A DNA stretch of 58,314 nt from Candidatus Micrarchaeota archaeon (lineage in GTDB: Archaea > Micrarchaeota > Micrarchaeia > Anstonellales > Bilamarchaeaceae), in the NCBI GenBank assembly GCA_040754495.1, contig JBFMCO010000014.1, positions 1 through 58,314 on the forward strand, in the 5' to 3' direction. Numbering within the stretch: position 1 is the stretch's first letter; every line of letters starts with the position of its first letter. Below the pieces are notes generated by a model that saw nothing but the letters and a program-made list of their open reading frames with translations, ran no database searches and was not told the DNA's origin. Both the position numbers and the translations under genes were made by a program. Below are positions 1-58,314 of this stretch, one piece after another.

Positions 1-65
1 TGCCTTAACTCTTCAACGGATATTTTGGGGAGGAATTCATCTCCTTTTGGTAGATGCCAGACCAT
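1..65 (-). CDS. 5' fragment of a CDS running off the window (MVWHLPKGDEFLPKISVEELR...), function unknown
   Basis: ATG at 65, open to window edge, TTTATAAA TATA-like box about 25 nt upstream; too short to assign. Confidence 0.35.
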   Translation of the reverse strand, partial: MVWHLPKGDEFLPKISVEELR

Positions 66-187
66 AGATAGTATCTACGGAGGACAATTTATAAAAGTTC
101 GTCTAATTTTGTCCTAGACTATAAATAGAAGCAAGCATGATGCTTCCAGTTAAGCCGTGAAGATAATGCGCCTTCAGAGAAATCCCG

Positions 188-328
188 CTACTTCAGGAAC
201 TGCCCCGGGTTCTCTCTGAAAGCCCATTGGCAGCTGGGAGAACAGAAAAAATACGCTTTGCCCTTGTAGCTCTCTTTTACCGCCTTCTTTTCGTCAACTT
301 CCATACCGCAAACTACGTCCTTTGCCAA
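188..328 (-). CDS. YHS-domain metal-binding microprotein (46 aa; not in ORF track)
   Basis: Manual translation from TTG: MAKDVVCGMEVDEKKAVKESYKGKAYFFCSPSCQWAFRENPGQFLK, matching YHS D-x-VCGM...Y-x-FCS-x-x-C...F...P; abuts upstream stop. Confidence 0.85.
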   Translation of the reverse strand: MAKDVVCGMEVDEKKAVKESYKGKAYFFCSPSCQWAFRENPGQFLK

Positions 329-329
329 T

Positions 330-1451
330 TCAACCACCTTCACCGAACAGCATCTCGTGGGCATTGAGTCCGAGATTGAAGAGCAGTACGCTCCATAAGA
401 GGAATACGGCGGCTGCTATCAAAGCCTCTTTGCGCTGGCCGTCCGTTTTTGCCTTCCTGTAGAAGACCCCAGCCACGCCTGCCGTGAGCAGCAGGTTCAT
501 AAGGACAGCATATTCGCTCAACGGTATTTTCCCTTCTATCTCTTCTATCCCTTCGATATCCGCCTCGCCTATCATCTGTCCGCCAAGTCTCATGAAGGCG
601 TAGTTCAGGCCTTCATGGAAGCCTCCGCCCTCATACCAGAGGTGGCCGAAAACGCCGTTGAAAAATATGAACGCCCCGAGCAAGATGAGTGCCCATGCGG
701 TTGCCCTCTCGACGCGGTCCCTGCCCATTCTTATTATGTCGACCGAATTGACCCCTATCACGCCAAGTATTACCATGAAGATTATGGGCGTTATCCTGCC
801 GATGGCGTTCATCGCCATGAGGACTGCCCCCTGGACCGCGTCCCCGCTCGTCGCCGCGAATGTAAGCAGCACATACGTCACGGGATTGGGGCACCCTATG
901 CCGGCATTCCCGAGAAGGAGGCCAAGCACGAAGACTTTTATGTACTCCGACCGCTCCTGCACGAATTTAGGCATGCTTACGTAGACAGGCGCGAGTTCGA
1001 ATCCTATGAGCTTGAGTTCGGATAATCCGAAGATGAATGCTGCCACGCCTGCAAGAGAATACATCACCCGTGTTGCCGTGTCAAGGCCGAGAAACTCCCC
1101 CACGACCGCGATTGCCGCGCCATAGATGGAAAGCGTTATGGTGAGTCCGAGGCCGAAGACGAGCGCCATCTTTATCCCCTTGCGCCATCCGACCAGTATG
1201 CTCATCGGTACGATGACGAAGACCAGCGGGAGGGTGCACGGAAGAAGAATGTTGGAGACGCCGCCAGCGTAAGATAACGCAAGCGTCGCGGTCGCTTCGG
1301 GCGTTGTCGCCAGATAGACGAGCGAAATGAGTATTATGGAAAAAAGGACGAAGGCTGCGGCTACGAGATAGACCCTTGCCCTCTTTTCGCTCTCGCTGAG
1401 TCCGGCAGAGCGCTCCGGAGCTGCAGCCTCTTTCTGCCTTCGCGCAGCCAT
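330..1451 (-). CDS. CcdA/DsbD transmembrane-domain protein
   Basis: Multi-TM; two membrane Cys-Pro motifs LLPCTLP and GIGCPNP. Confidence 0.8.
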   Translation of the reverse strand: MAARRQKEAAAPERSAGLSESEKRARVYLVAAAFVLFSIILISLVYLATTPEATATLALSYAGGVSNILLPCTLPLVFVIVPMSILVGWRKGIKMALVFGLGLTITLSIYGAAIAVVGEFLGLDTATRVMYSLAGVAAFIFGLSELKLIGFELAPVYVSMPKFVQERSEYIKVFVLGLLLGNAGIGCPNPVTYVLLTFAATSGDAVQGAVLMAMNAIGRITPIIFMVILGVIGVNSVDIIRMGRDRVERATAWALILLGAFIFFNGVFGHLWYEGGGFHEGLNYAFMRLGGQMIGEADIEGIEEIEGKIPLSEYAVLMNLLLTAGVAGVFYRKAKTDGQRKEALIAAAVFLLWSVLLFNLGLNAHEMLFGEGG

Positions 1452-1452
1452 T

Positions 1453-1728
1453 TTACCTCTCCTTGCCGAGCGTGTTCCATATCAGCGCGAACAGGGCCCC
1501 GAAGAACGCTCCTGAAACGAAGGCGAGCACGGTTCCCACGACAAGATTGGCTGCGTCGAGAGGCAGAGCCGTGGCCGCCACGCCGCCTATGTGGTGCACC
1601 GTCAGGGCATACCCTATAATCCCCCCTCCGGTCAGGGCCACAAGGACATTCCACGCAAGATGTCCTGTTGCAAAGGTAAGGCCAAGCGCAACCGCAGCCT
1701 GCTTCACGTCTAATCTCAAATCCATCAC
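1453..1728 (-). CDS. Small membrane protein with intramembrane His (DUF5676-like)
   Basis: 91 aa, hydrophobic helices, GHLAW and HH motifs, tightly packed in operon. Confidence 0.65.
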   Translation of the reverse strand: MMDLRLDVKQAAVALGLTFATGHLAWNVLVALTGGGIIGYALTVHHIGGVAATALPLDAANLVVGTVLAFVSGAFFGALFALIWNTLGKER

Positions 1729-1759
1729 CCCACACGGTCTTCTTCATCTATCCTTATTA

Positions 1760-2989
1760 TCAAACCCCGCAGCCTCCGCCCGGAATGAGTACCGGAGGGA
1801 AGCCCTCCAGCTTCTTCCTCGTGTTCTGGTAGCCGGTGTAGCTCGAATAATTCGCGGAAAGAAGTTCCCTCGCGCCTACGCTCTCCCAGCTCACGTTCTG
1901 ATATCCGAGATAAGCAGCCGTCTCTATATACGACTGGGGGAACCAGTAGCTGTTGGCTGTCAGCAAGGCATCGTACATCTCGTCCTCGCTCGCGTTCTGG
2001 TATGCCATCCACTCGAGGAGGCCGAGGGCCGCCATGCCGTGGTTGCAGTCCGGGAAGGAAGTCGGGTTGTTGCAGCAGGGGCGGTAGGTGCTGTTCGCGA
2101 CGCTTTCCACGAACTCCTGCTGCCTCGCGTCGAGCACGAGCAGGTCCGCGCCGTTATACAGCTCCCGGCCCCTTTTCTCGCCAAGCGGCCATCCTGCCGT
2201 GCTTGCCATGTTGTTCACGGACGCATCGCCGATTTTGCCCGACACGCCGCCCAGCACCGGGTTCCTGTTAGCCAGGCCGAAGGCCCAGAAGACGTTGAGG
2301 ACGAAGTAGGAGTTGTTCCTGTCCATCATGATGGCGGAATCGCTCCCATTCACGAGTATCCCCATCTGTTCCGGGGTGAGCGGCCTGCCGTTGAACGCCA
2401 TGCGCTCCTCGAATTTCGACAGGTTTATTGCCCCGCTGGCAAGCGTCCTCGGGCCGACGTCGTTCCACCGCACCGGCAGGACAATGCCCCCGGAGGGTAT
2501 TATCTTTTCGGCAAGCGCGTTGGCAGAAGCGTTCGCGTCATCCGCCGGAGCCGCGGGCGATGCGTTCTGCGAGGCGTTTTGGGGCTGCGGTCCAGTCTGG
2601 ATGCCGGCGCCCTCCGTATCACGGTATGAGCCGATGCCGTCCATCACGTTGTACACGTTCGTATATCCGAGGTCGGCGAGCTTCTGGGAAGCATCCGCGC
2701 TCATCCTTCCGGTCCTGCAATAGACGACTATCTTCGCGTCCCGCTGCTGCGGCAGCTTGTCGAGGTTCTGCCCTATCGCGTCATATGGTATGAAGGCGTC
2801 CGTGCCGTTCAGGTGCTCCTGAACCTCCGGCACGTGGACGTCGAGGAGGAAAAAGTCCTTCTCTTCCATCATTCCCTGCAGCGTGGACTCGGTGATATTC
2901 GTGTATGTGGCGTTCCCAGGGCCCGGCTCTTTCGCCGTGCAACCCAAGACCGTAAGAAGCAATAGCATTGCCGCAATCGGGGCTTTCAT
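1760..2989 (-). CDS. Lipoprotein: rhodanese domain fused to Cys/His-rich domain, ends GGGCGV
   Basis: Lipobox VLGC; rhodanese LLDV..P.E and active-site loop YCRTGRMS; PCCNN...DCNHGMA. Confidence 0.8.
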   Translation of the reverse strand: MKAPIAAMLLLLTVLGCTAKEPGPGNATYTNITESTLQGMMEEKDFFLLDVHVPEVQEHLNGTDAFIPYDAIGQNLDKLPQQRDAKIVVYCRTGRMSADASQKLADLGYTNVYNVMDGIGSYRDTEGAGIQTGPQPQNASQNASPAAPADDANASANALAEKIIPSGGIVLPVRWNDVGPRTLASGAINLSKFEERMAFNGRPLTPEQMGILVNGSDSAIMMDRNNSYFVLNVFWAFGLANRNPVLGGVSGKIGDASVNNMASTAGWPLGEKRGRELYNGADLLVLDARQQEFVESVANSTYRPCCNNPTSFPDCNHGMAALGLLEWMAYQNASEDEMYDALLTANSYWFPQSYIETAAYLGYQNVSWESVGARELLSANYSSYTGYQNTRKKLEGFPPVLIPGGGCGV

Positions 2990-2990
2990 G

Positions 2991-3116
2991 TCATCTTCCC
3001 AATATGAAACCTACGGCAAGCAATATCAACATTCCGAATGCGACAACCTGGACCCAGTTGATGCCTCCGCCCTCCTGTTTTCCTTTTCCATGCCCGCTAT
3101 CTCCGCAACAACCCAT
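2991..3116 (-). CDS. 41-aa membrane microprotein MGCCGDSGHG... (not in ORF track)
   Basis: GAGGTGA RBS, ATG 3116, stop abuts next ATG; CC motif then one TM helix. Confidence 0.7.
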   Translation of the reverse strand: MGCCGDSGHGKGKQEGGGINWVQVVAFGMLILLAVGFILGR

Positions 3117-3134
3117 GTAATCACCTCTTTTGGC

Positions 3135-3293
3135 CTATATCCCGAAGAAAGTGAAGCCCGGGTGCATCACCTTCATCATCGCTATGTAGGCCGCGATGAA
3201 GACCCCTATCCAGAAAATGTTCTCTATCCACGGCCACCACCAGCGGGTTGCCGGTTTCCGGCCTCCGGTTTCCGGTTTAGGTTCTAATGGCAT
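3135..3293 (-). CDS. 52-aa membrane microprotein with heptamer-repeat-encoded N-terminus
   Basis: ATG 3293 overlaps end of upstream gene; MPLEPKPETGGRKPATRWWWPW then TM helix. Confidence 0.5.
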   Translation of the reverse strand: MPLEPKPETGGRKPATRWWWPWIENIFWIGVFIAAYIAMMKVMHPGFTFFGI

Positions 3294-3481
3294 TTTTTCC
3301 CTCCGAAGGCCATCATGGCCACATGGCTCCCGACGCAGATGAGCGTCGCGAGCGGAAAGAGCCACCAGCCGCTTATCCCGGCAAGCTGGAAGGCCAGTAT
3401 CACCAGCACCGGCAGCGCGCAGCACACCGCCATCATGGCGAAATGGTTTTTCCTAATCGAGTCCCATAGTTTGGATAGCAA
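3284..3481 (-). CDS. Small 2-TM Cys/His protein (DUF2933-like)
   Basis: NH..MM..CC..P and C..SH..MM..GGKKCH motifs. Confidence 0.7.
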   Translation of the reverse strand: MLSKLWDSIRKNHFAMMAVCCALPVLVILAFQLAGISGWWLFPLATLICVGSHVAMMAFGGKKCH

Positions 3482-3485
3482 TCCA

Positions 3486-4091
3486 TCACCCGAAATTTCT
3501 CTCTACCAGCGCGTAGATATAGACGGACGCGGCCGCCCCTGCAAGCATGCCGGTTGCAAAGCGCACCGGATTCGTGCTCTCCCAGAACTCAAGAAGCTGG
3601 CCCGTCCCATCGACCGCAAGCGGCAGTATCGCGAGCAGAAGGAAGGCGACGTGGGGGACGAATGGCTTCTTCCATACGAAAGGCAGGGCAAGGCCGGCCA
3701 GCAGCATGGACAGATATATCCCGATGTTCCTCGTGTCGTTCGGGAACTTGTAGCCGGCAACATCCCCATAGAGCACCTTTTCAGCCCGGTTCAGGCCTAT
3801 CTGCTCGCGCGAGTAGGCGAAGACACCGTCCCAGGCGCGCCTCGCATTGGTGAACTCCGTGCTTATCACGGCACCCTCCCCTTTCTGTATGCAGTCCCCG
3901 ACCCAGTGCTCCGTGCCGTCGTAGAAGACACAGCTCGAGCGGTATATCCACTGGTGGCAGGTCGGTGCGTAGAGGTTGTAGCTCAGGGATGCCAGCTCCC
4001 GTGGCCCGTGGAAGGCGAGGAGCGGCGTCATTGCTATCGTTCCGACAATCGCAAGCATGACGGATAGGTAGAGCAGATAAACCTTGTTCAC
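3486..4091 (-). CDS. DUF2085-family membrane protein
   Basis: CHQ...RS, R..GIY, LP...DG..Q and N..RF.TG motifs. Confidence 0.75.
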   Translation of the reverse strand: MNKVYLLYLSVMLAIVGTIAMTPLLAFHGPRELASLSYNLYAPTCHQWIYRSSCVFYDGTEHWVGDCIQKGEGAVISTEFTNARRAWDGVFAYSREQIGLNRAEKVLYGDVAGYKFPNDTRNIGIYLSMLLAGLALPFVWKKPFVPHVAFLLLAILPLAVDGTGQLLEFWESTNPVRFATGMLAGAAASVYIYALVERNFG

Positions 4092-4095
4092 CGCT

Positions 4096-4389
4096 TCACC
4101 TTTGGAAGTTGGACAGGTCCTGGCCGACCGCCTGCTTGAATTTCACCGGGTTCACGTACTTGTAGCATTCCTGGAACCTGTCAGGGTGGTGGCTCAGGTG
4201 CTGGAGGTTGCTCGGGTCGTTGATATCCCCGCACTCCGGCGGCGGCGAGCCCAAGGCAATCGCCGGCCCTGGCTGCCCTGCGCCCTGGTTCTGCGCCGCA
4301 GCCGGCGGTGCCAGGAACGAAAGGAAGGCCAACGACAGCAGCGCCCCTGCCGCCACGAGGACGGCTCCGTACAATATTTTTTCATCCAT
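4096..4389 (-). CDS. Secreted/membrane-anchored hypothetical with C...HLSHHP...C motif
   Basis: N-terminal hydrophobic helix; operon spacing of 4 nt on both sides. Confidence 0.7.
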   Translation of the reverse strand: MDEKILYGAVLVAAGALLSLAFLSFLAPPAAAQNQGAGQPGPAIALGSPPPECGDINDPSNLQHLSHHPDRFQECYKYVNPVKFKQAVGQDLSNFQR

Positions 4390-4393
4390 GTTA

Positions 4394-5158
4394 TCACATC
4401 CCGATGCCCCTCCAGGGAATCGCCCGATAGAGAAGGCTTACGAACGAAAGGTACTGGCCGCTCAAAAGGAGCAGGCCCATCACTATGAATATCGCGCCGA
4501 CCGCGAGGCGGACCGCCCGCTGGTGGCGCTGGAGCAGCTTCAGGCTTTCCATAGTGCGCGAGAAGAACAGCGATGCCAGAAGGAAGGAAAGCCCGAGGCC
4601 TGCCGAGAACGCCAGCATGATGAGCCCGCCCGCAAAGGTGTCCTGCGTTGAGGCCGCGAGCATGAGCGTGGGGAAGAGCGTCGGGGATATGCAGTGCGAA
4701 CAGACGAGGGCGAAGATGGCCCCGACCAGGAAGACGCCTGCGTAGGAGAGCGCGCCGTCCTCCCCGCGCCACCTTTCCGTGGCCTTCTGCAGCTTCTCAT
4801 CATCCATCATGCCGCCAAAGCGCCACAGGACGTCCTTGAGCAGGCCTAGATAATGCAGCCCGAGTATGACGAACAGGACCCCTGCGAGCAGCGACGTTAT
4901 GCCGAAAAACGCCGGCATTGCCCCGGCAAGGGCCGCGGCCGCCGCTCCCACTGCCGTGAAGACCAGCGTGAAGGCCAGCACGAAGACGAGCGTCTTAGCA
5001 AAAAGCTGGCGCCTGACCGGCGCAGAGCCGCCGTCGCGCAGCAGCGCATCGAAGCTGAAGCCCGTGATAGTCGTAAGATAGACTATTATCATGGGTATGA
5101 TGCAGGGCGATATGAACGAAACGACGCCGGTCAGGAACGGCAGCGCAAGCTCCATCAC
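4394..5158 (-). CDS. ccdA: Cytochrome c biogenesis CcdA-family protein
   Basis: GVVSFISPCIIP and CSHCISPTL motifs, about 6-7 TM. Confidence 0.85.
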   Translation of the reverse strand: MMELALPFLTGVVSFISPCIIPMIIVYLTTITGFSFDALLRDGGSAPVRRQLFAKTLVFVLAFTLVFTAVGAAAAALAGAMPAFFGITSLLAGVLFVILGLHYLGLLKDVLWRFGGMMDDEKLQKATERWRGEDGALSYAGVFLVGAIFALVCSHCISPTLFPTLMLAASTQDTFAGGLIMLAFSAGLGLSFLLASLFFSRTMESLKLLQRHQRAVRLAVGAIFIVMGLLLLSGQYLSFVSLLYRAIPWRGIGM

Positions 5159-5886
5159 ATCGTCCCTCCGAACAGTATGTAGAGCGCGAAGAGCACCATG
5201 AGCAGGCCCATTCCGAGCTTGAAGTTGCGCCGGTTGTCCTTCTCGGCCTTCTCGAGCCTCTCGAGAACCCGCTCGTCAGACGAGACCACGAGCGCCAGGA
5301 TGAGGGGCAGCACGAACATGAGGTTATAAAGTCCCAGGAGCCCCAGTCCTGCCACGTCCAGCCCCTTCGAGCTAATCAGCGTGATTATCGCCACGTAGAG
5401 CCCCCCTACGCACGGGAAGGCGCAGAGGCCGACGAGTATGCCCGCGATGAACGTGGCGAACATGGTTCCTTTCTCCAGGAAACGCGAGAGATACGGCTTG
5501 CTGAACTCCGGGATTTTGAGCGTGCTCGTGCCCATCAGCCCGTCCTTGACGGAAACGGCCCCCACCGCAAGCAAAAGAACCGCGCCGGCTTTCGCCATGA
5601 AGTGCGGCTCGAAGACCGAGACGGCCTTCATTATCCCGAGCCCTATCCCGAAATAGGCGATGAACACGCCCAGGATGTAGAGGAGGCCGAATGCCAGTAT
5701 CTGCGTCCTCGTGCGCTTGACCGAGAGCAGGAACGCGATGAAGAAAAGGAGCACGGTGAAGCCGCAGGGATGTATGCCGTCGAGGAATCCCGTCACTATG
5801 ACCAGGCCGACCATGTTCTGCGAAAGATACAGATATGCCGCTGCTACGATAAGGAAAAGGAAAAGAAGCAGGTGGGACGCTTTCAT
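5155..5886 (-). CDS. CcdA-like membrane protein
   Basis: GFLDGIHPCGF and FPCVGGLY motifs, multi-TM. Confidence 0.8.
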   Translation of the reverse strand: MKASHLLLFLFLIVAAAYLYLSQNMVGLVIVTGFLDGIHPCGFTVLLFFIAFLLSVKRTRTQILAFGLLYILGVFIAYFGIGLGIMKAVSVFEPHFMAKAGAVLLLAVGAVSVKDGLMGTSTLKIPEFSKPYLSRFLEKGTMFATFIAGILVGLCAFPCVGGLYVAIITLISSKGLDVAGLGLLGLYNLMFVLPLILALVVSSDERVLERLEKAEKDNRRNFKLGMGLLMVLFALYILFGGTM

Positions 5887-6441
5887 TCAGTTCCCTCTGA
5901 GCGAGTAGGCCACGAAGCCTCCTGCAAGGACCAGCAATGAGAGCGGGAGGATGAGGCCGAGCGAGCCGGCTCCGCTTCCCGCGCCCCCTCCAGCCGCCGC
6001 GCAGTCCGCAATCGGCTGGTCTATGGGGCAGGCGTGCTCCTTCCCGTCCATGAGCATCTTGTAGCCAGTAGGCTTGTCCATGCTGTCCTGCGTCACCACC
6101 ACCTGGCCGCCCGGGGCCTTCAGGTAACCCTCAATAAGCTCCGGCGGCACGTGGCCCTCGAAGAGGTACTTGTCGTCCACAAGCACGAGGAGGTGGCCCT
6201 GCATCCCCAGCGGGACTCCGAAGCGCTCCTGTATGGCTGCGACTTCGGTGCGGGCCTGCGCGTCGGACATGTAATCCTTTATGGCCACGTCGCTGTAGCC
6301 GTTGCGCTCAAGCATATCCATGAGGTCGTCCATGTACATCACGCAGTGCCCGCATCCCTCGTTCTTGTAGATGAGCACCCCTCCGGCGAAAACGCCGGGA
6401 AGCAGGAGGAGCAGAAGGAGCGCTGCCGCCCTCCTCAGCAT
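5887..6441 (-). CDS. Exported CxxC thioredoxin-fold/DUF411-like protein with C-terminal TM anchor
   Basis: Signal peptide, GCGHC, YLFEGHVP, C-terminal hydrophobic helix. Confidence 0.7.
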   Translation of the reverse strand: MLRRAAALLLLLLLPGVFAGGVLIYKNEGCGHCVMYMDDLMDMLERNGYSDVAIKDYMSDAQARTEVAAIQERFGVPLGMQGHLLVLVDDKYLFEGHVPPELIEGYLKAPGGQVVVTQDSMDKPTGYKMLMDGKEHACPIDQPIADCAAAGGGAGSGAGSLGLILPLSLLVLAGGFVAYSLRGN

Positions 6442-6638
6442 CCTCCCACCATCCCGGCGCCGCTGCCTGCAGATTTTGGTGGGATCGCAGGCTGCGCGTT
6501 CTGGCCATTTGCTGGCGCGTTAGTCTGTGCCGGCGCATTCTGGGCGAGCTTCACCAGCCCGTACAGCTGGAACGCCTGCACAAGGGTGACGATGACGAGT
6601 ATGGCGGCCACCAGCACCATGAGCATCTCCCTGTTCAT
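6435..6638 (-). CDS. Membrane-anchored MVGGC-terminal protein 1
   Basis: TM helix, Q-A-F-Q-L, A/P/Q/N linker, ends GMVGGC. Confidence 0.8.
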   Translation of the reverse strand: MNREMLMVLVAAILVIVTLVQAFQLYGLVKLAQNAPAQTNAPANGQNAQPAIPPKSAGSGAGMVGGC

Positions 6639-6775
6639 GCCGCATCACCCTCGCCGTCGCCGGCACCTTTGCCTTTCTTGTCGTCCATTCTCTCCTCGCA
6701 ATGATAGCAGTAGTCGCCCGGCTCGTTGCCGCAGCAGGCGAACACTATCTTGCCGCAATCCTTGCATTTCTTCAT
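6635..6775 (-). CDS. 46-aa Cys-rich putative Zn-binding microprotein (not in ORF track)
   Basis: MKKCKDCGKIVFACCGNEPGDYCYHCEERMDDKK...; GAGG RBS; ATGA overlap with downstream gene. Confidence 0.75.
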   Translation of the reverse strand: MKKCKDCGKIVFACCGNEPGDYCYHCEERMDDKKGKGAGDGEGDAA

Positions 6776-6776
6776 T

Positions 6777-6989
6777 CTAACAACCTCCTACCATTCCGCT
6801 GCCTGCCGGCTTCGCGGCTGCTGTGGCGGGCTGGTCGTGGTGGCCTGCCATCGGGTCAACCGCCTGTGCCAGCGCCCCGGCTTGCGGACCAGACACCTGT
6901 CCAACCAGGCCGGAAAGCTGGTAAGCCTGCACGACCGCGACTACGAGCAGTATTGACACGACTGCCAATACCAGGAATTCCTTGTCCAT
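6777..6989 (-). CDS. Membrane-anchored MVGGC-terminal protein 2
   Basis: Paralog of 6435-6638; ends GMVGGC. Confidence 0.8.
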   Translation of the reverse strand: MDKEFLVLAVVSILLVVAVVQAYQLSGLVGQVSGPQAGALAQAVDPMAGHHDQPATAAAKPAGSGMVGGC

Positions 6990-7005
6990 CCTTCATCACC
7001 TCTCC

Positions 7006-7788
7006 CTAGCATCCTCCTACCATCGCACCGCCGCTACCGCCAGCCGAGGCTGCGCTCTCTATGCCGCGGTACTTGTTGGAGGCGAGATTGACGTAGTTCA
7101 GCTCGACGCCCTGCGACTTGAGGACGGCCGCCTTCTGGGCATGGACGCCCGGGAAGAACAGCACCTTCCACTTGCCGAGCTCCTCGAGGATCTGGTCATC
7201 CGTGTACTCGGAGCCGTGGTTCTTGATGAGGTACTTGGCAAGCCCCCTCATGGCGTAGCTGTGCGAGCATCCGCAGGCCGGCGCGCCGGTCGCGAACACA
7301 AGCGTCTTCGCGCCGCAGCAGTATTCGCACGCTATGCTCGTCCCTATCTTCACGTAGCGCTGCAGGTCGGCGCCCTGCAGGTCTATCTGCTGGTCGTATA
7401 TGGCGAGCTTGTCTATCGTGCTGTCCGCAAGCTGCGGGTTCGTCTCGGAGACATCGTCGTACCTGATGCCGAGCTCTGAGCCGTATATGGCCGGGACGCC
7501 GGTTGGGCGGACATCCACCGCCTGCAGCGAAGCCCCTGACGGCTGCGCCTGGGTTGAAGGCGCCGCCTGCGCGGCCGCCACTCCCCCGGCCTTCACCAGC
7601 GGCATCGAGTATAGGGTCGCAATCTGGAACTGGTTGAACGCGGCCACGACCACCAGCACGGCAAGAAGCCCTATCAGTATCGTATGGTACTGGGGCCCTT
7701 CCGGAGCCGTCCCCCCTGCCTGCGCGGCCGGCCCCTCGCCGGCCTGCCTTTTCCGGGAATCCTCCACGGTCCTCCTTTCATCCATCAT
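7006..7788 (-). CDS. Membrane-anchored Cys-rich protein, MVGGC-terminal protein 3
   Basis: Same TM/FNQFQ start as the small paralogs; CEYCC...CGCSH..AMRGL domain; ends AMVGGC. Confidence 0.8.
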   Translation of the reverse strand: MMDERRTVEDSRKRQAGEGPAAQAGGTAPEGPQYHTILIGLLAVLVVVAAFNQFQIATLYSMPLVKAGGVAAAQAAPSTQAQPSGASLQAVDVRPTGVPAIYGSELGIRYDDVSETNPQLADSTIDKLAIYDQQIDLQGADLQRYVKIGTSIACEYCCGAKTLVFATGAPACGCSHSYAMRGLAKYLIKNHGSEYTDDQILEELGKWKVLFFPGVHAQKAAVLKSQGVELNYVNLASNKYRGIESAASAGGSGGAMVGGC

Positions 7789-7804
7789 GTCACCTTTTTC
7801 TTTT

Positions 7805-7878
7805 TTGTAAGTTTTACAATGCGTGTAATACTAAACCAATCTATTTTTAAACATTTGTAAGCCTTACATTTATTGTAA
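7805..7878. promoter_or_regulatory. Divergent promoter with two TGTAA-N3-TTACA-N5-TGTAA operator-like sites
   Basis: TTGTAAGTTTTACAATGCGTGTAA (7805-7828) and TTGTAAGCCTTACATTTATTGTAA (7855-7878) between operon and repressor; TACA/TGTA half-sites typical of BlaI/MecI/CopY. Confidence 0.65.
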
Positions 7879-7885
7879 AGGTTGA

Positions 7886-8245
7886 TTGGTTATGATTGCA
7901 AAGGGAGTTCTGGAGGAGCTGAGCCCGCTGGAAGCCGAGGTCCTCAAAGCCCTGCTTCCGGGCAGGAAGATGAAGGTGAGGGACGTCCATGCCTCGGTCT
8001 CGAAGAGGCAGAAGGTAGTCCTCACCAGCGTCGCGGTCATGCTGGACCGGCTTCATGGGAAGCGGCTCGTTGACCGCGAGATAGAGACGTGCCGCGGAGG
8101 CACGAGGTACATATACTTCCTGAGGAAAAGCCCGGCGGAAATAGAAGAGGAGTATCTGAAGGGCCAGGTGGACGGTATTATAAGCAAGTTCGGGGATAAG
8201 GCTATAGCGTACTTCCACAAGAGGTTCAGCGAAGGGAAAGCATGA
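7886..8245 (+). CDS. BlaI/MecI/CopY-family transcriptional repressor
   Basis: LSPLEAEVLK.L, TSV..MLDRL..K.LV.R winged helix, ...FGD.A.AYF dimerisation tail. Confidence 0.85.
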   Translation: MVMIAKGVLEELSPLEAEVLKALLPGRKMKVRDVHASVSKRQKVVLTSVAVMLDRLHGKRLVDREIETCRGGTRYIYFLRKSPAEIEEEYLKGQVDGIISKFGDKAIAYFHKRFSEGKA

Positions 8246-8961
8246 AGGAGCTCGAATGCGTCCTCGGGCCGTGCCTTGAGGCATTCCTGAAGAATCCGCT
8301 CGGGCTAGCCTCGCTCCTCATCTTCGGCGCCCTCGCCGCTGTCTCGCTGTTCGTCATAATCCGGCGGGAGGGCATGAGGTCAAGGATACGCTGGTCATAC
8401 CCCCTTGTCTTCAGCCTCCTCTTCATGGTGGCCTATTTCGCATTCACCATGATGTGCCATGACAATCTGCCCTTCTGCACCGAGCATGCGCTCATGTACG
8501 CCATACCAGCCGCAGTAATGGGCTCGTTCCTTTTCGGCTACATATTAATGCCGAACCTTTATCTGGCGTGGAACAAAGCCGTCATTTCGGAGGCACTTTC
8601 CGCGAAGCTTCCCTCCCGCGTCCCGGTATATCTCGCTGACAAGGGCAAGCCCTTCGCATTCTCCTACGGGGGCTATAGGAAATGGATAGTCATCTCCCAG
8701 GGGATGCTGGACATACTGAGCGAGAAGGAGCTCGAGGCGGTGCTCCTGCACGAATACGGCCACCTCGCGAACAACTCCTCCTTCTACAAGACGAGCGGCT
8801 GGATATACTCCAAGATCCCCCTCCTCCATGCCTTCCTCGACGGACGCTCCCTCGAGGATGAGGAGGAGCTGAAGGCGGACATGTTCGCGGCCAAACAGCA
8901 GGGGACAAGGAGATTCCTGAACTCCGCGAAGAGGAAAATGGAGAGATACTACTCCTCCTAG
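8242..8961 (+). CDS. BlaR1-like M56/M48 membrane metallopeptidase
   Basis: N-terminal TMs, AVLLHEYGH (HEXXH), EELKAD; overlaps repressor stop. Confidence 0.85.
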   Translation: MKELECVLGPCLEAFLKNPLGLASLLIFGALAAVSLFVIIRREGMRSRIRWSYPLVFSLLFMVAYFAFTMMCHDNLPFCTEHALMYAIPAAVMGSFLFGYILMPNLYLAWNKAVISEALSAKLPSRVPVYLADKGKPFAFSYGGYRKWIVISQGMLDILSEKELEAVLLHEYGHLANNSSFYKTSGWIYSKIPLLHAFLDGRSLEDEEELKADMFAAKQQGTRRFLNSAKRKMERYYSS

Positions 8962-10148
8962 GCCCCGAAAAGGTTCTTCTTCAGCGTTTCCATGACCGAA
9001 TCCGGGTTGGGCCCGATTTTTATCAGCGTGGTCTGCCCCCGGACGCCCTTCCCGCTCGGGGTGGTCACAATCAGGCCGAGCGTCTCCAAATCGTTCAGGT
9101 ACTCCTTGTACCAGCGCGAGCTGCGCGGCCTCTTGCGCGCCATCCTGCAGGATTTCTCGTATTCCTCGTAGACCTCGCCCGAGAACAGGAATCCGCCATC
9201 CACCCCTTCCAGCCTCGAATACCTGCTTCCCTGCTTGGTGATGCTGGCAATCGAATAGAGGACGAGCTGGTGCATCTCCGGAAGGGTGCTGATGGTCTCG
9301 ACCGTGAGGTCCCGCTCCACCATCTTCCTCGCCGCCTCGACGTCCTCGTCGCTCACCTTGCTCTTGCCGGACTGCTGGGCCATCTCGCCGGCCTTGTTGA
9401 GGAGCTTGAGCGCATAGCGCGCGTCCCCGCTCTCCTGGCTCGTAATCGCCGCGGCCAAATTTATCGCGGAAGGCTCGACCACGCCGGCCGCGAATCCCTC
9501 GGCCGCCCTCTGCTCGAGAATCCTCTGGAGCTGCTCGGCGGTATATGGCTGGAATATCATCTCGGTCTCATACAGGCTGCTCTTGCTGCGGGGGTCGAGC
9601 GAGTCCTTGAACGAGAGCTTGTTCGATATGCCAATCATGCTCACGCCGCCCTTCTTCATCTCGTCGTTCGAGCGGGTGAGGGTATAGACCAGCTCGTCCA
9701 GGTCCTTCACCATGTCCACTTCGTCGAGGACTACTATCAGCTGCTCGCCCATACCGGCAACCTCGACCAGCTTCTCGTAAAGGAACGGCAGGCCGAATCC
9801 CGCCTTCTCCAGCTCCGGCACATATCCCTTCAGTATCCTCTGCAGTATCCTGTACCTTGAATTGTATATCCTGCAATTAACGTAGTGGATGCTCGCAGGG
9901 CCGGCCTTCTGGGCGGCTACGAACTCCTCCATCACGCGCTTTGTGGTGCAGGTCTTTCCGGTCCCGGTCTTGCCGTAGATTATCAGGTTGCGCGGCTTCT
10001 GCCCCTTGAGGGCCGGGAATATCACGGACATTATCTCGTGCATCTGCCCCTCGCGGTAGGGGAGGTCCTTGGGAACATAATGCGGTGAGAGGACCGAGAG
10101 GTCCCGGAAGATGGATTTCTCTGAAAGGATTTTGTCAAAAGAAGCCAT
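8958..10148 (-). CDS. cdc6: Orc1/Cdc6 replication initiator
   Basis: Walker A GKTGTGKT, Walker B VLDEVD, GDARYAL, C-terminal wHTH; start moved to MASFDK. Confidence 0.95.
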   Translation of the reverse strand: MASFDKILSEKSIFRDLSVLSPHYVPKDLPYREGQMHEIMSVIFPALKGQKPRNLIIYGKTGTGKTCTTKRVMEEFVAAQKAGPASIHYVNCRIYNSRYRILQRILKGYVPELEKAGFGLPFLYEKLVEVAGMGEQLIVVLDEVDMVKDLDELVYTLTRSNDEMKKGGVSMIGISNKLSFKDSLDPRSKSSLYETEMIFQPYTAEQLQRILEQRAAEGFAAGVVEPSAINLAAAITSQESGDARYALKLLNKAGEMAQQSGKSKVSDEDVEAARKMVERDLTVETISTLPEMHQLVLYSIASITKQGSRYSRLEGVDGGFLFSGEVYEEYEKSCRMARKRPRSSRWYKEYLNDLETLGLIVTTPSGKGVRGQTTLIKIGPNPDSVMETLKKNLFGA

Positions 10149-10278
10149 GGGCAGAATTAGCCAGCAAATGTTTATATGAATAGTGGAAGTTTGGGCTGCC
10201 ACGGCGGCACGGAAAGGAATTAGGCTTTAAAACTTTCCCGTCCAGAATGGAAAATACTACTTTATAGGAGGCGAAAAA

Positions 10279-10695
10279 ATGATTGTCGGTGAAAGGATAC
10301 TCGAAGTCAGCGGGAACAAAGTGCCCAAGGGAAGCATCAAGGGCCTGAACATCAACATAAGCCTCGAGGACGTCAAGGTGTCGGAAGACAACAAGGACAA
10401 CATCGAAATCACCTACGTCTACACGGCCAACTACCAGGACAGCGTCGGCATGATAAAGATAAAGGGCGTCCTTCTCGCGAAGGAGGAAGCCAGGCTCAGC
10501 AAGGACATCGTGGAGTCCTGGAAGAAGAGCAAGAAGGTCCCGGACGAATACGCGACGGTCGTCCTCAGCGCGGTCAATTACAGCGGCAGCGCGAACGGCA
10601 CGCTCCTCGCGCGCGTCCTCAACCTCACCGCCCCGCTCATCCCGCCGAAAATCCAGCTCTCGAAGGCCACGGACGGCGGAAAGAAGTCGTCCTGA
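10279..10695 (+). CDS. Conserved archaeal hypothetical protein (possible SecB-like fold)
   Basis: GGAGG RBS, typical codon usage, beta-rich N-terminus and P-rich end; family by recollection only. Confidence 0.6.
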   Translation: MIVGERILEVSGNKVPKGSIKGLNINISLEDVKVSEDNKDNIEITYVYTANYQDSVGMIKIKGVLLAKEEARLSKDIVESWKKSKKVPDEYATVVLSAVNYSGSANGTLLARVLNLTAPLIPPKIQLSKATDGGKKSS

Positions 10696-10697
10696 GC

Positions 10698-11780
10698 TTA
10701 CGGCACAATATCCGCGCTTCCCTTGAGGGCGAAGAACACCGCCTGGTGGCGGGGAAGCTCTTTTATCTCATCCTTTTTGAACGGCCCCACCGTCTCTTCC
10801 ATCCCTATTGCAGGCACGTCTTCGGTGAATCTCACCTTCAGCCCGCCGCCCCCGGCGAGCGGGGCATCCTTCCACGGGTCGAAGGAGGAGATGTCGTCCG
10901 CGATTTTCGCGACAAGCCCGGTTTCTCCGTGGATGGAGTTCGGCACCCGGATCAGCTTGCTCAAGTCCTGCGTCACGCCGACGTCCGTATTCACCGAGCC
11001 TACGGGCAGGCTTTTCGCGACGAGCGACAGCCTCTCCCGGAGGTCGTTCAGGTTGAGCGACGTCTTGCTCCAGTTGCCCTCGTTTATGCCGCCGATGAAG
11101 AACTCCCTCTCCTTCCCGTTCGTGAATTTCCTCGAGAGGGCGGAGGGCTTCTCCTGCAGGAGCCTGATGGCGCCTCTTGCGAACCGGCCCCGGTAGCCGC
11201 CCTCGTCGGGGCGGGGCCCGAGCAGCTTCTTTCCTTCGAAAGCGAGGAACTGGAGGTAGTCCAGCCCCTGGCCCATCACGTAATCCACGAGCTCGCGCCT
11301 CTCGTCCCCCCCCAGCGGAAGATACGCCGGGTCCCGCACGTGCACGTGGTAGCCCCTGTTGCCCGAGAACACCACGGCCACGTGCTCCTTCCTTATCCCG
11401 AAATCGTTCAGGATGAAGTCCTCGACGAGCCGCACGGCGTCCTCCTTGACCTCGCCAAGCTTCGCGTAAGCCCCGTATTTTCCCTCGGCGTGTATGTCCA
11501 GGTCGAAGACGAGGTCGGCCCCCTTCCATGCCTTCTTCTGCATAGGCGTCGCGCCGGGGAACTCGTAGTATGCCGTCGAGTGCGAGACGAAGAGGGGGGT
11601 GTTCGTGACAAGATATGCCCTGAACTCCCCGAGGCTCGCGAAATTCAGGTGCCTCGCGTCTATCTTCTTCTGGTTGCCTATCCCGAATTCCCTGCGCTCC
11701 ACGTTCGGGATGCGGAACTCCGCCCTCTCGTAGTATGATGCGAAGATTTTCTTCACGAAAGACAGCCCTGCCAGGTCCAT
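10698..11780 (-). CDS. priS: DNA primase small (catalytic) subunit
   Basis: DLVFDLD, SGNRGYHVH, D.....KLIRVP.SIH. Confidence 0.95.
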   Translation of the reverse strand: MDLAGLSFVKKIFASYYERAEFRIPNVERREFGIGNQKKIDARHLNFASLGEFRAYLVTNTPLFVSHSTAYYEFPGATPMQKKAWKGADLVFDLDIHAEGKYGAYAKLGEVKEDAVRLVEDFILNDFGIRKEHVAVVFSGNRGYHVHVRDPAYLPLGGDERRELVDYVMGQGLDYLQFLAFEGKKLLGPRPDEGGYRGRFARGAIRLLQEKPSALSRKFTNGKEREFFIGGINEGNWSKTSLNLNDLRERLSLVAKSLPVGSVNTDVGVTQDLSKLIRVPNSIHGETGLVAKIADDISSFDPWKDAPLAGGGGLKVRFTEDVPAIGMEETVGPFKKDEIKELPRHQAVFFALKGSADIVP

Positions 11781-11784
11781 GCGC

Positions 11785-12726
11785 TCACCTTGCCTTTATC
11801 GCCTTCTTCCTCGCCTCGTCCAGCGTGTGCCAGTTCATCGGGTGGCCTATCCTGCAGACGGCGCAGCAGAGGCCGTAGGTCATCACCGTAGCGCAGGAGG
11901 GCACGTTGTAGCCTTTCTTCCTGATGTGGCTCACCTGGTAGGCGGTTATCTTTTCGCTGAAATCGGGCAGGTCCGAGTAGAGCTTCACTACGTCCTCCTC
12001 GCTCATCCCGGCTGCAAGCAGGTACGTGGCAAGATACCATCTAGCATGGTGCGGCAGGTTCTCGTGCTTCTTCATCTCATCCAGCAGCCTTGCGACGCAC
12101 GGCGGGTGGTCTCCTGCCTTCACCGTTATCTTCACGCTGCTTTTCGGCATCTGGGCGAGCAGCCTCGCCCCGGCCGCCTTTATCAGCTCGGGCGGGTCCT
12201 TCACCAGCGGGATGGCCTCTATGTGCTTCTTCACGGCCTCCTCTATGAGCCTCCTCTTCTCGCTGGCCTTAATCTCGACCATGCCGCGGTATATCCTGCG
12301 GTTTATGAGGCGGTAATCCGGGTTCCTCAGGCTGTACCGGACGTACGTAGGGATGTTGACGAAAAGGGTGCCGTTCCTCGTTGCCGTCGCTATCCCGAAC
12401 TGCGCGGCCACCCTGTCCACGGCCGCCTCGTCATCGCGGTCCAGGCAGTCCCTCACCCTCTTGGATTCGTTGACCGCGAACGTGTTCGTGAGGAAGTTGT
12501 TGCGCATGTGGCCGAGTATCATCCTCGCCGCTGCGAACGAGGCGATGTCCTCCAACTTGTCGGACTCGTGGAGGAGCATCTTCGCCGTCTTGTCCCCGTT
12601 CAGGGCCTTTTTTATGCGCTCGAGCCCCATCTCCACCATCCTCTCGGTGAGGCTCATCCCTTCCAGGGCGGCCCTCGCGCTGTCGCTGAAAGGATACTTC
12701 ATGGCGAAATCTAGGCCCTCTCCCAT
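11785..12726 (-). CDS. priL: DNA primase large subunit
   Basis: YPF start, HPPC, L.H.ARWYL, YQV.HI, PSC...GLC Fe-S cysteines. Confidence 0.9.
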   Translation of the reverse strand: MGEGLDFAMKYPFSDSARAALEGMSLTERMVEMGLERIKKALNGDKTAKMLLHESDKLEDIASFAAARMILGHMRNNFLTNTFAVNESKRVRDCLDRDDEAAVDRVAAQFGIATATRNGTLFVNIPTYVRYSLRNPDYRLINRRIYRGMVEIKASEKRRLIEEAVKKHIEAIPLVKDPPELIKAAGARLLAQMPKSSVKITVKAGDHPPCVARLLDEMKKHENLPHHARWYLATYLLAAGMSEEDVVKLYSDLPDFSEKITAYQVSHIRKKGYNVPSCATVMTYGLCCAVCRIGHPMNWHTLDEARKKAIKAR

Positions 12727-12808
12727 GCAGCTATATCCGCCGGCATTCTATAAAATTGCTACGGGTTCGAGGCCTCCCGCGTCCGGCCTCCGGTTCCGGG
12801 TTTTGAGT

Positions 12809-13447
12809 TCAGGGTTTTTGCGTTTTGGGGCCCGCCTTCTTCTTTTTCCGGGGGGCCTTAGGTTTCGCTTCCTGCGGAACCTCCGCCTGCGCGCCCTCGG
12901 GTGCCGGCGGGGGCGCCACCAGCACCACTTTCGGAACAGGCCTTGACGCCGCCTCGCTTCTTGCATAAGACCTTGCCGCCCTGCCCGCCAGCTCATATCC
13001 TATGTCGAAGGCGGCTATGGCTATGAAGAAGTCCCAGATGCCGACGATTGCCGGGACAAGGGCGCCGAGCTTGAGGAACGGCCTCGTCTCGGTTATCCAC
13101 CTGTAGCGGCCGATGTAATCCAGCTCGTCGAGGAAGGCGAGCACCAGGAATATCGCGAGGAGCAGCAGGTCGAGCTGGGGAAAGCCGAAATATACCAGGG
13201 ACAGCCCGGCCACGAGGAACCCGGCCCTGTGGGCGGGCGTGTCCACCTTGCGCGCGAAGACCTGCGCGAGAAGGGCGGCCAGGAACAGCACAGAGAACGT
13301 GCTCGAGCTGATGAGATAGCCTATGATGAGCCCGTAGGCGAGCGCGAGAGGGAGCTTCCGCGCGAGGGACGTCTTCCTCTCGTCGTCCATCCAGTCCACG
13401 AGCTTCACAAGGGCGCCGGCTATGAAAGCAAGGGCATACTCGAGCAT
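12809..13447 (-). CDS. Multi-pass membrane protein with Pro/Lys-rich tail
   Basis: Several TM helices, host-like codon usage. Confidence 0.65.
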   Translation of the reverse strand: MLEYALAFIAGALVKLVDWMDDERKTSLARKLPLALAYGLIIGYLISSSTFSVLFLAALLAQVFARKVDTPAHRAGFLVAGLSLVYFGFPQLDLLLLAIFLVLAFLDELDYIGRYRWITETRPFLKLGALVPAIVGIWDFFIAIAAFDIGYELAGRAARSYARSEAASRPVPKVVLVAPPPAPEGAQAEVPQEAKPKAPRKKKKAGPKTQKP

Positions 13448-13451
13448 AAGG

Positions 13452-14348
13452 TCACCTTAGGAAGCGCGCGATTATAAGGGGGAACGCTATGGTCGCGTCC
13501 GCATCGACTGTCACGTGGTTGGCGTTCTCCTTTATCTTTCCCCACGAGATGCCCTCGTTCGTCCGGGCGCCGCTCAGCGAGCCGTCCCACGGGGAGGACG
13601 TCGTGACATATACCGCGTAGTCGAAGCCTCCGCGGAGGAGGTTCACCCCTATGGCATGGTGCTTCGATATCCCCCCGCCGAGCACGATCCCGCCGGTCCT
13701 CTCGGCGTTCAGCGAAATCTGCGCAAGCTCGTTCATGTCCATGGTCACGTCTATCGCGAAATCCCTCCTTGCCTGCCTGAAGAAATACGCCTGGAGGCCT
13801 ATTGCCGAGTCAGTGATGCCAGGGCAGAACACCGGAATCCTGTTTTTCGTGCACCAGTGGAGGAAGGAGTCCGGCCCGGTCCTTTCCCCTATCTTCCTTG
13901 CGATGGCCGAGGGGCACGTCGTCCTGCCGCTCTGGTAAAGCTCCCCGAAGACGGTCTTCATGAACCCTTCGAGGTAGGCGTAGCGGTCGTTCTTCACGAG
14001 GATGTTCCCTATCCTGTTCGTGCCCTTCCGGTGAAGCGCCGCATCGTCCATCATGAAGTCGCCGAGCTCGTAGGGCTTGGCGGATTTTATGAGGTCGTGG
14101 TCCAGGCTGCCGCCTGCGGTTATTATGGCGTCCACGAACTTTTTCCTGCACATCTCCTTAATCAGGCCGCGGAGGCCGGAAGCGACCATGTTGGACGTGA
14201 ACGTCAGGAACACGGCGGCCTTCTCCTTCTTCATCCTCGCGATTATCTCTGTGGCGCGGCCCACGTTCGTGGCCTGGAACCCGCAATCAGCCAGCACCGA
14301 CCCATCCAAGGCCGCCAGGTCTTTTTGCCCAAGGTCCCGTATCCTCAT
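13452..14348 (-). CDS. dys: Deoxyhypusine synthase
   Basis: GFQA..VG.A, FTSNMVASGLR, GGGISKHH, DGSLSGAR..E..SWGK. Confidence 0.95.
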   Translation of the reverse strand: MRIRDLGQKDLAALDGSVLADCGFQATNVGRATEIIARMKKEKAAVFLTFTSNMVASGLRGLIKEMCRKKFVDAIITAGGSLDHDLIKSAKPYELGDFMMDDAALHRKGTNRIGNILVKNDRYAYLEGFMKTVFGELYQSGRTTCPSAIARKIGERTGPDSFLHWCTKNRIPVFCPGITDSAIGLQAYFFRQARRDFAIDVTMDMNELAQISLNAERTGGIVLGGGISKHHAIGVNLLRGGFDYAVYVTTSSPWDGSLSGARTNEGISWGKIKENANHVTVDADATIAFPLIIARFLR

Positions 14349-14349
14349 G

Positions 14350-15108
14350 TCATATCCTCCGTGCCGCCAGGGCGAGCGTGTCCGCGAGGTCCGAGGCGCA
14401 GAAATTGTATCCGTATCTTTTCATTAGGATGTTCCCGGCCATTCCGTTGATTTTGGCCGCCGCCACGGCAGCCGTGAACGAGTCGTTCTTGCATGCGAGC
14501 GCGGCCACAAGGCCCGAGAGCACGTCCCCGGTGCCTCCCTTGGTCATGCCGGGATTGTGGACGGCGTTCCTCGCCACTTTTTTCCCGTCGCTTATTATGT
14601 CAACCGGCCCCTTCTTGAGTATGACGCACCTGTGCTTCGCCGCCATCCTCTTCACGTTGGCCGCGGTCCCTTCCATGTCGAATAGCGCCCTGAACTCGCC
14701 TTCATGCGGCGTGAGTATCGAGCCGGCGGGCACATGGGCCTTTACCCTCTTAAGGCCGTCCCCGTCGATCACCAGCTTCCACCGCCTCGCGTCAGGCACC
14801 CTGAAAATGATGTGGGCCTCGCCCATGCCTACGCCGAAGAGCACGCAATCCGCCTTTCCGACCAGGTCATAGCCGTCCACGACGATGACCTCGGGGATGC
14901 TCTTGACGGCCTGCATGAGATGCGGCCCCCTTTCCGCGGGATAGAAATACACGAGGTCCACGAACCTGCGCGCGGCGAGTATAGAAAGCGCCGGGGCCCC
15001 GTGGTAGCGCCTGCTCCCGCCCAGGATGAACAGCCTCCCGTTTTCCCCCTTGTGCGAGCCCGCAGGCGGCCGATAAAGCCTCATCGGATTCCATGCCCCT
15101 CTCAGCAT
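14350..15108 (-). CDS. nnrD: ADP-dependent NAD(P)H-hydrate dehydratase (YjeF C-terminal domain)
   Basis: SHKGENG, IDGDG, LTPHEGEF, MTKGGTGDVLSG. Confidence 0.9.
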   Translation of the reverse strand: MLRGAWNPMRLYRPPAGSHKGENGRLFILGGSRRYHGAPALSILAARRFVDLVYFYPAERGPHLMQAVKSIPEVIVVDGYDLVGKADCVLFGVGMGEAHIIFRVPDARRWKLVIDGDGLKRVKAHVPAGSILTPHEGEFRALFDMEGTAANVKRMAAKHRCVILKKGPVDIISDGKKVARNAVHNPGMTKGGTGDVLSGLVAALACKNDSFTAAVAAAKINGMAGNILMKRYGYNFCASDLADTLALAARRI

Positions 15109-15152
15109 TTTAACCCTTTCTGAACCCCGGCCCGTCCATGCAAGCGTTATAA

Positions 15153-16874
15153 ATGATGAGCAAAGAATCGTTTGAAGTGGACCAGATAGCGCTCGGCGAA
15201 TGCGGGGGGGAGGTTGCCGGGATACCCATCAGGTACCTCACCCGCCACGGCATAATAGCGGGAAGCACAGGGACCGGGAAGAGCCGGGCCATGCAGGTGC
15301 TCGCGGAGCAGCTTGCGGAGGCCGGCGCGCACGTCTTCGTGTCTGATGTGAAGGGCGACGCCTCCGGGTTCTGCGTCCCGGCCTTCGAGCAGGCGGAAGT
15401 GCCGGCCGAGGCCGAGAAGAAGTGGGGCGAGCGCAACCGCCTCGCCCCGTTCGAGCCCTCATCATTCGGCGCGAACTACTGGAGCGTCTCGGACCGGTTC
15501 GCGAGGATGCGCTTCTCAATAAGCAAGGCCGGGAGCGTGCTTTTCTCCAGGCTGCTGTCCCTGAATCCGACGCAGGAGAGCCACCTCGCGATAGCGTTCT
15601 CCTACGCAAAGAAGCAGGGCATCGGCCTCGACACCCCGGACCAGCTCCTTGACGTCCTTGACGAGCTTGTCAAGACCAACCAGCGCGGCATCAGTCCCTC
15701 CAGCGTGTCGGTCATACAGCGGAAAATCATAGCCCTCCAGGAGTCGGGCCTCGGCCGGATGTTCGGAAGCCCGGACGTGCGCCTTGAGGATTTGGGCGGG
15801 CTGAACGTCCTCAACCTCAGCGACGCCCGCAACGACATGGCCGTCACGATGGCCCCTGCGTTCGTGCTGAAAAAGCTGTTCGACCTGCTTCCGGAAGTGG
15901 GCGAAGTGGAGAAGCCGAAGTTCGCGGTATTCTTCGACGAGGCGCACTACCTTTTCAAGGACTCGAACAAGTCGCTCCGGGACCTGATGGCGACCATCCT
16001 GAAGCAGATACGCTCGAAGGGCGTCGCGGTCTTCTTCGTGACGCAGGATGTCGGCGACATCCCGGACGAGATTCTCAGCCAGCTTTCGACCAAGATAATA
16101 TTCTCGCAGAAGGCCATGACCGAGAAGGGGAACGCGCGCCTGCGCGCCCTCGTGAAGTCATTCCCGAACCCAAAACCCGGCGCAAGGCTTGGCTCTTCAG
16201 CGGAGCCAAACCTTGCGGAAACCGGAAACCGGCTGCTGGAAACCATCAAGACCATGCCTCCGGGCGTCGCCCTGCTCTCCACGCTGGACGAGTCCGGCAA
16301 CCAGACCGAGCCGGCGCAAGTGCGCGTTTTCGCTCCTGCGACGACCATGGCGGTCGTTCCGGACGAAGCGCTGAGGAAGGCGACGGATGCGGAGCTGATT
16401 AAGAAATACGCGGCCGTGCAGAAGCCGAAGGCGCAGGAGAGGCCGAAAGCCCCGGAGCCAGGCCTTCAGGCAGAAACTCCGCGGCCGAAGGCCGAGGCAA
16501 AAAAACCAGCAAAATCCGAAACCCAAAAAACAGGACCCAAAACCCCAAAACCCGCACCTGCCGCCCCGCCTCCGGTCCGCGAAGAGGTCCGGATAAAGGA
16601 AGTTGTCGTAGAGAAAAAAGTCGTCAAAAAGAGCGGGCCGCCCATCCTTGATGGCGTGCTGGGTGGCCTCCTCAAGCTCCTGCGGTTCTTCCTGAAGGCC
16701 GGAGGCATGGTCTTCGACGCGTTCATGGCGAAGCCTCTCAGGGCGCTCTTCAAGTATCTCACGAAGAAGCCCATCCGGCTGCTCTACTTCGTCCTGCTGC
16801 TCATACTCCTTTACGCCCTGTACGTGAACTGGGCGAAGCTCCAGGCGCTGCTGGAAGCGATAAAACTCACCTAG
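15153..16874 (+). CDS. DUF853/HerA-like P-loop ATPase with low-complexity linker and C-terminal TM
   Basis: RHG.IAGSTGTGKS, FFDEAHYLF, IRSKGV..FFVTQ...DIP. Confidence 0.85.
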   Translation: MMSKESFEVDQIALGECGGEVAGIPIRYLTRHGIIAGSTGTGKSRAMQVLAEQLAEAGAHVFVSDVKGDASGFCVPAFEQAEVPAEAEKKWGERNRLAPFEPSSFGANYWSVSDRFARMRFSISKAGSVLFSRLLSLNPTQESHLAIAFSYAKKQGIGLDTPDQLLDVLDELVKTNQRGISPSSVSVIQRKIIALQESGLGRMFGSPDVRLEDLGGLNVLNLSDARNDMAVTMAPAFVLKKLFDLLPEVGEVEKPKFAVFFDEAHYLFKDSNKSLRDLMATILKQIRSKGVAVFFVTQDVGDIPDEILSQLSTKIIFSQKAMTEKGNARLRALVKSFPNPKPGARLGSSAEPNLAETGNRLLETIKTMPPGVALLSTLDESGNQTEPAQVRVFAPATTMAVVPDEALRKATDAELIKKYAAVQKPKAQERPKAPEPGLQAETPRPKAEAKKPAKSETQKTGPKTPKPAPAAPPPVREEVRIKEVVVEKKVVKKSGPPILDGVLGGLLKLLRFFLKAGGMVFDAFMAKPLRALFKYLTKKPIRLLYFVLLLILLYALYVNWAKLQALLEAIKLT

Positions 16875-17698
16875 AAATAGCCGCGTATCTCCCTGTTCAG
16901 ATTCTCCGCTTCCTTGAGCGCGGCATCCGCAGGCTTCCCCCCGTGCTTCTCGAAGGCATAGGCGAGCGATGAGGAGACGTTTATCCTGTGTATGGGTATG
17001 TTTCCCTTCACGGCCTTTAGGACCATGCCGAGGTCGCCGCCCTGCGCCCCGATTCCGGGGATGAGGAGCGGAACCTCGTTTTTGGTCAGCTTCGCAATCT
17101 TTTTTATCGCATCGCTCGTCGCCCCGGCCACAAGCCCTGTTTTCCACTCCAACGCCTTCTTCGCTACGTGTTCATAAAGTGTTACTCCCCGTTTTGGGGC
17201 GCCTTTTCCTAAAAGGCGCAACTCCTGGAAATCGGCAGCCCCCTTGTTCGATGTCCGGCAAAGAAGATACGCCAGCTTCCCCTCGCGCAAAAACGGCGAA
17301 ACCGAGTCATGCCCCATGTACGGGCTGAGCGTGATTGCGTCGGCCCCCCAGAAATCGTATGCCTCCCTCGCATAGGCCTCGCTCGTCTTCCCGATGTCCC
17401 CCCTCTTCGCGTCAAGGATGATAGGCACCTTTCCCTTATACCTCTGTATCAGCTCTTCCAGCACGAACAGCCCGTCGAAGCCGTACTGTGCGAAAAAAGC
17501 GTAGTTGGGCTTGAGCGCGGAAATCGCGTTCTCGGCAAGCAGCCTGTCTATTATATCATGGAAGAACGGGGTTATGGCGCCCTCGACCGTAGTGCCGGTC
17601 GCTATGCCGCTCACGCGCACGATGTCCGGGTCCACGCCGAAGCAGAGGATGGTCCTGCTCTCCTGCGCGGACTTTTCAAGCCGCTCCCTCATGTCCAT
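16871..17698 (-). CDS. pyrF: Orotidine-5'-phosphate decarboxylase
   Basis: LCFGVDP, KPNYAFF, DAKRGDIGKT, LIPGIGAQGG. Confidence 0.95.
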   Translation of the reverse strand: MDMRERLEKSAQESRTILCFGVDPDIVRVSGIATGTTVEGAITPFFHDIIDRLLAENAISALKPNYAFFAQYGFDGLFVLEELIQRYKGKVPIILDAKRGDIGKTSEAYAREAYDFWGADAITLSPYMGHDSVSPFLREGKLAYLLCRTSNKGAADFQELRLLGKGAPKRGVTLYEHVAKKALEWKTGLVAGATSDAIKKIAKLTKNEVPLLIPGIGAQGGDLGMVLKAVKGNIPIHRINVSSSLAYAFEKHGGKPADAALKEAENLNREIRGYF

Positions 17699-17816
17699 GG
17701 ATTGAGAACCGCTTTTCGCTTTATATGCCTTAGCTGCAGCCCGCACGTTTCAGAAATCAATAAAAAGCCGGAGGAGGCAAGTATAGTGCTCGGACCCTCA
17801 GCGGGCCCGGCATTGC

Positions 17817-18008
17817 GGGGTTATGGCGTAAGCGTGGTTTCCGGTCTCCAGTTTCCTGTTTCCGGAATGATTGCCGGAAACCGGATGCGGGCAACCGGAA
17901 ACCGTGTGCGCGACCTGGCAGCGCGGCAGTCTCCAGATCCCGCCTTTCTGAGGAAAGGCACCAGAGCCGTGATAACTGTACGTCGGAGTTCAAATCTCCG
18001 TGACCCCA
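17817..18008 (+). tRNA. tRNA-Trp(CCA) with introns at 15/16 (17832-17913) and about 37/38 (17937-17973)
   Basis: Acceptor GGGGTTA/TGACCCC, D-stem GCGT/GCGC, anticodon stem GCAGT/ACTGT, T-arm CGGAG-TTCAAAT-CTCCG; D-loop intron BHB-like; anticodon-intron BHB poor. Confidence 0.85.
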
Positions 18009-18064
18009 TCCAAAGGAGGGCGGGCCGAAGGCCCGTTCCTCAATATTCACGAGGTAGATACACG

Positions 18065-18934
18065 ATGCGTTTGCTGATAATCGCGGCCCTCATGGGCCTG
18101 CTGATAGCCGGCTGCGTCAATCCGCCGCAGCAGAACCAGACCAACAGGACCGGTCCGCCGGTACTCACCGTACCGAACGGGACCGGGCAGCCTGACGTTA
18201 CTGGCCAGCAGAACGCATCAACAGCCCTCCCGCCTGACTATTCGGTGTCCCTTGGCGACTACGTCTCGGTCATATACTCCCTCCGGGTGGATGGGGAAGT
18301 AATAGACACCAACAACGCCACACTCGCCAACGAATCCGGCATATACAGCCCAGCCAGGAAGTACCAGCCCTTCAACTTCACGGTCCAGTTCAACGAGGGG
18401 GTGATTGACGGCTTCATAATAAACGTCGTCGGCATGCGCATGAACGAGACCATCACGTTCAGCGTGCCTCCGGAAAGGGGCTACGGCCCCTACGACCCCA
18501 AGAAGGTCGTCGTGGTGCCGCGCTATTATAACAAGAGCCTTTACGAGACGGTCCCGCGCTCCTATTTCGAGGCGCAGGGACTCGCGGTGGAGAACGGCAC
18601 GAGCTTCGAGACCGCCTACGGCCCGGTCTTCGTGAGCGACCTCAACGACGAGAATGTCACGATATTCTACGTCCTCAAGCCCAATAGCGGCTTCATCGTG
18701 AACGGCCTGCCGCAGAAGGTGGCGTCCCTGGACAACCTGACGGCCACGATAGAGTACATGCTCGCGGTCAACGAGACTTACCGCCTTCCGGACCCTTCAA
18801 CAGGCGCGCAGACGACCTTCACCGTCGTGGACAAGACCGACCAGAACATCACTATCGACTCCAACCACCCGCTTGCGAACAAGACGCTGGATTTCAAGGT
18901 GACCCTCATAGGCGCGGTGCCGGCAAAGCGCTAG
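18065..18934 (+). CDS. FKBP-type peptidyl-prolyl isomerase lipoprotein (SlyD/long archaeal type)
   Basis: GAGGT RBS, lipobox IAGC, GD.VSV.Y....DGEVIDT, VPPERGYG, D.NHPLA.KTL.F.V. Confidence 0.9.
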   Translation: MRLLIIAALMGLLIAGCVNPPQQNQTNRTGPPVLTVPNGTGQPDVTGQQNASTALPPDYSVSLGDYVSVIYSLRVDGEVIDTNNATLANESGIYSPARKYQPFNFTVQFNEGVIDGFIINVVGMRMNETITFSVPPERGYGPYDPKKVVVVPRYYNKSLYETVPRSYFEAQGLAVENGTSFETAYGPVFVSDLNDENVTIFYVLKPNSGFIVNGLPQKVASLDNLTATIEYMLAVNETYRLPDPSTGAQTTFTVVDKTDQNITIDSNHPLANKTLDFKVTLIGAVPAKR

Positions 18935-18950
18935 TTTTTTTTGCATTCGC

Positions 18951-21626
18951 TTGATAGTGGTTCAGATGGAATGGCACTCACCCCGCACTGAAGAGGTATT
19001 CAAGGAGCTGAAGTGCGGCCCGGGCGGGCTCAGCGCGCAGGAGGCGCAGAGGCGCCTAGATGCGCACGGGAAAAACAGCATCGCCATAAAGAAGGAAATC
19101 TCCCCGCTCGCCATCTTCGTCAATCAGTTCAAGAACATGCTCGTCATGCTGCTCCTCCTTGCCGCGCTCGTATCCTTCGGCATAAGCCTCCTCCGCCCCG
19201 AGGAGGCAGAGTTCATAGATTCCATCCTCATCTTCGCGATTGTGATAGCGAACGCCGTGTTCGGCTTCGTCCAGGAATACAAGGCCGAGAAAAGCATCGA
19301 GGCGCTGACAAAGATGGCCGCGCCGCGGGCCCGCGTCATAAGGGACGGAAAGGAGCGGGTGGTGGACTCCGAGGACGTCGTGCCAGGCGACCTGCTGGTG
19401 CTCAGGGAAGGAGACAAGGTGGCCGCGGACGCACGCCTGGTCGAATCCTTCTCCATGTACGCGGACGAGTCCTCCCTGACGGGGGAGAGCGTGCCGGCCC
19501 TCAAGAAAATCGTGGAGCTGCCGGAGGCGACGCCCCTTGCCGAGCGGACCAACATGGCCTACATGAACTCGGTCATCACGCGGGGCCGGGGCCTGGGCCT
19601 GGTGGTCCAGACCGGGCTGAAGTCGGAAGTCGGCAAAATCGCGAAGGAAATAGCCGAGGCGCCGGAGAAGGTCACGCAGTTCCAGATAGAAATCGAGGAC
19701 GTGGGCAGGAAGGTGTCCGTCCTGACGCTCGGAATCCTGGTGGTGATAGCCGTATCCGAGTTCCTCCTGCGCACCGGCGACATACTGTTCATATTCATCA
19801 CTGCGGTGGCCCTCGGCGTCGCGGCCATACCCGAAGGGCTGCCTGCGGTAGTTACGCTCTCGCTCTCGATAGCGACCACCCGCATGCTGAAGAAGAACGC
19901 GCTCATGCGCAGGCTCTCGACAGTGCAGGATCTGGGCTCGGTGGACATCATATGCACCGACAAGACCGGCACCCTCACCGAGAACATAATGACCGTGACG
20001 CGCATTTTCCTCGACGGCGAGGCTTTCGATGTCACTGGCAAGGGCCTGGACAAGCAGGGGCAGTTCATTGCGGTCAGGGGCGGGGAGCAGAAAGACACCG
20101 AAATGCTGCTCCGGTGCGCCGTCCTCTGCAACGATGCCGAGGAGAACGATGAGGGCTTCCGGGGGGACCCGACCGAGATAGCCGTGCTGATTCCGGCATA
20201 CAAGGCGGGCGTGGACGTGGAGGGGACGAGGAAGGCGCTGCGGCGCGTTGGCGAGGTCTCTTTCAGCGCCGAGCGCAAGCTCATGTCAACCGCGAACAGC
20301 GACGGCAAGGATGAATGGGCGTTCGTCAAGGGCGCGCCGGAAATAGTGCTCTCCCGCTGCACGAAAATCATGGAAGGCGGGCGCGTCCGCCAGCTTACGC
20401 AGGAGGACCGGGAAGAAATCGAGGAGCACAACCGCGGGATGGCCTCGTCGGCCCTGCGCGTCCTCGGCTTCGCCTTCAAGAAGGGCCCGAAATCTTACGA
20501 TGAGGCGGACATGGAGAACGACCTCGTGTTCCTCGGCCTCATGGGAATGATAGACCCGCCGAGGGCCGGGGTGAAGGAGGCAGTCGGGGACTGCCGCAAG
20601 GCCGGGATACGCGTAATCATGATTACAGGGGACAACAAATACACCGCTGAAGCCATAGGCAAGGAGCTCGGCTTCCGGGGCGGGGCCCTCAACGGCGAGG
20701 AGCTTGACAGGATGGATGAGCGGGAACTTGCCCGTGCCGTGGAAAAAGTCGACGTATACGCCCGCACCAGCCCCAAGCACAAGGTCATGCTCCTAAAGGC
20801 CCTGAAAAGCGGCGGCCATATCGTGTGCATGACCGGCGACGGGGTGAACGACGCGGCGGCCATAAAGAATTCCGACGTCGGCATAGCGATGGGCATCCGG
20901 GGGACGGAGGTGACCAAGCAGGCCAGCGACATAATCATAGTGGACGACAACTTCATCACCATCCGCGACGCGATATCCGAAGGGAGGGGCACGTTCGACA
21001 ACATACGCAAGTTCGTCGTCTACCTGCTCGGGGCCAACATAGCCGAAGTGCTCATCGTCTTCCTTGCCACGATAACCGGCCTCGGGATATCGCCGAAGAT
21101 AGCCATCCAGCTTCTCTGGATAAACCTGGTGACAGACGGCCTGCCCGCGCTCGCCCTCGGAGTCGACCCCCCCGCCAAGGACATAATGAGCCGCAAGCCC
21201 AGGAAGAAGGGGGCGAGGATGGTGGACAAGGACACGGTGTATTTCCTCGGGGCCATAGGGTTCAGCGCCACAATCTCCATACTCGCGGTGTATGCCCACA
21301 TGCTTTCGCTGGGGGACGCGGTCAGGGCGCAGGCCGTGCTCTTCACGACCTTCGTGCTCCTCGAGATGCTGACCGTCTATGCGGTGCGGTGGCGCTACCG
21401 GACCGGCGTCATGGCCAACATGTGGCTTCATTTCGCGGTCGCCCTCTCGGTCCTGCTGCAGTTCGCGGTCCTGTACTCCCCCCTCTCCCCCATGTTCGGC
21501 GTCGTGCCGCTCGGATTCGGCGAGATAGAGGAGATAGCGGCAGGGATGCTCGGGTTCCTCGTACTCCTTGCGCTCGCGATGAAGGCCGAGCCCCTGCTCC
21601 TCGGCGGGCGGGATGGCGGCCCATGA
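18951..21626 (+). CDS. P-type IIA cation (Ca2+-like) transporting ATPase
   Basis: TGES, PEGL, DKTGTLT, KGAPE, TGDN, TGDGVND; start may be 18966. Confidence 0.95.
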   Translation: MIVVQMEWHSPRTEEVFKELKCGPGGLSAQEAQRRLDAHGKNSIAIKKEISPLAIFVNQFKNMLVMLLLLAALVSFGISLLRPEEAEFIDSILIFAIVIANAVFGFVQEYKAEKSIEALTKMAAPRARVIRDGKERVVDSEDVVPGDLLVLREGDKVAADARLVESFSMYADESSLTGESVPALKKIVELPEATPLAERTNMAYMNSVITRGRGLGLVVQTGLKSEVGKIAKEIAEAPEKVTQFQIEIEDVGRKVSVLTLGILVVIAVSEFLLRTGDILFIFITAVALGVAAIPEGLPAVVTLSLSIATTRMLKKNALMRRLSTVQDLGSVDIICTDKTGTLTENIMTVTRIFLDGEAFDVTGKGLDKQGQFIAVRGGEQKDTEMLLRCAVLCNDAEENDEGFRGDPTEIAVLIPAYKAGVDVEGTRKALRRVGEVSFSAERKLMSTANSDGKDEWAFVKGAPEIVLSRCTKIMEGGRVRQLTQEDREEIEEHNRGMASSALRVLGFAFKKGPKSYDEADMENDLVFLGLMGMIDPPRAGVKEAVGDCRKAGIRVIMITGDNKYTAEAIGKELGFRGGALNGEELDRMDERELARAVEKVDVYARTSPKHKVMLLKALKSGGHIVCMTGDGVNDAAAIKNSDVGIAMGIRGTEVTKQASDIIIVDDNFITIRDAISEGRGTFDNIRKFVVYLLGANIAEVLIVFLATITGLGISPKIAIQLLWINLVTDGLPALALGVDPPAKDIMSRKPRKKGARMVDKDTVYFLGAIGFSATISILAVYAHMLSLGDAVRAQAVLFTTFVLLEMLTVYAVRWRYRTGVMANMWLHFAVALSVLLQFAVLYSPLSPMFGVVPLGFGEIEEIAAGMLGFLVLLALAMKAEPLLLGGRDGGP

Positions 21627-21751
21627 GGTGCATTTATAAATACTTTCATACACCATCTATAACAGCTCAAACTCTACGCATTTTTTCATACATCGCTTTA
21701 TAAAAGTTGTTATGGAGAATAGAGCATAGCTTGTTCTCCCAAGTGGTTTTG

Positions 21752-22384
21752 ATGGATAATTCCAGATATCAGGAAGCAAGGCACACGGGAACCACGACAG
21801 TGGGGCTCGTGTGCAAGGACGGTGTGGTGCTGGCCAGCGACCGCAGGGCCACGATGGGCTACCTCATAGCCAGCAAGGACATAGACAAGATATATCCCGT
21901 AAGCGACCGCATCGCAATGACGATCGCAGGCGGGGTGGGAGACGCGCAGACGCTCGTCCGGTGGATGACCGCGGAGCTGAAGCTCTACGAGCTGAAGCAC
22001 GAGAAGCCCGCCACCGTCGAAGCAGCCGCAACGCTGCTGGCCAACATCCTGGCCCAGTACAAGTTCTATCCCTTCTTCGTGCAATTGCTCATAGGCGGGA
22101 TAGACGAGAGGCCGAGGCTCTTTTCCGTGGATATGCTGGGTGGCATAACCGAGGAGAAGTTCACCTCAACAGGAAGCGGCTCCCCGATAGCATACGGTGT
22201 CCTCGAGGAGCTCTTCACCCCGGATAAGGACATCACGGTGAACCTGCCAGTAGCCGCCAAGGCCGTTGGCGCCGCGATGAGGCGCGACGCGGCGAGCGGC
22301 GAGAGGGTGGACCTCGTGGTCGTCACGAAGTTCGGCTTCAAGAGGATGGACAAAGAGGACGTCGCAAGGCTCCTCAACGCCTGA
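21752..22384 (+). CDS. psmB: Proteasome beta subunit
   Basis: Propeptide then G/TTTVG, ASD.RAT, TGSGS, RD..SG. Confidence 0.95.
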   Translation: MDNSRYQEARHTGTTTVGLVCKDGVVLASDRRATMGYLIASKDIDKIYPVSDRIAMTIAGGVGDAQTLVRWMTAELKLYELKHEKPATVEAAATLLANILAQYKFYPFFVQLLIGGIDERPRLFSVDMLGGITEEKFTSTGSGSPIAYGVLEELFTPDKDITVNLPVAAKAVGAAMRRDAASGERVDLVVVTKFGFKRMDKEDVARLLNA

Positions 22385-22456
22385 GAATATCAAGTTTAAT
22401 CCGTTTTTCCCCGCCCGTTGGGCCACAATCATACTGCTTTACCAGAGGTGTTTCCA

Positions 22457-24352
22457 TTGCACTATAAGGACATAGTCAAGAAAATCAGCGAGATAATGCC
22501 TCCAGACTGCGAGGTCACGAAAGTCGAGCCTGAAGGACTCTCCACTGTCATTTACATAAAGAACATAAAGGCGTTCTACTCCAACGACCGGCTGATAAAG
22601 GAGCTCGCGAGCGCGCTCAAGAAGAAGGTCACCATCCGCGTGGACCCGGCCAGCCTGACCAACATGGACGAGGCGAAAGCGGCCATAGAGTCGCTGGTCC
22701 CGAAGGAGGCCGATATCAAGGACATCACGTTCGTCCCGGAGATGTGCGAGGTGCGCATCGAGGCCATAAAGCCCGGCCTCGTGATAGGAAAGGGCGGCTC
22801 CATCCTGAAAGAGATCATGCTCCGCACCAACTGGGCGCCGGTGACGCTTCGCGCGCCCACCATGCCCTCGGCCACGCTCGAAGGGGTAAGGAAGATAAAC
22901 GCCCTCGAGGCGTCCGAGAGGAAGAAGTTCCTGGTCAATATAGGCAAGAAGATATGCCAGCCCTCGCCTCCCGGCGACTGGATACGCGTGATGGCCCTCG
23001 GCGGCTTCCGCGAGGTCGGCCGCTCGTGCCTGCTCGTCCAGACGCCGAATAGCAAGGTGCTGATAGACGTCGGCGTCAACCCCGCAACCGGGGACCAGAC
23101 ACGGGCATACCCGTACCTGAACATGATGGGCTTCTCCCTCGAGGACATAGATGCCGTGGTGATAAGCCACGGGCACATGGACCACATGGGCTTCCTGCCA
23201 TATCTCTTCGCGTACGGCTACGACGGGCCCGTCTACTGCACGCCTCCGACGCGCGACTTCATGGTGCTGCTCCAGCAGGACTACCTGAACCTGTGCAAGA
23301 AGGCATTCGACGTCGAGCCGCCCTACACGAAAAAGGACATCTACAAGGAGCTGCGCAACCTCATCACGGTCGATTACGAAGAGGTCGTGGACATCACGCC
23401 AGAGATAAAGATGACGCTCTACAACGCCGGCCACATGCTCGGCAGTTCGAGCGTGCACCTGCACATCGGCGAGGGCGCGCACAACCTCGTCTATTCGGGC
23501 GACATCAAGTTCGGCTTCACCCGCCTCTTCGACCCGGCGACGACGCACTTCCCGAGGCTCGAGACGCTCTTCATCGAGAGCACCTACGGAGGCAGGAACG
23601 ACATATCCGTAAACCGGTTCGACAGCGAAAAACGGCTCTTCCAGATGATTAAGGAGACTGCCGCCAAGAGGGGCAAGGTCCTGATACCTGTCTTCGCGGT
23701 CGGCCGCGCCCAGGAGATGCTCCTCGTGCTCGAGGAGATGTCGCGCAGGGAGCCAGACTTCAACATCCCGATATACATAGACGGCATGATCATGGAAGCA
23801 TCGGCCATCCATACGGCCTACCCGGAGTACATGCGCGAGCAGCTCCAGAGGCGCATCCTCTCGGACAGGAGCCCCTTCGAGTCCCCCCTCATCAAGGTGG
23901 CCAAGGGAATGTCCAGGGAGGAAATCGTGAACGGCGAGCCGGCCATAATCCTGGCCCCCTCCGGCATGCTGACCGGCGGGCCTTCCTACGAGTACCTCAA
24001 GCTCATGGCCGACGAGCCCAACAACGCCCTGCTTTTCGTCGGCTACCAGAGCGCACTGTCGCTCGGCAGCAAGATACAGCGCGGGATGAGGGAGCTTCCC
24101 ATCCTCGGCGACGACGGCAAGATGAAGACGCTCAAAATCAACATGCGCGTCGAGACCTGCGAAGGCTTCTCAGGCCACTCGGACAGGGCCCAGCTCATGG
24201 CTTATCTCAAGAACCTGCGGCCGGGGCCCGAGCGCGTGCTGACCATGCACGGCGACTGGGGCAAGACCGAGGAGTTCGCCCGCTCGATAGGGATGATGCT
24301 GAGGAAGGACTCCCGGGCGCTTGCGGACCTCGAAGCTGTCAGGCTGAAATGA
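22457..24352 (+). CDS. fttA: aCPSF1/FttA KH-domain beta-CASP ribonuclease
   Basis: Two KH domains, HGHMDH, AGHMLGS, FSGHSD; TTG start after GAGGTG; next to psmB. Confidence 0.95.
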   Translation: MHYKDIVKKISEIMPPDCEVTKVEPEGLSTVIYIKNIKAFYSNDRLIKELASALKKKVTIRVDPASLTNMDEAKAAIESLVPKEADIKDITFVPEMCEVRIEAIKPGLVIGKGGSILKEIMLRTNWAPVTLRAPTMPSATLEGVRKINALEASERKKFLVNIGKKICQPSPPGDWIRVMALGGFREVGRSCLLVQTPNSKVLIDVGVNPATGDQTRAYPYLNMMGFSLEDIDAVVISHGHMDHMGFLPYLFAYGYDGPVYCTPPTRDFMVLLQQDYLNLCKKAFDVEPPYTKKDIYKELRNLITVDYEEVVDITPEIKMTLYNAGHMLGSSSVHLHIGEGAHNLVYSGDIKFGFTRLFDPATTHFPRLETLFIESTYGGRNDISVNRFDSEKRLFQMIKETAAKRGKVLIPVFAVGRAQEMLLVLEEMSRREPDFNIPIYIDGMIMEASAIHTAYPEYMREQLQRRILSDRSPFESPLIKVAKGMSREEIVNGEPAIILAPSGMLTGGPSYEYLKLMADEPNNALLFVGYQSALSLGSKIQRGMRELPILGDDGKMKTLKINMRVETCEGFSGHSDRAQLMAYLKNLRPGPERVLTMHGDWGKTEEFARSIGMMLRKDSRALADLEAVRLK

Positions 24353-24356
24353 GCAA

Positions 24357-24833
24357 TCAGCCGCTTTTCTGCGACAGCTCCCGCTCTATCTCGTATCTTT
24401 CCCACGGATACACTATCCAGGAGCTTGTCGAAGCGACGAAATAGTCCGGCTTGAACATGGAATTAGGCTTGTAGTGGATGGTCGCAATCCTCACGTCCCC
24501 GGCGCCCTTCCTTTGCAGGTAGTCCTTGGCGACCGCAAGGCTCCTCCCGGTGTCGGCGACATCATCTACTATCAGGATGCGCTTTCCTGAGAGGTCCATT
24601 GTGAGCTCCTGGGTGATCCTCGGGAAATCCGACGGCCTGCCGAGGGCCTTGTAGAAGGATATCCCGAGTATGCCGACCTCCTGGACGCCGAGCATGTCGG
24701 ACATTATGCGCGTCGGCACCAGACCTCCGCGTGAGAGGCCGACTATGATGTCCGGCCGGAAATCACCCACCATGCGCGCGAGCCTCTCGCAGTATTCTAT
24801 GGTCGCGTCCCAGCTCATCCTCATCAGGTCCAT
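24357..24833 (-). CDS. Purine phosphoribosyltransferase (type I PRT)
   Basis: GLSRGGLVP, LIVDDVADTGRSL, W.VYPWE. Confidence 0.9.
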   Translation of the reverse strand: MDLMRMSWDATIEYCERLARMVGDFRPDIIVGLSRGGLVPTRIMSDMLGVQEVGILGISFYKALGRPSDFPRITQELTMDLSGKRILIVDDVADTGRSLAVAKDYLQRKGAGDVRIATIHYKPNSMFKPDYFVASTSSWIVYPWERYEIERELSQKSG

Positions 24834-24936
24834 GGGCGGCTTGCTCGTCGCAGATTTTTAAGGCTTTTAGCCGGAGCATTTCGGGAATCTTTAAAAGCCT
24901 TTCTTCGTTATAGGTTCAACCCCCAAGGTGCATGAC

Positions 24937-25026
24937 ATGAATCCACTGAGGATTGACGAAGAGGAAGACTGGGAAGACGAAGACACCGAAGAGGAAGAAT
25001 GGGAAGAGGAAGAGGAAGAAGAGTAG
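24937..25026 (+). CDS. Acidic micropeptide 1 (MNPLRIDEEEDWEDEDTEEEEWEEEEEEE)
   Basis: AAGGTG RBS, TTTAAAAG upstream, paralogous to next ORF. Confidence 0.55.
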   Translation: MNPLRIDEEEDWEDEDTEEEEWEEEEEEE

Positions 25027-25040
25027 CCCCAGGGGTATCC

Positions 25041-25121
25041 ATGCGCCCGGTCCGGCTCGATGAGGAGGAAGAGTGGGAAGAGGACGATTTCGAGGACGAG
25101 GACTGGAGCGAGGAGGAATGA
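25041..25121 (+). CDS. Acidic micropeptide 2 (MRPVRLDEEEEWEEDDFEDEDWSEEE)
   Basis: AGGGGT RBS; same MxPxR[IL]DEEE[DE]WE pattern with synonymous differences. Confidence 0.55.
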   Translation: MRPVRLDEEEEWEEDDFEDEDWSEEE

Positions 25122-25164
25122 CTTTCGGTTTATTTTTAATTTGAACCAATTCTCTAATCTTTAA

Positions 25165-25407
25165 GGGCTCGTAGCTCAGTCCGCCTTTTGGGAAAAGGCG
25201 GCCCAAAACCGACTGATGAAAAACGCTTCGCGTTTTTGGCCGAATCCAATCAAAAGGCGGGAGCAGCTTGGATAGAGCGGCAGCCTTCTATGCCCCCGGC
25301 ATCCGGTTTCCGGTTTCCAGTCCCGCGTTTCGGGTACTGGTTGCCGGCTGCAGGATGCCGGATGCGCAGGCAGCTGTAGGTCGGGGGTTCAAATCCCCCC
25401 GGGCCCG
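25165..25407 (+). tRNA. tRNA-Arg(TCT) with introns at 15/16 (25180-25266) and 37/38 (25291-25371)
   Basis: GGGCTCG/CGGGCCC, GCTC/GAGC, A20, GCAGC-CTTCTAA-GCTGT, GGGGG-TTCAAAT-CCCCC; near-perfect BHB for the D-loop intron. Confidence 0.95.
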
Positions 25408-25694
25408 TATCCGCTTCCGGTTTCCCGTTTCCCGTCTTGAGTTTGACTCAGGCGGATACGGGACGTCCATGTTCCGCCGAACATGGTGCGCCTCCCTACT
25501 GTTCCTTGAACAATGGGGCACCGCGACGCCGTGCGTCGCGATTGTGTTCGGGGCGCCGGACAAGTGCGCGGAAGTGAAATCATCAGATTTCACAACGGGC
25601 CCGATTTTGTTTCACGTCCAGCGAATCAAATATAAACCCCTTTCGCTATAGATTGGATGTTAATTCTGGAGAATCCGAGCCGCCAGGTGGGAGT

Positions 25695-25946
25695 ATGATG
25701 GACATCAAGCAGATAAGCGACATGATAGACGACCTCGTCAACGACACGAGCATCCCGAAAAACATACGGCGCGCCCTCTCAGAGGCGAAGACGAGGCTGG
25801 ATAGCAACGAGGAGAACAACGTCAAGATAAGCGCTGCAATCTACGTCATAGAGTCCATAACCGAGGACATAAACATGCCCGCCCACGCCCGGACCCAGAT
25901 ATGGGCGATAATGAGCGCGCTCGAGACGCTCAACGAGCGCCCCTGA
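25695..25946 (+). CDS. UPF0147 family protein
   Basis: ND.SIPKNIRRA, DINMPAHARTQIW. Confidence 0.9.
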   Translation: MMDIKQISDMIDDLVNDTSIPKNIRRALSEAKTRLDSNEENNVKISAAIYVIESITEDINMPAHARTQIWAIMSALETLNERP

Positions 25947-25951
25947 TTAGC

Positions 25952-27382
25952 ATGATAGAGCTTGCCGAGAACGGGATAAGGCTTACCGTCGAGGCAGAGG
26001 GATTTTTGAAAGAGAACGGCTCTGACGAATTGCTCCGCAAGATACTACTCCTGAAGAAGCCCCTGGTGTCGAAAGAAGACATAGAGGCCCTTGTCCGGCC
26101 CCCGGAGCCGGAGCCCGCGGTCGAAGTGGTAATGCCTGCCGAGTTCAATCCGGCCGCGAAGGAATACTCCCCGAACATCAAGCTCGACCACTCGCTGGAT
26201 GTCACGGGCAAGTCCCGCACGAAAGGCGAGGTGGATAATTTCATCGCCAATTTCAGGAACCGCTTCGAGCGCATCTCGAAGATGCTCCGGAGGAGCGGGC
26301 CGGTCCCGAACGCGGACCTCGGGGACATCAAGCGCCATCTGAACGAGAGGGTCCGCGTCATCGTATTCGTATCCGAGAAAAGGGAGACGAAGAAGGGCAA
26401 TCTGCTCTTCGAAGTGGAGGACATGACCGGAACCTTCAAGGTTGTCATATCCCACTCCCGCTTCAACGAGAAAATCGTGGACAAGGCGAAGCAGGTGCTC
26501 AGGGACGACATCGTGGCGATATCTGGAAAGGTCCTCGAGCCGTACATCATAGCCGAGGATATCGAATGGCCAGAGCTTCCGGTCATCCGCGAGAAGAAAC
26601 GGGCCGAGGTGGATGTCGCCTGCGTGTATCTCTCCGACCTGCATTTCGGGAGCCGCTATTTCCTCGGCAAATACCTGAAATCATTCTCCGAATGGCTCCA
26701 CGGAAGGGGCGAGGCCAGGGAGCTTGCCGGCAAGGTGAAATACGCCTGCATAGCCGGCGACATCGTAGATGGCATAGGCATCTACCCCAACCAGGAGAAG
26801 GAGCTCGTGGTCAAGGACATCTACCAGCAATACAAGATGTTCGACGATTTCATAAACGACCTTCCGGATTATATAGAGGTGATAGTCGCCCCGGGCAATC
26901 ATGATGCCGTCCGGAGGGGCGAGCCGCAGCCGGCCATCGGCAAGGACCTCACATCGGCCGACATCATACGGGTGGGGAACCCCTCCTCGCTCGCCATAGA
27001 GGGCATAAAGCACCTCATGTACCACGGCACCTCCATGGATTCGATGATAGCGAGCATCCCGGGCGCGACTTACATGCATCCGGAAAAAGTCATGGTCGAG
27101 TATCTGCGGCGCAGGCACCTTTCCCCGATATACGGGGGCAACCTCATAATCCCGGAGAACGTCGACTACATGGTGATAGAGGACCCGCCGGACATATTCC
27201 ACTCCGGCCATGTTCACAAGAACGGCTACACGCAGTATCGGGGCACACTCGTGATAAACTCCGGAACGTTCCAGGACAGGACGGACTTCCAGGTGAAACA
27301 GGGCCACGTGCCCACCCCCGCCCTCGTCCCGGTGTATGAGATGCAGTCCGGGCGGCTCCACACCCTCGATTTCAAGTCATAA
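25952..27382 (+). CDS. polD1: DNA polymerase D small (proofreading) subunit DP1
   Basis: F.NRF, OB fold, SDLHFGS, GDIVDGIG.YP.Q, PGNHD, YHG.S.D, GHVH, NSGTFQ..T.FQ. Confidence 0.95.
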   Translation: MIELAENGIRLTVEAEGFLKENGSDELLRKILLLKKPLVSKEDIEALVRPPEPEPAVEVVMPAEFNPAAKEYSPNIKLDHSLDVTGKSRTKGEVDNFIANFRNRFERISKMLRRSGPVPNADLGDIKRHLNERVRVIVFVSEKRETKKGNLLFEVEDMTGTFKVVISHSRFNEKIVDKAKQVLRDDIVAISGKVLEPYIIAEDIEWPELPVIREKKRAEVDVACVYLSDLHFGSRYFLGKYLKSFSEWLHGRGEARELAGKVKYACIAGDIVDGIGIYPNQEKELVVKDIYQQYKMFDDFINDLPDYIEVIVAPGNHDAVRRGEPQPAIGKDLTSADIIRVGNPSSLAIEGIKHLMYHGTSMDSMIASIPGATYMHPEKVMVEYLRRRHLSPIYGGNLIIPENVDYMVIEDPPDIFHSGHVHKNGYTQYRGTLVINSGTFQDRTDFQVKQGHVPTPALVPVYEMQSGRLHTLDFKS

Positions 27383-27444
27383 CAATGTTTATAAATTTAG
27401 ACTGACAATCCGGGGTTAGAAAAACATTTACCGATGGTGGTTTG

Positions 27445-27702
27445 ATGGCCAAGTATCTGATAGCCAGGCAGCTCTCCGGGAAAAAGCTTGTGACCAACGA
27501 AGGCGACGACTTCGGAAGGCTCGTTGACATAGACGTAAACGAAGTAAGCGGAAAGATAGAAAGCCTGATTGTGGAGCCGAATCCGGACAGCGAAGTTGCC
27601 GGGAAGCTCAAGAAGGAGGATGGCATGGTGCACATCCCGTACGAGAGCGTCCTCGCAGTCGGCGATTTCATTATCGTAGAGAAAAGGAACATGTCATATT
27701 GA
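27445..27702 (+). CDS. PRC-barrel domain protein
   Basis: L.GK..VT..G...G...DI.V....GKI, IPY..V.AVGD.IIV. Confidence 0.85.
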   Translation: MAKYLIARQLSGKKLVTNEGDDFGRLVDIDVNEVSGKIESLIVEPNPDSEVAGKLKKEDGMVHIPYESVLAVGDFIIVEKRNMSY

Positions 27703-27799
27703 AGGGGCAGCCCTTCAGTATCTTAAATTTTATCCGCTTTTTGTCAGTTTTTTCCTCCGCTCCTCCCCCGTTTTAAACCCGTCTTAATATAGGGACTAC

Positions 27800-28438
27800 A
27801 TGCAGTCGTCCATAGCCGGCATAGACGAGGCCGGAAGAGGGCCGGTCATAGGCCCCCTTGTCATCTGCTGCGCCTCGTGCAGGAGGGAGGACGAGAAGGC
27901 CCTCCGGAAGCTGGCATCGAAAGACTCCAAGGCGCTCACAGCAGCCCAGCGGGAGGAGAACTACGCGAAGCTGAAGGGCTTCGTGACGTTCCGCTGGCAC
28001 GAAATCAGCGCGGCGGACCTGAACCGGCTCATGGAAAGCATGACGCTCAACGACATAGAGGCCAAGTACATGGCCGACCTGATAAAGAAGGCCGGGGACG
28101 GGGACGTCATGATAGACATGCCCGACCGCTACTCGTGGACCTTCCGCAGGAGGATGGAGCGCTTCGGGGTGGACAAATTCGAGGCGGAGCACAAGGCGGA
28201 CGAGAATTACCCTATCGTGGCCGCCGCCTCGATATGCGCGAAAATCATCCGCGACGCGAAAATAGAGGAGATACGGAAGGCGACATGCGATTTCGGGAGC
28301 GGCTATCCGGGCGACCCGAAGACAGTGGCCGCCCTGAAGGACAAGGCGAAGCGCGCCATGCTCGAGCCGTTCATCCGGCAGAAGTGGAAGACGCTCGAAA
28401 ACATAAAGCAGACGAAGCTGTTCGATTCAAGTGATTAG
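27800..28438 (+). CDS. rnhB: Ribonuclease HII
   Basis: GIDEAGRGPVIGPL, DSK.L, EHKAD..YP.VAAASI.AK, GSGYP.DP. Confidence 0.95.
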   Translation: MQSSIAGIDEAGRGPVIGPLVICCASCRREDEKALRKLASKDSKALTAAQREENYAKLKGFVTFRWHEISAADLNRLMESMTLNDIEAKYMADLIKKAGDGDVMIDMPDRYSWTFRRRMERFGVDKFEAEHKADENYPIVAAASICAKIIRDAKIEEIRKATCDFGSGYPGDPKTVAALKDKAKRAMLEPFIRQKWKTLENIKQTKLFDSSD

Positions 28439-28720
28439 ATGGCAAAGGTCAGGGTCAGGAACGACAATGTCACGCTCGAGATTCCGGACGGGGGCTTCCT
28501 CCTCCCCTACCTGTGGGAGAAAACCTCCTTCCCCCAGGGCTGCGAGGACGGCACCACGCCGATTTGCGCGTGCGTCATCCTGAAGGGCGAGGAGAACGTG
28601 AGCCACAAGACGCAGCGCGAAATCGAGACCCTGCACAACGCGAGGCTCCCGAATTCCCATAAGAACCGCCTCGCGTGCCAGATGTACATAAAGAAAGGGG
28701 AAGTCGAAATAGAATACTGA
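28439..28720 (+). CDS. 2Fe-2S ferredoxin-like protein with atypical Cys spacing
   Basis: GCEDGTTPICAC...G.EN...RLACQ. Confidence 0.75.
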   Translation: MAKVRVRNDNVTLEIPDGGFLLPYLWEKTSFPQGCEDGTTPICACVILKGEENVSHKTQREIETLHNARLPNSHKNRLACQMYIKKGEVEIEY

Positions 28721-28758
28721 GTGAAGGGAACCAAGGTTCCCATCCACCCTCCTTTTTT

Positions 28759-29496
28759 TCAGCCGCCGGTGCCGTTGCTCTCAACCGTAATGGTGCCGGT
28801 CAGCGCCCTGAAGAGCTGCGAGTAGTATTCGCACTCGCCGAGCTCGGTCATGGCGATTGTGGCGTTCTTGCCCGAGGCTATGGAGCCGGTGTCGAATATC
28901 TTCGCGCCCCCGATGAAGCACGTCGCGGTCTGGGGCATCTGGCCCTCGTTCACCCACGTCACGCGGTCCCCGAGCTTCACCGTGAGCGATTCAGGCTCGA
29001 AGCCATCGCCCGTTATCTTTACCGTGTAGTCGACCGGCACGTACTCGGCAGGCCTCTCCCTCTCTATCGTGAAGGTGACCGTCTTGGAGACGGTTGGCGA
29101 GTACGGCGTCCTGTCGTTGTTGAGCAGCTCCACCTTTATGGTGTGCGTCCCGAGGGACATCCCGCTTATGAGATAATTCTTCGTGGTCACGGTCTGGGGC
29201 ACGCCGTCGTCGACGGTCACCCGGAAGTGGCCTTCCCCTTTCTTCGCCGCGCCGCCGGGCGAGCGGAGTATCAGGTTCTGCGTTGTGATGCTCAGCGTGA
29301 TGTCCGCGGTATCGCCCTGCGTCAGCACGACCTCGCCTTCCGCGGGGCTCGCGATGCTCATGGCCACCGGCTTTGCAGGCGGCGGTGGCGGAGGCGGTGG
29401 AGGCGTCTCATTGGTCAGGTTCTGCTCCTGAGGAAACAGGAAGCAGCCCGAAATCACTAGCGAAACCAGTATCAGGCCCAAGAACAGCGCTCTCAT
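28759..29496 (-). CDS. Lipoprotein with Ig-like (DUF4399-like) domain and cupredoxin-like domain
   Basis: Lipobox ISGC, poly-Pro linker, GHFRVTVD, F.P..LTVK.GD.VTWVN. Confidence 0.75.
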   Translation of the reverse strand: MRALFLGLILVSLVISGCFLFPQEQNLTNETPPPPPPPPPAKPVAMSIASPAEGEVVLTQGDTADITLSITTQNLILRSPGGAAKKGEGHFRVTVDDGVPQTVTTKNYLISGMSLGTHTIKVELLNNDRTPYSPTVSKTVTFTIERERPAEYVPVDYTVKITGDGFEPESLTVKLGDRVTWVNEGQMPQTATCFIGGAKIFDTGSIASGKNATIAMTELGECEYYSQLFRALTGTITVESNGTGG

Positions 29497-29551
29497 GAGG
29501 AGATTCTTCCCCCGAAAGTCATTTTAAAGCGTTGCCCCAGCGTTCATTCCG

Positions 29552-30190
29552 ATGACAAAGGCGGTATTATTCGATTTCGACGGCGTCATAGTGGACTCCG
29601 AGCCGCTGCACATGAAGACGTTCCTGGAACTCCTCGCTCCCTACGGAGTGGAAGTTGGCACCGAGCGATGGTACCGGGAATTCGCGGGGACGGGCTCAAG
29701 GCACATCTTCGAGGTCCTCGTGAAGGAGCACGGCATCCAGGAGGACGTCGACGGGCTGGTGGCCAGGAGGAAGGCGCTCTACGAGTCCAGGGTGCGCGCA
29801 GGCGCCCTGAAGGAGATGCCCGGCGTGCGTGATTTCCTGCGCCTTCTCCGCGAGCGCGGCATCAAGGCCGCGATAGTTTCCGGCAGCCACAGGACCAACG
29901 TGCAGGCAGCCCTCGAGATGCTCTCGCTTGGCCAATTCGACCTCATCGTGAGCGGGGACGACCTGAAGGAGAGGAAGCCCGAGCCGGGCCCTTTCCTTTT
30001 CGCCGCAAAGAGGCTCGGCCTGAAGCCGGGCGAATGCCTGGTCATCGAGGATTCGATATCCGGGTGCGTCGCCGCGCGCAGGGCCGGGATGCGCCTTGTC
30101 TGGATGAAGCCACCGGTCGGCTTGGCGCAGCAGGAAGCCGACCTCGTGGTCTCTGATTTCCGGGACAAGGGCCTGCTTGGCCTCCTATGA
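29552..30190 (+). CDS. HAD-family phosphatase (beta-PGM-like)
   Basis: FDFDGVIVDSE, KPEP, IEDS..G..AA..AGM. Confidence 0.9.
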   Translation: MTKAVLFDFDGVIVDSEPLHMKTFLELLAPYGVEVGTERWYREFAGTGSRHIFEVLVKEHGIQEDVDGLVARRKALYESRVRAGALKEMPGVRDFLRLLRERGIKAAIVSGSHRTNVQAALEMLSLGQFDLIVSGDDLKERKPEPGPFLFAAKRLGLKPGECLVIEDSISGCVAARRAGMRLVWMKPPVGLAQQEADLVVSDFRDKGLLGLL

Positions 30191-31039
30191 TTCCAGGCTC
30201 TGGACCGCCGCGAGCGCGGCCCTCATCTCCACGGCCGACTGGTACCTTTTCCCGGGCTCATTCTCGGTCGCCTTGGCTATTATCGTCCCTATCCTGGAAG
30301 GGAGGCGGATGCGCTGTACCTTGTCTCCCGGGTTTGGCGGCATGCCCGTCAGCATGTACGACGCCAGCATGCCTGCGGCGTAGAGGTCCGTCCTCCCGTC
30401 CACCCCCGCCCCGAACATCTCCGGGGCGGCGAACATCCCGTTTCCAGGGACGAAGGAGAGCGTGAAGAACGAGCGCCAGCCCATCCTCTCCGAAACCCCG
30501 AAGTCTATCAGGGTCGGGGCGTTTCCGTCAAGCATTACGTTTTCGGGCTTCACGTCGCGGTGCACGAATCCCGCTCCGTGCGCCGCTTCCAGGGCTGACA
30601 GCACGCCATCGAGTATGGCCCGGGACTCTCCCCACGGCAGGCTCCCGAGCCTCATGATGCGCTCGTGCAGGGACTCGCCTGCCAAATGCCCGAGAACCAG
30701 AAATGGGGCGCCTTCGAACGGCCCGTCCCTGAAAACCCCGGAGTCGAGGAGGGCGATTACATTCGGATGGATTATGCAGCGCAGTGCCTTCTCTTCCTTG
30801 CGCAATGCCGTGCGGGCATTGTCCGTCCCGGCCGCTATCTTGATGGCGACCTCGTCCCCGCTCTTCCTGTCGAGCGCCCGGTATACCGTCGCCATGCACT
30901 CGCTTCCCTCCCTCTCGGCAAGCTCGAAGCGGGCCATGCTCTCGGGCTGGCTCCGGAACGGCCGAAGCTCGCGCAGGATGCAGGCGAGGCCCCTCGCCTT
31001 CGCCTCGCTCATGGCGGGCTCTGGGCGCTCTTTCTTCAT
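30185..31039 (-). CDS. Hanks-type Ser/Thr protein kinase (kinase domain only)
   Basis: VAIK, HRDVKPEN, DFG, APE, D.YA.G. Confidence 0.85.
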   Translation of the reverse strand: MKKERPEPAMSEAKARGLACILRELRPFRSQPESMARFELAEREGSECMATVYRALDRKSGDEVAIKIAAGTDNARTALRKEEKALRCIIHPNVIALLDSGVFRDGPFEGAPFLVLGHLAGESLHERIMRLGSLPWGESRAILDGVLSALEAAHGAGFVHRDVKPENVMLDGNAPTLIDFGVSERMGWRSFFTLSFVPGNGMFAAPEMFGAGVDGRTDLYAAGMLASYMLTGMPPNPGDKVQRIRLPSRIGTIIAKATENEPGKRYQSAVEMRAALAAVQSLES

Positions 31040-31065
31040 GTGATAATTAGTGGATGAACGTTATT

Positions 31066-32058
31066 TTAAAGTGATGCGATTGCCTCCCTCATTTCGGCAG
31101 CGGTCTGGAACCGCTTCTCCGGGTCCTTTTCGAGGGCGCGCATCATGACCGCATTAGCTCCCCCTGGGATTATGACTCCCAGCTCGCTTAATGGGAGGGG
31201 GCGCGCCTTTCTTATCTGCTCTACAATCGCGTAGGCACTGAAAGAACCGGCATCATACGGCCTCCTGCCGCTCAGCATCTCGTACATGATAACGCCGGCC
31301 GCATGGATGTCCGCCTTGCGGTCGAAGTCTTTTCCGGCCAGCTGCTCGGGTGCCATGTAAGCGATGGTACCGGCTATGACGCCCGGGGGTGTACGTTCGG
31401 CATCCCCGTCCGGGGCGTCCGTGAATTTCGCAAGGCCGAAGTCGATGAGTTTCAGGATGCGCCTCCCCTCATCGTCCAGCACGAGTATATTGCCCGGTTT
31501 CAGGTCACCATGGACGACAGCCGCATTATGCGCCGCCTCAAGGGCGTTGCATAACTGCGTCAGAAAAGGCTTCGCATATTCCCACGGGAGCCCCGGACCG
31601 ATAATCCGTTCGAGTTGCATTCCTTCGAGATACTCCATCACGAGGAACTCCATGCCTTCTGCAAAGCCTACATCTACGAACCCGACGACATTCTCCTGGC
31701 TTATTCTTGAGAGCGCTTCAATCTCCCTTCTGAGGAACCGCGATGACTCCTCGATGGGCGTTGCCAGCCGGTCGGCCGCAAACTTCAGGGCGACTTTCCT
31801 GCCGCTTTCATCAATTGCCGAATAGACATCGCACATGTTGCCGGAACCGATAACGGTCCCGATTCGATAGCGGCCATCAACTATCCTGCCCTCCAGGTTG
31901 GCCGGCCCATCCAGTCTGTCGAAGAAGGCAGCGAACTCGTTTTGAGTCGGGACCTGCATTTTCGGCGTGGCGGCCCCCGTCATGGCCCGTCCCGGGTGGA
32001 GCATGGTCATGTTATAATTAGTGGTGGATTGTTCTTTTAAAGCTTGGTAAAAGCTCAT
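31066..32058 (-). CDS. Hanks-type Ser/Thr protein kinase (non-RD)
   Basis: IGSGNMCDVY, VALK, HGDLKPGN, DFG, GTIAYMAPEQ, RPY, DP.KRF. Confidence 0.9.
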   Translation of the reverse strand: MSFYQALKEQSTTNYNMTMLHPGRAMTGAATPKMQVPTQNEFAAFFDRLDGPANLEGRIVDGRYRIGTVIGSGNMCDVYSAIDESGRKVALKFAADRLATPIEESSRFLRREIEALSRISQENVVGFVDVGFAEGMEFLVMEYLEGMQLERIIGPGLPWEYAKPFLTQLCNALEAAHNAAVVHGDLKPGNILVLDDEGRRILKLIDFGLAKFTDAPDGDAERTPPGVIAGTIAYMAPEQLAGKDFDRKADIHAAGVIMYEMLSGRRPYDAGSFSAYAIVEQIRKARPLPLSELGVIIPGGANAVMMRALEKDPEKRFQTAAEMREAIASL

Positions 32059-32089
32059 TTTTATACTTATCTCGCCACAATTACTCCCA

Positions 32090-33832
32090 ATGACAAGACG
32101 CCTCGCCGCCGCATTCGCCGTTTCGGCAGCCGTGCATGTGCCCCTCTGGGGAGGATACGCCTATCACAATTCCCCGCGCGTGCGCGAATACTTCGACCGC
32201 ACCGAGAAAGCGGCCGAATCCGCCAAATTCTACTGGAAACGGGAATCCCTCAAGAGGGAAGCCAGGGCCGGAAAAATCGGGATGGGGGAATTCATTCTCA
32301 GGGCAAACGAGATAGATTCAGAGGCCGGCAATCTCCCGTTCGATTATGCGAAATCCGAGAAGGCGTACTCCGAGCGCCTCAACAATATCCGGATGCTTCT
32401 CGCTCTTGGCGCGCCCCTCGAGGACGCGGTGCCGGCGGTCCTTAAAGACATGAACTATCACGGGGCGGGCGGAATTCTCATGGGGACGGCGCTCATCGAA
32501 AAAGGCGGCTCTTGCGAGCAGATGTCCCACCTGATTGCGGCGCTCGCCGCAGACTCGGATCACGAAACGAGCTTGCGGTATTACGGCCCAAATAGCGCAG
32601 GGGTGAGCCATATCACCGCGATAGCGAAAATAGGCGGCCGGGAGCACGACCTGATGGCTGGCCGAGATGCAGTCCGGAAGGGCTCAATTTTCCGTGCGCA
32701 GGAGCTGATAAGCATGTACGACAGCGGAAAAGGCGGCTTTGCATATCCCGAAGCGAAAGAGTCGTATAGCGAGGCGCCCGTGCCGCTTTTCGAATCGAAG
32801 GCCGTGCACCCTCCGGGAGAAGGCAGGGACGTGGACGTCCGCAGCGAGCGGATGCAGTCGGATCCCCTTACCACGCCGCCACACGAGATATCCGGCGAGG
32901 CCTTCCACAATTTTCTAGCGGGAAAGCCGCTATGCGGAGGAAACGGCAACTGCTCCACGCTTGAGGGGCAGCTCATGCGCGGTCCCCTCAACTTTGATTT
33001 TCTTGCGGGTAAAGACGCCCTTCTCGGTCTGTCCTCAGGCAAGGCGGTCTCGTTCTCCATCTACGACAGCGGCGAGGCCGAGCGCTTCCTCCCGGAGCTG
33101 TCGCGCATCATGCTGAGCGTCGAGGCGGCGATAGGGAAAAGCACGCGTAAAGGCGAGCGGGTAGTGCTGTACGGCACCCTTGCCGGCCTCTACAACAAAT
33201 CCGAGCTGCTCCTTGCGATTGCCGGGAAAGGCTCCCTTTCGAAGCACGCCGCCTCGATGAAAGAAAAAGCAATCAGGGATGGCGAAAAAGAGCTTGAAGG
33301 CGTGACCGCCCGGGAAGTTCTCGAGGCGCTTGAGCAAGCGGAAGCGGGCCCGATGCTGGACCCGCGGAACGTCCTTTTCCTGGGGAAGAAGGGACGCGCC
33401 CTCGCCCTGGAAATCGTCCGCCGCCATGCCGATGCCTACGCAAGATATCTTAACGCCCCAATTGATGCCCGCCCCAATACCACCGGGCAGCTCCTTCCCC
33501 CTACGGTCCCGATGTTGTCCTTCCTGGAGTCCGAGACTATCCGTGGCGACGTGCATGACATCCTGGAAAGCCATCCGGACAGCCGCCGGCTCATAATCAC
33601 CCTCGTCATCGCTACCCGCTATTCGCCCGATGACGCAGACTGCCGGAGGCTTCTCTGCAAGGCAGGCCGGGCATACCATGGCTTCCTGTCCTCCAGGGCT
33701 GCATCCTCATCGTCCTTTTCGGACTCTACCCCGCTAGCTGGAGCCTTCGCGGCAGAGGGCCTTGGCATTGAATGGCAAAACGAGTTTATGGCACTATGGA
33801 AAAGGATATCCGTAAATTACACAACCTTCTGA
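32090..33832 (+). CDS. Membrane-anchored hypothetical protein, possible transglutaminase-like Cys-His-Asp domain
   Basis: N-terminal hydrophobic helix; GGSCEQ...SHI...HDL order. Confidence 0.5.
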   Translation: MTRRLAAAFAVSAAVHVPLWGGYAYHNSPRVREYFDRTEKAAESAKFYWKRESLKREARAGKIGMGEFILRANEIDSEAGNLPFDYAKSEKAYSERLNNIRMLLALGAPLEDAVPAVLKDMNYHGAGGILMGTALIEKGGSCEQMSHLIAALAADSDHETSLRYYGPNSAGVSHITAIAKIGGREHDLMAGRDAVRKGSIFRAQELISMYDSGKGGFAYPEAKESYSEAPVPLFESKAVHPPGEGRDVDVRSERMQSDPLTTPPHEISGEAFHNFLAGKPLCGGNGNCSTLEGQLMRGPLNFDFLAGKDALLGLSSGKAVSFSIYDSGEAERFLPELSRIMLSVEAAIGKSTRKGERVVLYGTLAGLYNKSELLLAIAGKGSLSKHAASMKEKAIRDGEKELEGVTAREVLEALEQAEAGPMLDPRNVLFLGKKGRALALEIVRRHADAYARYLNAPIDARPNTTGQLLPPTVPMLSFLESETIRGDVHDILESHPDSRRLIITLVIATRYSPDDADCRRLLCKAGRAYHGFLSSRAASSSSFSDSTPLAGAFAAEGLGIEWQNEFMALWKRISVNYTTF

Positions 33833-33905
33833 AAGCCCGGAAGGCATCGGCATTAAATGTTTTGGTGGCATTAATTCTTATTCGGAAATCCGCTCGAGGT
33901 CATTC

Positions 33906-35081
33906 ATGATAAAGCTTGAGCTGGACCGGAAAAAGCGTTCACTGCGCGTGAAGGAGCCGGCCGACGTCTCCTCGCTGCAGAACGGGTTTTACGGCCAGAT
34001 GAAAAGGGGCATAATATACCTCTCCCCAGAGGAAGCGCTGTACGTGATGGACATACGCAACGGCCGCTGCTACGACGGGGCGGGCAACGAATACACGTTC
34101 AACGACGTGGCGTCACTGTTCCTGAAGAACAGGAAGCTCCTCGCCCGCTACCTCACCTACAAGGACTACCGCGACAAGGGCCTGATACTCCGCAACGCCT
34201 CCGAGGCGGACGGGGCCTACGGGCGGAGCATCTCCATCCGCTACCAGAGCTCCGAGCTCTCGCTCGACTCGTTCTCGTTCCAGGGGCTCTTCTTCCCGAA
34301 CGACCTCATAACGCTTGTCGACGACGAGAGGGTGGGAAAGGAGCTCTATGAGCGCTTCTGGCTCGGCCAGTTCGGGACTTACAAGGCCGCGCACAGGGGC
34401 CGTATCTCCAAACTTGACATTTACGAGACAATCTTCCTGCTCAAGCATGGCGACCTCCGCCTGCGGAACGCGAAGCTCGGGGATGTAGAAAAGGCCGCCC
34501 GCAAGCGCATCAAGTTCTTCAGCGACATGTACCTTGTCTATGAGGACTGGCGCAAGCGCGGCTACGTAGTGAAGACCGGGTTCAAGTTCGGCACGCATTT
34601 CCGCATCTACTTCCCGGGCGCGTCGCCGGTCCGCAGCGAGGAGGAATGGATGCACTCGAAGCACGTCATCCACGTGTTCCCGAGGAAGCACAAGCTTATC
34701 ATCTCGGAGTGGGCAAGGGCCATCCGCGTCGCGCACAGCGTGAAGAAGACGTTCATCCTCGCCATCCCGGGCAAGAAGACGCCAATCGAGGTCAATCCGA
34801 AAAAGCGCAGGCTCGATTTCCTGCTCTATCACCGGAAGAAGGGCGGCATAGAGACGCCCAAGGACGGCACTCCGCGCTATTTCATGTACTCGCTGACCGA
34901 GGACGAGTATATCGGGGGCGAGGGGCTTGCAGAAGCCCTCGCCGAGTGCTCGCAGTCGGGCCTTGAGATGATGATGGCCATCTCGGACCGGGAGAGCAGC
35001 GTCACCTACTACGTGATAAAGGCCATAGACCTGCCCGGCAGCGAATACGAGTATTACGAAATCGAGTGGCTTCAGCCTTGA
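33906..35081 (+). CDS. endA: tRNA-intron lyase, epsilon2 (three-unit, ARMAN-type)
   Basis: 391 aa; KTGFKFGTHFRIY(Y235), H250, K281, and GQFGTYK(K160) loop. Confidence 0.92.
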   Translation: MIKLELDRKKRSLRVKEPADVSSLQNGFYGQMKRGIIYLSPEEALYVMDIRNGRCYDGAGNEYTFNDVASLFLKNRKLLARYLTYKDYRDKGLILRNASEADGAYGRSISIRYQSSELSLDSFSFQGLFFPNDLITLVDDERVGKELYERFWLGQFGTYKAAHRGRISKLDIYETIFLLKHGDLRLRNAKLGDVEKAARKRIKFFSDMYLVYEDWRKRGYVVKTGFKFGTHFRIYFPGASPVRSEEEWMHSKHVIHVFPRKHKLIISEWARAIRVAHSVKKTFILAIPGKKTPIEVNPKKRRLDFLLYHRKKGGIETPKDGTPRYFMYSLTEDEYIGGEGLAEALAECSQSGLEMMMAISDRESSVTYYVIKAIDLPGSEYEYYEIEWLQP

Positions 35082-35683
35082 AGCTCCGGCCCTGCGCCCC
35101 GCTCCAGGGGCACCTGCATTGATTTCCTGTCGAAGAGGATATCCACGCGCGTCTTTATGCTGAACGTGAGCCCCCTCGCCGCCGCGCCTTCGAAGACCGA
35201 GTGGAGGAGCTCGTTCGCGAAATTCGGGTCTTCCATCAGCCGCTCCGCCATCTGCCCTAGAAGCCTCTCCGGCATCCTGAGCGCGAGCGTTCCCGCCCCG
35301 CACCCCTCTTCCCCCTGGAGCATCAGGCCGTGTATCGCGAAAAATGAGGTATCTCCCCCGGACTTCGCCATCACGAACGGGTCCCCGGTCCCGAGCGCCT
35401 CGCGCGTTATGTCGAACTTCAGGATTAGCAGCTCCATCGACACTGCTTTAGCCTCCTGCTCCGGTTCGCGCGGGCCGCAAAGGTGCGCCCGGATGGCCGC
35501 CTCCGGGGCATTCCCGCCCTGGACCTCCAGCGCAACCGCGCGGCATTTCATCATGCCGACAGACTCATCGCAGACGGAACGGAGGAGCAGGTCTTTCGTT
35601 ACCGGCCCCTCTGAGATGGGCGAGCGGGGCGCCGCCCTGCCTCTCGCAGTATCCACTCTGGTTTGGACAAGTCCGTGGCTCAT
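35072..35683 (-). CDS. Hypothetical protein
   Basis: 203-aa ORF filling gap between endA and parvulin. Confidence 0.5.
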   Translation of the reverse strand: MSHGLVQTRVDTARGRAAPRSPISEGPVTKDLLLRSVCDESVGMMKCRAVALEVQGGNAPEAAIRAHLCGPREPEQEAKAVSMELLILKFDITREALGTGDPFVMAKSGGDTSFFAIHGLMLQGEEGCGAGTLALRMPERLLGQMAERLMEDPNFANELLHSVFEGAAARGLTFSIKTRVDILFDRKSMQVPLERGAGPELQG

Positions 35684-35741
35684 GATGGGGATTGGGCGGC
35701 TAGGTTATTAAATGTTCAATCCGGTATACTTATGTGGTATT

Positions 35742-36014
35742 ATGATCAGAGCCAGCCATATCCTTGTGGAAGACGAGAAGACTGCAAAAAAGCTGAAGGC
35801 CGAACTGGACAAGGGGGCGGATTTTGCCAAACTGGCGAAGAAGCACTCCAAGTGCCCTAGCAATGAATCCGGAGGGGACCTGGGGTTCTTCGGCAAGGGG
35901 CAGATGGTGAAGCAATTCGAGGATGCTGCATTCTCACTTCCAGTCGGCGTCGCCTCCGGGCCGGTCAAAACGGAATTCGGGTGGCACCTCATACTGGTGA
36001 CCGCCAGAAGGTAG
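35742..36014 (+). CDS. ppiC: Parvulin-type peptidyl-prolyl isomerase
   Basis: RASHILV, FA.LAK.HS.CPS...[23 protein letters not shown]. Confidence 0.95.
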
Positions 36015-36049
36015 CTTTTTAATCTATTTGTTTCATTATTTGTATTGGT

Positions 36050-36697
36050 GTGTATATGGGGTGGGTTGGGTATCTCGCAGCGTTACTCATTTTCATAAGC
36101 GTCAGCTTCGCCTACATAATCGAGTCGGGCGATGCCGGTACGCAGTTCGTCCAGGAAACCTCGGCGATAAAGTGCCAGGAGCCTGACGTACAGGCGGTCT
36201 ACGAGTGCCTCGGCAACGTGGTGAGGGTGGTCTCGTCCGTTCCTGGCGAAGGCAGCACGTTCTACAAGCCTGACGGCAAGGTCGTCCGCTGCCCGGTCGT
36301 CCCGCCCTCGGAGATGGGGGCAGAATGCCTGCAGATGATGACCCCCAATTACTGCCCCATCCAGGCAGAGTGCGGCTATTCGCCAGCCCCGGAAGTGTTC
36401 CCGGGCCAGAACGACACCCCGGAGCAGACCGGCGACATCGACTATTACGTGGTCGAGGGCATGGCAGCTACGGGCAACGTGAGCCAAGAGCCCGAGCCGC
36501 TTGAGGCGCCGGAGCCGTACGTTCCGAAGAAAAAGAACGCCACCCCGCGAAACGACTTCGATGCCCCTGCAGCGTCAACCGGCAACCTTGACTGGGCCTT
36601 CGGCTACCTGGTTTACGTCGTTCTTCTCCTCGGAGTCGGTGCCGTGGGCGTGCTTTTCATGCTCTTCAGGAACAGCCTTTCAGAGGAAGAGGCCTAA
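36050..36697 (+). CDS. Exported Cys-containing protein with C-terminal TM anchor
   Basis: Signal peptide, six Cys, C-terminal hydrophobic helix. Confidence 0.6.
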   Translation: MYMGWVGYLAALLIFISVSFAYIIESGDAGTQFVQETSAIKCQEPDVQAVYECLGNVVRVVSSVPGEGSTFYKPDGKVVRCPVVPPSEMGAECLQMMTPNYCPIQAECGYSPAPEVFPGQNDTPEQTGDIDYYVVEGMAATGNVSQEPEPLEAPEPYVPKKKNATPRNDFDAPAASTGNLDWAFGYLVYVVLLLGVGAVGVLFMLFRNSLSEEEA

Positions 36698-38076
36698 AGC
36701 AGCCTGCTGAAGGCGGCCTCTATTTTCGCCCTTTCTCTGTCTGCAAAATCAAGGCTCTCGTGCCTGAATTTGGCCTTCAGGCGAGGGCGCGAGAGCGATT
36801 TGAGCGCGGCCCAGTTCTCCTCTCCTATTTTCATGCCGAGCAGCTTTGATGCTTCCCCCGCCTTGATAGCCGATATCGTCCTGCCGTCCTTTTCGCAGTG
36901 CTTTACAAGCCTGCCTGCCATCTCGTGGGCTTCCCGGAAAGGCATGCCGTGCATCGCAAGGTAATCGGCGATTTCGGTCGCCTGCGCGAAACCCCCGTCC
37001 AGTTCCTCCTCTATCCTCTTCCTGTCGAATTTCAGGCCCCGGACCACCATGGCCATCGCGTCCAGGCAGGCCTCGGCCGTGTCAAGGCCGCCCATCATTG
37101 CCGCTTTCGTCTCCTGCATATCGGAGTTGTAGCCGCTCATCAGGCCCTTGAGGGCGGTGAGGCAGTGGTTAAGGTTGCCGTACACCCTCCCGGTCCTCCC
37201 CCGCACCAGCTCGAGCACATCCGGGTTCTTCTTGTTCGGCATGATGCTGCTCCCTGTGGTGTGCTCCTCGGCAATCCCGACCAGGCCCTTCTGGGAGAGC
37301 CATATGAGCTCCTCGCTGAGCCTCGAGAGCTTGCACATAAGCAGCGAGAGGGCGGCAAGGAGCTCGGTTTCGCATTCGCCCCTGCTATTTATCGTGTCGA
37401 AGGCGTTCTCCTGCACGGCAGGGAATGCAAGAAGCGCCGCGGTCTCTTTCCGGTCTATCTTCCAAGCCGTGCCAGCGACGGCGCACGCCCCGAGCGGGCT
37501 CTGGTTTATCCTTTTATAAGCATCCTGCAGGCGTTCGATGTCCCGCGATAAGGAGTCATGCCATCCCTGGCACCAGAAAGAGACGGTTATCGGCTGGGCT
37601 ACCCGGGTGTGCGTATAAGCCGCCATCGGGCCGTCGTTTTTGGCAAGGCCCGCAAACGCCTCCCGCAGCGATTCCACCTCCTCTATGACATCGAGCGTCC
37701 GGTCCCGCATGAACAATCTCATGTCCAGCAGGACCTGGTCGTTCCTGGAGCGGGCGGTGTGCAGCTTCTTCCCGGCCCCGGTCATGCGGGTGACCGCGCT
37801 CTCCACGTTCATGTGCACGTCCTCGAGCCTGGGTTCGAGGCCGAAGCGTCCCTCCTTCCAGTAGCCGTACAGTCTCTTTAGCGCCGTGGCGATGGATTCG
37901 TAATCCGCGGTCGGGATTATCTCCTGCGAATAGAGCATGCGCGCGTGCGCCAGGCTGCCGAGGATGTCGTACGGTATGAGCCTCTCGTCGAGCGCTATGT
38001 TCTCGGCGCTGTTGAACAGAACGGCCTTCTCCGACGGCCCCTTCCCGAAGCGTCCGCCCCAGAGCATCTTCTTCAT
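36694..38076 (-). CDS. argH: Argininosuccinate lyase
   Basis: LWGGRF, EDVH..VE, HTARSRNDQ, TGSSIMPNKKNPD. Confidence 0.95.
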   Translation of the reverse strand: MKKMLWGGRFGKGPSEKAVLFNSAENIALDERLIPYDILGSLAHARMLYSQEIIPTADYESIATALKRLYGYWKEGRFGLEPRLEDVHMNVESAVTRMTGAGKKLHTARSRNDQVLLDMRLFMRDRTLDVIEEVESLREAFAGLAKNDGPMAAYTHTRVAQPITVSFWCQGWHDSLSRDIERLQDAYKRINQSPLGACAVAGTAWKIDRKETAALLAFPAVQENAFDTINSRGECETELLAALSLLMCKLSRLSEELIWLSQKGLVGIAEEHTTGSSIMPNKKNPDVLELVRGRTGRVYGNLNHCLTALKGLMSGYNSDMQETKAAMMGGLDTAEACLDAMAMVVRGLKFDRKRIEEELDGGFAQATEIADYLAMHGMPFREAHEMAGRLVKHCEKDGRTISAIKAGEASKLLGMKIGEENWAALKSLSRPRLKAKFRHESLDFADRERAKIEAAFSRLL

Positions 38077-38106
38077 GCTTACACCTGACCGCCAAGGCTT
38101 ATGAGG

Positions 38107-38166
38107 TTTTCAGTTTCCGGTTTCCTGTCTTGGGCGCTGGACCCGAAACCGGGAACCGGAAACCGC
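38107..38166. repeat. Intergenic heptamer (GGTTTCC/GGAAACC) inverted-repeat hairpin
   Basis: GGTTTTCAGTTTCCGGTTTCC ... GAAACCGGGAACCGGAAACC between argG and argH. Confidence 0.75.
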
Positions 38167-38178
38167 AGTCGCCGCCCG

Positions 38179-39411
38179 TCACGGCTTTTTTTTCCTGTGC
38201 ATGATGGCATGGTGGGCCATGAGCCGGATGGCGTTTATCTTGATGAACCCGACCGAGTCGGTCTGGTTGAACCCGCCCTCTATGTTCATGCTCGAGAGCT
38301 CCTTGTCGTAGAGCGAGCTGGGGGATTCCCTGCCCTTTATCGTGATGTTGCCCTTGTACAGGGACAGCCGGACTACGCCGTCTATGACCTCCTGGCTCTT
38401 GTTTATCGCGGCCATGAGGAAATCCATCTCAGGGCTGAACCAGAAGCCGTTGTAGACGAGCTCCGAGAACTTGGGCTCCAGCATGTCGCGCAGGCTCATC
38501 ACCTCGCGGTCCATGGCGACGGCTTCTATGTCCATGTGCGCAGCGCGCAGGATTGTGGCCGCGGGCGTCTCATATACGCCGCGCGACTTGATGCCGACGA
38601 AACGGTTCTCCACGATGTCTATCCTGCCGATGCCGTTTTGCGCCCCGAGCTCGTTCAGGTACACGAACAGCTCGAGCGCGTCCGTCTTCACAGTCCCGTC
38701 GTCCTTGTTCAGGACCTTGACCGGGATGCCGTCCTTGAAATGGACCTCTATGTCCGTCTCTTTGTCAGGCGCATCCTTTGGCGACTTGGTCCATTCGTAT
38801 ATGTCGTCCGGCGGAGCAGCGGCCGGGTCCTCGAGTATGCCCGATTCATAAGAGATGTGCATCAGGTTCGCGTCCGTGCTGTACGGCTTCTCGTGCGTGG
38901 CCTTGATGGGTATCCCCTTCTCCTTCGCGTAGTTTATCAGGTCCGTCCTGCCCCTGAACCTGGAGAGGAACTCCGGGTCCTTCCACGGGGAGATGACATT
39001 TATCCTCGGGTTAAGCGCGTAATACGTGAGCTCGAAGCGCACCTGGTCGTTCCCCTTGCCGGTCGCGCCGTGGGAAACGTACTCCGCTTTCTCCATCTCC
39101 GCTATCTCCATCTGCCTCTTCGCGATGATGGGCCTCGCAAGGGACGTGCCGAGCAGGTACCTGCCCTCGTATATGGCGTTCGCCTTTATTGCCGGGAAGA
39201 TGAAGTCCGTCACGAACTCCCTTTTCAGGTCCTCGACATAGACTTTTGATGCGCCCACCTTGAGCGCCTTCTCCTTCGCGGCCTTGAAATCCTCCTGCTG
39301 CCCGACGTCGGCGATGTAAGCCACGACGTCGTAGCCCTTCTCGACAAGCCACTTCAAAATGCACGACGTGTCAAGCCCTCCAGAGTACGCCAGTACGACC
39401 TTGCCTTTCAT
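38179..39411 (-). CDS. argG: Argininosuccinate synthase
   Basis: [45 protein letters not shown]; true start MKGKVV. Confidence 0.97.
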
Positions 39412-39995
39412 GTGCCCAATCCTCCGTTCCGTAATATTGTTTCCGGCATGGCGGCGACAAGCGGCACCAGCCTGGCAACCTCTTCCGGGGGCAGGTTGTT
39501 CCAGAACACGAGCCATTTTCCGCTCTCTACGGAGCCGTCGCTCCTGTACCATCCCTTGTGCTCGTTCACGAGGGATGTCCGCCATATCAAGGAATCATAA
39601 GCGTCTTTAATGCATTCCCAGAGCGCCTTCCCGACTCCCGTTCCCTGGGCATGGGGGGCCACCGCGAGCTTGTCCAGGTACGGGGCGCCGCCGACCCTCT
39701 TCACGACCGCTATGCCATCATAGTGGCCTGCGAGCATGACCAACTCGGCATGCGTCTCGAAATAGCCCTGCGCAAGGGGCTTTGCGAAGCTCGACTCTAT
39801 GAGTTCCCGGGCCCGGCCCGTATCTATAGCCCCGAAGCCGCGGCTGATGGCAATCGGGCATTTTTTCAGGATGCCCTCCGCGAGCGGAGCCGCCTGCATC
39901 GCCCCAACGGCCATCCTGCGCTCGTCCGCCCGCGCGATAGCCGCCCTTTCCAGCACGACCATCAGCCTTCCCTCCATAGCGGCGCGGTGCAGCAT
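39408..39995 (-). CDS. Stand-alone DUF619-type N-acetyltransferase domain (NAGS NAT-like)
   Basis: YLDKLAV...AQG.GVG..LW, L.WR....N....WY, W.VFW. Confidence 0.7.
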
Positions 39996-40900
39996 CTCGG
40001 CGCGCCCTCTCCGGTGAGTATCCCCTCGAACGGGATGTCAATGACCTTGAAGCCGATTTTGCGGAGCTGCTCGTTCACGGCACGGGCCGATGTCGTCGAT
40101 ATCACGGTCTCGGGGTTCACGAAGAACAGGTTGGTCCAGCCGCCCAGGTGCTCCTTCTCCGGGACGCCGATGACATTGCGGACATGCAGCCGCTTCTTCA
40201 GGGCCCCTATCTGCCCCTGGTCCGCGTAGAGGTCGTGGCAGACCACCATAGTGCGCATCTTCCCCCGCCCGCCGACCGTCGTGGCATAATCGAGGTGCAG
40301 CGTGCCTGCACGGAGAGGCACCGGTATCACCTCCCGGCCGCTGAGTGCCTGCCGGAGCGTCTCGACCGCCGGCATGTTGGTCCGGTCCCCGAGGCCGACA
40401 AGCACAGCGTCCGGGAATACGAGCACGTCTCCGAATTCCAGAACGTCGTTTCCCTTCCATGGCGCCTTCGCCCCGCATATGAGCGACACCTCTCGCGAGC
40501 GCACCGGATACTTGAACTTGGCCGCGAACGCATTGTCGCCTATCACGCCTAGCGAATCCCGCTGGTAAACCCCTTCCGGCAGGTCCGGCCGGGGCATGAC
40601 ATAAACCACCTGCGCGCCCTCGTTCTGCAGCGCTTCCACGAGCATCCCGTGCTCCTTCTTCACCTGCTCCTGCGACGGCGGAAGGTTGGACCGCTGCACG
40701 TCGTTTATGGCGCTCTCATTGGTCCATGCGAGGTAATCCGGCGGATGGACCAGGACTGCCTTGAGTTCACCGTCCTCCGAGTCGCACTTGACCTTCCGGC
40801 CGATGAGGTTTATGCCTTCTACCTGAAGCTTCGCGCCTCTCCCGAAAGGCTTAACGCACTCCCGCTCGTGGGGCTTTGCAGATACGGCCTGGCCCGGCAT
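39962..40900 (-). CDS. Arginine deiminase/amidinotransferase (pentein) family protein; start uncertain
   Basis: SE.GELK.VLVH, EH..LV..L, YQRD, EFGDV, LHLD, C-terminal G.PRCCT.PL.R. Confidence 0.8.
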   Translation of the reverse strand: MPGQAVSAKPHERECVKPFGRGAKLQVEGINLIGRKVKCDSEDGELKAVLVHPPDYLAWTNESAINDVQRSNLPPSQEQVKKEHGMLVEALQNEGAQVVYVMPRPDLPEGVYQRDSLGVIGDNAFAAKFKYPVRSREVSLICGAKAPWKGNDVLEFGDVLVFPDAVLVGLGDRTNMPAVETLRQALSGREVIPVPLRAGTLHLDYATTVGGRGKMRTMVVCHDLYADQGQIGALKKRLHVRNVIGVPEKEHLGGWTNLFFVNPETVISTTSARAVNEQLRKIGFKVIDIPFEGILTGEGAPRCCTAPLWREG

Positions 40901-40904
40901 GCTT

Positions 40905-41501
40905 TCACCTGGTCAGGGTCGCAGCCCTTCCGCGGGCCGGCCTTTCCTTCCTGGTCGGGCCCTTCAGGCAGCCGTCGTTCTCGGACGCCATCAGCGAATA
41001 TATCCGCGCATCCGCCTTTTTCAGCAGCGTCGCAGCCGCCATCTGCGTCTCTTCCCTGTTCTTTCCGTGCGCGGTCTCGAGGACATGCCTGAGGTGCACC
41101 TTGATGGACTCCAGGTGCATGGTCGCCTTGCACGACTTTATCAAGCCGCAAAGGTTGGTATAGGAGTATGAGCGCACGAAGCGGCTCTCGTCCTTGAGGG
41201 CTTCGGTCAGGGCCGGGACTGCCTTGTGGTCCTTCGTCTTCCCGAGGGCTATCGCGGCAGGGCACTTGACCACCACCTCATCGTGCATAAGCGCATCGGA
41301 CAAGGCCCCGATGGCCTCCGGCGCCCCGATTTTGCCAAGCGCCTTGGCCGCCGAGGCCCGGACGTACGGGACAGGGTGCTTCAGCGCCTGGAGCAGGGGC
41401 TGGACTGCCTCCTTTCCCGCGGAAGCAACGGCCAGGATGGCTTCCTTGCGAACGAGCGCATCCTCGCTCTCGAATGAGGAAATATGATATTGGACCTGCA
41501 T
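40905..41501 (-). CDS. HEAT/PBS-lyase repeat protein
   Basis: Repeated VR..AA.ALGKIG...A...L. Confidence 0.8.
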   Translation of the reverse strand: MQVQYHISSFESEDALVRKEAILAVASAGKEAVQPLLQALKHPVPYVRASAAKALGKIGAPEAIGALSDALMHDEVVVKCPAAIALGKTKDHKAVPALTEALKDESRFVRSYSYTNLCGLIKSCKATMHLESIKVHLRHVLETAHGKNREETQMAAATLLKKADARIYSLMASENDGCLKGPTRKERPARGRAATLTR

Positions 41502-41608
41502 GTTATCGCACGACTAGCTGCGGAATACGCTTATAAAGTTTCCGTAAAATATGTTACAAATATGAATATCGACGTTACAAATGGAACAAATTAAGCAAGG
41601 TGCGGCAT

Positions 41609-42205
41609 ATGGAAAGCACGTCCCAGCTCGTCTGGCTGTATGTGAAGCAGAGGCCCTTCCTCAAGGAGGTCCTCAGGCAGGGCGTCGTCAATTATTCGGC
41701 CCTCGCGAGGAAGATATCCATCGAGGCCTTCGGAAGCGCGAGGAAGCAGAACGCGGTCAAGATGTCCCTCATCCGGCTCAGCGCACGGATGAGCGAGGTG
41801 GAATCGGACCTGGAAGGGAAGATACTGTCCGTGCTCAGGAAAAGCTCCATGGTCCTCAAAAGCAAGGTCGCGGTCGTGATAGCGAAAAGGGAGCTGGAGG
41901 GCCTGCATCCCCTCTCGCAGGTGAAATCCGGGCGCCACCTGACGTATATCCTCGAGCAGCGAGAGCTGGAGCGGATATCACGCAAGCTCATATGGAAGTG
42001 CGAGGAGAACCTCAACCTGATAACCATAGAGAGCCCGGAGGACGTGGAGGAAGTCCCCGGCGTCATCTCCCACCTGCTTGGCGCCCTTGCCGGGGAAGGC
42101 GTGAACGTGGTGGAGTTCATCTCGTGCTACACGGACACGCTCCTTGTCGTGCGGGCCGCAGACACCGAGAAGACATATCGCGTCCTCTCGGGCATAATGG
42201 GCTAG
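41609..42205 (+). CDS. ACT-domain regulatory protein (archaeal type)
   Basis: VNYSALAR N-terminus; C-terminal ACT PGV...L...LA..G.NVVE..SCYTD. Confidence 0.8.
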   Translation: MESTSQLVWLYVKQRPFLKEVLRQGVVNYSALARKISIEAFGSARKQNAVKMSLIRLSARMSEVESDLEGKILSVLRKSSMVLKSKVAVVIAKRELEGLHPLSQVKSGRHLTYILEQRELERISRKLIWKCEENLNLITIESPEDVEEVPGVISHLLGALAGEGVNVVEFISCYTDTLLVVRAADTEKTYRVLSGIMG

Positions 42206-42234
42206 CGGGCAGCAGGCCCTTCAGTTTTTTTGCA

Positions 42235-43920
42235 TCAGGGACTGAAGGATATCTCGTAGTCGAGCGTCTTGACGCTGTCCCCCTCGATGACTCTCAGGGT
42301 GAGGTATAGCGTGGCCGAGCTGCCGAGGTCGTCCACGTAGTAGAACACGAGGTCCTGGTCCTCCGCTGCATCCGGGTATATGGTGCCGAGGTCGCCCGTG
42401 TAATACATGGATGCGTCGTACTGCTTCCCGCCGCTGACAAGGACCGCTTCCTTTATCTCGACCTCCTTTTTCTTGGAGCCGGTGTTCTTCACCTCTATCG
42501 CCAGCGTGTAATCGTCATAGTACGAGCTTGAGATGCCGCCCTCGACCAGCGTGACCTGCACGCCGCCGTTCGTCTGGCTCTTCCCTATCGGCTCGAGGTC
42601 AGGGCCGTAATCGTAGTCGTAGCCGGAGCCCGAGTAGGCCTCTATCAGCGATGTCGGCAGGTATACCTTCTTGGTGCGGTTCATCCTCGTGCCGTTCGAT
42701 TCGAGCTCGATGACGACATCCGCATAATCGCTGTTCTCGGACTTGTTCATATCGCTGAAATAGATGTCCGTCGTGAAGGCGCTCTTGCCGTAGAAAGGAT
42801 ACCCCTCGACCTGCTCGAAATCGTTCTTGATAAAGTCCAGCTTGCCGGAGTACATAATCTTGCCGGCATCGTCCCTTATGGTTATGTTCCCCTTCCCGTC
42901 CGCCACGGTCACGTCCCCGTTCTTGTCGACCAGGGTGAATGAGACCTCGTACCAGTCCCCCTCATCTGAATAGTAGTCGTACTGCTCATAGACGTCGAGC
43001 GCGCCTATCGCCGCCGGCGGAAGCTGGCTCGGGGCGGTCTTCGCGCCGCCTGCGCCGGCGAACGGGGAGCCGGAAAAGCCGTCCTTCATGGCGGTGAAAT
43101 CCGTGGCGGCTATGGCGAAATTCAAGCCCTCGACGCCGTACCCGGCGTATTTCCACGTGTTTATCCCGACGAGCCTGCCGTCCTTGCCGAACATGCCTCC
43201 GCCGCTGTTGCCTTCGTTCACAGCCGCATCCGTCTGGATGGCCGTGTACTTCTCGCCGAGGGCGCTCTCGGTCTCGAATTCCCTAATCCCCGAGACGATG
43301 CCCTTCGAGACGCTCCACTCGAGCTGCTCCGGCATCCCTATGATATAGACGTCCTCCCCGGTGCCAGGCACCGCGGCAGCAATCTGCGCGCTCTCAAGCT
43401 CCTCCGCACCCTTGGTGAACGTGACTATCGCCAGGTCTATCCCGCCGGGGGCATAGAGCCTCTCGTCCGCGAAATAAGTCGCGTTGCCATATGTCCTTAT
43501 CATGACCTGCTCGTTCTTCACGTCGTAATAGCCGTCCGGATAATTAAGGTCCACGACATGCCTGTTCGTGAGGACATATGCCTTGTCGCCCTGTATGTCG
43601 TAGATGACGCCCGACCCGATGAGGCTGAAGCCATCATCGTAGCTGTATCCGTACCAGTCGTAGTAGTCCTCGCTCTCGCCGCTGTAATTGAGATGCACCA
43701 CGCTCATCTTCATATTCTCGATGAGCGACGTCACATCCGCCTGCCCGGCCTTCACGGCGGATTGCCCGGTTGCGTTCCCGGGAGACGGCAATCCCCTCGT
43801 GAGATTGCTCATATTCTTGCCGGCAAGCTCCTTCCCCGCGACTGAAGCTATGTCCATGCAGCCCGCGCTGAAGATGGCCAGAACCAGGAACGCTGCCCAT
43901 ATCCCCCTCATAAGCACCAC
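42235..43920 (-). CDS. Trypsin-like (S1C) serine protease lipoprotein with acidic Ig-like C-terminal domains
   Basis: Lipobox SAGC; LTNRHVV, DLAI, QTDAAVNEGNSGG. Confidence 0.9.
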   Translation of the reverse strand: MVLMRGIWAAFLVLAIFSAGCMDIASVAGKELAGKNMSNLTRGLPSPGNATGQSAVKAGQADVTSLIENMKMSVVHLNYSGESEDYYDWYGYSYDDGFSLIGSGVIYDIQGDKAYVLTNRHVVDLNYPDGYYDVKNEQVMIRTYGNATYFADERLYAPGGIDLAIVTFTKGAEELESAQIAAAVPGTGEDVYIIGMPEQLEWSVSKGIVSGIREFETESALGEKYTAIQTDAAVNEGNSGGGMFGKDGRLVGINTWKYAGYGVEGLNFAIAATDFTAMKDGFSGSPFAGAGGAKTAPSQLPPAAIGALDVYEQYDYYSDEGDWYEVSFTLVDKNGDVTVADGKGNITIRDDAGKIMYSGKLDFIKNDFEQVEGYPFYGKSAFTTDIYFSDMNKSENSDYADVVIELESNGTRMNRTKKVYLPTSLIEAYSGSGYDYDYGPDLEPIGKSQTNGGVQVTLVEGGISSSYYDDYTLAIEVKNTGSKKKEVEIKEAVLVSGGKQYDASMYYTGDLGTIYPDAAEDQDLVFYYVDDLGSSATLYLTLRVIEGDSVKTLDYEISFSP

Positions 43921-44095
43921 AAAAGAACTTATAGAGAAACATTTGGTACGAAATCCTTATAAAATGGGATTCGGACGGCCTGCGCGAGGGCCGCTTGGCT
44001 GTGAGAAGCCGCCACGTGAACTCCTGGTCTGGTTGTCAATCCGAAGGATTGGCAAACGATTAGTTTTTTGGCCCCTTTTTTTCTAAAAAAGGGGA

Positions 44096-44254
44096 CGGGC
44101 CAGGTGAGATTTGAACTCACGACCTTCACCTTCCGCCTTTTAGGAAAAGGCGGCCAAAACGGCCTCTCCATTTCCCGAAATTAGGACGGTGCCGCTCAAG
44201 ACTCAGGGAAGCAGAACTGCTTGCCCCAATCTATCCAAGCTGAGCTACAGGCCC
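44096..44254 (-). tRNA. tRNA-Arg(CCT) with introns at 22/23 (44197-44230) and 37/38 (44132-44181)
   Basis: GGGCCTG/CTGGCCC, GCTC/GAGC, A20, GTGAG-TTCAAAT-CTCAC; good BHB at 22/23; U6-U67, G27-A43 and G32 are atypical. Confidence 0.75.
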
Positions 44255-44308
44255 ATGGCCAATCATTGCTGGCATGAATTTAAAAACCGTTTTCAGCATC
44301 TTCCAGCC

Positions 44309-45070
44309 ATGATTCTGCCGCTATCCGAGCTCATCAGCCGTGGCGTCGAACAGACGCTCGAGGACCGGGTGGCGGTCTCGTTCTCGGGCGGCCTTGATTC
44401 CACTGTCATAGCATCAATCGCGCGCAGGCATGCGCAGGTCGAGCTTTTCACAGCCGGCGTTGAAGGCAGCGAGGACCTGGAATACGCAGGCAAGGCTGCA
44501 GCGGCCCTCGGCCTTCCCCTCCACCGCATCATCATAGACGAGCAGAAGGCCATGGAGGCGTACGCCAGGTGCCACTCGATGCTCCCCCTTGATTTCCTCA
44601 AGCTCGAAATCCTGGTCCCGGTCTATTTCGTGGCCGAGGCGGCCGCCGCGAAAGGCCACAGCGTAGTGCTTTTCGGCTCGGCAGCAGAGGAGCTTTTCGC
44701 GGGCTACGAGCGCTATTACGTTTGCCGGGACGAGGGCAAGGACGTCGAGAAGCTCCTGAAGGAGGAGTTCCGCACCCTGCCCCAGCGCGATTTGGCCTGG
44801 GTGAAAAGGGTGTGCCGCTGCTTCTCCATAGACGCACGCTTCCCGTTCTACTCCAAGGATGTCGCAGACATAATGTTCTCGGTGCCGCTCGAGGACCGCA
44901 TGGACGACCGCGTGCTCAAGAAAGGCATACTCCGCGAGGCAGCAAAGGTTCTCGGGGCTCCGGACATCGTGCTCAAGAGGAAGAAAAAGGCCATGCAGTA
45001 CGGCTCCGGCGTCCACAAGATGCTGATTCGCCGCGTGGAAGAGATAAACCGCTCTTACCCGAGCTCATGA
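44309..45070 (+). CDS. Asparagine-synthase-like C-terminal domain protein (no glutaminase domain)
   Basis: VSFSGGLDS, GSAAEELFAGY, RFPF, K.ILR.AA, RKKKAMQYGSG. Confidence 0.85.
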   Translation: MILPLSELISRGVEQTLEDRVAVSFSGGLDSTVIASIARRHAQVELFTAGVEGSEDLEYAGKAAAALGLPLHRIIIDEQKAMEAYARCHSMLPLDFLKLEILVPVYFVAEAAAAKGHSVVLFGSAAEELFAGYERYYVCRDEGKDVEKLLKEEFRTLPQRDLAWVKRVCRCFSIDARFPFYSKDVADIMFSVPLEDRMDDRVLKKGILREAAKVLGAPDIVLKRKKKAMQYGSGVHKMLIRRVEEINRSYPSS

Positions 45071-45904
45071 GCGGCGCATCGCAGCCTCTATCACGTTGCT
45101 TATCAGCATGGCGACGGTCATCGGCCCGACCCCGCCCGGGACCGGGCTGCAGTTCGCTTTCTTTATTACGTTTGGGAAATCCACGTCGCCCACTGTCTTG
45201 TCGCCCACCCGGCTGGTGCCGACGTCTATCACATGCGCGCCTTCCCTGACCATGTCCGCCTTCACGAGGCCCGGCCTGCCCGCCGCGGCGATGAGGATAT
45301 CCGCGTTCCGGGTGTGCTCGGCCAGGTTCCTGGTCCTGGAGTGGCATATCGTGACCGTCGCGTCCCGCTCGAGAAGCATGAAGGCGAGCGGCTTGCCGAC
45401 CACGTTGCCGCGCCCTATCACCGTCGCATTCGCGCCGGCGATTTTCACGCCGTAGAAATCGAGCATCTTGATTATCCCCATCGGAGTTGCCGGCATGAAC
45501 GTTTCGGATATCCCGAGGAACATCCTTCCCATGTTCGTCGAAGTCCAGCCATCGACATCCTTCCGCGGGTCTATCGCCTCGACCACATTCGGGTAATTGA
45601 TGTGCTTCGGAAGGGGCGACTGCACTATGAAGCCGTCTATGGAATCGTCTTTGTTGAGGCCCCCCACCAGCTCAAGGAGCTTATCCTCGCTCGTGTTCTC
45701 GTCCATGGCTTTGAGGCTTGTCATCACCCCGACTGATTCTGCCTTCTCCATCTTCTTGCGCACATATAGCTGCGAGGCCGGGTCGCTGCCGACAAGGACG
45801 ATGGCAAGGTGAGGGGCTCGCTTCATGGTTCTCACTATGTTTTTCGCGTTCTCGAGGATTCCCGCGGCCGGCTCGCGGCCGGACAGTGTCTTATACGCCG
45901 TCAT
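45065..45904 (-). CDS. folD: Bifunctional methylene-THF dehydrogenase/cyclohydrolase
   Basis: P.LA.VLVG.DPAS..YV..K, KDVDG, P.TP.GI, GRG..VGKP, VGDVDF, PVPGGVGPMT. Confidence 0.95.
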   Translation of the reverse strand: MTAYKTLSGREPAAGILENAKNIVRTMKRAPHLAIVLVGSDPASQLYVRKKMEKAESVGVMTSLKAMDENTSEDKLLELVGGLNKDDSIDGFIVQSPLPKHINYPNVVEAIDPRKDVDGWTSTNMGRMFLGISETFMPATPMGIIKMLDFYGVKIAGANATVIGRGNVVGKPLAFMLLERDATVTICHSRTRNLAEHTRNADILIAAAGRPGLVKADMVREGAHVIDVGTSRVGDKTVGDVDFPNVIKKANCSPVPGGVGPMTVAMLISNVIEAAMRRS

Positions 45905-46036
45905 AACGGTCTGGCTCCTGGTGTCCCCAGTTTCCTGAACACTGACCTTCTCGCAGTGAAGGGTTTTAAAAACGTTTATCGGTTTAATAGTCTCGAACAT
46001 ACGACAGCGCCGGCACATGGCGATGGGGTGTGTTTT

Positions 46037-46278
46037 GGGCCTGTAGCTCAGCTCGGTTAGAGCGACGGTCTTATACGACACGTTCTAGCACAGTTGTCTA
46101 TACGACTGAGTGCCTATGAAAGCCGTAGGTCCGGAGTTGCGCTTTTTGGGAAAAAGCGCCCAAAAACGTGTTGATGAAAAACGTTTCGCGTTTTTGGGAA
46201 TTTCCATCTGAAAGGCGCAACGGAATTCAAAAGAGTCGAAGGTCTCGACCTGCGATTCTGCGGCTCTCCGCAGGCCCA
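46037..46278 (+). tRNA. tRNA-Ile(TAT) with three introns: 37/38 (46076-46120), 53/54 (46137-46225), 59/60 (46232-46264)
   Basis: GGGCCTG/CAGGCCC-A73, ACGGT-CTTATAA-GCCGT, CGGAG-TTCAAAT-CTCCG after splicing; BHB-like motifs at each junction. Confidence 0.85.
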
Positions 46279-46457
46279 ATTTTATTTTCCTGGTGTTCAG
46301 TGTCGGGTGTTCGGTGTCCAGTATTTACGTCTGATTTTACTGCTTTCTTACTGCTGCTTTTCCAGCCGATTTTCTTTGAAATAAGATTTGATGGCTTCTG
46401 GGCCTCGGAAAAACTTATATCTTCGGCATTCATACGTATCATTCCTCCATTTTGCAT
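46264..46457 (-). CDS. Integrase N-terminal fragment (intN)
   Basis: GGAGGT RBS, ATG 46457; 58 codons then att read as KIGPAE, same frame as in intC. Confidence 0.65.
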
Positions 46458-46603
46458 TTTTCTTTACCTCCAGCTCGCGCTAGCCCTTCCGAATCGGAAA
46501 AAGCGCGGGCGGAGCCGACCGAACGGTTTCCAGCAGCCGGTGTCCGGTTGCCAGTAACGTTCAGCCTTCAATGTTTCCCATCTCAAATTCTCCTTTTTTC
46601 ATC

Positions 46604-46965
46604 TCATTTTGCCTCACCTCTCGCCTCGACCGATGCCTTGAGCTTGCACAGCATCGACCGGATTCGTACGAGCGTTGTCATGTAGTTCAGATGTTCCCGC
46701 TGGGGAATTATCTGCAAGGAGTGGCACAGGTCCAGCCAGAATTCGGCTTCGTTCGCCTCTCCGACGCAGCAGACTAGTTTTTGCTTCTGGGCTGGGATGG
46801 AACCATCGCTCCCATCTCCGCCAGGTTGGCACAGATGGAGGAAACCGAAGCCAGAAGCTGCTCCTTGGCCCGGCTGCTCATCCTCTTGTCCTCCATGAAC
46901 TGGAAGACGTCCTTCGACAGCCGAAACGCCTCCTCATAAACCCTTAACTTCTTGAAGTCCTGCAT
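46604..46965 (-). pseudogene. Four-helix-bundle (IVS/S23-like) gene with a -1 frameshift near 46806
   Basis: MQDFKKLRVYEEA...QL..S..SI.ANLAE; other frame continues DGSIPAQKQKLVCCVGEANEAEFWLDLC...KLKASVEARGEAK*. Confidence 0.8.
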
Positions 46966-47344
46966 GATTTCACCTTTTTTATGCCTAATAAATTCCTTGT
47001 CGGGGTGCATTTCCGCGGAACCCTTACCCCGGCTTCTCTATGCGTCCGGGATTTATCTCGCGAGCGTCATTGCGGCGCCCGCAATGTTTCTTCCACGGGC
47101 GGGAAGCAATGACGCGAGGCAAAAATCAGTTTCCGTATGCGTGAGATGAGGGCAACCGTGCGGAGTTTTTATTCATTTAGCAGTTTGCGTGAAGGCAGAG
47201 AGTTGGGATTAGCAAACTGCGACCTGAGCGAGGGCGAAAACGCACATTAAATCTTTCGGTGCGCCAGCACCGAACCCGAAGGGCTTGAGGTTTAAGTGCT
47301 TTTCTGCCCGAGCGAAGGGAAATGATTAAAACGGAGCACAAAGG

Positions 47345-47542
47345 TCATTCCTTTCTACGGATGGGAGCACGCCTTACTTCTATCCCATCCCCGTCTTTAT
47401 CTCTAAAAGCCGTTATTACGACCTGATCTTTTTCGGTCCAACCAAGCGTTCTGGCCTCTTTGGTGATGAAGATAGCTAATCCTGTAGCCCATGGAATTAT
47501 CTTTTTGACATTCATGGCGAGGGTTTCTCTTTTTTCCTCCAT
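47345..47542 (-). CDS. Small AbrB/MazE-like DNA-binding protein
   Basis: KIIPW..GLAIFI.KE...LGW...D.V.I pattern. Confidence 0.55.
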   Translation of the reverse strand: MEEKRETLAMNVKKIIPWATGLAIFITKEARTLGWTEKDQVVITAFRDKDGDGIEVRRAPIRRKE

Positions 47543-47611
47543 GTCGCTTAAGTTTTTAAACTGAGTATTAATAGTAAATACTTAGTTTCATAAGTAGTGA
47601 AGGGGAATACG

Positions 47612-48475
47612 ATGTCTGACATAAAATTCGTCTTAACCGGTCTGGTTGTTGTCTGCTTGCTTCTTTTTGTCGGATGCACTTCGAAAGAGTCTGGCCCGCA
47701 GTTTGCAAAACCTGCTACGGATTCACAACCAACTGCTCCGACAAGTGCTCAGCCACAAGCTATAAACTGCGGGAATGGAGCCGTGGATTCGGGTGAAACG
47801 TGCTCTTCTTGCCCGACGGACGTACAATGTTCTGCTGGAATGGTTTGCTGCTCTGGGACATGTGCCAGACCTGTCTGTAATTCATCCGCTGACTGCGACG
47901 ACAACGACAAATCAACAGTGGATACCTGCCAAAATGCGGATAGTTGCGATGCAACGTGCTCACACAGTCAAATTACCTCATGCACGGATTCTGACGGAGT
48001 GTGCCCAGATGGCTGCAATGTTTTCAATGATAACGATTGCAAAGCACTGAGCCCAGGCACAGCGGCGGATTCGGGCAATTTGCAAATTAGCGTCTCCAAT
48101 CCGTATGTTCAAGTGTGCACGAGCGATTATTCAGAGGATAAGGACACGTATCTCGTTTTCGAAGTAAACGTGGAGAACAGAGGGACCAAAAAGGAGTATA
48201 TTTCCTCTATGGAGTTTTCAGCAGTTGATCCGAACCGAAAGCAATTCGATGGCTCAATACTATCGTACCCAACAGTATTCGGAGGGAACTGTGCAGACGC
48301 TAAAAACGACGCATTTAGCGGAGGGAATTTGCTCCCGGGTTCAAAGGATAATGGCAAGATATGGATTGAGTTGAGCAATACGGGCTCTTATTCCAAAGGC
48401 AAGTGGTATATCGTATACAAGCAAACATTCAGCCTGAAGGACTTGTACACAGTATACGAAACTCAGCTCAACTGA
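47612..48475 (+). CDS. Cys-rich surface lipoprotein with C-terminal DUF4352-like Ig domain
   Basis: Lipobox FVGC; CGNG...GETC, CDDND...VDTC, GVCP.GC...DNDC repeats; V.V.N.G...F..VD...KQF. Confidence 0.75.
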   Translation: MSDIKFVLTGLVVVCLLLFVGCTSKESGPQFAKPATDSQPTAPTSAQPQAINCGNGAVDSGETCSSCPTDVQCSAGMVCCSGTCARPVCNSSADCDDNDKSTVDTCQNADSCDATCSHSQITSCTDSDGVCPDGCNVFNDNDCKALSPGTAADSGNLQISVSNPYVQVCTSDYSEDKDTYLVFEVNVENRGTKKEYISSMEFSAVDPNRKQFDGSILSYPTVFGGNCADAKNDAFSGGNLLPGSKDNGKIWIELSNTGSYSKGKWYIVYKQTFSLKDLYTVYETQLN

Positions 48476-48497
48476 TTTTTCTTTTCATTTTCATTTC

Positions 48498-49442
48498 TTA
48501 CATTTTTTCCTGCATCCCCCTCACTTTTTCCAGAAGCCGCTCATCCTGCGCCCTCTCAATGCCCCCATAAAGCTCCTCCTTCTTCGTATGGATGTAAATC
48601 ATCGTTGTCTGGATGTTGGTATGCCGGGCAAACCTGCCAGCCAGCATGACGTTGCCGCCGTTCTTCCGGCAGAAGTTCGTGATGGCATAGTGCCTCAGGC
48701 TATGCGGACTGAGGCGAAACAGGGGTTTCGGATGAGCGCCTGCGCTGTAACCATAAATCTCAGCCAGCCCTGCCTTCTCTGCGTATCCGTGGAAAACGTT
48801 TCTCGCTGTTTCACGGGTTAAGTGGGATTCTATTTTCCGGGTCCTCCATCCATAAGCGAACGAAAAGAAAAGGAAGCCTTCTGCTTTGGCGATTTCCATC
48901 TCATAGGCAGCGATATACTGCAAGGTGGCATCGAACAGCTTTTCTGGAATCAGAAGATAGTCCGTTTTCCCGCTCTTTTCCGAGAAGATGCGCAGCTCGT
49001 GGGTTTTCAGGTTCAGGTCCTTGATGTTCATCCGTATGGCTTCCCCAATCCTGAGGCCGAGGATTGCCTGGAAGCTGAAAAGCAGGTGCGCTTTTGGATC
49101 GTCTATAACGCTGAAAAACCGCTCCAATTCTTCATCCGTAAATCCTTTGTTCATTGAGCCGTACTTCGGTCTTTTTGAGCGAAGGAAGCGCCTTTTCCTC
49201 GCTTCTGACAGGATAGTGATTGCCTTTACCAGATTCCACTTTGTGAGATGACGCCCGTAGTGTTCCAGTTCCTGCCTGATTTCCGGCCAATTCCGGGTTA
49301 ACTCCTTGGAGATTTCCCTTGCTGTTTTAACTAATTGTGCTTCGCCACAATCCAGAAACTGGGCACCCGACACGGAACACTGACGGGAAACCGGACACTG
49401 GCCACTGGAAACCGCTTCACCCCTCTCCGCAGGCCCAATTTT
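48498..49442 (-). CDS. Tyrosine recombinase/integrase C-terminal fragment (intC)
   Basis: GLRIGE (R), K, HSLRH (HxxR), ARHTN (H), TTMIY (Y). Confidence 0.92.
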   Translation of the reverse strand, partial: KIGPAERGEAVSSGQCPVSRQCSVSGAQFLDCGEAQLVKTAREISKELTRNWPEIRQELEHYGRHLTKWNLVKAITILSEARKRRFLRSKRPKYGSMNKGFTDEELERFFSVIDDPKAHLLFSFQAILGLRIGEAIRMNIKDLNLKTHELRIFSEKSGKTDYLLIPEKLFDATLQYIAAYEMEIAKAEGFLFFSFAYGWRTRKIESHLTRETARNVFHGYAEKAGLAEIYGYSAGAHPKPLFRLSPHSLRHYAITNFCRKNGGNVMLAGRFARHTNIQTTMIYIHTKKEELYGGIERAQDERLLEKVRGMQEKM

Positions 49443-49568
49443 CCTTCTTTTACCAGGTGCCAGCCCAAGCAAAGGCCCAGGGAAATTGGGAATAAAGTGA
49501 AATCGCCGCACGATTTCACGACAGGCCCAATTTTCCTTCTTTTACCAGGTGCCAGCCCAAGCAAAGGC
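49430..49568 (+). repeat. 47-bp direct repeat (49430-49476, 49522-49568), 92-bp period, starting with tRNA-Ile 3' end
   Basis: CAGGCCCAATTTTCCTTCTTTTACCAGGTGCCAGCCCAAGCAAAGGC twice. Confidence 0.9.
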
Positions 49569-49654
49569 TCAGGGAACTCTGGCCCCGGCAATACCTGCCC
49601 AACCACCCGTTGATTCACACCAAGGCTTAAATTCCCAGCCTCCACGTTCTATCC

Positions 49655-51271
49655 GTGTGCGGGATAAGTGCCGTCTTCGGCTATGGCTTAAAAGATGGCG
49701 GCTCACTCGTCATGAAAAGCCTCGAAGCGGTGAGGCACCGGGGCCACAGCCTCTTCGAGACGGCGGTATTCGACAACTGCGCACTCGGGGCGAACCGGCT
49801 GGAGATAGTCGACCGGGACAGTGCTAAGCAGCCCCAGCCCAACGAGGACGGGACGCTGTTCGCAGTCCTGAACGGCGAAATCTACAACCACGATGCGCTC
49901 CGGGCGGAACTGGGGAAAAAAGGGCATATATTCCGGACCGTTTCTGATACTGAAGTCCTCGCCCACCTGTACGAGGAGCACGGGCCGGGCATGGTGAAGA
50001 TGCTCGACTCCGAGATGTTCGCGTTCTTCATCTACGACAAGGGAAGAAATTCGTTTTTCTCGGCAAGGGACAGGTATGGCGTGAAGCCGCTGTACTATGC
50101 CCGCGACTCGTCCGGGAACTGGCATTTCGCCTCGGAGATGAAACAGCTCGTCCAATTCGCGGATATACCGGAGATCCACGATTTTCCGCCGGGCCATTAC
50201 ATGCTCGGCGGGAAGCTCGAGCGGTATCATACGATGCCGGCCCCGGAAGACGTTATGGATGACAGCGTCGCCAGCATCGTACAGAACCTCAGGCGCCTTT
50301 TCGATGAAGCCGTAAGAAAACGGCTGGACACGGACCTGCCGGTGGCCGTCTTCTTCAGCGGCGGGCTCGACAGCGCAGCGGTCCTGACGAGCGCCCGGAA
50401 GTACAAGGAGGTCACGGCCATAACCGTCGGGCGTCCGGACTCACCGGACATGCTCGCGGCGCGGAGATACTGCGACGAGTCCGGCGTGCCTATCATCCGC
50501 TTCCATCCGCCTGATGCGGAAGAGCTGGCCGCGATGATACCGGAAGTCGTGCGCATCACGGAAAGCTTCGAGCCGAACCTGGTCCGGCACGGCGCGCTCT
50601 CCCTCTTCGCCGCGAAGCTCGCAAGGGAGAACGGGTTCAGGGTCGTTCTCTGCGGGGAGGGCTCGGACGAGCTTTTCGCCGGATATGAGGTTTTCGGGCA
50701 ATCCCGCGGCCTTCACCTCTCCTACCTGCTCCACCACGGGCTAAAGCGCCTGCCTTATGTGGTGTTCCAGCGCGTTGATAGGACCTCGATGTTCCATACG
50801 ATAGAGGTCCGGCTGCCGTTCTTCGACACGGAGTTCGCGGATTATGCGATGCGGATACCGGGCGAACTCAAGCTGCGCGATTCCGGCGGCAGGGGGGTTG
50901 CGAAGTGGGTCCTGAGGGAAGCCATGAAGGACAGGCTGCCAGGATACATCGTGGAGCGGCAGAAGATGCCGTTCACTTCCGGCGCTGGCTGCGACGTTGG
51001 AGGGGACGGGCGGCCGTTTTCGGAAATCATGAGCCGGATGCTCAGCGACGCTGAATTCGGGCGGATGAAAGCTGAATGCGCCTCCTGGAACATAGCCGGC
51101 AGGGAAGCCGCCTACTATTTCCGCCTCTTCGGCGAGTGCCTTTACACGAAGGCAGGGTTCGCCAGGAACCGGCCGACCTACGGAATACTCCGGCATCCGA
51201 TGAGGGCGGTCGCCGGCTACATCATCCCTCATCTGGGATGGCGGATATCTTCTATGCGCCGCCCGGCCTGA
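49655..51271 (+). CDS. asnB: Asparagine synthase (glutamine-hydrolysing)
   Basis: MCGI Ntn Cys, NGEIYN, SDTEV, ARD.YG.KPL, SGGLDS, GEGSDELFAGY, EVRLPFFD. Confidence 0.92.
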   Translation: MCGISAVFGYGLKDGGSLVMKSLEAVRHRGHSLFETAVFDNCALGANRLEIVDRDSAKQPQPNEDGTLFAVLNGEIYNHDALRAELGKKGHIFRTVSDTEVLAHLYEEHGPGMVKMLDSEMFAFFIYDKGRNSFFSARDRYGVKPLYYARDSSGNWHFASEMKQLVQFADIPEIHDFPPGHYMLGGKLERYHTMPAPEDVMDDSVASIVQNLRRLFDEAVRKRLDTDLPVAVFFSGGLDSAAVLTSARKYKEVTAITVGRPDSPDMLAARRYCDESGVPIIRFHPPDAEELAAMIPEVVRITESFEPNLVRHGALSLFAAKLARENGFRVVLCGEGSDELFAGYEVFGQSRGLHLSYLLHHGLKRLPYVVFQRVDRTSMFHTIEVRLPFFDTEFADYAMRIPGELKLRDSGGRGVAKWVLREAMKDRLPGYIVERQKMPFTSGAGCDVGGDGRPFSEIMSRMLSDAEFGRMKAECASWNIAGREAAYYFRLFGECLYTKAGFARNRPTYGILRHPMRAVAGYIIPHLGWRISSMRRPA

Positions 51272-51348
51272 CCCCGCAGCTTATCTTCGTGCTCCCGCCA
51301 TCTTTAAATACCCCTTTACACTAATTACGACATGAGAGGTGGGTGTGC

Positions 51349-52190
51349 ATGAGTGAGCTGAGACCCGGACAGAGCCTTGCGCGCTACGAGGTCGTCCGCA
51401 AAATAGGGGAAGGCGGGTTCGCGAAAGTTTACCAGGTGAACGACCATATGAGCGGCAAATCATTCGCCGCGAAGGTTCTCGTGGACGGCCTCGCCCAGGA
51501 CTCGGAGCGGCGCGAGCATTTCTTCCGGGTGGCAAAAGCATGGATGAACGTCCGCCACGATAATATCGTCGCGCTGCATGACGCCGGCATCTCAGACCAG
51601 GGGGTATACCTCGTCATGGAGCTCCTCCGGGGCAGCGAACTCGGCAAAGTCCTGGCTGCGGGGGAAGCATGGAGTGGCAGGATGCGCTGCCGCTTTTCCG
51701 GAGCCTGTGCTCAGGTATGAGGGCGCTTCACGAAGAAGGCATAATCCACCGGACGCTCGGCCTGCAGAGCATGTTCCTGCACGAAACCCCGGGCGGCATC
51801 GTGCCTAAAATCATGGAATCCCCGCTTTCCGGAATCCATGGCAGGGACGCGTATCTGAGGGCGGGCACAATGGTGGGCGTCCCTGACCATATGGCCCCCG
51901 AGCAGGTGCGGCTCGCGATGGGCATGGGTGCCACGCATGACGAGCGCATCGATGTATATTCCATGGGCTCGGTATTGTACAGGACGCTCGCAGGGAGGAG
52001 CCTCTTCCCCAGCGTGGAGCCCACTGAGGCCATCGTCGCGCGCATACACGAGATGCCCGCGGATTTGCGCTCAATCAACTCGGCCGTCCCGGCGGCGCTC
52101 GGAGCCGCAGTCATGAAAGCCGTCGCTGCAGAGCCTGAGTTCCGCTACCAGAGCATACGCGAGATGGGAGAGGCGCTGTCCTCCATATGA
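51349..52190 (+). pseudogene. Frameshifted Ser/Thr kinase-like gene with degenerate catalytic motifs
   Basis: N-lobe IGEGGFAKVY/AAK in 51349-51720; C-lobe from 51669 with HRT for HRD, ESP for DFG, APEQ retained; frameshift near 51668. Confidence 0.75.
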
Positions 52191-52284
52191 ATCAGGAAGC
52201 GGCTGCCGCGGGTGGCCCTCGGGGCCGGGTCCTGCGGCTACATGAGCACGCAGGAGAATGTTTGAAGAGATGCGAAGGCACAGT

Positions 52285-53325
52285 TCAGGTCTTTATCTTT
52301 CCCCTGTACTTTATGTAAGTCGCGTAGTCTATGTACTTCTTCTTCGCTATGTAGTCCTTCGTCTTCGGGGCCCTCTCGCGGCCGGCTTCTATGCGGTCCG
52401 TCACGGTTATTGCGAAGGAATCGCTTCCGGCGCCCGAGCCGTATGATGTCACGAGGATGCGGTTTCCTGCCTTGGCCTCGTCAAGCACCGCAGAGAGGCC
52501 GAGCATGGATGCCCCGGAATACGTGTTGCCCACAATCGGCGTCAGGAGGCCCGCCTTCATCTTTTCCATCGGCACGCCGAGCTTCTTTGCGGCTTCCAGC
52601 GGGAACCTGCCGTTCGGCTGGTGGAACACGACATAATCGTAGTCCGCCACCTTAGTGCCGGTCTTCTGGAGCAGCCCCTCGGTGGCGCTTATGACGTGCT
52701 TGAAATATGCCGGCTTTCCGGTGAACCTTCCGCCGTGCGAGGGGTAGTCCGCATGCTGCCTGCGCCAGAAGTCCGGCGTGTCTGTCGTGAAAGAGAACGT
52801 GGCCTGGACCGTCGCGAGGGACTCGCTGTCCGGCCCGGTTATGAACGCGGCGCCTCCTGAGGCAGCCGAGTATTCAAGCGCATCCCCGGGCCTTCCCTGC
52901 GCGGTGTCCGCGCCGATGGCCATCCCGTACTCAATCATCTTGGCGTCCACCATCGCGAGCACTATCTGGAGGCCGGCCGTCCCTGCCTTGCACGCGAACT
53001 CGAGGTCCGCGCTCGTGAGGTTGGGCGTCGCTCCTATCGCCTCGGCCACGATGGTTCCGGTCGGCTTCACCGCATAGGGGTGCGATTCGCTGCCCACATA
53101 CAGCGCTCCCATCCTCTTCGGGTCGATGGATGCGCGTGCGACCGCGTTCCTCGCGGCCTCGACCGAGATGGTGGCCGTGTCCTCGTCCACGCCGCCGACC
53201 GCCTTCTCGGTTATCCCGAGCCCCTTCTCGATGCGGTCGGCCTCCTCGCCCCATACGCGGGCGATTTCGCCCGTCCTGATGCGATAGACCGGAACGTAAG
53301 CCCCATAACCGACTATGCCTGCCAT
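52285..53325 (-). CDS. mvaS: Hydroxymethylglutaryl-CoA synthase (archaeal type)
   Basis: [52 protein letters not shown]. Confidence 0.93.
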
Positions 53326-53343
53326 AAGAATCGACCTTCTATC

Positions 53344-54084
53344 TCATCCCGTTTTTTTAAGCCTGCCTTTCCTGGCCGGCTTGCTCCTGAAGAATGCGAG
53401 CGCTAGCGCCGCGACCACGACGATGCCGGCTATCGCGACCATGTACCCGAGGTTGAGCTCCCTGCTCCTGACCACCATGGGCTTGCCGGCCTCCATGACG
53501 CCGATGAGGTCGAATTCGGCCCTGTCCCCGTCCACCCTGACAGGCGCCTCTCCGGCCGAAGCCTCCGCGACAGGGAGCGGCATGACAACCGCGTAAGTAA
53601 GGTTGGCATCAAGCCTGCGGAGTATCTCGACGTTCGGGCCGTTCTCCTCGGCATCGAGAAGGTCTATGGGGTTCACGGAGCCGCCGCCCGCCGCCGGCGC
53701 GGTGGCGTTGGCCAGCACGAGAAGCCGTCCAAGCGCCCTGCTGAACCTGTCGGTAGGCACCTTGCTTATGGAGATGGTATGCGTAACGAATGGCAAGCCG
53801 TATTCGGTGGAATAAGAGTAATAGGTGCCCGGGAGATAGTCCTCCCTCATGGTCACTTTCTTCGCATCCACGTCAACGCTGCAGTCTACGACGCTCGATG
53901 TCTTGCAGACCTGCTCCATCCTCAGAAGCGCATCGGCAGCCAGCTGGTCAGAGAATATCGCCACCTCAGTGGTCTTCTCGATGGCCGAGCTTCCGTTTCT
54001 GGCCACGACCTGGATGTACTCCTGGTCTATGGCCGCAAAGGCCATCGCGGAAAGAATCAGCAAACCTAGGAACTCCCTTCTCAT
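53344..54084 (-). CDS. Exported protein with C-terminal TM anchor and basic tail
   Basis: Signal peptide, C-terminal hydrophobic helix plus RSKPARKGRLKK. Confidence 0.65.
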   Translation of the reverse strand: MRREFLGLLILSAMAFAAIDQEYIQVVARNGSSAIEKTTEVAIFSDQLAADALLRMEQVCKTSSVVDCSVDVDAKKVTMREDYLPGTYYSYSTEYGLPFVTHTISISKVPTDRFSRALGRLLVLANATAPAAGGGSVNPIDLLDAEENGPNVEILRRLDANLTYAVVMPLPVAEASAGEAPVRVDGDRAEFDLIGVMEAGKPMVVRSRELNLGYMVAIAGIVVVAALALAFFRSKPARKGRLKKTG

Positions 54085-54120
54085 GGCTACCTCTAGGCAT
54101 GCAACAAATAAAAGATGATG

Positions 54121-54618
54121 CTAGAGGTCGATTCCCCTTCCGCTTTGGGGCACGAAGGGCAGCCGGTAGCTCCCGGCCGGGGGCACCTTGAGGCTCATGT
54201 AGATGTCGCATTCCCGGCCCCCATCCCCTACCGTCCATTCTTCGGAAAGAAGGATGCCTATCATCATGGGAAGCTCGCCGTCCGTCCTGCAGCGCGAGGC
54301 GCCGCAGGTAGCGAGCACGTCCTGGACCCTCACCCTCCCTGTTTCCTCGACATGGAAGTAGAAGTCGAGCGTAACCTCTTCGGACGGGGACGCACCCAAA
54401 TCGCGCCTGATTGGGGCCGCATTCTCCCTCACCGCCCTCCCAGCTATCACGCCAAGAAGCTGGACAGGCGGGCTTTCGTTGAGGGATTCGCAGGATTGCG
54501 CCGGGCCGGCCCTGGCAATCCCTTCGGAGAGGGGCTGGCAGGCCCTGCCGGCCATCATCCCGGCGGCTGCCGAGACGAGAGCCGCAGCGGCCATCTGCCT
54601 GAAAGTGAAAGTCCTCAT
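54121..54618 (-). CDS. Hypothetical exported protein
   Basis: Signal-like N-terminus, several Cys; fills intergenic gap. Confidence 0.45.
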   Translation of the reverse strand: MRTFTFRQMAAAALVSAAAGMMAGRACQPLSEGIARAGPAQSCESLNESPPVQLLGVIAGRAVRENAAPIRRDLGASPSEEVTLDFYFHVEETGRVRVQDVLATCGASRCRTDGELPMMIGILLSEEWTVGDGGRECDIYMSLKVPPAGSYRLPFVPQSGRGIDL

Positions 54619-54667
54619 GTCGGGGCCCGGTATTGTTTTAATAATTAGATAATTATGGCTTCAATTC

Positions 54668-55588
54668 TTAAACTTTTGCGCTTTTCGCCGTTTCCCGATA
54701 AGCCCGGACCATCTCCCTGATCCCATCCTCGAGGGGCCGGGGCGAGAAACCGAGCTCTTCCCGCGCCTTTCTGCAGTCGAATGCGCGGTCGCTCGCGAGG
54801 ACGGCTATGTGCTCCCGCGTCGTGGGGGACATCTTCAGCTTTTCGGAAAACAGCGCGGCCAGCATCGCAAGCCCGCTTCCTATGTGCTTTGCGGGCGCAT
54901 TGACTCCGAGCTCCCTTGCCGCTATCTCGTAAATCCTCTGCTGGGTGAGGGGCTCGCCAGCAAGCACGTATATCCCGCTCCCCCTCTCCACCGCGTTTGC
55001 TATCGCGCCGGCCACGTCATCGACATGCGCGAAAGGTATCCTGTTGCTGCCATTCCCGATTATCTTCATCTTCCCCCGCTCGATTTTCCGCAGGATTAGG
55101 AAATAATCGTCGAACTGCGGCCCGTACAGCGTGCCTATGCGGAGTATGCAGTGTTTCGGGTGCCTTGCGACTATCTTCTCGGCATCGAGCTTCGTGCGCG
55201 CATACGCGGAATCAGGGGCGGTCCGGGTTTTTTCGCTGGCCGGGATTTCTGCGGGCTTCTTTCCATACACCGAGATTGAGCTTGCGAATACCGCCTTCGA
55301 GCCCCTGGGGAGCGAATCCACGATTCGCCAGGTGAGGCTGACATTGGCATCCTTCATCCTTTTCTCATCCGCAGGCCCGATTAGCCCGGCAAGGTGGATG
55401 ACCGCTTTCGCGTCCCTGAGGATGCCGCGCAGCGAATCGGGCGAGAAATCCGTGATGAGCTCGCCCCTCAGCCCGGAGGCCTTCCTGACGAGAGGAACGG
55501 CATCAGGCAGCCTGGCGAGGACGGAGCGGCCGAGCCTCCCGCTCGCCCCGGTCACGTACACCCTTCCGGATTCATCCTTTGTCGCCAT
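54668..55588 (-). CDS. NAD-dependent epimerase/dehydratase (extended SDR)
   Basis: VTGASGRLG, VIHLAG, SS.SVYG, YARTK, HVDDVA. Confidence 0.9.
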   Translation of the reverse strand: MATKDESGRVYVTGASGRLGRSVLARLPDAVPLVRKASGLRGELITDFSPDSLRGILRDAKAVIHLAGLIGPADEKRMKDANVSLTWRIVDSLPRGSKAVFASSISVYGKKPAEIPASEKTRTAPDSAYARTKLDAEKIVARHPKHCILRIGTLYGPQFDDYFLILRKIERGKMKIIGNGSNRIPFAHVDDVAGAIANAVERGSGIYVLAGEPLTQQRIYEIAARELGVNAPAKHIGSGLAMLAALFSEKLKMSPTTREHIAVLASDRAFDCRKAREELGFSPRPLEDGIREMVRAYRETAKSAKV

Positions 55589-57197
55589 ACTTTTTCTCTA
55601 TCTCCGCCATCTTCCTGTCTATGCGCTTCTCGGCCTCGAGCCGCTCGAGCGCGTATTCTTTCATGTCCATGAACTTCATGCCGGATGCGAGGAGCGGGTG
55701 GGCCCTCTGTATCTGCCTGAACATCTCCTGCGCAACGTGCCGGTAGTCCGGGTGGCCCTGCATGGAGCTCCGGAGCTCGAGCATGTGGTACGCCTCCCGC
55801 AGGTTGAACGTCATATACCAGCGGACGTTGTAGGCGAGCGGCAGGACGTACTGCGCTTCCGCCGGATGCTTCTTCGATATCTTTTCGTAGGCCTCTTTCG
55901 CGGCGTCCATAGCAGCCCTGAATTCCCTGTCGTATTCCGCATCGACCAGCTCCTGCGGAAGCTTGTAGCCGAGGGAAGGGTTCAGGAGCTGCCTCTGCTG
56001 GGTGAGCACCCTGTGCCTGTGGATGTCGCGATAGGCCCCGAAGTTGGCCACCACGTCGAACGTATAGAAGACGTGCTCGAAGGCTCGCCCGGGCTTGTGC
56101 CTCCGGTTCTCCCGCTCGTTTATGTAGGACCTGATTACTGTCTCCTTCTCCTGCGCGCTCATCCTGTCCACGATGATTCCTATCTCGTCAAGGGGCTTCT
56201 GCATGTGCGGGAACAGCGCCGCGACGAGCGCCTTGCGCTCCGCGTCCCTGTCGTAGTCTATCAGCCTGACGCCCTCGGACCCGGAGGCTCCCGGATGCTT
56301 CGAGGCAGCGGCGGCCATGTCCCGCCTTGCGCGGCGGAAATAGCCCTGCATCGACTGGCCGTATCTGTCATTCGCCCTCTTCACGAAAGACGGTATCACA
56401 GCGGCAAGCTCGGTCTGCATGAGCCCTGCAAGCTCCCGCATCTCCGCAAGGTCGTCCGCATACATCTTCGTAATGAGATACTCGAAAGCGCGGCCGTCCC
56501 CGAAGAAGCCCATGTTCGTGAGCGTGGATGATGGCAGGAGGCCGCGCAGGATGTCGCACGTCTTGGCCCTTATCGTGGACTTGTAGGCCCGCTCGGACGT
56601 CTGTTCGTCCCTGGGCGTGCGCTCGATGACGTATGATGATACCTTCGGTATGAGGTCCGCGTACGTCTGGAAGCACAGGTCGCAGGTCTGCTCGTAGAGC
56701 TCCGCGAACCCGGACGACATCAGCGTCTTCTCCCTAAGATATCTCCATCTGCCGTCTTTCTTGTCGTCGAAATAGACGTACCTCGTGGATTTCTCCAGGG
56801 GCGACAGGCCAATCCTCGAGTCCTCTACCATCTTCGTGGCGATGATTGAGATTTCTTCGAGCGCGACATGGGCGCCGGCAAGCTCGGCAACCGAGTCGTC
56901 GCCGTATCCCACGAGCACCCTCTCGTAGAACTCCTCGGCCTTTTTCGTCTGGATTATGGACGAGCCCTTCGGGGCGGAATCCAGGAGCTCCCTGAGCCCG
57001 AGTTCCGGTGCCTGCATGAACTCCTCGAGCAGCACCCTGCGCAGGCTCTTTGCGCTCCTGCTGTAGCGCGAGAAAAGCGCGCCCTTGACTACTTCCGGAA
57101 GGTTCGTCAGGGCGAATACCGGCTTGTCAAGATTGCTGACAAAAGGGCGGAGGAGGCGCCTCTCCTCCTCGCTGAATTCCTCCATGGCCAACATCAT
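55572..57197 (-). CDS. thyX: Long two-domain ThyX-family flavin-dependent thymidylate synthase
   Basis: YGD.SVAEL, EKSTRYV in domain 1; DIHRHR..QQ, EAQYVLP, NLRE.YH..ELR in domain 2. Confidence 0.8.
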   Translation of the reverse strand: MMLAMEEFSEEERRLLRPFVSNLDKPVFALTNLPEVVKGALFSRYSRSAKSLRRVLLEEFMQAPELGLRELLDSAPKGSSIIQTKKAEEFYERVLVGYGDDSVAELAGAHVALEEISIIATKMVEDSRIGLSPLEKSTRYVYFDDKKDGRWRYLREKTLMSSGFAELYEQTCDLCFQTYADLIPKVSSYVIERTPRDEQTSERAYKSTIRAKTCDILRGLLPSSTLTNMGFFGDGRAFEYLITKMYADDLAEMRELAGLMQTELAAVIPSFVKRANDRYGQSMQGYFRRARRDMAAAASKHPGASGSEGVRLIDYDRDAERKALVAALFPHMQKPLDEIGIIVDRMSAQEKETVIRSYINERENRRHKPGRAFEHVFYTFDVVANFGAYRDIHRHRVLTQQRQLLNPSLGYKLPQELVDAEYDREFRAAMDAAKEAYEKISKKHPAEAQYVLPLAYNVRWYMTFNLREAYHMLELRSSMQGHPDYRHVAQEMFRQIQRAHPLLASGMKFMDMKEYALERLEAEKRIDRKMAEIEKKYGDKG

Positions 57198-57312
57198 GCC
57201 GATATAGGTTTTTATGGGCTTGGTTCGGCTTTTTAAATTGTCTTATTTAAAGACAACTAGTGGTTTGATGAGGGGGGCCCATTATCCTGATTTTGATAAG
57301 CCGCCCGGCCGC

Positions 57313-57855
57313 ATGAAGAGGCTCGCGGCTGCGGTGTTCTCAGCGTATCTCCTGTCATCGTGCGCCCATGCGCCCGATGCCTCCCTGAACCGGCCTGTGG
57401 CCGCAGCGGAGAAAATACAGCCCGGTGGCCTGCAGGGCCAATGGGAGCGCGGCGAGTGCAGTTTCAGCGGCAATTCTGTTTCCTACAGGGAACTGCCGGG
57501 CGGAAGGGAGGCAACGCTCCGGCTCGACGTCCAGGTGCGCGGGGCCGAATCAGTGCTCTGCTCGGACGGCTTCACGGTCGTAGTCAGCCCGGGCAGCATG
57601 GCCGTCGCAATCGGCGCTGAAGGCGTGCTTGATGGCCAGGAGATGCTCGGCATCCTGGGGGGCCGGTTCGTCGTCGCGAACTCCTACGAGATAAACACCG
57701 GCCGGCTGGAACGGAGCGGCGCGCTCACCCGCACGGGGCGGATCGTTGGCGGCCGGCTGGTCGTGCCGTCGGCCTCGGGAGGCAGCTGGAGCATAGACCT
57801 CGCGGACCCGTTCCGGGGATGGGACCGCTCGTCAGGCCGCTGGAGCATTTATTAG
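57313..57855 (+). CDS. Hypothetical lipoprotein
   Basis: MKRLAAAV...LLSSC lipobox. Confidence 0.6.
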   Translation: MKRLAAAVFSAYLLSSCAHAPDASLNRPVAAAEKIQPGGLQGQWERGECSFSGNSVSYRELPGGREATLRLDVQVRGAESVLCSDGFTVVVSPGSMAVAIGAEGVLDGQEMLGILGGRFVVANSYEINTGRLERSGALTRTGRIVGGRLVVPSASGGSWSIDLADPFRGWDRSSGRWSIY

Positions 57856-57887
57856 GGTTATGAAAGCATAGTGGAATTGGTGTATTT

Positions 57888-58314
57888 ATGACTGGACCGA
57901 GAACGAGGGAGCCCGAAGCGCAGGAGCAGAGGAGGCCGGCCGAGATTACCATACCGAGGCTGAGCCCTGAAGAGACCGCAAGGCGTGCCGGCACCGGCTA
58001 CGATGCGGCCGTGAACGCGGTCATGCGCCAGCACTTTGGCGCCGCCCCGCCCGCAGCCGAGATAACCGCCCTAAGGAACATGGTTAATGAGCGCGCAAGG
58101 GGCGGGCAGGACGTGGACTTCGGCGCGGTGCTTGATGACTATGTCGCCCAGAACCCCAATTCCCTCATCGCAAGATACTATCAGGCCGCAGGCGGGGCCA
58201 CCGACTGGCTTCTTGTCCGGGGGCAGGTCGGCTTCAACCGGAGCGTCTTCCAGGCCAACATCCGCTCCTCCTTCCAGGCCGGCAGGCAGCCATTCGTGAA
58301 TGCGCTTGTCGAGC
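57888..58314 (+). CDS. Hypothetical protein, truncated by window end
   Basis: ATG 57888, frame open to the end (MTGPRTREPEAQ...). Confidence 0.55.
   Translation, partial: MTGPRTREPEAQEQRRPAEITIPRLSPEETARRAGTGYDAAVNAVMRQHFGAAPPAAEITALRNMVNERARGGQDVDFGAVLDDYVAQNPNSLIARYYQAAGGATDWLLVRGQVGFNRSVFQANIRSSFQAGRQPFVNALVE

Follow-up and report, generated by a model that had tools for sequence, protein, structure and literature searches.

Three genes on one strand of a contig from a Candidatus Micrarchaeota archaeon encode proteins of 260, 70 and 67 residues that all end in MVGGC, immediately followed by the stop codon, which raises the question of what a cysteine placed as the very last residue of several membrane proteins is for. 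Throughout, the window is the whole stretch of DNA analyzed, 58,314 nucleotides long. The pattern ATGGTNGGNGGNTGY plus stop has 3 matches in the whole 1.63 Mb genome, all of them in these ORFs, while the reversed pattern, our control for this count, has 0. The tail codons vary among the three genes (GTG/GTA, GGA/GGT and TGC/TGT, with stops TGA/TAG/TAG), and across 61 loci the wobble positions of big and small tails match at 1.74 of 4 within a locus and at 1.40 of 4 between loci; the identity of the tails is therefore kept at the protein level and not by gene conversion. Each tailed protein has a single N-terminal TM helix, followed by QAFQ (67 aa), QAYQ (70 aa) or NQFQ (260 aa). The initial annotation of this DNA had proposed the common end, its conservation at the protein level despite differing codons and the N-terminal helix with a Q-x-x-Q-type motif, and all of these are borne out. 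The results support a tail that is genuine and under selection at the protein level in extracytoplasmic proteins tethered to the membrane; it is also undescribed, our literature search having found no paper on an MVGGC-tailed module.

The tailed genes belong to a co-directional operon of 16 genes, running from 7788 down to 188; the genes of a BlaI-like repressor and of an M48 (BlaR1-like) protease are transcribed divergently from it (Table 1). The three CcdAs, the CxxC protein and the BlaI/BlaR-like pair of the initial annotation are present here as DsbD_TM/CcdA-like genes, a CGHC protein, a Penicillinase_R protein and an M48 protease.

Table 1. Genes and operator-like sites of the locus, by position in the window
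Feature	Position	Strand	Evidence or remarks
YHS-domain protein, 58 aa	188..364	-	PF04945, 57.7 bits; last gene before contig end
CcdA/DsbD_2-like membrane protein, 373 aa	330..1451	-	27.2 and 27.4 bits
Two-TM 91-aa protein, DUF5676-like	1453..1728	-	cluster HMM E 9.8e-7; cluster representative matches PF18926
Rhodanese fusion	1760..2989	-	PF00581, 36.9 bits; lipobox-type signal (VLGC)
41-aa protein with MGCCG at N-terminus, a His/Gly-rich stretch and a TM helix	2991..3116	-	kept in L006, L013
One-TM protein, about 52 aa (MPLEPK...MHPGFTFFGI)	3135..3293	-	start inferred from relatives
65-aa two-TM protein, vicinal CC in TM1, ...GGKKCH end	3284..3481	-	cluster HMM E 2.6e-16
DUF2085 membrane protein	3486..4091	-	PF09858, 59 bits
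Secreted 97-aa protein, ECGD...LQHLSHHPD..QEC	4096..4389	-	two Cys and His cluster
CcdA, 254 aa	4394..5158	-	DsbD_TM, 67.2 bits
CcdA-like membrane protein, 243 aa	5155..5886	-	DsbD_TM, 27.5 bits
Secreted CGHC protein, C-terminal TM anchor; distant CopG/DUF411-like	5887..6441	-	PF04214, 17.5 bits, below cut-off
Small tailed protein, 67 aa	6435..6638	-	TM helix with QAFQ, plain A/P/Q/N linker, MVGGC-COOH
Cys-rich 46-aa protein (CxxC...CC...CxxC)	6635..6775	-	flanked on either side by a small tailed gene
Small tailed protein, 70 aa	6777..6989	-	TM helix with QAYQ, MVGGC-COOH
Large tailed protein, 260 aa	7006..7788	-	no Pfam/NCBIfam family
Operator-like dyad TGTAAGTTTTACA	7806..7818		divergent BlaI/M48 promoter
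Second operator-like dyad TGTAAGCCTTACA	7856..7868		50 bp from first dyad
BlaI-family winged-helix repressor, 119 aa	7886..8245	+	PF03965, 39.1 bits
BlaR1-like M48 membrane metalloprotease (HEYGH)	8242..8961	+	PF01435, 41 bits; without penicillin-binding sensor

Gene neighborhoods were counted in 82 related loci (L numbers), up to 6 kb from the pair of tailed genes. In the 70-aa protein the linker holds a His/Met motif, DPMAGHHD, in common with L091 and L051, and the 46-aa Cys-rich gene, for which no Pfam family was found, keeps its position in L090 and L091. Relatives of the CGHC protein carry CGCC in 18 cases and CGHC in 5. The CcdA-type proteins have their cysteines at C41 (HPC) and C159 (FPC), both PC cysteines, in the 243-aa protein, at C19 (SPC) and C156 in the 254-aa one and at C72 (LPC) and C187 (GCP) in the 373-aa one, whose order with the YHS gene is the same in L013. 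The family of the 97-aa secreted protein, again without a Pfam match, is present in 21 of the 82 loci, and homologous 46-aa genes of the one-TM protein of about 52 residues occur in L008 and L013. By its sequence the 65-aa protein, whose relatives end in GGCH, may resemble MerF in architecture, with a weak match to that family (E 0.096).

The 260-aa protein, which matched no Pfam or NCBIfam model, represents a DPANN-wide family of more than 1,832 homologues held by 381 species genomes. A GGC end is found in 119 of its 120 best homologues, 116 of those having [MQ]VGGC, and 124 of the 149 best cluster representatives are Cys-terminal with the pattern [MQWF][VA]G[GADSE]C. At least two tailed ORFs occur in 72 of the 82 loci, the small gene lying directly downstream of the big one. 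In a subfamily of six big proteins the tail is missing; the adjoining small gene is still tailed in at least L031 and L033, and no tail is present in L028. The positive-inside rule places the N-terminus inside and the C-terminus outside (59 versus 5 small proteins, 24 versus 1 big ones). Of 88 small relatives, 61 have Q-x-x-Q, and almost all members of the big family keep N52, the Asn of NQxQ. S/A/G abound in the linkers of the small proteins, followed by T/Q/I/N/P; these linkers contain WTxxEKMxYE[HM]HGxxPxR in about 29 of 88 small partners and ETYxxMMARMHPDQV in others. The core is a conserved gene pair. Its first member codes for a protein that is tethered to the membrane and has a new, all-alpha domain with several cysteines; one or two single-pass proteins follow, and each of these proteins presents, outside the cell, a disordered arm with the end [M/Q]-V-G-G-Cys-COOH.

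The tails of neighboring genes change together: the big and adjoining small tails are M/M in 79 loci, Q/Q in 5 and mixed in 0, with about 14 M/Q switches on the domain tree, and this joint change is not explained by gene conversion. One recognizing enzyme or pocket would be expected to leave such a pattern, and the motif does not vary at the very C-terminal end although the linkers before it are otherwise unrelated, so that the tail might be a processing or attachment signal, its cysteine bearing a lipid or a cross-link to the S-layer or to a partner and having no carrier role. We regard this as improbable, since the 82 neighborhoods hold no conserved candidate transferase, sortase or archaeosortase and the [GADSE] variants before the cysteine retain only Gly-x-Cys. 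The C-terminal sorting signals known so far have a TM helix after the motif, whereas here nothing follows the cysteine. That the small genes encode precursors of secreted or modified, RiPP-like peptides with the TM segment as leader is scarcely credible: they are short ORFs with variable middles and a conserved end, but just five residues are conserved, a folded 260-aa protein bears the same tail and the 82 neighborhoods lack conserved modifying enzymes.

The neighborhoods themselves point to copper and thiols. Copper genes (P1B-1 ATPase, YHS, HMA or CopG/DUF411-like) lie near 56 of the 82 loci, and near 26 of the 31 with full flanks; all 23 neighboring P1B ATPases carry CPC, NX6YNX4P and MxxSS, which we take to be the Cu(I) signature of the P1B classification. 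CopG-like (DUF411) neighbors occur in 26 of 82 loci, 18 with a CxCC motif, thioredoxin/DsbA genes in 30 and a CPLC membrane protein in 51. Hundreds of related archaea retain the tail, and they do so among genes for copper handling and thiol redox; it is therefore most likely a flexible arm whose cysteine handles copper and/or disulfides outside the cell, and not a Sox-like sulfur carrier. To the broader reading of the locus as a copper-stress envelope module of DPANN archaea, including a Cu(I)/disulfide arm mechanism, we assign a probability of about 0.5. Against it count that an ATPase is found within 6 kb in only 18 of 82 loci, that the genome's own copper ATPases lie outside the operon on other contigs (C71 and C10), that no residue of the domain was found to change in step with the M/Q position of the tail and that in L090, the closest relative, the third tail has M while the other two have Q. 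Within this window, the copper evidence consists of the YHS gene and the DPMAGHH linker.

The large protein has a cytoplasmic N-terminus and a TM helix with NQFQ at its end; a linker of low confidence, a Cys-rich domain, a Gly/Ser linker and the tail follow. The domain (residues about 90-245) is all-alpha in AF2 models (pLDDT 83 and 92) and its invariant columns, C154 E Y C157 C158 ... C172 G C174 x H176, form the motif CEYCC...CGCxH with five invariant cysteines and one histidine; no metal site is readable in the predicted structure, which counts against a copper module. Among 48,161 chains the sole structural neighbor with Z of at least 5 was CcmH (2hl7), for two models (Z 6.0 and 6.2, covering 75-76 of 82 residues; next best Z 4.0-4.2). 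Range arithmetic and an hhalign alignment both place CEYC at the CPKC of CcmH, but that profile comparison with CcmH was not significant (probability 1.4%). A Z of about 6 is below the safe level for helical folds, and homology to CcmH is at most putative.

This likeness also suggests a pure thiol-disulfide relay, in which the big protein acts as an oxidoreductase of the CcmH type, the terminal cysteines swing as carriers of electrons, reducing power passes from membrane conduits (CcdA here, CPLC elsewhere) to oxidized surface proteins and copper is the inducing stress only, similar to the Scs proteins of enterobacteria. Thioredoxin/DsbA, CcdA, CPLC or DUF411-like genes near 70 of 82 loci, the fusion of one family member to an FKBP folding catalyst and the three CcdA genes of the window, each with both cysteines, are in line with it. 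However, electron transfer needs neither the His/Met linker motifs nor the Met/Gln tail position, the five invariant cysteines and one histidine exceed the needs of a CxxC enzyme and comparison with CcmH gave no significant sequence similarity, which leaves the relay an unlikely reading, albeit one to be taken seriously.

The rhodanese fusion bears on the SoxY-like sulfane-sulfur carrier that led the initial annotation's proposals. In the form weighed here, rhodanese would load persulfide on the terminal cysteine and the arm would deliver it to partner enzymes or use it to precipitate metals. With its Gly-Gly-Cys the arm is reminiscent of the GGCGG arm in SoxY, and the fusion is a secreted rhodanese with an intact active-site loop (CRTGRMS), joined to a paralogue of the Cys-rich domain (YRPCCNNPTSFPDCNHG) and ending, as had been noted, in GGGCGV; hhalign relates the paralogous domain to the big family (74% probability, E 2.8e-5) and an iterated HMM pulls in 74 tailed proteins. 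Nevertheless, the fusion family lies within 6 kb of the tailed pair in about 7 of 82 loci only, the 82 neighborhoods contain no sulfur-oxidation enzymes, no SoxY was found in the genome (80% complete) and the domain gives no Pfam SoxY match and is all-alpha, not of the SoxY fold, so this carrier model is very improbable. CcdA is found within 6 kb in 14 of 82 loci, and CcdA and rhodanese are lineage-specific accessories rather than the core parts they had been taken for. Tailed proteins hence occur without CcdA and rhodanese, which by the initial annotation's own criterion speaks against these two but not against metal genes: from the earlier reading the metal-shuttle option and the operon with its repressor and peptidase pair stand, while the SoxY model and the CcdA/rhodanese core are not supported.

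The repressor has one cysteine and no CopY-type CxC motif, and its divergent synteny recurs in L006-L009, L013, L090 and L091. In the protease, C-x4-C lies N-terminally and TM2 is connected to TM3 by the loop MMCHDNLPFCTEH; C-x4-C and CH-x3-P-x-C are kept in the four listed Micrarchaeota-type relatives (L007, L008, L009 and L013) and are absent or different in other cluster members. The two dyads, TGTAA-N3-TTACA, are the only matches to TGTAA-N2-5-TTACA in the 58 kb window, and 7 related intergenic regions keep the dyad. Membrane regulators with a Cys loop are a further recurrent feature near tailed loci.

Under the copper-stress reading, the terminal thiolate, which adjoins the free carboxylate, has Met or Gln four residues before it and in many proteins is accompanied by His/Met motifs in the linker, would bind Cu(I). 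The arm would hand Cu(I) to the CcmH-like domain at its CxxCC/CxCxH site, or exchange a disulfide there, and so capture copper at the cell surface or repair thiols that copper has oxidized. For the Micrarchaeota version described here, three CcdA-type electron conduits and the CGHC CopG-like protein would keep the cysteines reduced, and the lipoprotein of rhodanese plus a second domain copy (tail GGGCGV) would be a lineage-specific addition. The repressor may occupy the two dyads until the extracytoplasmic Cys/His loop of the protease senses copper or thiol oxidation and the repressor is removed, as in PetR/PetP.

Among the closest known systems is CcmH/NrfF/CycL (PF03918; PDB 2HL7), a thiol oxidoreductase that serves System I of cytochrome c maturation and upstream of which CcdA/DsbD acts (PMC3884852). 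CcmH and the 260-aa protein share a single TM anchor, a small extracytoplasmic helical bundle and a CxxC within a long loop after the first helix; however, the 260-aa protein has CEYCC plus CGCxH where CcmH has LRCxxC, adds an N-terminal helical part and the C-terminal Cys arm and shows no significant sequence or profile similarity, and the genome shows no cytochrome c assembly genes. SoxY has Gly-Gly after the cysteine, adopts a beta-sandwich fold and pairs with SoxZ. Its flexible C-terminal Gly-Gly-Cys arm, with a thiol that could carry a ligand, is matched in the tailed proteins, but these stop at the cysteine, have an all-alpha fold or none, and have copper and thiol genes as neighbors. 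CopG (DUF411, PF04214) is, in the account of Hausrath et al. 2020 given in PMC8872213, a periplasmic protein of copper resistance that contains a tetranuclear copper cluster bridged by Cys. Thioredoxin-like, Cys-rich and extracytoplasmic, it is a frequent neighbor and not a relative of the tailed proteins, and the CopG-like protein of the window differs in having CGHC instead of CxCC and in scoring below the Pfam cut-off, which counts against a copper module. In the Scs (suppressor of copper sensitivity) and DsbD-dependent reductive pathways, a membrane electron conduit and extracytoplasmic CxxC proteins protect against copper. The operon has the same two kinds of component; no ScsA-D homologues were identified, and its components are new families with terminal-Cys arms. 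Finally, PetR/PetP of cyanobacteria, a copper-responsive BlaI-family repressor with a BlaR1-family protease, operates the plastocyanin/cytochrome c6 switch (PMC7896320). Judged from its Pfam matches, the archaeal pair likewise combines a repressor with a membrane metalloprotease lacking the penicillin-binding sensor, and both pairs have a copper link, but the archaeal pair would control an envelope operon through TGTAA-N3-TTACA dyads.

The tailed module is real, and no described family accounts for it. A DNA-level search for MVGGC followed by a stop codon found exactly 3 sites in the 1.63-Mb genome (72 contigs, 80% complete), all in the window, and the reversed control pattern gave 0 sites in the same genome. 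The codons of this ending differ synonymously among the three ORFs, and the stop codons differ too. Across 61 related loci, the tail codons of the big and small genes agreed at 1.74 of 4 wobble positions within a locus, compared with 1.40 of 4 between loci, which indicates that the identity of the tails is kept at the protein level; gene conversion as its source was rejected on the same comparison. Each of the three proteins has a single N-terminal transmembrane (TM) helix ending in QAFQ, QAYQ or NQFQ, and the positive-inside rule predicts cytoplasmic N-termini and external arms. The initial annotation had described three ORFs with an identical MVGGC end in different codons, a shared N-terminal TM helix with a Q-x-[FY]-Q motif and a rhodanese fusion ending in GGGCGV, and all three descriptions hold, the first on ORF inspection together with the whole-genome pattern check. 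Literature searches returned no relevant paper for the MVGGC motif, and likewise none for PCYCGC.

Features of the operon, its divergent control genes and other parts of the window
Feature	Position	Strand	Length	Basis
YHS	188-364			Pfam
DsbD_TM/CcdA-like	330-1451			Pfam
Rhodanese at N-terminus	1760-2989			Pfam
DUF2085	3486-4091			Pfam
DsbD_TM/CcdA-like	4394-5158			Pfam
DsbD_TM/CcdA-like	5155-5886			Pfam
DUF411 (CopG), weak, CGHC motif	5887-6441			Pfam, below cut-off
Tailed ORF, ends MVGGC-stop	6435-6638	minus	67 aa	
Tailed ORF, ends MVGGC-stop	6777-6989	minus	70 aa	
Tailed ORF, ends MVGGC-stop	7006-7788	minus	260 aa	
Dyad TGTAAGTTTTACA	7806-7818			
Dyad TGTAAGCCTTACA	7856-7868			
Penicillinase_R (BlaI family)	7886-8245			Pfam
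Peptidase_M48	8242-8961			Pfam
Orc1/Cdc6	8958-10202			
ORF without Pfam family	10279-10695		138 aa	
Primase small subunit	10698-11780			
Primase large subunit	11785-12726			
P-type ATPase, PEGL motif	18966-21626			
Region of lower G+C	46000-49600			
DUF4352 protein	47597-48475			
Phage-integrase-family gene	48498-49511	minus		

Between 7788 and 188, 16 genes all share one direction; gaps between them reach at most about 30 bases, and many neighbours touch or overlap. The genes for the repressor and the protease are divergent from this run. Since the window is the whole contig, the operon may extend past base 1. At the related locus L013 (L-numbers denote the 82 loci compared), nothing but a small thioredoxin-like gene comes after YHS. 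Neither Pfam nor NCBIfam holds a family for the three tailed proteins, for the 46-aa Cys-rich protein encoded between them or for the 97-, 65-, 52- and 41-aa proteins. The three CcdA-like proteins scored, in table order, 27.2, 67.2 and 27.5 bits against DsbD_TM (PF02683; cut-off 27.1) and qualify as members, two of them barely exceeding the cut-off; each retains two membrane Cys within PC/CP motifs, one in the first helix and the other in a later one. The DUF411-like gene scored 17.5 bits (PF04214, cut-off 27) and does not qualify as CopG/DUF411, its motif being CGHC and not CxCC.

Homologues of the 260-aa protein number more than 1,832; wherever a source is named it is a DPANN archaeon and the protein is labelled hypothetical, and Pfam domains occur in none of them. 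Among the best 120 homologues, 119 end in GGC and 116 in [MQ]VGGC. A scan with one genome per species placed the family in 381 genomes, and an exhaustive profile search yielded 312 clusters at 50% identity. The best 149 cluster representatives include 124 that are Cys-terminal, with the pattern [MQWF]-[VA]-G-[GADSE]-C, and many of the others are apparently fragments, ending within the conserved domain. Invariant in the alignment are C154, E155, Y156, C157, C158, G159, A160, C172, G173, C174, H176, S177 and the terminal VGGC. In 72 of the 82 loci the big gene is immediately followed by a second tailed ORF, of about 50-120 aa, and 14 loci have a third or fourth. Six big proteins (L028, L031, L033, L045, L054 and L070) form a subfamily that stops before the tail, at ...YRGIEN; the neighbouring small gene retains MVGGC in L031 and L033 at least, which suggests that the arm is able to act in trans, and L028 combines a tail-less big protein with no tailed ORF. 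The only fusion partner in the wider family is an FKBP-type prolyl isomerase, joined to the Cys-rich domain (CEYCC...CGCxH) in the 456-aa member P0320; L005 has an FKBP gene in the neighbourhood of its tailed pair (the big gene and its adjacent small gene).

At position -5, the M/Q residue of the tail, the big and small proteins carried M/M in 79 pairs, Q/Q in 5 and a mixed combination in 0. On a domain tree built without the tail columns this residue switches about 14 times, so that the joint change is recurrent. It is not absolute, since in L090, the closest relative (86% identity), the big and first small tails have Q and the second small tail stays M; in L091 all three tails have Q. No domain residue co-switched significantly with the tail position, the supported independent pairs being too few.

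AlphaFold2 (AF2) predicted an all-alpha structure, with pLDDT 83 for the whole big protein and pLDDT 92 and pTM 0.89 for residues 88-260; the last three residues reached pLDDT 77 versus 59 for the preceding linker, a hint that the tail may be docked. Foldseek against the PDB gave no match with either model, an ESM Atlas structure search returned hypothetical proteins only, an Atlas feature search gave no usable match and a PDB sequence-profile search produced chance-level rows only. In an exhaustive structural alignment against 48,161 chains, the sole match with Z of at least 5, obtained with both models, was 2hl7_A, the periplasmic domain of CcmH (rmsd 3.0/2.7 Å over 76/75 of 82 residues; next match 4.2/4.0), with Z of 6.0/6.2, a value below 8 and within the range where the alignment tool warns. 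The thiol oxidoreductase CcmH has one TM helix and a three-helix bundle, carries Cys25 and Cys28 in the loop joining helices 1 and 2, and acts downstream of CcdA/DsbD (PMC3884852). By range arithmetic and a non-significant hhalign local alignment, CEYC (154-157) falls on the CcmH CxxC (CPKC). An hhalign comparison with an enterobacterial CcmH alignment gave a non-significant probability of 1.4%, and this, together with a Z in the warned range, makes the predicted relation to CcmH one of structural likeness and not of membership. A search by hmmscan gave no match to PF03918 (CcmH/NrfF/CycL) at E<=10, and a genome search with this family returned TM-region noise only. The 80%-complete genome showed no CcmH and no CcmF/CcsA family gene (PF01578), and a role in cytochrome c maturation was rejected for this reason. 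A predicted complex of residues 30-260 of the big protein with the 70-aa partner had a median score of 0.09, which speaks neither for nor against binding.

The Cys-rich domain had no hmmscan match to the PCYCGC family (PF13798), of which true members occur in seven neighbourhoods, and hhalign against those seven gave a probability of 0.8%. HMA/CopZ (PF00403) did not match the tailed proteins, and differs in carrying MxCxxC in a ferredoxin-like fold, whereas the tailed domain is predicted to be all-alpha.

We called and clustered the genes of the 82 loci, built iterated profiles from the proteins of the window and counted matches within 6 kb of the tailed pair. The most frequent neighbours were a two-TM winged-helix regulator (DUF7343) with a Cys...CP[AV]H outer loop (61 loci), a membrane protein starting HCPLC (51) and a helical protein with a DCCKE end in many listed members (38), followed by thioredoxin/DsbA genes (30), DUF411-like proteins (26; 18 members at other loci with the CopG motif CGCC and 5 with CGHC), DUF5676 (24), YHS (22), the 97-aa family (21), P1B ATPases (18), CcdA (14), HMA (13), BlaI plus M48 (8, mostly Micrarchaeota-type loci) and the rhodanese-fusion family (about 7). 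All 23 neighbourhood ATPases carry CPC, NX6YNX4P and MxxSS, which we take to be the Cu(I)/Ag(I) signature of the P1B classification. An ATPase, YHS, HMA or DUF411-like gene is near 56 of the 82 loci, and near 26 of the 31 where 6-kb flanks exist on both sides. These counts identify copper genes as the common theme and CcdA and rhodanese, which the initial annotation had taken as partners of the system, as accessories of one lineage. Readings of the tail as a RiPP or a sorting signal are unlikely, no conserved modifying enzyme being found in the 82 neighbourhoods.

The two P1B Cu ATPases of the window's own genome are not in the operon: the copy on contig C71 is of CPC type with an HMA domain and is adjoined by a DUF7343 regulator and a Met/His-rich protein, and the copy on contig C10 is of CPH type. 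The window itself encodes a P-type ATPase with a PEGL motif that is not a heavy-metal pump. In L005, a gene fusing an HMA domain to a DsbD_TM/CcdA membrane domain (14458-15831) adjoins the tailed pair and a CopZ/CopA pair. The HCPLC membrane protein (e.g. L051:9108-9587), uncharacterised, has AHCPLC after a signal-like segment; it is absent from the window's genome, which has three CcdA genes instead, and occurs together with CcdA in only 5 of the 82 loci.

The main rival explanation is a pure disulfide relay, which we consider rather unlikely; the thiol oxidoreductase likeness of the domain and the thioredoxin/DsbA neighbours count for it, and the linkers of the small proteins count against it. 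About 29 of 88 small partners (e.g. L004, L010, L014, L018 and L066, the last with two copies) contain WTxxEKMxYE[HM]HGxxPxR, others contain ETYxxMMARMHPDQV, and DPMAGHH occurs in the window's 70-aa protein, L091 and L051. Clusters of Met and His typify Cu(I) sites and would be superfluous for an electron or sulfur carrier. In the two-small-gene loci inspected (L004, L014, L018, L059 and the window), only one of the two small proteins carries a motif, and the linker of the second is plain. Neither of the two longer motifs is in Pfam, and the motif-bearing partners had no Pfam or NCBIfam match. A cytoplasmic CC motif stands at the start of several small proteins and of the window's 41-aa protein.

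The rhodanese fusion scored 36.9 bits against PF00581 (cut-off 22.2) and has the six-residue catalytic-Cys loop; this CRTGRMS loop is kept in L007 and L042, and an N-terminal rhodanese whose catalytic loop is intact is present in 3 of 5 relatives. In the C-terminal half of the fusion YRPCCNNPTSFPDCNHG is invariant, and a Cys lies close to the C-terminus, in tails of the form G-x-C-[GF]-[AV]. An hhalign match to the big family (probability 74%, E 2.8e-5) spans CC, C-x-H and the following helices, and an iterated profile seeded from the fusion recruits 74 tailed proteins, so that the fusion is a tailed-domain paralogue bearing a lipobox-type signal. Its rhodanese may serve persulfide loading or single-Cys redox chemistry. 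A Sox-like sulfur carrier, as the initial annotation had envisaged, is very improbable: the three tailed proteins and 28 relatives had no Pfam match to SoxY (PF13501) and the 80%-complete genome showed no SoxY. SoxY has a beta-sandwich fold and a C-terminal GGCGG with an internal Cys, whereas the models here are all-alpha and [MQ]VGGC has Cys as its last residue.

The divergent genes form a BlaI/BlaR1-type pair, with 39.1 bits for PF03965, 41 bits and HEYGH for PF01435, and operator-like dyads. The 97-bp divergent region holds two conserved TGTAA-N3-TTACA dyads, TGTAAGTTTTACA and TGTAAGCCTTACA, which are the only matches to TGTAA-N2-5-TTACA in the 58-kb window; one or two such dyads occur in the same region of L090, L007, L008, L013, L091, L006 and L009, and where both remain their spacing is about 50 bp. 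The repressor has one Cys and no CopY-type CxC motif. The 239-aa protease has an M48 domain only and no BlaR1 penicillin-binding sensor domain; it carries an N-terminal C-x4-C and, between TM2 and TM3, a CH-x3-P-x-C loop, and these Cys/His loops are conserved in Micrarchaeota-type relatives and predicted to face outward. PetR/PetP is likewise a BlaI/BlaR1-family repressor and protease pair, with copper-dependent proteolysis (PMC7896320). Induction through the repressor and peptidase, as initially annotated, is thus supported in its form by the dyads, the loops and this precedent, and the signal would be copper or thiol oxidation. In most lineages the membrane-anchored DUF7343 regulator (e.g. 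L073:9425-9907 and C71:24983-25465 in the own genome) stands in for the BlaI/M48 pair; the loop between its two TM helices has two Cys and one His (LC...M..CP[AV]H), making it a candidate one-component envelope sensor.

Directly beside the operon lie the Orc1/Cdc6 gene and the two primase subunit genes, and a replication origin may be near; Orc1/Cdc6 adjoins the M48 gene in L090 too, and an ORF without a Pfam family separates Orc1/Cdc6 from the primase. Farther along, G+C falls from about 0.60 to 0.50 over a region with a phage-integrase-family gene and a DUF4352 protein, probably an integrated element. Neither the Rfam nor the tRNA scan of the window gave a match.

Taken together, these results point, with a probability of about 0.5, to a function in surface copper and/or thiol handling, in which arms with a terminal Cys would work with a CcmH-like multi-cysteine domain. 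More tentatively, the [M/Q]VGGC arm and the CEYCC...CGCxH domain could constitute a previously unknown, DPANN-specific extracytoplasmic carrier. Single-pass membrane proteins would present the terminal Cys (thiolate plus free carboxylate), which would dock in trans into the CcmH-like site and pass on Cu(I) or electrons, and new Cys-loop membrane sensors would control this device, specific to ultra-small DPANN archaea. The window itself contributes the Micrarchaeota operon architecture, the rhodanese-fusion paralogy, the operator dyads, the sensor-like loops of the protease and the linker-motif classes. DPANN archaea are abundant, mostly uncultured and reliant on the cell surface for their episymbiotic life, and the module, present in 381 species-level genomes and without a model in Pfam or NCBIfam, is among their most widespread unannotated conserved gene sets. 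The tailed proteins are small, and peptides plus a single soluble domain make the proposed function testable. Should the arm prove to be a copper or thiol carrier, it would explain how exported Cu(I) is handled without an outer membrane, its control would be the second BlaI/BlaR1-type circuit, after PetR/PetP, to sense a non-beta-lactam signal, and a terminal Cys on a tether would be a new chemistry beside the metallochaperone and Dsb/Ccm toolkits.

Follow-up and report, generated by a model that had tools for sequence, protein, structure and literature searches.

Genome GCA_040754495.1 of a Candidatus Micrarchaeota archaeon carries a dispersed family of seven-nucleotide repeats, GGTTTCC and its complement GGAAACC. 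These repeats form modules of characteristic size and polarity, accumulate outside genes and on their 3′ sides, are confined to one Micrarchaeota family, and are gained, replaced and turned over between species. We give about an even chance to the reading that this is a lineage-restricted, self-propagating heptanucleotide repeat, part simple sequence and part palindrome, that is mostly neutral or selfish and is not a transposon with a partner gene. The stretch that we analysed, contig JBFMCO010000014.1:1-58314 (58,314 nt), is referred to below as the window.

A Heptamer Family above Chance

The GGTTTCC/GGAAACC family is real and exceeds chance. Exact GGTTTCC occurs 19 times in the window against 8.0 ± 2.7 expected (none of 100 shuffles reached 19), and a two-unit pattern with up to three mismatches occurs 30 times against 5.9 expected. 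Across the whole genome (G000, 80% complete), a position-weight scan returned 239 arrays, compared with 6 for a reversed matrix used as the control, and arrays of at least three near-perfect units numbered 40, compared with none in sequences simulated by Markov models of order 1, 3 and 5. Lag-7 self-similar regions numbered 55 against 0–1 at lags 4, 5, 8, 10, 11 and 13; among periods not divisible by three, only 7 showed an excess. 

Window arrays of at least 18 bits in the scan lie at 3246–3280, 12785–12805, 16217–16230, 17836–17863, 17890–17903, 25298–25318, 25412–25432, 38105–38125 and 38144–38164. A GGTGTYC variant falls below this threshold at 46293–46318, 46524–46555 and 49355–49414, sites that are true mutual inverted repeats (81–84% complementary). 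The preliminary description had grouped the runs in tRNA introns, in coding and intergenic DNA and at element ends into a single dispersed family; the repeat is present at every site it named, this grouping is supported, and the hairpin arms were confirmed at the tRNA-Trp intron and the argH-argG gap. The GAA mini-loops it reported near hairpins did not hold up, the motif SCGAAGS occurring at chance level (69 versus 68.7 expected).

The window sites outside the tRNA genes and the integrated element are as follows.

3246–3280, plus strand: five-unit array GGTTGCC GGTTTCC GGCCTCC GGTTTCC GGTTTAG, intergenic (TRF period 7; PWM 40.3 bits)
12785–12805, plus strand: three-unit degenerate array (PWM 18.6 bits), with a weaker periodic run at about 12775–12830
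16217–16244, minus strand: array in a HerA-like helicase gene (15153–16874, plus strand; Pfam HerA_C)
38105–38164, unstranded: 3+3-unit hairpin filling the argH-argG gap (−34 kcal/mol; argH and argG by Pfam)

The first array, earlier taken at about 3245–3285 for the N terminus of a micro-ORF, is instead intergenic, flanked by minus-strand gene calls at 1760–2989 and 3284–3481 and lying just 3′ of a 65-aa minus-strand ORF. The second occupies the gap between two minus-strand genes (11785–12726 and 12809–13447). In the HerA gene, the A-rich sense encodes AETGNR..LET within a 17-aa insertion specific to this genome; the corresponding site of the G048 and G010 orthologues carries a patch that resembles an array and leaves the length unchanged.

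The repeat is limited to a single Micrarchaeota family, where the same NGTTTCC-type unit recurs in at least 15 genera. Load is patchy, from 0 to about 290 pattern hits per genome, and the pattern is absent from 14 of the 40 genomes of the genus.

Module Size and Polarity

The repeat unit is NGTTTCC, with G at position 2 in 99% of cases, and GGTTTCC makes up 165 of 407 units. Its typical element is a four-unit module of about 28 nt, (GGTTTCC)3-GGTTTYG: 126 of the 239 arrays contain exactly four units, four is the mode in all classes, and the flanking sequence is random directly beyond the module edge. The four-unit mode also holds in a different genus (g17), in which a lag scan gave 16 regions at lag 7 and 0–2 at other lags. 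Copy number does not, therefore, vary freely as it would from slippage.

Modules stand alone or in convergent inverted pairs, which form hairpins of 60–70 nt; single arms make up more than half of the arrays. Pair polarity is strict: the T-rich arm is 5′ in 35 pairs and the reverse order occurs in none, while weak partners of a T-rich arm lie on its 3′ side in 20 cases and on its 5′ side in 1. Both arms keep the GTTTCC core and leave unit position 1 free, producing a stem mismatch every 7 nt, which points to constraint on the motif and not on pairing. The sense strand of the hairpins has no folding advantage over the other strand (p = 0.65).

The four-unit module could be a binding array for a sequence-specific protein, either a host chromatin or architectural factor or, for the tyrosine integrases, an arm-binding domain or an accessory factor; on this view convergent pairs would provide symmetric sites, which integrated elements would use as attP arm sites. 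Such a role would fit the discrete 28-nt size in two genera, the strict convergent polarity, a core conserved in each arm despite regular stem mismatches, the indifferent folding of the sense strand, the persistence of the unit in many genera, and the arrays bordering the att core of homologous elements, seen in four or five genomes. However, intergenic sites are not kept between species, the factor would have to be dispensable or missing in the 14 genomes without the pattern, no candidate protein was found, and arrays in coding loops and intron bodies fit poorly. We consider a binding array doubtful, although possible.

Genomic Placement

Using home-made gene calls and a home-made tRNA list, we placed 166 arrays in the non-coding 15% of the genome and 71 in genes, an approximately 13-fold enrichment outside genes. 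Arrays favour the 3′ sides of genes: their density is highest in convergent gaps (0.96/kb), lower in tandem gaps and lowest in divergent ones (0.36/kb; p = 0.002), with a skew toward the upstream stop codon. Genic arrays are A-sense in 61 cases and T-sense in 10, and mostly encode hydrophilic ETGNRKP-like loops (G/N/R/K/P/E/T). The non-coding excess, the convergent bias and this hydrophilic reading fit tolerance of harmless sites. Of the genic "arrays", at least one encodes a peptide that is native and conserved.

In the 100 nt following each of 31 tRNA genes lie a total of 9 T-sense arrays and no A-sense array, and in another genus the arrays after tRNA genes number 4 and 0, respectively. TTTTCC-like terminators end the tRNA genes and run into the T-sense arrays.

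The arrays might act as RNA, serving as 3′ UTR processing or stability hairpins, as bulge-helix-bulge splicing helices, or as polar transcription stop signals after tRNA genes. This would be consistent with the enrichment 3′ of genes, with the exclusive T-sense orientation after tRNA genes in two genera, and with the predicted folds of two window tRNA introns, where hairpins form the inner helix. But single intergenic arrays have no sense bias (24 T-sense, 26 A-sense), the transcribed strand folds no better (p = 0.65), the stems carry regular mismatches, the arm order that would place a U-tract after the stem is the absent one, and sites differ between species. An RNA role seems very unlikely.

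tRNA Introns and Trailer

Two tRNA genes of the window contain heptamer material.

17817–18008, plus strand: tRNA-Trp(CCA) gene with two introns (acceptor and T-arm search; fold −90.2 kcal/mol, z −5.8)
17836–17903, unstranded: heptamer hairpin (four-unit T-rich arm, loop, A-rich arm), the bulk of the 82-nt tRNA-Trp D-arm intron
25165–25407, plus strand: tRNA-Arg(UCU) gene with a D-loop intron (about 25180–25266) and a 37/38 intron (25291–25371) (Rfam tRNA partial match, fold)
25291–25371, plus strand: tRNA-Arg anticodon-loop intron, with a GGCATCC/GGTTTCC T-rich arm (25298–25318) and a GGATGCC-type A-rich arm (about 25337–25366)
25412–25432, plus strand: three-unit T-sense array in the tRNA-Arg 3′ trailer (position-weight scan)

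The tRNA-Trp gene was missed by ARAGORN and by the Rfam search. Its introns lie in the D-arm (17832–17913) and at the canonical position 37/38 (17937–17973), with limits taken from orthologues, one of which has no D-arm intron. In the predicted fold, for which splice sites were taken from orthologues without the intron, a 4-bp GCGU/GCGC helix separates an AA bulge from the 3′ junction, with the inner helix supplied by the heptamer hairpin. The D-arm position holds a 15- to 20-nt hairpin in G011, G050 and G054 and no intron in G010 and G048; the heptamer hairpin is an enlarged form of this short intron.

In the tRNA-Arg gene, whose 5′ exon is GGGCTCGTAGCTCAG, the Rfam partial match at 25265–25399 carries an 83-nt insertion. 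The orthologous intron contains a heptamer hairpin in G048 and is an unrelated conserved-module intron in G051, G054, G047 and G050. The trailer array is present here only, and in none of the orthologous trailers that could be parsed.

The Integrated Element and the Search for a Partner Gene

Variant arrays lie in both arms of an element integrated at a tRNA gene.

46042–46288, plus strand: intron-bearing tRNA gene (anticodon UAU and intron parse inferred), whose 3′ end is the integration site
46284–49442, unstranded: integrated low-GC element (att repeats; GC 44–53% versus about 60% in the flanks)
46293–46318, plus strand: variant T-rich array GGTGTTC AGTGTCG GGTGTTC GGTGTC (TRF; inverted repeat I2 with 49355–49380)
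46524–46555, plus strand: second T-rich array, in the left arm (inverted repeat I1 with 49383–49414, 84% complementary)
49355–49414, minus strand: arrays just inside attR, A-rich on the plus strand, inverted copies of both left-arm arrays

The att sequence is a 20-bp direct repeat (46264–46283 and 49423–49442). Pfam assigned a tyrosine integrase (48498–49511, minus strand), a DUF4352 lipoprotein (47597–48475, plus strand) and a PF05635 four-helix-bundle gene (46614–46975, minus strand), the last being the only one in this genome and broken into two out-of-frame pieces. The array at 46293–46318 sits just inside attL, immediately 3′ of the tRNA, and the homologous G003 element has a matching GGTGT-type array directly after its own tRNA. 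Homologous integrase/PF05635 islands in G003, G042, G050 and G054 bear arrays at the tRNA-proximal junction or the far boundary, and such islands have arrays at their ends in four or five genomes. In related elements, arrays with a conserved GGTGTYS variant border the att core at the corresponding place, which hints at a function there.

The preliminary description had suggested a REP/MITE-like family with the four-helix-bundle/integrase element as its autonomous partner. The palindromes do have a REP-like placement 3′ of genes, but they show neither the target duplications nor the uniform copies of MITEs. Around the hairpins we found no adjacent 3- to 5-nt direct repeats, the longest shared k-mer was no longer than in permuted flanks, pairing did not extend past the arms, and neither conserved ends nor flanking att-core-like sequence was found. 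The partner proposal is not supported: this genome has a single PF05635 gene, which is broken, and none was found in six genomes rich in arrays. The suggested link between such arrays and four-helix-bundle genes has a local basis, as arrays lie at homologous island ends, but PF05635 is not required: it is present in 9 of the 40 genomes of the genus, namely 5 of 11 array-rich and 4 of 29 array-poor genomes, a weak association (hypergeometric one-sided p ∼ 0.05, uncorrected for kinship). The Y1/RAYT transposase (PF01797) was not found in G000 (80% complete), G006, G010 or G003 and is present in nine other genomes of the genus irrespective of array load; the 80%-complete genome studied here likewise yielded no reverse transcriptase. 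A MITE with an autonomous relative is not supported, the sole element with such arms using a tyrosine integrase at a 20-bp att core outside the arms.

An unrecognised enzyme, possibly island-encoded, might still move the palindromes in trans as non-autonomous REP-, PATE- or MITE-like elements. Uniform pair polarity, as for terminal inverted repeats, matches the arms of the integrated element, the patchy distribution within the genus fits horizontal spread, and the arrays at island ends in relatives and the weak PF05635 association point the same way. Set against these are the missing target duplications, conserved ends and core-like flanks, the variable length and sequence of the copies, the lack of a Y1 transposase in the four genomes named above, the state and distribution of the four-helix gene, gains that keep length, and a distant array-rich genome whose sampled 328 kb contain modules yet lack pairs. 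Movement of this kind is quite unlikely.

Turnover and a Proposed Mode of Spread

In comparisons with orthologues, hairpins have been inserted where a seed sequence lay, the bodies of tRNA introns have been exchanged, and patches of coding sequence have been overwritten at constant length. Patches in LeuRS and Pus10 were overwritten without length change, RibD gained 27 nt, and orthologous coding loops in G000, G006 and G044 bear species-specific unit variants. The argH-argG hairpin is in none of the 15 relatives' gaps examined; the G006 gap retains the left flank, including gaGGTTTT. No site-specific conservation is apparent, as the argH-argG hairpin, the tRNA-Trp intron and the tRNA-Arg trailer all vary across relatives. 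Insertion as the exclusive mode of spread is not supported: several arrays were gained by overwriting at constant length, which an inserting element would not do. The constant-length patches in LeuRS, Pus10 and HerA suggest copying instead. Near-identical modules are commoner than in shuffled nulls, and most sit within larger segmental duplicates, so that they support copying of the 28-nt module itself only thinly.

We infer that the self-propagating repeat spreads by copying and lacks a cellular function. Modules would start at existing seeds, for example TTTTCC terminators that follow tRNA genes, runs of GGTTTT or codons rich in GGAAA; the gaGGTTTT kept in G006 and the TTTTCC-like tRNA terminators are candidates for such seeds. 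They would then be extended or copied from other copies by slippage, template switching or short-patch conversion, and would survive only where harmless: on gene 3′ sides, in the spliced-out inner helix of bulge-helix-bulge tRNA introns, in protein surface loops (the ETGNRKP reading), and in the non-coding arms of integrated elements.

Plain slippage does not account for the sharp four-unit mode, the strict pair polarity or the persistence of the unit across at least 15 genera, features that suggest a sequence-specific factor. The four-unit module may be the recognition or product site of a family-specific factor that copies or writes 28-nt patches into DNA. We rate this as unlikely; if true, it would explain the fixed size, convergent polarity, constant-length overwriting and persistence across many genera, and would mean that the tRNA introns and protein loops of a reduced archaeal genome are remodelled by templated patch writing.

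Comparison with Known Systems

Bacterial REP/BIME sequences, associated with RAYT (Y1) transposases, are imperfect intergenic palindromes preferentially located 3′ of genes and lacking target duplications. The 35 pairs and about 20 weak ones described here are likewise scattered, imperfect, intergenic, 3′ of genes and free of target duplications. They differ in that no Y1 transposase was found here or in three other array-rich relatives, in that their arms are tandem heptamers and not a unique palindrome, and in that over half of the arrays are single arms.

In lambda-like tyrosine-integrase attP sites, the att core has arm-type sites, short motifs in repeated copies, to either side. The element arrays similarly lie on both sides of the core in fixed orientation and are common to related elements, binding being putative; unlike arm-type sites, they belong to a motif family with about 240 further occurrences across the chromosome.

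Thermoproteales have transposed or mobile bulge-helix-bulge tRNA introns and ARMAN-2 has multi-intron tRNAs, cut by the broad-specificity epsilon2 endonuclease (PMC3239211, PMC4090602). As in these archaea, tRNA genes here are split at canonical and non-canonical positions, intron bodies turn over among relatives, and related sequence occupies introns of different tRNAs. In contrast, the shared material is a genome-wide simple repeat that lies mostly outside tRNA genes and is not intron-specific.

Intergenic heptamer families are known from bacteria: STRR and GGGGA(T/C)T in Calothrix/Nostoc and GGGAATC in Xanthomonas (PMC4692102), and TAACTGA in Beggiatoaceae, Cyanobacteria and Bacteroidetes (PMC4679880). 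In these families a single unit dominates, arrays are biased towards intergenic DNA, and some form inverted pairs (PMC4692102, PMC4679880). The Micrarchaeota repeat shares their tandem 7-nt units, of which one predominates in each lineage, their tens to hundreds of short, strongly intergenic arrays with some inverted pairs, their restricted and patchy range, positions and lengths that differ between close species, and the lack of a known generating mechanism. Its host, however, is an archaeon, its unit is not G-quadruplex-forming, its copy number has a sharp mode at four where theirs is broad, its pair polarity is strict, and its arrays form helices of tRNA introns, replace the sequence of coding loops and border the att sites of integrated elements. 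By analogy, the family is best read as a probable archaeal counterpart of the bacterial heptamer families.

A Period-7 Repeat Family Across the Genome

The GGTTTCC heptamer occurs 19 times in the window as an exact match against 8.0 expected, a count reached by none of 100 shuffles, and a two-unit pattern allowing up to three mismatches has 30 matches where 5.9 would be expected. The GGTTTCC runs reported in the preliminary description are borne out, and Tandem Repeats Finder returned period-7 rows at the same sites. In the whole assembly (1.63 Mb in 72 contigs, 59.5% GC, 80% complete), we counted 40 arrays of at least three near-perfect units, compared with none in Markov simulations of order 1, 3, or 5. 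The genome-wide periodicity scan proposed earlier gave 55 regions of self-similarity at lag 7 versus 0–1 at lags 4, 5, 8, 10, 11, and 13. A position-weight scan (≥18 bits) located 239 arrays, versus 6 with the reversed matrix, in a genome where repeats are possibly under-assembled. The consensus unit, NGTTTCC, has G at position 2 in 99% of its copies, and its variants include GGTTTCG, GGTTTTG, GGCATCC, GGTCTCC, and GGTTCCC. GAA mini-loops, previously noted near the hairpins, occur at the frequency expected by chance.

Module Anatomy and Pairing

Exactly four units make up 126 of the 239 arrays, and this mode is common to hairpin arms, single intergenic arrays, and arrays in genes. Because flank composition is random directly outside the four units, the last of which tends to GGTTTYG, the basic element is a discrete module of ∼28 nt. 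A CRISPR repeat was considered as the identity of this module and rejected, as the assembly contains no CRISPR-like spaced repeats.

Where two arrays lie no more than 40 nt apart, a T-rich arm (the GGTTTCC strand) is followed by an A-rich arm (the GGAAACC strand) in 35 cases, and the opposite order occurs in none. Single arrays have a weak partner on the 3′ side of the T-rich arm in 20 cases versus 1 on the 5′ side. On folding, the pairs form 60- to 70-nt hairpins of 6-bp helices, in which mismatches coincide with the first base of each unit, the one that is free to vary, and the arms therefore preserve the motif rather than perfect pairing. Plain slippage does not account for the four-unit mode or the one-way polarity; both would fit a sequence-specific factor that binds or writes the module, an explanation that we consider possible but unlikely. 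Likeness to archaeal origin-recognition boxes, to Sm-ring binding of U-rich heptamers, and to histone exclusion was also considered, as speculation, and set aside. We found no target duplications around the hairpins and no extended pairing outside their arms, and MITE- or REP-like mobilization in trans seems to us improbable.

Genomic Placement

Our own crude hexamer-based gene calls (85% coding) place 159 arrays between genes, 71 within genes, and 7 in tRNA introns, an ∼13-fold enrichment outside genes. Intergenic loci are densest in convergent gaps (0.96 per kb), less dense in tandem gaps (0.5–0.66), and sparsest in divergent ones (0.36; P = 0.002), and in tandem gaps they are skewed toward the upstream stop codon. 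Single intergenic arrays showed no sense bias (24 vs. 26), and selection for an RNA hairpin on the transcribed strand was rejected, since folding was no better there (P = 0.65); we regard a role of the arrays at the RNA level as very improbable. Arrays in genes are predominantly A-sense (61 vs. 10 T-sense) and translate to loops rich in G, N, R, K, P, E, and T, such as ETGNRKLET.

Arrays in tRNA Genes

ARAGORN found no tRNA in the window, none passed the Rfam gathering thresholds, and only seven uninterrupted tRNA genes were called by ARAGORN in the whole genome. Its intron mode gave mostly spurious calls, and a search for acceptor and T-arm sequences was used instead; the resulting list, self-made and crude, holds ∼30 tRNA genes, the majority with one to three introns. 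Two of those in the window carry the heptamer:

17817–18008, tRNA-Trp: 82-nt D-arm intron, nearly all of it heptamer hairpin

25165–25407, tRNA-Arg(UCU): heptamer hairpin as the 37/38 intron; trailer with a T-sense array

In the 100 nt downstream of each of 31 tRNA genes, all nine arrays encountered are T-sense and none is A-sense; in a different genus the counts at nine T-arm sites are four and zero. The trailers start with TTTTCC-like terminators and then run on into arrays.

A third interrupted tRNA gene, at 46042–46288, was missed by both ARAGORN and Rfam; its anticodon reads as UAU, and a long intron apparently lies within the T-loop region. A separate module, CCGCCTTTTGGGAAAAGGCGG CCCAAAAC ... 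GTTTTGGGCC, is common to D-loop and other introns of different tRNAs (25180–25266 and 46139–46200 in the window; contigs C22 at 4693, C56 at 40531, and C58 at 3214). It is distinct from the heptamer family, and its GTTTTGG/CCAAAAC pieces resemble heptamer variants. An ORF that ends just ahead of the tRNA-Arg gene has an acidic E/D/W-rich tail, encoded by a GAAGAG-rich 30-nt tandem repeat of about two copies (24957–25023).

Taxonomic Range and Turnover

A four-unit degenerate pattern matched 290 times in this genome versus 10 in the control. Among 39 other genomes of the genus, matches ranged from 0 to 286 with none in 14, and the closest relatives at the tRNA-Trp locus (G011 and G021) had 1 and 6. 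Within the family, matches were present in 50 of 65 genomes, from at least 15 genera (237 in one of them vs. 0 in the control), and families elsewhere in the order and class did not rise above the control, apart from essentially one case. That one unit persists across genera is a further feature that plain slippage leaves unexplained and that a binding or writing factor could account for.

The relatives compared are 65–80% identical in DNA, so that single gain or loss events are not resolvable; a scan of metagenomes for strain-level relatives gave a best protein identity of 74%, and an exact-protein look-up gave zero matches. At this distance, the tRNA-Trp D-arm intron is a 15- to 20-nt hairpin in three relatives and missing in two. 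The 37/38 intron of tRNA-Arg is a heptamer hairpin in this genome and one relative (G048) and an unrelated conserved-module intron in four others, and the trailer array occurs only here. The hairpin between argH and argG was found in none of 15 relatives, one of which retains the left flank, GGTTTT included.

In coding regions, LeuRS and Pus10 have patches of 28–33 nt overwritten with length unchanged, and RibD gained 27 nt. The window's HerA-like gene contains an insertion of 17 aa, and at the same site two relatives have an array-like patch with length unchanged. In two more protein loops, arrays are present in three species, each with its own unit variants. One genic "array" was rejected as a conserved native peptide. 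Inside the HerA-like insertion lies a 35-nt small hairpin (16166–16200), CAAGGCTTGGCTC ... GAGCCAAACCTTG, perfect but for one position and within an A-sense array, much as though a small T-arm/A-arm pair had joined an existing array.

Arrays at the Ends of an Integrated Element

A 20-bp direct repeat (46264–46283 and 49423–49442), corresponding to the 3′ end of a tRNA gene, bounds a low-GC island that encodes a tyrosine integrase, a DUF4352 lipoprotein, and a PF05635 four-helix-bundle protein whose gene is split into two frames. Just inside both att copies lie arrays of a GGTGTYC-type variant, mutually inverted, which would flank attP in the excised circle. Homologous islands in four relatives (G003, G042, G050, and G054) are also at tRNA genes, with arrays at the junction or far boundary; in G003, the GGTGT variant is directly 3′ of the tRNA, as in the window. 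The link between arrays and a four-helix-bundle/integrase element, suggested in the preliminary description, is thus real locally, and the conserved position beside att cores is another feature that plain slippage does not explain and that would fit a binding or writing factor. Across genomes the association is weak: of 40 genomes in the genus, PF05635 was found in 9 (5 of 11 array-rich and 4 of 29 array-poor) and was not found in six array-rich ones. This, with the lack of target duplications, tells against a MITE with a four-helix-bundle partner. Neither a Y1 transposase nor a reverse transcriptase was found in this 80% complete genome, a further point against MITE- or REP-like mobilization, and neither gene tracks array load. 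Such mobilization and an RNA-level role are both weaker explanations than a binding or writing factor.

Starting with the att core, a 55-nt segment is present in two copies 92 nt apart (49430–49484 and 49522–49576; 98% identical), with a third partial att copy at 49515–49534, a sign that tandem or repeated integration may have left remnants at this tRNA. Non-coding DNA beside the broken PF05635 gene (47158–47335) is 77–80% identical to the same position in the G003 and G042 islands and has no Rfam match. It could be a small RNA or, because PF05635 includes DGR accessory proteins, a retroelement-related template. Five further tyrosine integrase genes (C13, C44, C46, C58, and C60) lie mostly beside tRNA genes, and that on C13 adjoins an att-like GCCCAAATTT followed by a T-sense array.

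Spread of the Modules and Comparison with Known Families

Near-identical modules are commoner than in shuffled nulls. Most of them lie in larger segmental duplicates (e.g., C4/C31/C40 and C4/C56), so they do not prove copying, and copying of single modules is what we infer. A segment of ∼173 nt with a heptamer hairpin is present in three copies, 88–97% identical (C4 12969–13141, C31 22816–22988, and C40 17773–17950); some hairpins have therefore spread within larger duplicated segments. The first ∼127 bases of the window (1–127) are one end of a multicopy repeat that also terminates 12 other contigs (97.8–100% identity), probably an insertion sequence breaking the assembly.

Our leading interpretation, held with about even confidence, is a self-propagating family of simple-sequence and palindromic repeats. 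Arrays would be seeded at T-run/CC or GGAAA-like sequences, could be spread or homogenized by slippage, template switching, or short-patch conversion, and may be retained where harmless. As this case shows, a genome-wide simple repeat can supply the helices of tRNA introns, enlarging or replacing them, and introduce hydrophilic loops in essential proteins (LeuRS, Pus10, RibD, and the HerA-like helicase), which bears on the turnover of archaeal tRNA introns. Together with interrupted tRNA genes, the repeats defeat standard tRNA finders and probably contribute to the fragmented assemblies of these genomes.

A few bacterial groups are known to carry heptamer repeat families, which are unexplained, and the literature searched describes none in archaea. 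The family reported here, REP-like in its placement, may be the archaeal counterpart of those bacterial heptamer families (PMC4692102, PMC4679880), to which it adds features that constrain the mechanism: a fixed four-unit module, one-way polarity of inverted pairs, and gains by length-preserving overwriting.

Follow-up and report, generated by a model that had tools for sequence, protein, structure and literature searches.

How can DNA that forms the end of a tRNA intron also lie, in frame, inside a gene for a core enzyme of the same archaeon? This question is raised by pyrF of a Candidatus Micrarchaeota archaeon, which lies in the 58,314-nucleotide stretch analysed here as a whole and referred to as the window (GCA_040754495.1, JBFMCO010000014.1:1-58314). 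An earlier reading of this DNA, made from the sequence alone (the sequence-only reading), had proposed that one DNA unit ends up both as a tRNA intron and as a coding insertion. The matter is of general interest; a 2014 review called the mechanism of archaeal tRNA-intron transposition unknown, its action on DNA being no more than 'supposed' (PMC4090602), and in a 2026 census of Asgard introns, in which copying, mobile elements and reverse transcription were tested, the route of arrival was left open (bioRxiv 10.64898/2026.10.13.758758). In the present study, we consider with a probability of roughly 70% that the segment in pyrF truly belongs to a family of short structured DNA modules specific to Micrarchaeota, and that it was copied as DNA, is translated and lengthens a loop of the enzyme.

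The pyrF gene occupies positions 16871..17698 on the minus strand and encodes an orotidine-5'-phosphate decarboxylase of subfamily 2 with 275 aa, as assigned from the ORF list, Pfam, homologs and alignment. The longest ORF (16871-17746) begins at a GTG at 17746, but translation probably starts at the ATG at 17698, as it does in the orthologs. The product matches PF00215 (OMPdecase) with E = 8e-24; a total of 7994 homologs was found, the best named ones being from MAGs of Candidatus Micrarchaeota. The host genome is also a MAG, of 1.63 Mb in 72 contigs, 80% complete and with 59.5% G+C. The module copy in pyrF (17187..17221, minus strand) consists of a T, a perfect 9-bp hairpin (17199-17219), the motif CCCAAAAC (17191-17198) and GGGG, and its site is 161 codons into the 275-codon gene and not at the end of a tRNA intron. 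It is read in frame as L-R-L-L-G-K-G-A-P-K-R-G, so the peptide RLLGKGAPKRG that had been ascribed to this gene is indeed encoded by it according to the ORF translation. The net excess in length over insert-free PyrF is 21 nt, or seven codons (17195..17215, minus strand; residues 162-168, LLGKGAP). The peptide had also been placed in a loop of PyrF, and the AF2 model (mean pLDDT 88) agrees with this, as residues 161-173 form a surface beta-hairpin just before the helix 174-185, with low confidence (mean pLDDT 65) for residues 161-170, which span the insert. Judging from this model, the seven small or charged residues appear to lengthen the surface beta-hairpin, and the enzyme seems to tolerate them.

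That these residues are an insertion is borne out by the orthologs. In an alignment of 31 of them, LLGKGAP is extra between the conserved D-F-Q-E-L and L-Y-E motifs. When close homologs were classed by loop length, 89 of the 117 that could be scored had the short loop without extension; members of other families of the order lack it too, and at the insert the solved Leishmania homolog (PDB 3qw3) shows a gap of seven residues. The insertion claimed by the sequence-only reading therefore stands, and conservation of the loop in distant PyrFs was not seen, the distant relatives keeping the short loop. The loop of the insert-free sisters has the same length and consensus as that of the distant relatives; the ancestral state is therefore the short loop, and the inserts were gained or imported and are not what a long series of exact deletions has left over. 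The element peptide or a variant of it occurs in 10 of the 120 best homologs, with the same site, orientation and frame in all ten and with the same loop length in most, and these assemblies derive from JGI, NCBI, ENA and Logan samples. A junction scan of 99 species-representative genomes of the family matched the window's genome only, and a variant junction is carried by a relative in the genus (G077). Three further homologs (P0017, P0030 and P0040) have longer loops rich in Gly, Ala and Lys, which might be decayed module copies, the DNA of P0030 holding a weak trace of the module only. An odd loop rich in Gly, Ala and Lys, about as long as one with the insert, is also found in the pyrF of another Micrarchaeon, and just upstream of this pyrF lies a gene with a weak signature of a LAGLIDADG homing endonuclease (L332:1-152, minus strand).

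The copy with which the pyrF segment was first compared lies in the gene for tRNA-Ile(TAT) (46037..46278, plus strand), recognised by a partial RF00005 match at 46037-46133 and by orthologs. This gene has three introns, at ~46076-46120 (37/38), 46137-46225 (53/54) and ~46232-46264 (59/60), and the module copy (46137..46170, plus strand; profile E = 4.7e-9) forms the 5' end of the 53/54 intron. ARAGORN with default settings found none of the tRNAs of the window, and Rfam at gathering thresholds gave no match in the window; tRNA-Ile was missed by both because of its three introns. The bases of pyrF and tRNA-Ile quoted in the sequence-only reading are found in the window as written, and its 53/54 junction is supported by an orthologous T-arm without intron and by orthologs with an intron after GGAGT. 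The T-arm without intron is that of one relative in the genus, the orthologs with the intron number seven (GGAGTT in six), and the junction is ambiguous by 2 nt owing to the TT at both intron ends. Positions 17190-17225 (minus strand) and 46133-46168 (plus strand) are identical at 32 of 36 bases, and two of the four differences make up a compensatory stem pair. Two further tRNA genes of the window carry a module copy. One has introns and lies at 25165..25407 on the plus strand (the anticodon called by ARAGORN is unreliable), and its module copy (25180-25211, plus strand; profile E = 3e-9) begins inside the D-loop; the other lies at 44096..44254 on the minus strand with the module at 44131-44159, antisense, at the 3' end of an intron.

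Beyond the window, the pyrF copy shows every element of the design common to the family. This design is a T, a perfect hairpin of 9-11 bp and CC(C)AAAAC, often with GGG after it, in which the hairpin has a G+C-rich base, T4-6 facing A4-6 at the top and a loop of 3 nt. A leave-one-out nhmmer profile was built from 28 other copies with the pyrF copy excluded, and in the genome-wide search with this profile the pyrF copy was recovered at 17188-17221 with E = 5.5e-9, at rank 11 of about 35. A genome-wide search for the motif had been proposed as a check; with about 35 copies in the 1.63-Mb genome and the above E-value, a frequency equal to shuffled expectation is excluded. About 29 of these copies lie in or directly beside tRNA genes. 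The copies in tRNA genes form the outer ends of introns, with the hairpin outward and CCCAAAAC inward, and many introns carry one module at each end, inverted, around one or two central hairpins, which is a layout like that of miniature inverted repeats. Four copies are intergenic, one of them 4 nt past the stop of a small ORF, one past the stop of another gene and two in upstream regions. Among the 31 perfect hairpins of module design in the genome, 29 are flanked by the CAAAAC motif, and the two without it look like terminators. Within the window, a degenerate 28-nt pattern matches the pyrF and tRNA-Ile sites only (0 expected from 100 shuffles), and the hairpin core alone matches four sites, of which the two besides pyrF and tRNA-Ile are also in tRNA genes.

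The module pattern was found in 11 of 61 genomes of the family and in 3 of 23 genera, with 2-15 copies in each genome, and a reversed control pattern had no match in the same 61 genomes. In a scan with one genome per species, at least 111 module stretches were detected, and nearly all of the 80 listed loci are from MAGs labelled Micrarchaeota; the module family is restricted to the Micrarchaeota lineage. In 81 copies elsewhere the free outer stem pair covaries (CG in 54, GC in 25, other in 2). An assembly labelled 'uncultured Ruminococcaceae bacterium' contains two exact module matches (L213, USCI01000081.1; L261, USCI01000008.1), which could be due to chance, bin contamination or mislabelling. 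Among about 126 copies inspected, pyrF is the sole coding host, and dispersal into many unrelated protein genes was not seen. Three candidates for a second coding host were rejected: the copy on contig C50 is inside an open frame of 667 codons, at a point before the true start codon of a transporter gene, the one on C29 is 4 nt beyond the stop of a small zinc-ribbon ORF, and the resemblance of a sequence in genome G174 is due to chance. The C50 copy is at the end of a structured-looking non-coding stretch upstream of the Na/Pi-type transporter gene (C50:30535-30735 in the window's genome, G000; L205:2001-2236), and this stretch matches the C/D-box RNA sR44 weakly, below threshold (E = 0.017).

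These results, the profile match (E = 5.5e-9) among them, confirm that one nucleic-acid unit occurs both in tRNA introns and in coding sequence, and they also narrow this unit. What is shared is the terminal module of about 31-35 nt (T, 9-bp hairpin, CCCAAAAC and GGG), and not the whole intron of 89 nt. Four exon bases, GGAG, had been counted as part of the match; as part of the unit they had to be given up, as GGAG and the TTG after it are native Gln-Glu-Leu codons of pyrF that are found in insert-free orthologs too. Since GGAG and TTG are present in the insert-free alleles, they are not part of the transferred unit, and with about 25 intron sites the four-base coincidence has, by a rough estimate, a chance of about 0.1. 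Nor is the tRNA-Ile copy the closest counterpart of the pyrF copy, because those in a tRNA-Thr intron (C52) and in the intergenic region of C50 are closer, matching the pyrF copy over the whole hairpin.

The last part of the earlier proposal, that the unit is a mobile DNA rather than a tRNA-only RNA, holds for copying at the DNA level; mobility in the sense of a transposon is not supported, as neither a transposase nor a target-site duplication was found. No target-site duplication is visible at the pyrF junctions, the 80%-complete genome has no match to the Y1 (IS200/RAYT) transposase family PF01797, and no reverse transcriptase was found in the genome. Four TnpB-like (Cas12f1-like_TNB) ORFs are present in the window's genome (C66:1722-1919, C5:28975-29172, C46:48913-49107 and C53:7361-7546), none of them directly next to a module copy, the nearest (C66) being 700-800 nt from a module-bearing tRNA. 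That the module moves is something we infer.

The DNA-level copying is argued from what has been kept in the insert. In the window and in two relatives (L112 and L193), 31 bases over the module are identical, although the identity of the genes is about 70%. Where the residue is the same, identical codons make up 44-47% outside the module and 10/10 inside it (about 3e-4 per pair). Changes elsewhere preserve the pairing. In L210 the stem is of the commoner CCGCC/GGCGG type, with the outer pair changed from G:C to C:G relative to the window, and this swap is synonymous on one side and replaces Ala by Gly on the other. In L083 the loop triplet is different and a Leu codon is missing, and the stem is still perfect. 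The copy in L194 is decaying. A 72-nt version is present in L111, where the hairpin loop contains two inner hairpins; its pieces match pieces of tRNA introns of the window's genome in two collinear segments, and the tRNA-Ile intron of G150 has the same expanded design. All of the stem types seen in pyrF (GCGCC, CCGCC and expanded) also occur at tRNA-Ile 53/54 across the genus, and compensatory stem changes were found both among the copies of the family and among those in pyrF. By these comparisons of aligned alleles, it is the nucleotides and the hairpin pairing of the insert, and not the peptide, that are conserved, and such conservation requires copying at the DNA level.

The inserts are scattered over the PyrF tree, which was built without the loop columns. 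The ten insert-bearing sequences fall in 8 separate places and need 10 changes, at least six of which are forced by well-supported branches, and constraining them to one clade is worse by a delta lnL of 555 (AU p = 1.9e-6). An insert-bearing sequence, P33, is separated from its insert-free sister P69 by very short branches. In the pair P5 (with insert) and P28 (without), the pyrF genes are 89% identical in DNA and the flanks are about 90% alike up to the changed patch, and the two differ over a whole stretch of 30-45 nt, which is more than the module alone. The changed patch of P5 (the module and the next 15 bases) is about 89% like the P7 allele and unlike its own sister, and this suggests the import of a short patch between pyrF alleles. 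Judged from these alignments, one or more of the gains looks as if a patch of 30 nt had given way to one of 45 nt, and not like a clean insertion. The scatter on the tree could in part come from recombination between pyrF alleles rather than from independent gains.

It must be asked whether the segment reaches the protein at all. Bulge-helix-bulge introns, which at their boundaries have two 3-nt bulges with a 4-bp helix between them, or a relaxed form of this, and which are removed by EndA and a ligase, are known in protein genes of Archaea, the cbf5 mRNA of Crenarchaeota being spliced in this way, and the module could likewise be a small intron of this type in the pyrF mRNA, cut out by an EndA of broad specificity. 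The genome does have EndA genes, one of them in the window (33906..35081, plus strand; 391 aa; PF01974, E = 3e-30; PF02778, E = 2e-8), which by its length and domains would fit the three-unit Micrarchaeum type, and a second, weaker match to EndA domains was noted on contig C31. The three-unit EndA of Micrarchaeum cleaves relaxed motifs (PMC3239211). Moreover, the 3' arm of the module occurs a second time at the far end of the tRNA-Ile intron, where it can pair with the 5' arm, and a native pyrF stretch about 45 nt downstream could provide a similar pairing of 6-7 bp. The pyrF copy itself, however, forms a perfect, closed hairpin whose loop has 3 nt, without bulges and without the remainder of an intron; its minimum-free-energy fold has no splice motif and a stability as in shuffled sequence (z = -0.5), and cuts at tRNA-like positions would remove the conserved helix 174-185. 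Furthermore, the ten insert alleles (seven of them read as DNA) are all in frame and free of stops, including the one of 72 nt, and this speaks against splicing, as a spliced element would not need to keep the frame. The argument from the frame is weakened by ascertainment, because out-of-frame copies would not show among full-length proteins. Scanning for splice motifs was of little help, as the strict bulge-helix-bulge scanner returned one motif 168 nt wide (2.0 in shuffles) and none at the element and also misses the genuine tRNA-Ile introns, and the relaxed mode gave more than 100 chance matches. Taken together, splicing of the segment from the mRNA is unlikely, and we give the small-intron explanation a low probability; from its frame and context, the pyrF module is probably translated in frame and not spliced.

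If the segment is translated, its preservation and patchy distribution could still have causes other than recent copying. The hairpin might be a selected functional site in pyrF, such as a site bound by a protein that acts on the introns too, or a signal for translation or stability, with recombination between alleles making it patchy. The conservation of nucleotides and pairing across genes that are about 70% identical would suit this, as would the patch of P5, which is closer to the P7 allele (89% identical) than to its sister, and the copies just past stop codons and tRNA 3' ends, where a processing or termination signal would be expected. Most close relatives, on the other hand, are without the hairpin, the copy of L194 is visibly decaying, and we know of no candidate protein that would bind it; we regard such a function as improbable, and it concerns the maintenance of the module and not its origin, so that it is compatible with the copying of a DNA module favoured here. 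Much less room is left for a single ancient insertion in the ancestor of the family followed by many precise losses, with the sequence kept by chance or codon bias. The ten inserts share site, orientation, frame and mostly loop length, and palindromes are prone to deletion, as this history would have it; but monophyly of the inserts is rejected by the AU test, the outgroup-like loop of the insert-free sisters is not what one deletion after another would bring back, the losses would far exceed the 8-10 gains otherwise required, and codon bias cannot yield 10/10 identical codons against a background of 44-47%. As for plain coincidence, in which a loop selected in the protein happens to resemble the module, or an assembly artefact at a repeat, nothing but the shortness of the element is in its favour, and we find it scarcely credible; the independent profile E-value of 5.5e-9, the continuation of PyrF homology on both sides of the element and the recovery of the insert from assemblies of JGI, NCBI, ENA and Logan samples contradict it.

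Copying of a family module as DNA thus being the preferred reading, the module would have been copied from another copy in the genome or imported as a short patch from an occupied pyrF allele, and such an arrival or spread would have recurred at this one codon, several times and in different lineages. As its nucleotides are identical where the surrounding codons have diverged, the module, once in place, would be either young or maintained like the other copies, through ectopic conversion or through selection acting on the hairpin. Local similarity may have guided template switching or short-tract conversion, with the occupied allele then spreading laterally. The native pyrF site resembles the 5' strand of the T-arm and the loop of tRNA-Ile (TCC-GGAGTT-AAA), the module following GGAGTT in both, and by our estimate chance alone would give a genome a few sites with such a resemblance. 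We tentatively prefer the route in which this resemblance aids template switching or short-tract conversion, as the leading candidate among doubtful ones. Random insertion followed by selection is insufficient, as there is a single coding host with recurrence at one codon, and a site-specific factor is missing from such an account; simple insertion is not the full story either, since P5 and P28 differ over the whole stretch of 30-45 nt. Two simpler ideas on the site were rejected, namely a single clean insertion junction with microhomology on the right side, as the alleles differ over 30-45 nt, and a native hairpin serving as a 'loop target', as RNAalifold on 46 insert-free alleles gave no consensus structure.

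On a bolder and somewhat less probable proposal, the module would be the working end of an active, site-selective copying of DNA that creates new tRNA introns in Micrarchaeota, an archaeal counterpart of the 'introners', and its resemblance to the T-arm and T-loop of tRNA-Ile would make the pyrF codon a decoy for this process. If this were true, the occupied and empty alleles would be the first natural before/after pairs for the mechanism of tRNA-intron gain in Archaea; such alleles are available for comparison in close relatives, both at the pyrF site and in the T-loop of tRNA-Ile. The presence of an intron-end module in a protein gene would in any case be direct evidence of copying at the DNA level, as splicing cannot be what preserves the module there. 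The pyrF copy may also be taken as evidence that it is the splicing filter, and not the insertion step, that confines most copies to tRNA genes. In addition, it would be a small case of a selfish repeat that adds residues to an archaeal core enzyme.

By analogy, the closest known counterparts of the pyrF module are the Rickettsia palindromic elements (RPEs), which are palindromic repeats lying in frame within many protein-coding genes (PMC10969869). Both are short palindromic families with copies in frame and free of stops inside housekeeping enzymes, at positions predicted to fit the protein fold, with presence varying between related genomes and with no transposase of their own. The features expected of an RPE-type element were found here, namely a dispersed palindromic family and a copy that keeps the frame, has no stop, lies in a surface loop and is missing from orthologs. 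The coding copy of the module is, however, about 35 nt long (72 nt in one relative) compared with about 150 bp in RPEs, it has one coding host and not dozens, its host is an archaeon, and the main home of the module is in tRNA genes, as intron ends.

Copies of the transposed tRNA introns of Thermoproteales in coding or intergenic DNA have, to our knowledge, not been reported. These introns (Fujishima et al. 2010) are known to us as summarised in PMC4090602, and they served as the positive control in bioRxiv 10.64898/2026.10.13.758758. As far as that summary goes, the two cases have in common a gain thought to occur at the DNA level by an unknown mechanism and a splicing endonuclease of broad specificity in the lineage; they would differ in that the module is found in DPANN Micrarchaeota, that a terminal hairpin module and not whole introns is shared, and that module copies are also in a protein-coding gene and in intergenic DNA. 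The present case would thus extend the picture of intron transposition in Thermoproteales (PMC4090602) to DPANN archaea, with an endonuclease of broad specificity of their own (PMC3239211).

Bacterial-type repeat systems of the kind of REP/BIME with RAYT (Y1), and MITEs, share with the module a hairpin with a short conserved flanking motif in many dispersed copies, and the full introns, being two inverted terminal modules around a core, are similar to MITEs. They differ from it in that neither a Y1 transposase (in the 80%-complete genome) nor a target-site duplication was found here, and in that the module copies are mostly inside RNA genes and not extragenic. The cbf5 intron is also a tRNA-intron-type sequence in an archaeal protein-coding gene, but it interrupts the frame and needs splicing, whereas the element in pyrF keeps the frame, shows no splice motif that could be recognised and is likely to be translated.

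The T-loop of tRNA-Ile appears, on the sequences compared, to show the same turnover as the pyrF site. In 20 genomes of one genus, this loop has no intron in one, an intron with the module after GGAGT in about eight (GGAGTT in seven), one with the module after TTCAA(T/A) in about six and an unrelated intron in about five, and some tRNA-Ile genes of the genus have the extra 59/60 intron, as in the window. These T-loops make up a compact data set on the gain and loss of introns. The introns of tRNA-Ile and of the second tRNA gene have in common an inner block with a C-box-like TGATGA (46171-46212 and 25212-25250); in tRNA-Ile a CTGA follows about 30 nt past the TGATGA, and a C/D-box guide RNA is possible, with no match at the Rfam gathering score. 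Directly past the 3' end of the third tRNA, at 44062-44094, there is a related hairpin of the design CCCC and T6-7 facing A6-7 and GGGG, then CCAAAAAAC, and another tRNA of the genome has one likewise (C22:18774-18806, G000); these hairpins past tRNA 3' ends may be terminators or processing signals.

Follow-up and report, generated by a model that had tools for sequence, protein, structure and literature searches.

The window analysed here, i.e., the whole stretch of 58,314 nt of contig JBFMCO010000014.1 (assembly GCA_040754495.1; Candidatus Micrarchaeota archaeon) to whose coordinates all positions refer, contains three genuine tRNA genes—tRNA-Arg(TCT), tRNA-Arg(CCT), and tRNA-Ile(TAT)—each interrupted by several introns (Table 1). 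With the introns in place, none of the three is called by ARAGORN or Rfam; when the introns were taken out by hand, ARAGORN recognised a tRNA of 75 nt in each case, namely Arg(tct), Arg(cct), and Ile(tat). Intron-less orthologs are known for the 15/16 site of tRNA-Arg(TCT) and for the T-loop site. The epsilon2 endonuclease that the first-pass annotation had invoked is encoded in the same window and is similar to ARMAN-2 EndA along its whole length (4fz2_A, E 1.2e-132); with it, the genome possesses a splicing endonuclease of a broad-specificity type.

Table 1. Coordinates of tRNA genes, introns, module copies outside introns, and the splicing endonuclease gene in the window.
Feature	Position	Strand	Details
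Module copy in pyrF	17191-17219	-	in frame in ORF 16871-17746 (-); encodes LRLLGKGAPKR; net +7 codons
tRNA-Arg(TCT) gene	25165-25407	+	exons 25165-25179, 25267-25290, 25372-25407; ARAGORN after intron removal
tRNA-Arg(TCT) intron 15/16	25180-25266	+	87 nt
tRNA-Arg(TCT) intron 37/38	25291-25371	+	
Epsilon2-type tRNA splicing endonuclease (EndA)	33906-35081	+	391 aa; two tRNA_int_endo domains in one frame
Variant module CCCCTTTTTT-AG-AAAAAAAGGGG + CCAAAAAAC	44063-44094	-	Arg(CCT) 3' trailer
tRNA-Arg(CCT) gene	44096-44254	-	exons 44254-44230, 44195-44182, 44131-44096; ARAGORN after intron removal
tRNA-Arg(CCT) intron 37/38	44132-44181	-	50 nt
tRNA-Arg(CCT) D-stem intron	44229-44196	-	
tRNA-Ile(TAT) gene	46037-46278	+	exons 46037-46075, 46121-46136, 46226-46232, 46266-46278; ARAGORN after intron removal
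tRNA-Ile(TAT) intron 37/38	46076-46120	+	
tRNA-Ile(TAT) T-loop intron 53/54	46137-46225	+	89 nt; position ambiguous by flanking TT
tRNA-Ile(TAT) intron 60/61	46233-46265	+	

The introns at 15/16 of tRNA-Arg(TCT), 37/38 of tRNA-Arg(CCT), and 53/54 of tRNA-Ile share a module of ~29 nt, in which the hairpin CCGCCTTTT-RGG-AAAAGGCGG is followed by the tail CCCAAAAC; the homology initially claimed for these introns, which occupy three different positions, holds at the level of this module. In the 15/16 intron, a T precedes the 5' arm (hairpin 25181-25201, tail CCCAAAAC 25202-25209), which is followed by a second hairpin, GTTTTTGG, a distal AAAAGGCGG, and GAGCAG. The 53/54 intron comprises a 5' arm (hairpin 46139-46159, tail 46160-46167), a second hairpin, a distal AAAGGCGC, and AACGGAA, and the 37/38 intron of tRNA-Arg(CCT) comprises a decayed 5' arm (ATTTCGGGAAATGGAGAGGCC), GTTTT, and an intact 3' arm (GGCCGCCTTTTCCTAAAAGGCGG). 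Read on the + strand, this 3' arm is a hairpin (44133-44153) and then a tail (44154-44160), so that the module is, as had been noticed, antisense to its - strand tRNA. The two hairpins CCGCCTTTT/AAAAGGCGG and GCGCTTTTT/AAAAAGCGC are both present, with compensatory changes. Also recovered is the 26-mer common to the Arg(TCT) and Ile introns (25214-25239 vs 46172-46197; 25/26 identical, chance expectation 0), which at 25214-25239 (+) consists of TGATGA, the second hairpin AAAACGC-TTC-GCGTTTT, and TGG, and which corresponds to the central hairpin TTGAAAAACSC...GSGTTTTT of full-length introns; its 3' strand is also able to pair with the tail. A C/D box sRNA within the tRNA intron was considered as an identity for this segment and rejected: its TGATGA reads TGTTGA, GGATGA or AATGA in orthologs, CUGA is missing from the Arg(TCT) intron of genome G000, and Rfam gives no C/D RNA match at E up to 1. 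Three more copies of the module occur in the window that were absent from the first-pass annotation, i.e., in pyrF, in the 3' trailer of tRNA-Arg(CCT), and as the decayed 5' arm in the Arg(CCT) intron.

The inverted relation of the Arg(CCT) intron to the other two was compared with shuffled controls, in which both stem strands were fixed and all else was shuffled, and it exceeds what palindromic symmetry yields: a local score of 48 is obtained with the reverse complement vs 27 in the same sense, and the observed score was reached by 4/5000 shuffles (vs the Arg(TCT) intron) and by 2/5000 (vs the Ile intron). Genome-wide (1.63 Mb), ~30 copies of the module are present vs 0-1 in shuffles, with at least 17 tRNA genes carrying it at positions 15/16, 37/38, and 53/54; it also occurs in other genomes, in at least 111 stretches that are nearly all from Micrarchaeota. 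Full-length introns carry the hairpin and CCCAAAAC at their 5' end and GTTTTGGG and the hairpin at their 3' end, resulting in terminal inverted repeats with the tails facing inward; in several introns the core module is present at both ends, inverted (inverted doublets), and deletion of the two-arm element restores tRNA-Pro(CGG), Gly(CCC), Gln(TTG), Glu(TTC), and Leu(CAG).

By inspection, the tail-inward rule is kept in 24/24 intron copies of the genome (11 forward at 5' ends, 13 reverse at 3' ends), with none of the 24 in the opposite arrangement, and asymmetric interiors have the same orientation as the tRNA in 9/9 informative cases; both counts overstate the support, since copies related by orthology or paralogy do not count independently. 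In other genomes, where intron positions were assigned by T-loop motif and by eye, the T-loop lies 15–20 nt beyond the hairpin in 17 reverse copies, and its distance past the tail is never below 27 nt in forward copies. Among the tRNA-Ile orthologs, all hairpin-type T-loop introns (23/23) have a forward module at the 5' end, and three of these are two-arm forms. The 37/38 intron of tRNA-Arg(CCT) has orthologs of the same sense and form in genomes G021, G006, and G052, a same-sense paralog in the tRNA-Thr(TGT) intron at C52 (91% identical over 44 nt), and further same-sense homologs in the introns that relatives carry at 37/38 of tRNA-Arg(TCT); the loop of its 5' part is of the forward type (GGG), and the minimum-free-energy fold pairs this part with the 3' arm. 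This is a tRNA intron family with mirror symmetry, in which the Arg(CCT) intron belongs to the 3'-arm form. The original interpretation of the inverted copy as anomalous and indicative of DNA inserted in reverse is, hence, not borne out: because the "antisense" relation is the built-in two-fold symmetry of the family, no inverted insertion is needed. Furthermore, given that module orientation is set by the intron end and that same-sense homologs exist, orientation is silent on an RNA-level route, for or against.

By minimum free energy, the introns fold into rods, at whose base a 4-bp helix between two 3-nt bulges makes up the bulge-helix-bulge (BHB) splice motif. At the 15/16 site, this is a 3-4-3 motif of GCTC/GAGC with the bulges AGT and AGC and the outer helix CCGCCTTTT/AAAAGGCGG. 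Cutting in this register (AG↓T and AG↓C) gives back the sequence of intron-less orthologs; the register is fixed by L027, L031, and L038, intron-less orthologs in which GCTCAGCTTGGATAGAGC spans the junction. The BHB is relaxed or register-ambiguous at two further sites, Ile 53/54 (TCCG/CGGA; bulges GAG and ATT) and Arg(CCT) 37/38. The stem covaries—107/160 sites, anchored solely on T-run, A-run and tail, are fully paired vs 2–26 with slid partners, and 20 stem variants occur—and so does the distal strand; each 5' strand has two alternative partners, local and distal, both of which covary with it. Splicing presumably takes place at the predicted intron sites.

Comparison among relatives, which the first-pass annotation had recommended, revealed introns that are present, missing, or shifted between species. 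The 15/16 intron of tRNA-Arg(TCT) is found in ~25/30 orthologs and is missing in five, and tRNA-Ile carries a hairpin intron at 53/54 in 17 species, at 58/59 in six, and in one has none, with the direction of change unrooted in both cases; at the same position, the Ile T-loop site of orthologs is occupied by one-arm, two-arm or nested forms. A T-loop intron in tRNA-Arg(TCT) is present in G022 and missing in G000, where also the content of the 37/38 intron is replaced. Between G000 and G022, identity is 92% in the 15/16 intron vs only 45% at third codon positions of pyrF, and an exact 28-mer is common to many species.

The module is not confined to introns. In an alignment of pyrF with 13 orthologs, the insert is seen in G000 and G018, and the 11 others have a short loop (ELKCGKK-YLYE). 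The trailer copy starts one base past the 3' end of tRNA-Arg(CCT), forward relative to the tRNA, and recurs after a tRNA at C22:18.8 kb and after a tRNA 3' end at C23:10331; further copies lie between ORFs. The DNA-level insertion postulated earlier is, therefore, plausible for the module, because copies occur in coding sequence and between genes, and it gains no support from the inverted copy. It appears that the module spreads by DNA-level copying in the manner of REP sequences and Rickettsia palindromic elements (RPEs) and can seed or remodel introns, for which tRNA introns would be the main safe harbour.

Taken together, the three introns probably represent one Micrarchaeota-wide family of BHB (endonuclease-spliced) tRNA introns on a mirror-symmetric scaffold, a reading that builds on direct observation of tRNA structures, the symmetry rule, distribution, covariation, gain or loss between species, the rod fold, and the enzyme gene. 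The scaffold would run from the splice junction through a hairpin (a-RGG-a'), CCCAAAAC, a variable centre, GTTTTGGG, and a hairpin to the other splice junction. The intron RNA would fold into a long rod, in which the outer strand of the 5' hairpin and the far 3' end would form the BHB outer helix, a few intron nucleotides past this helix would form the central 4-bp helix with the exon, and the epsilon2 endonuclease of the same window would cut in both bulges. Two-arm, 5'-arm-only, and 3'-arm-only forms occur among the members of the family; in the Arg(TCT) and Ile introns, the 5' arm is intact and the 3' arm decayed, and vice versa in the Arg(CCT) intron. As a tentative and rather doubtful extension, the module may be a self-propagating palindromic element that provides a ready-made outer helix and, thus, creates new tRNA introns where four adjacent exon bases pair with its end. 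The alternative pairings are perhaps a selected folding switch; if so, this would account for whole introns being conserved far above synonymous sites.

Several rival explanations have to be weighed against the mirror-symmetric family. Copying of a one-orientation intron element at the DNA level, inverted, into tRNA-Arg(CCT), with a promiscuous epsilon2 endonuclease tolerating the copy, would agree with the statistically real inverted match, with the module copies outside introns, which indicate that DNA-level copying exists, and with the endonuclease gene; it is, however, very improbable, considering that the intron end occupied predicts orientation fully, that two-arm introns hold both orientations together, that homologs of the Arg(CCT) intron lie in the same sense and its 5' remnant is of the forward type, and that asymmetric interiors are never inverted. 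In principle, the 3'-arm-only class could still go back to an ancient single module that was inserted in reverse, with no two-arm ancestor; against this speaks the decayed 5' arm of the Arg(CCT) intron, though it is short.

Spread at the RNA level would imply that excised introns reverse-splice where the last four exon bases pair with the intron 3' end and are then copied back to DNA, with the symmetry stemming from the two-fold BHB substrate. Its attraction is that the intron ends with bases complementary to the exon tetramer before it, followed by the repeated bulge bases (GCTC AG↓...GAGC AG↓ at 15/16; GTTC AA↓...GAAC AA↓ in T loops), that interiors are always co-oriented with the tRNA, and that the hairpin intron of tRNA-Ile resides at either of two T-loop positions. 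However, an exon-complementary end does not discriminate, because splicing requires such an end by any arrival route, and the in-frame pyrF copy and the intergenic copies are left unexplained, which makes this an unlikely route. Somewhat less unlikely, and still improbable, is an absence of mobility, with the module being an RNA element that selection preserves in introns passed on by vertical descent—e.g., a protein-binding site, or a switch from a fold of local hairpins to the splice-competent rod and back—and similarity maintained by constraint and gene conversion. The conservation of the 15/16 intron relative to pyrF, the exact 28-mer in many species, and the covariation of both 5'-strand partners would be expected under such constraint, whereas the gain, loss, and shift of introns (15/16, T loop, and the replaced 37/38 intron of G000) and the pyrF and intergenic copies, which have no intron role, argue against it.

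Short multi-copy palindromes, often paired as inverted doublets and then folding into a single long hairpin, are known from the REP/REPIN sequences of Proteobacteria and the Rickettsia palindromic elements, and RPEs are tolerated in frame within protein genes. The present genome likewise contains a dispersed multi-copy palindromic unit with inverted doublets. Unlike in REP/REPIN systems, no mobilising enzyme was found in the genome (80% complete), where PF01797, the family examined, gave no match to a Y1 (RAYT/IS200-like) transposase; the copies are mostly in tRNA introns, where they are part of the splice motif, and the host is an archaeon.

Transposed tRNA introns of Thermoproteales were reportedly described by Fujishima et al. 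in 2010 (Mol Biol Evol 27:2233). As in that case, distinct tRNA isoacceptors of one genome share highly similar intron sequences here, which also occupy more than one position, and presence or absence differs between related species, with the direction unrooted. In contrast to Thermoproteales, the shared unit is a short hairpin-and-tail module that forms terminal inverted repeats, occurs also in coding sequence, tRNA trailers, and between genes, and resides in a DPANN Micrarchaeota host with an epsilon2 enzyme. The parallel with Thermoproteales drawn in the first-pass annotation is apt as far as passages of PMC4090602 describe these introns; intron gain is considered to be limited there by the BHB requirement, and a palindromic architecture of the intron families is not mentioned in passages of PMC4090602 and PMC3239211. 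ARMAN-2 (Candidatus Micrarchaeum acidiphilum) is reported, in passages of PMC3239211 and PMC3488258, to have introns at 37/38, 53/54, and 59/60, with one T loop holding two of them, and a canonical intron in tRNA-Ile(UAU). Unlike the present introns, the ARMAN-2 introns described there are short (13–25 nt), and the parts of PMC3239211 dealing with them mention no shared intron sequence family, hairpin, or sequence similarity. ARMAN-2 is of the same phylum and has the same type of enzyme, as evident from the 4fz2 match. We found no publication on the present hairpin-and-tail intron family.

To our knowledge, the "transposed" introns of Thermoproteales are the sole well-known case bearing on the origin and movement of tRNA introns in archaea. 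The genus studied here offers many dated snapshots, in which the same tRNA is intron-less, has a 28-nt hairpin intron, or has one-arm, two-arm or nested forms at differing positions, together with a defined repeat unit whose copies also reach coding and intergenic DNA; by what route introns are gained can, thus, be tested. One correction is of practical use: where palindromic introns match in inverted orientation, this does not attest to inverted insertion. If the module is indeed a self-propagating element, it would constitute a direct and still-active route of intron birth in archaea.

Three interrupted tRNA genes lie in the window (see the table), and neither ARAGORN nor Rfam (gathering thresholds) calls a tRNA in its uncut sequence because each of the three is broken by two or three introns. 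Upon excision of the introns by hand, ARAGORN recognises three 75-nt tRNAs, while brute-force use of its intron option is too permissive for isotype assignment. The register of the tRNA-Ile(TAT) 53/54 intron is ambiguous owing to flanking TT. In the first-pass annotation, three of the introns were described as homologous, with the tRNA-Arg(CCT) copy in antisense orientation, which was taken to argue for a DNA-level insertion and against simple RNA reverse splicing.

Coordinates of interrupted tRNA genes, module copies and associated features (C-numbers are contigs of G000, the genome of the window)
Feature	Location	Strand	Content	Basis
tRNA-Arg(TCT)	25165-25407	+	introns 25180-25266 (15/16), 25291-25371 (37/38)	ARAGORN after intron removal
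tRNA-Arg(CCT)	44254-44096	-	introns 44229-44196 (D stem), 44181-44132 (37/38)	ARAGORN after intron removal
tRNA-Ile(TAT)	46037-46278	+	introns 46076-46120 (37/38), 46137-46225 (53/54), 46233-46265 (60/61)	ARAGORN after intron removal
EndA (tRNA splicing endonuclease)	33906-35081	+	391 aa	full-length match to ARMAN-2 epsilon2 EndA (4fz2_A, E 1.2e-132)
pyrF	16871-17746	-	OMP decarboxylase type 2	
Module in pyrF	17191-17219	-	in frame	
Module in tRNA trailer	44063-44094	-	directly past the tRNA 3' end	
GGTTTCC/GGAAACC repeats	25408-25445, 3240-3281, 17836-17904, 38092-38133, 46524-46555, 49373-49414			
Two-arm introns (among others)	C51 58840-58935, C58 3256-3349, C66 843-938, C56 56494-56619, C26, C59, C28, C50		module at both ends	
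Modules between ORFs	C28:26818, C29:3093			
Module-bearing non-coding stretches	C50:30500-30980, C5:21000-21200		hairpin-rich, promoter-preceded	
Second tRNA_int_endo match	C31:19406-19636		weaker	

The observation of a module shared by the three introns, and inverted in one of them, is confirmed. A 26-mer, with none expected by chance, is common to the tRNA-Arg(TCT) and tRNA-Ile introns, the two hairpins of these introns carry compensatory changes, and the tRNA-Arg(CCT) intron has the hairpin and its tail legible on the + strand, i.e., antisense to its own tRNA. Palindromic symmetry alone does not account for the inverted match: with both stem strands fixed and the remainder shuffled (5000 shuffles per comparison), the observed reverse-complement score was reached in 4/5000 shuffles against the tRNA-Arg(TCT) intron and in 2/5000 against the tRNA-Ile intron. 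The orientation signal resides in the loop and the tail; among 160 sites anchored on T-run, A-run and tail only, without a stem requirement, the tail-strand loop is AGG, GGG, GG, AGT or AG in 135 and CC in 3. The stems of this set covary; they are fully paired at 107 of the 160 sites, as compared to 2-26 with slid partners, and comprise 20 variants.

The orientation of the module (hairpin plus tail, about 29 nt; reverse, if present as its reverse complement in tRNA sense) follows its place in the intron. Many introns elsewhere in G000 carry it at both ends, with the hairpin and CCCAAAAC at the 5' end, GTTTTGGG and the hairpin at the 3' end, and one or two central hairpins between these arms; once the two-arm element is deleted, tRNA-Pro(CGG), Gly(CCC), Gln(TTG), Glu(TTC) and Leu(CAG) are recovered. 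Read in tRNA sense, the G000 loci comprise 11 forward modules at intron 5' ends, 13 reverse modules at 3' ends and none of the opposite kind, counts which include orthologs and paralogs and are, therefore, not independent; the hairpin always adjoins the splice junction and the tail points inward. In other species, a T-loop motif follows the hairpin by 15-20 nt in 17 reverse copies, the spacing to be expected if the hairpin ends a 37/38 intron, and never lies less than 27 nt past the tail in forward copies. The forward module is at the 5' end in 23/23 hairpin-type T-loop introns of tRNA-Ile orthologs, three of which are two-arm introns, and in all parsed 15/16 introns of tRNA-Arg(TCT) orthologs.

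Within this family, the tRNA-Arg(TCT) and tRNA-Ile introns are full members, and both have their 5' arm intact. The shared 26-mer, which forms their second hairpin, is the counterpart of the central hairpin TTGAAAAACSC...GSGTTTTT of two-arm introns, GTTTTTGG is able to pair with the tail, and of the 3' arm just the last strand is left (AAAAGGCGG or AAAGGCGC). The tRNA-Arg(CCT) 37/38 intron is the reverse case, a 3'-arm form in which GTTTT and ATTTCGGGAAATGGAGAGGCC precede the intact arm; ATTTCGGGAAATGGAGAGGCC, with a GGG loop of the forward type, is similar to the inner portion of a 5' arm, and the minimum-free-energy fold has it paired with the 3' arm. Same-sense homologs of this intron are found in tRNA-Thr(TGT) on contig C52 (91% identity over 44 nt) and in the tRNA-Arg(CCT) orthologs of the related genomes G021, G006 and G052 (the stems covary in G006); the ortholog search gave mostly noise at two mismatches, and the three exact orthologs alone were used. 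The same-sense 3'-arm form also occupies the tRNA-Arg(TCT) 37/38 introns of at least 12 relatives. Furthermore, in 9/9 informative cases, full-length introns have their asymmetric centre in the same orientation as the tRNA, a count that likewise includes non-independent orthologs and paralogs. Given the same-sense homologs and the co-oriented centres, no inverted insertion is needed; together with the tail-inward orientation at both ends, they leave the reading of the antisense copy as an inverted DNA insertion unsupported, and orientation is, thus, unusable as an argument against RNA reverse splicing or any other RNA-level route. What the window shows instead are members of a family of palindromic introns of the predicted bulge-helix-bulge (BHB) type, at the level of the genus to the phylum, with a copyable hairpin module as building block.

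In G000 (1.63 Mb, 72 contigs), 30 copies of the core CGCCTTTTnnnAAAAGGCGsCCCAAAAC are present at up to five substitutions and one indel, and a structure-based scan of this genome gave 48 strand-counts versus 1 in a shuffle. The near-exact pattern is present in 18/24 other sampled genomes of the genus and in 0/16 genomes of the order's other families. Species-representative genomes gave exact matches in at least 111 stretches, labelled almost all as Micrarchaeota, Micrarchaeia or Bilamarchaeum, and viral contigs gave none. Two exact 28-nt matches in the Ruminococcaceae MAG UMGS1591 (L065, L113), both within a local repeat of CGCCTTTTCGAAAAAGGCGGCCCAAAAC followed by TTTTGTGCAC, resemble a terminator hairpin belonging to an unrelated bacterial repeat and were excluded from the family; they are probably such a repeat or contamination.

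Together with their flanking exons, the tRNA-Arg(TCT) and tRNA-Ile introns form long rods in minimum-free-energy folds, in which GTTTTTGG is the partner of the tail, and the distal 3' strand that of the outer strand of the 5' hairpin. The base of the 15/16 rod is a textbook BHB motif (exon GCTC and intron GAGC, 4 bp; 3-nt bulges AG|T and AG|C) with CCGCCTTTT/AAAAGGCGG as predicted outer helix; its register yields GCTCAGCTTGGATAGAGC, which is identical to the intron-less orthologs L027, L031 and L038, and the minimal ortholog L047 consists of just T, the hairpin and GAGTAG. T-loop introns follow a like grammar (GTTC AA|...GAAC AA|), and the splice motifs of the Ile 53/54 and Arg(CCT) 37/38 introns are relaxed or register-ambiguous. 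Between the interrupted tRNA genes sits the gene for a three-unit EndA of the epsilon2 type; a weaker second match to this family lies elsewhere in the genome. The epsilon2 enzyme of ARMAN-2 is reported to cut strict and relaxed motifs alike (PMC3239211). The introns would, in this scheme, fold as a rod with the BHB at its base, where the window-encoded EndA would cut, and we infer splicing of the three tRNAs at the predicted sites. A C/D box sRNA (TGATGA...CTGA pair) was rejected, as the boxes are unconserved in orthologs and Rfam gives no match.

Covariation also extends to the tRNA-Arg(TCT) 15/16 orthologs, where changes in the 5' strand are matched in both its local and its distal partner (CCGCC, GCACC, GAAAC, CCCGC, TGCGC, TAAGC). 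This 87-nt intron is absent in 5 of about 30 orthologs (unrooted comparison). It is far better conserved than neutral sites, with 92% identity between G000 and the related genome G022 (L035), as compared to 45% at pyrF third codon positions and unrelated tRNA leaders; therefore, either selection acts on it or a conserved source homogenises it. In G022, tRNA-Arg(TCT) has a T-loop intron that is absent from G000. The hairpin intron of tRNA-Ile is located at 53/54 in 17 species and at 58/59 in 6; 5 others have a different hairpin and 1 has none. The tRNA-Arg(TCT) 37/38 intron is of the GGTTTCC-repeat type in G000, of the 3'-arm type in most relatives, and missing in three. Imperfect GGTTTCC/GGAAACC heptamer-like simple repeats fill it in the window and recur genome-wide in tRNA trailers, intergenic spacers and a T-loop intron on contig C4; in some relatives, such a repeat replaces the hairpin-type 37/38 intron.

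Module copies are also found outside introns. In pyrF, the in-frame copy gives the loop ELRLLGKGAPKRG..LYE in G000 and G018 versus ELKCGKK-YLYE in 11 other orthologs, a net gain of seven codons; in G021, pyrF is divided between two contigs exactly at the insertion point. Other copies lie between ORFs, and others directly past tRNA 3' ends, the latter in the window as well as on contigs C22 and C23. The trailer copy of the window, a variant (CCCC T6 AG A7 GGGG and CCAAAAAAC, then a TTGCCAATCC..GGATTGACAA hairpin), begins one base past the 3' end of tRNA-Arg(CCT), and other tRNAs have similar trailer copies; its T-run might be where termination or processing takes place. Rfam gave no match at the non-tRNA copies on C5, C29, C28, C50 and C68. 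The module-bearing stretches on C50 and C5, without an Rfam family at E<=0.1 except for a weak sR44 C/D-box match (L057, 301-380), could represent RNA genes that are undescribed or heavily interrupted. The pyrF, intergenic and trailer copies are not attributable to endonuclease-mediated splicing chemistry alone and support a DNA-level copying of the module akin to that of REP/RPE elements. No Y1 transposase was found in the 80%-complete G000.

Among described phenomena, the closest is the transposition of Thermoproteales introns (Fujishima 2010, via PMC4090602), already supposed in that review to be DNA-level. ARMAN-2 belongs to the same phylum, has in common with the window an EndA of the epsilon2 type and contains numerous non-canonical introns, two of them within a single T loop (PMC3239211). 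In the literature searched, no two-armed intron family with hairpin ends was found described for Micrarchaeota.
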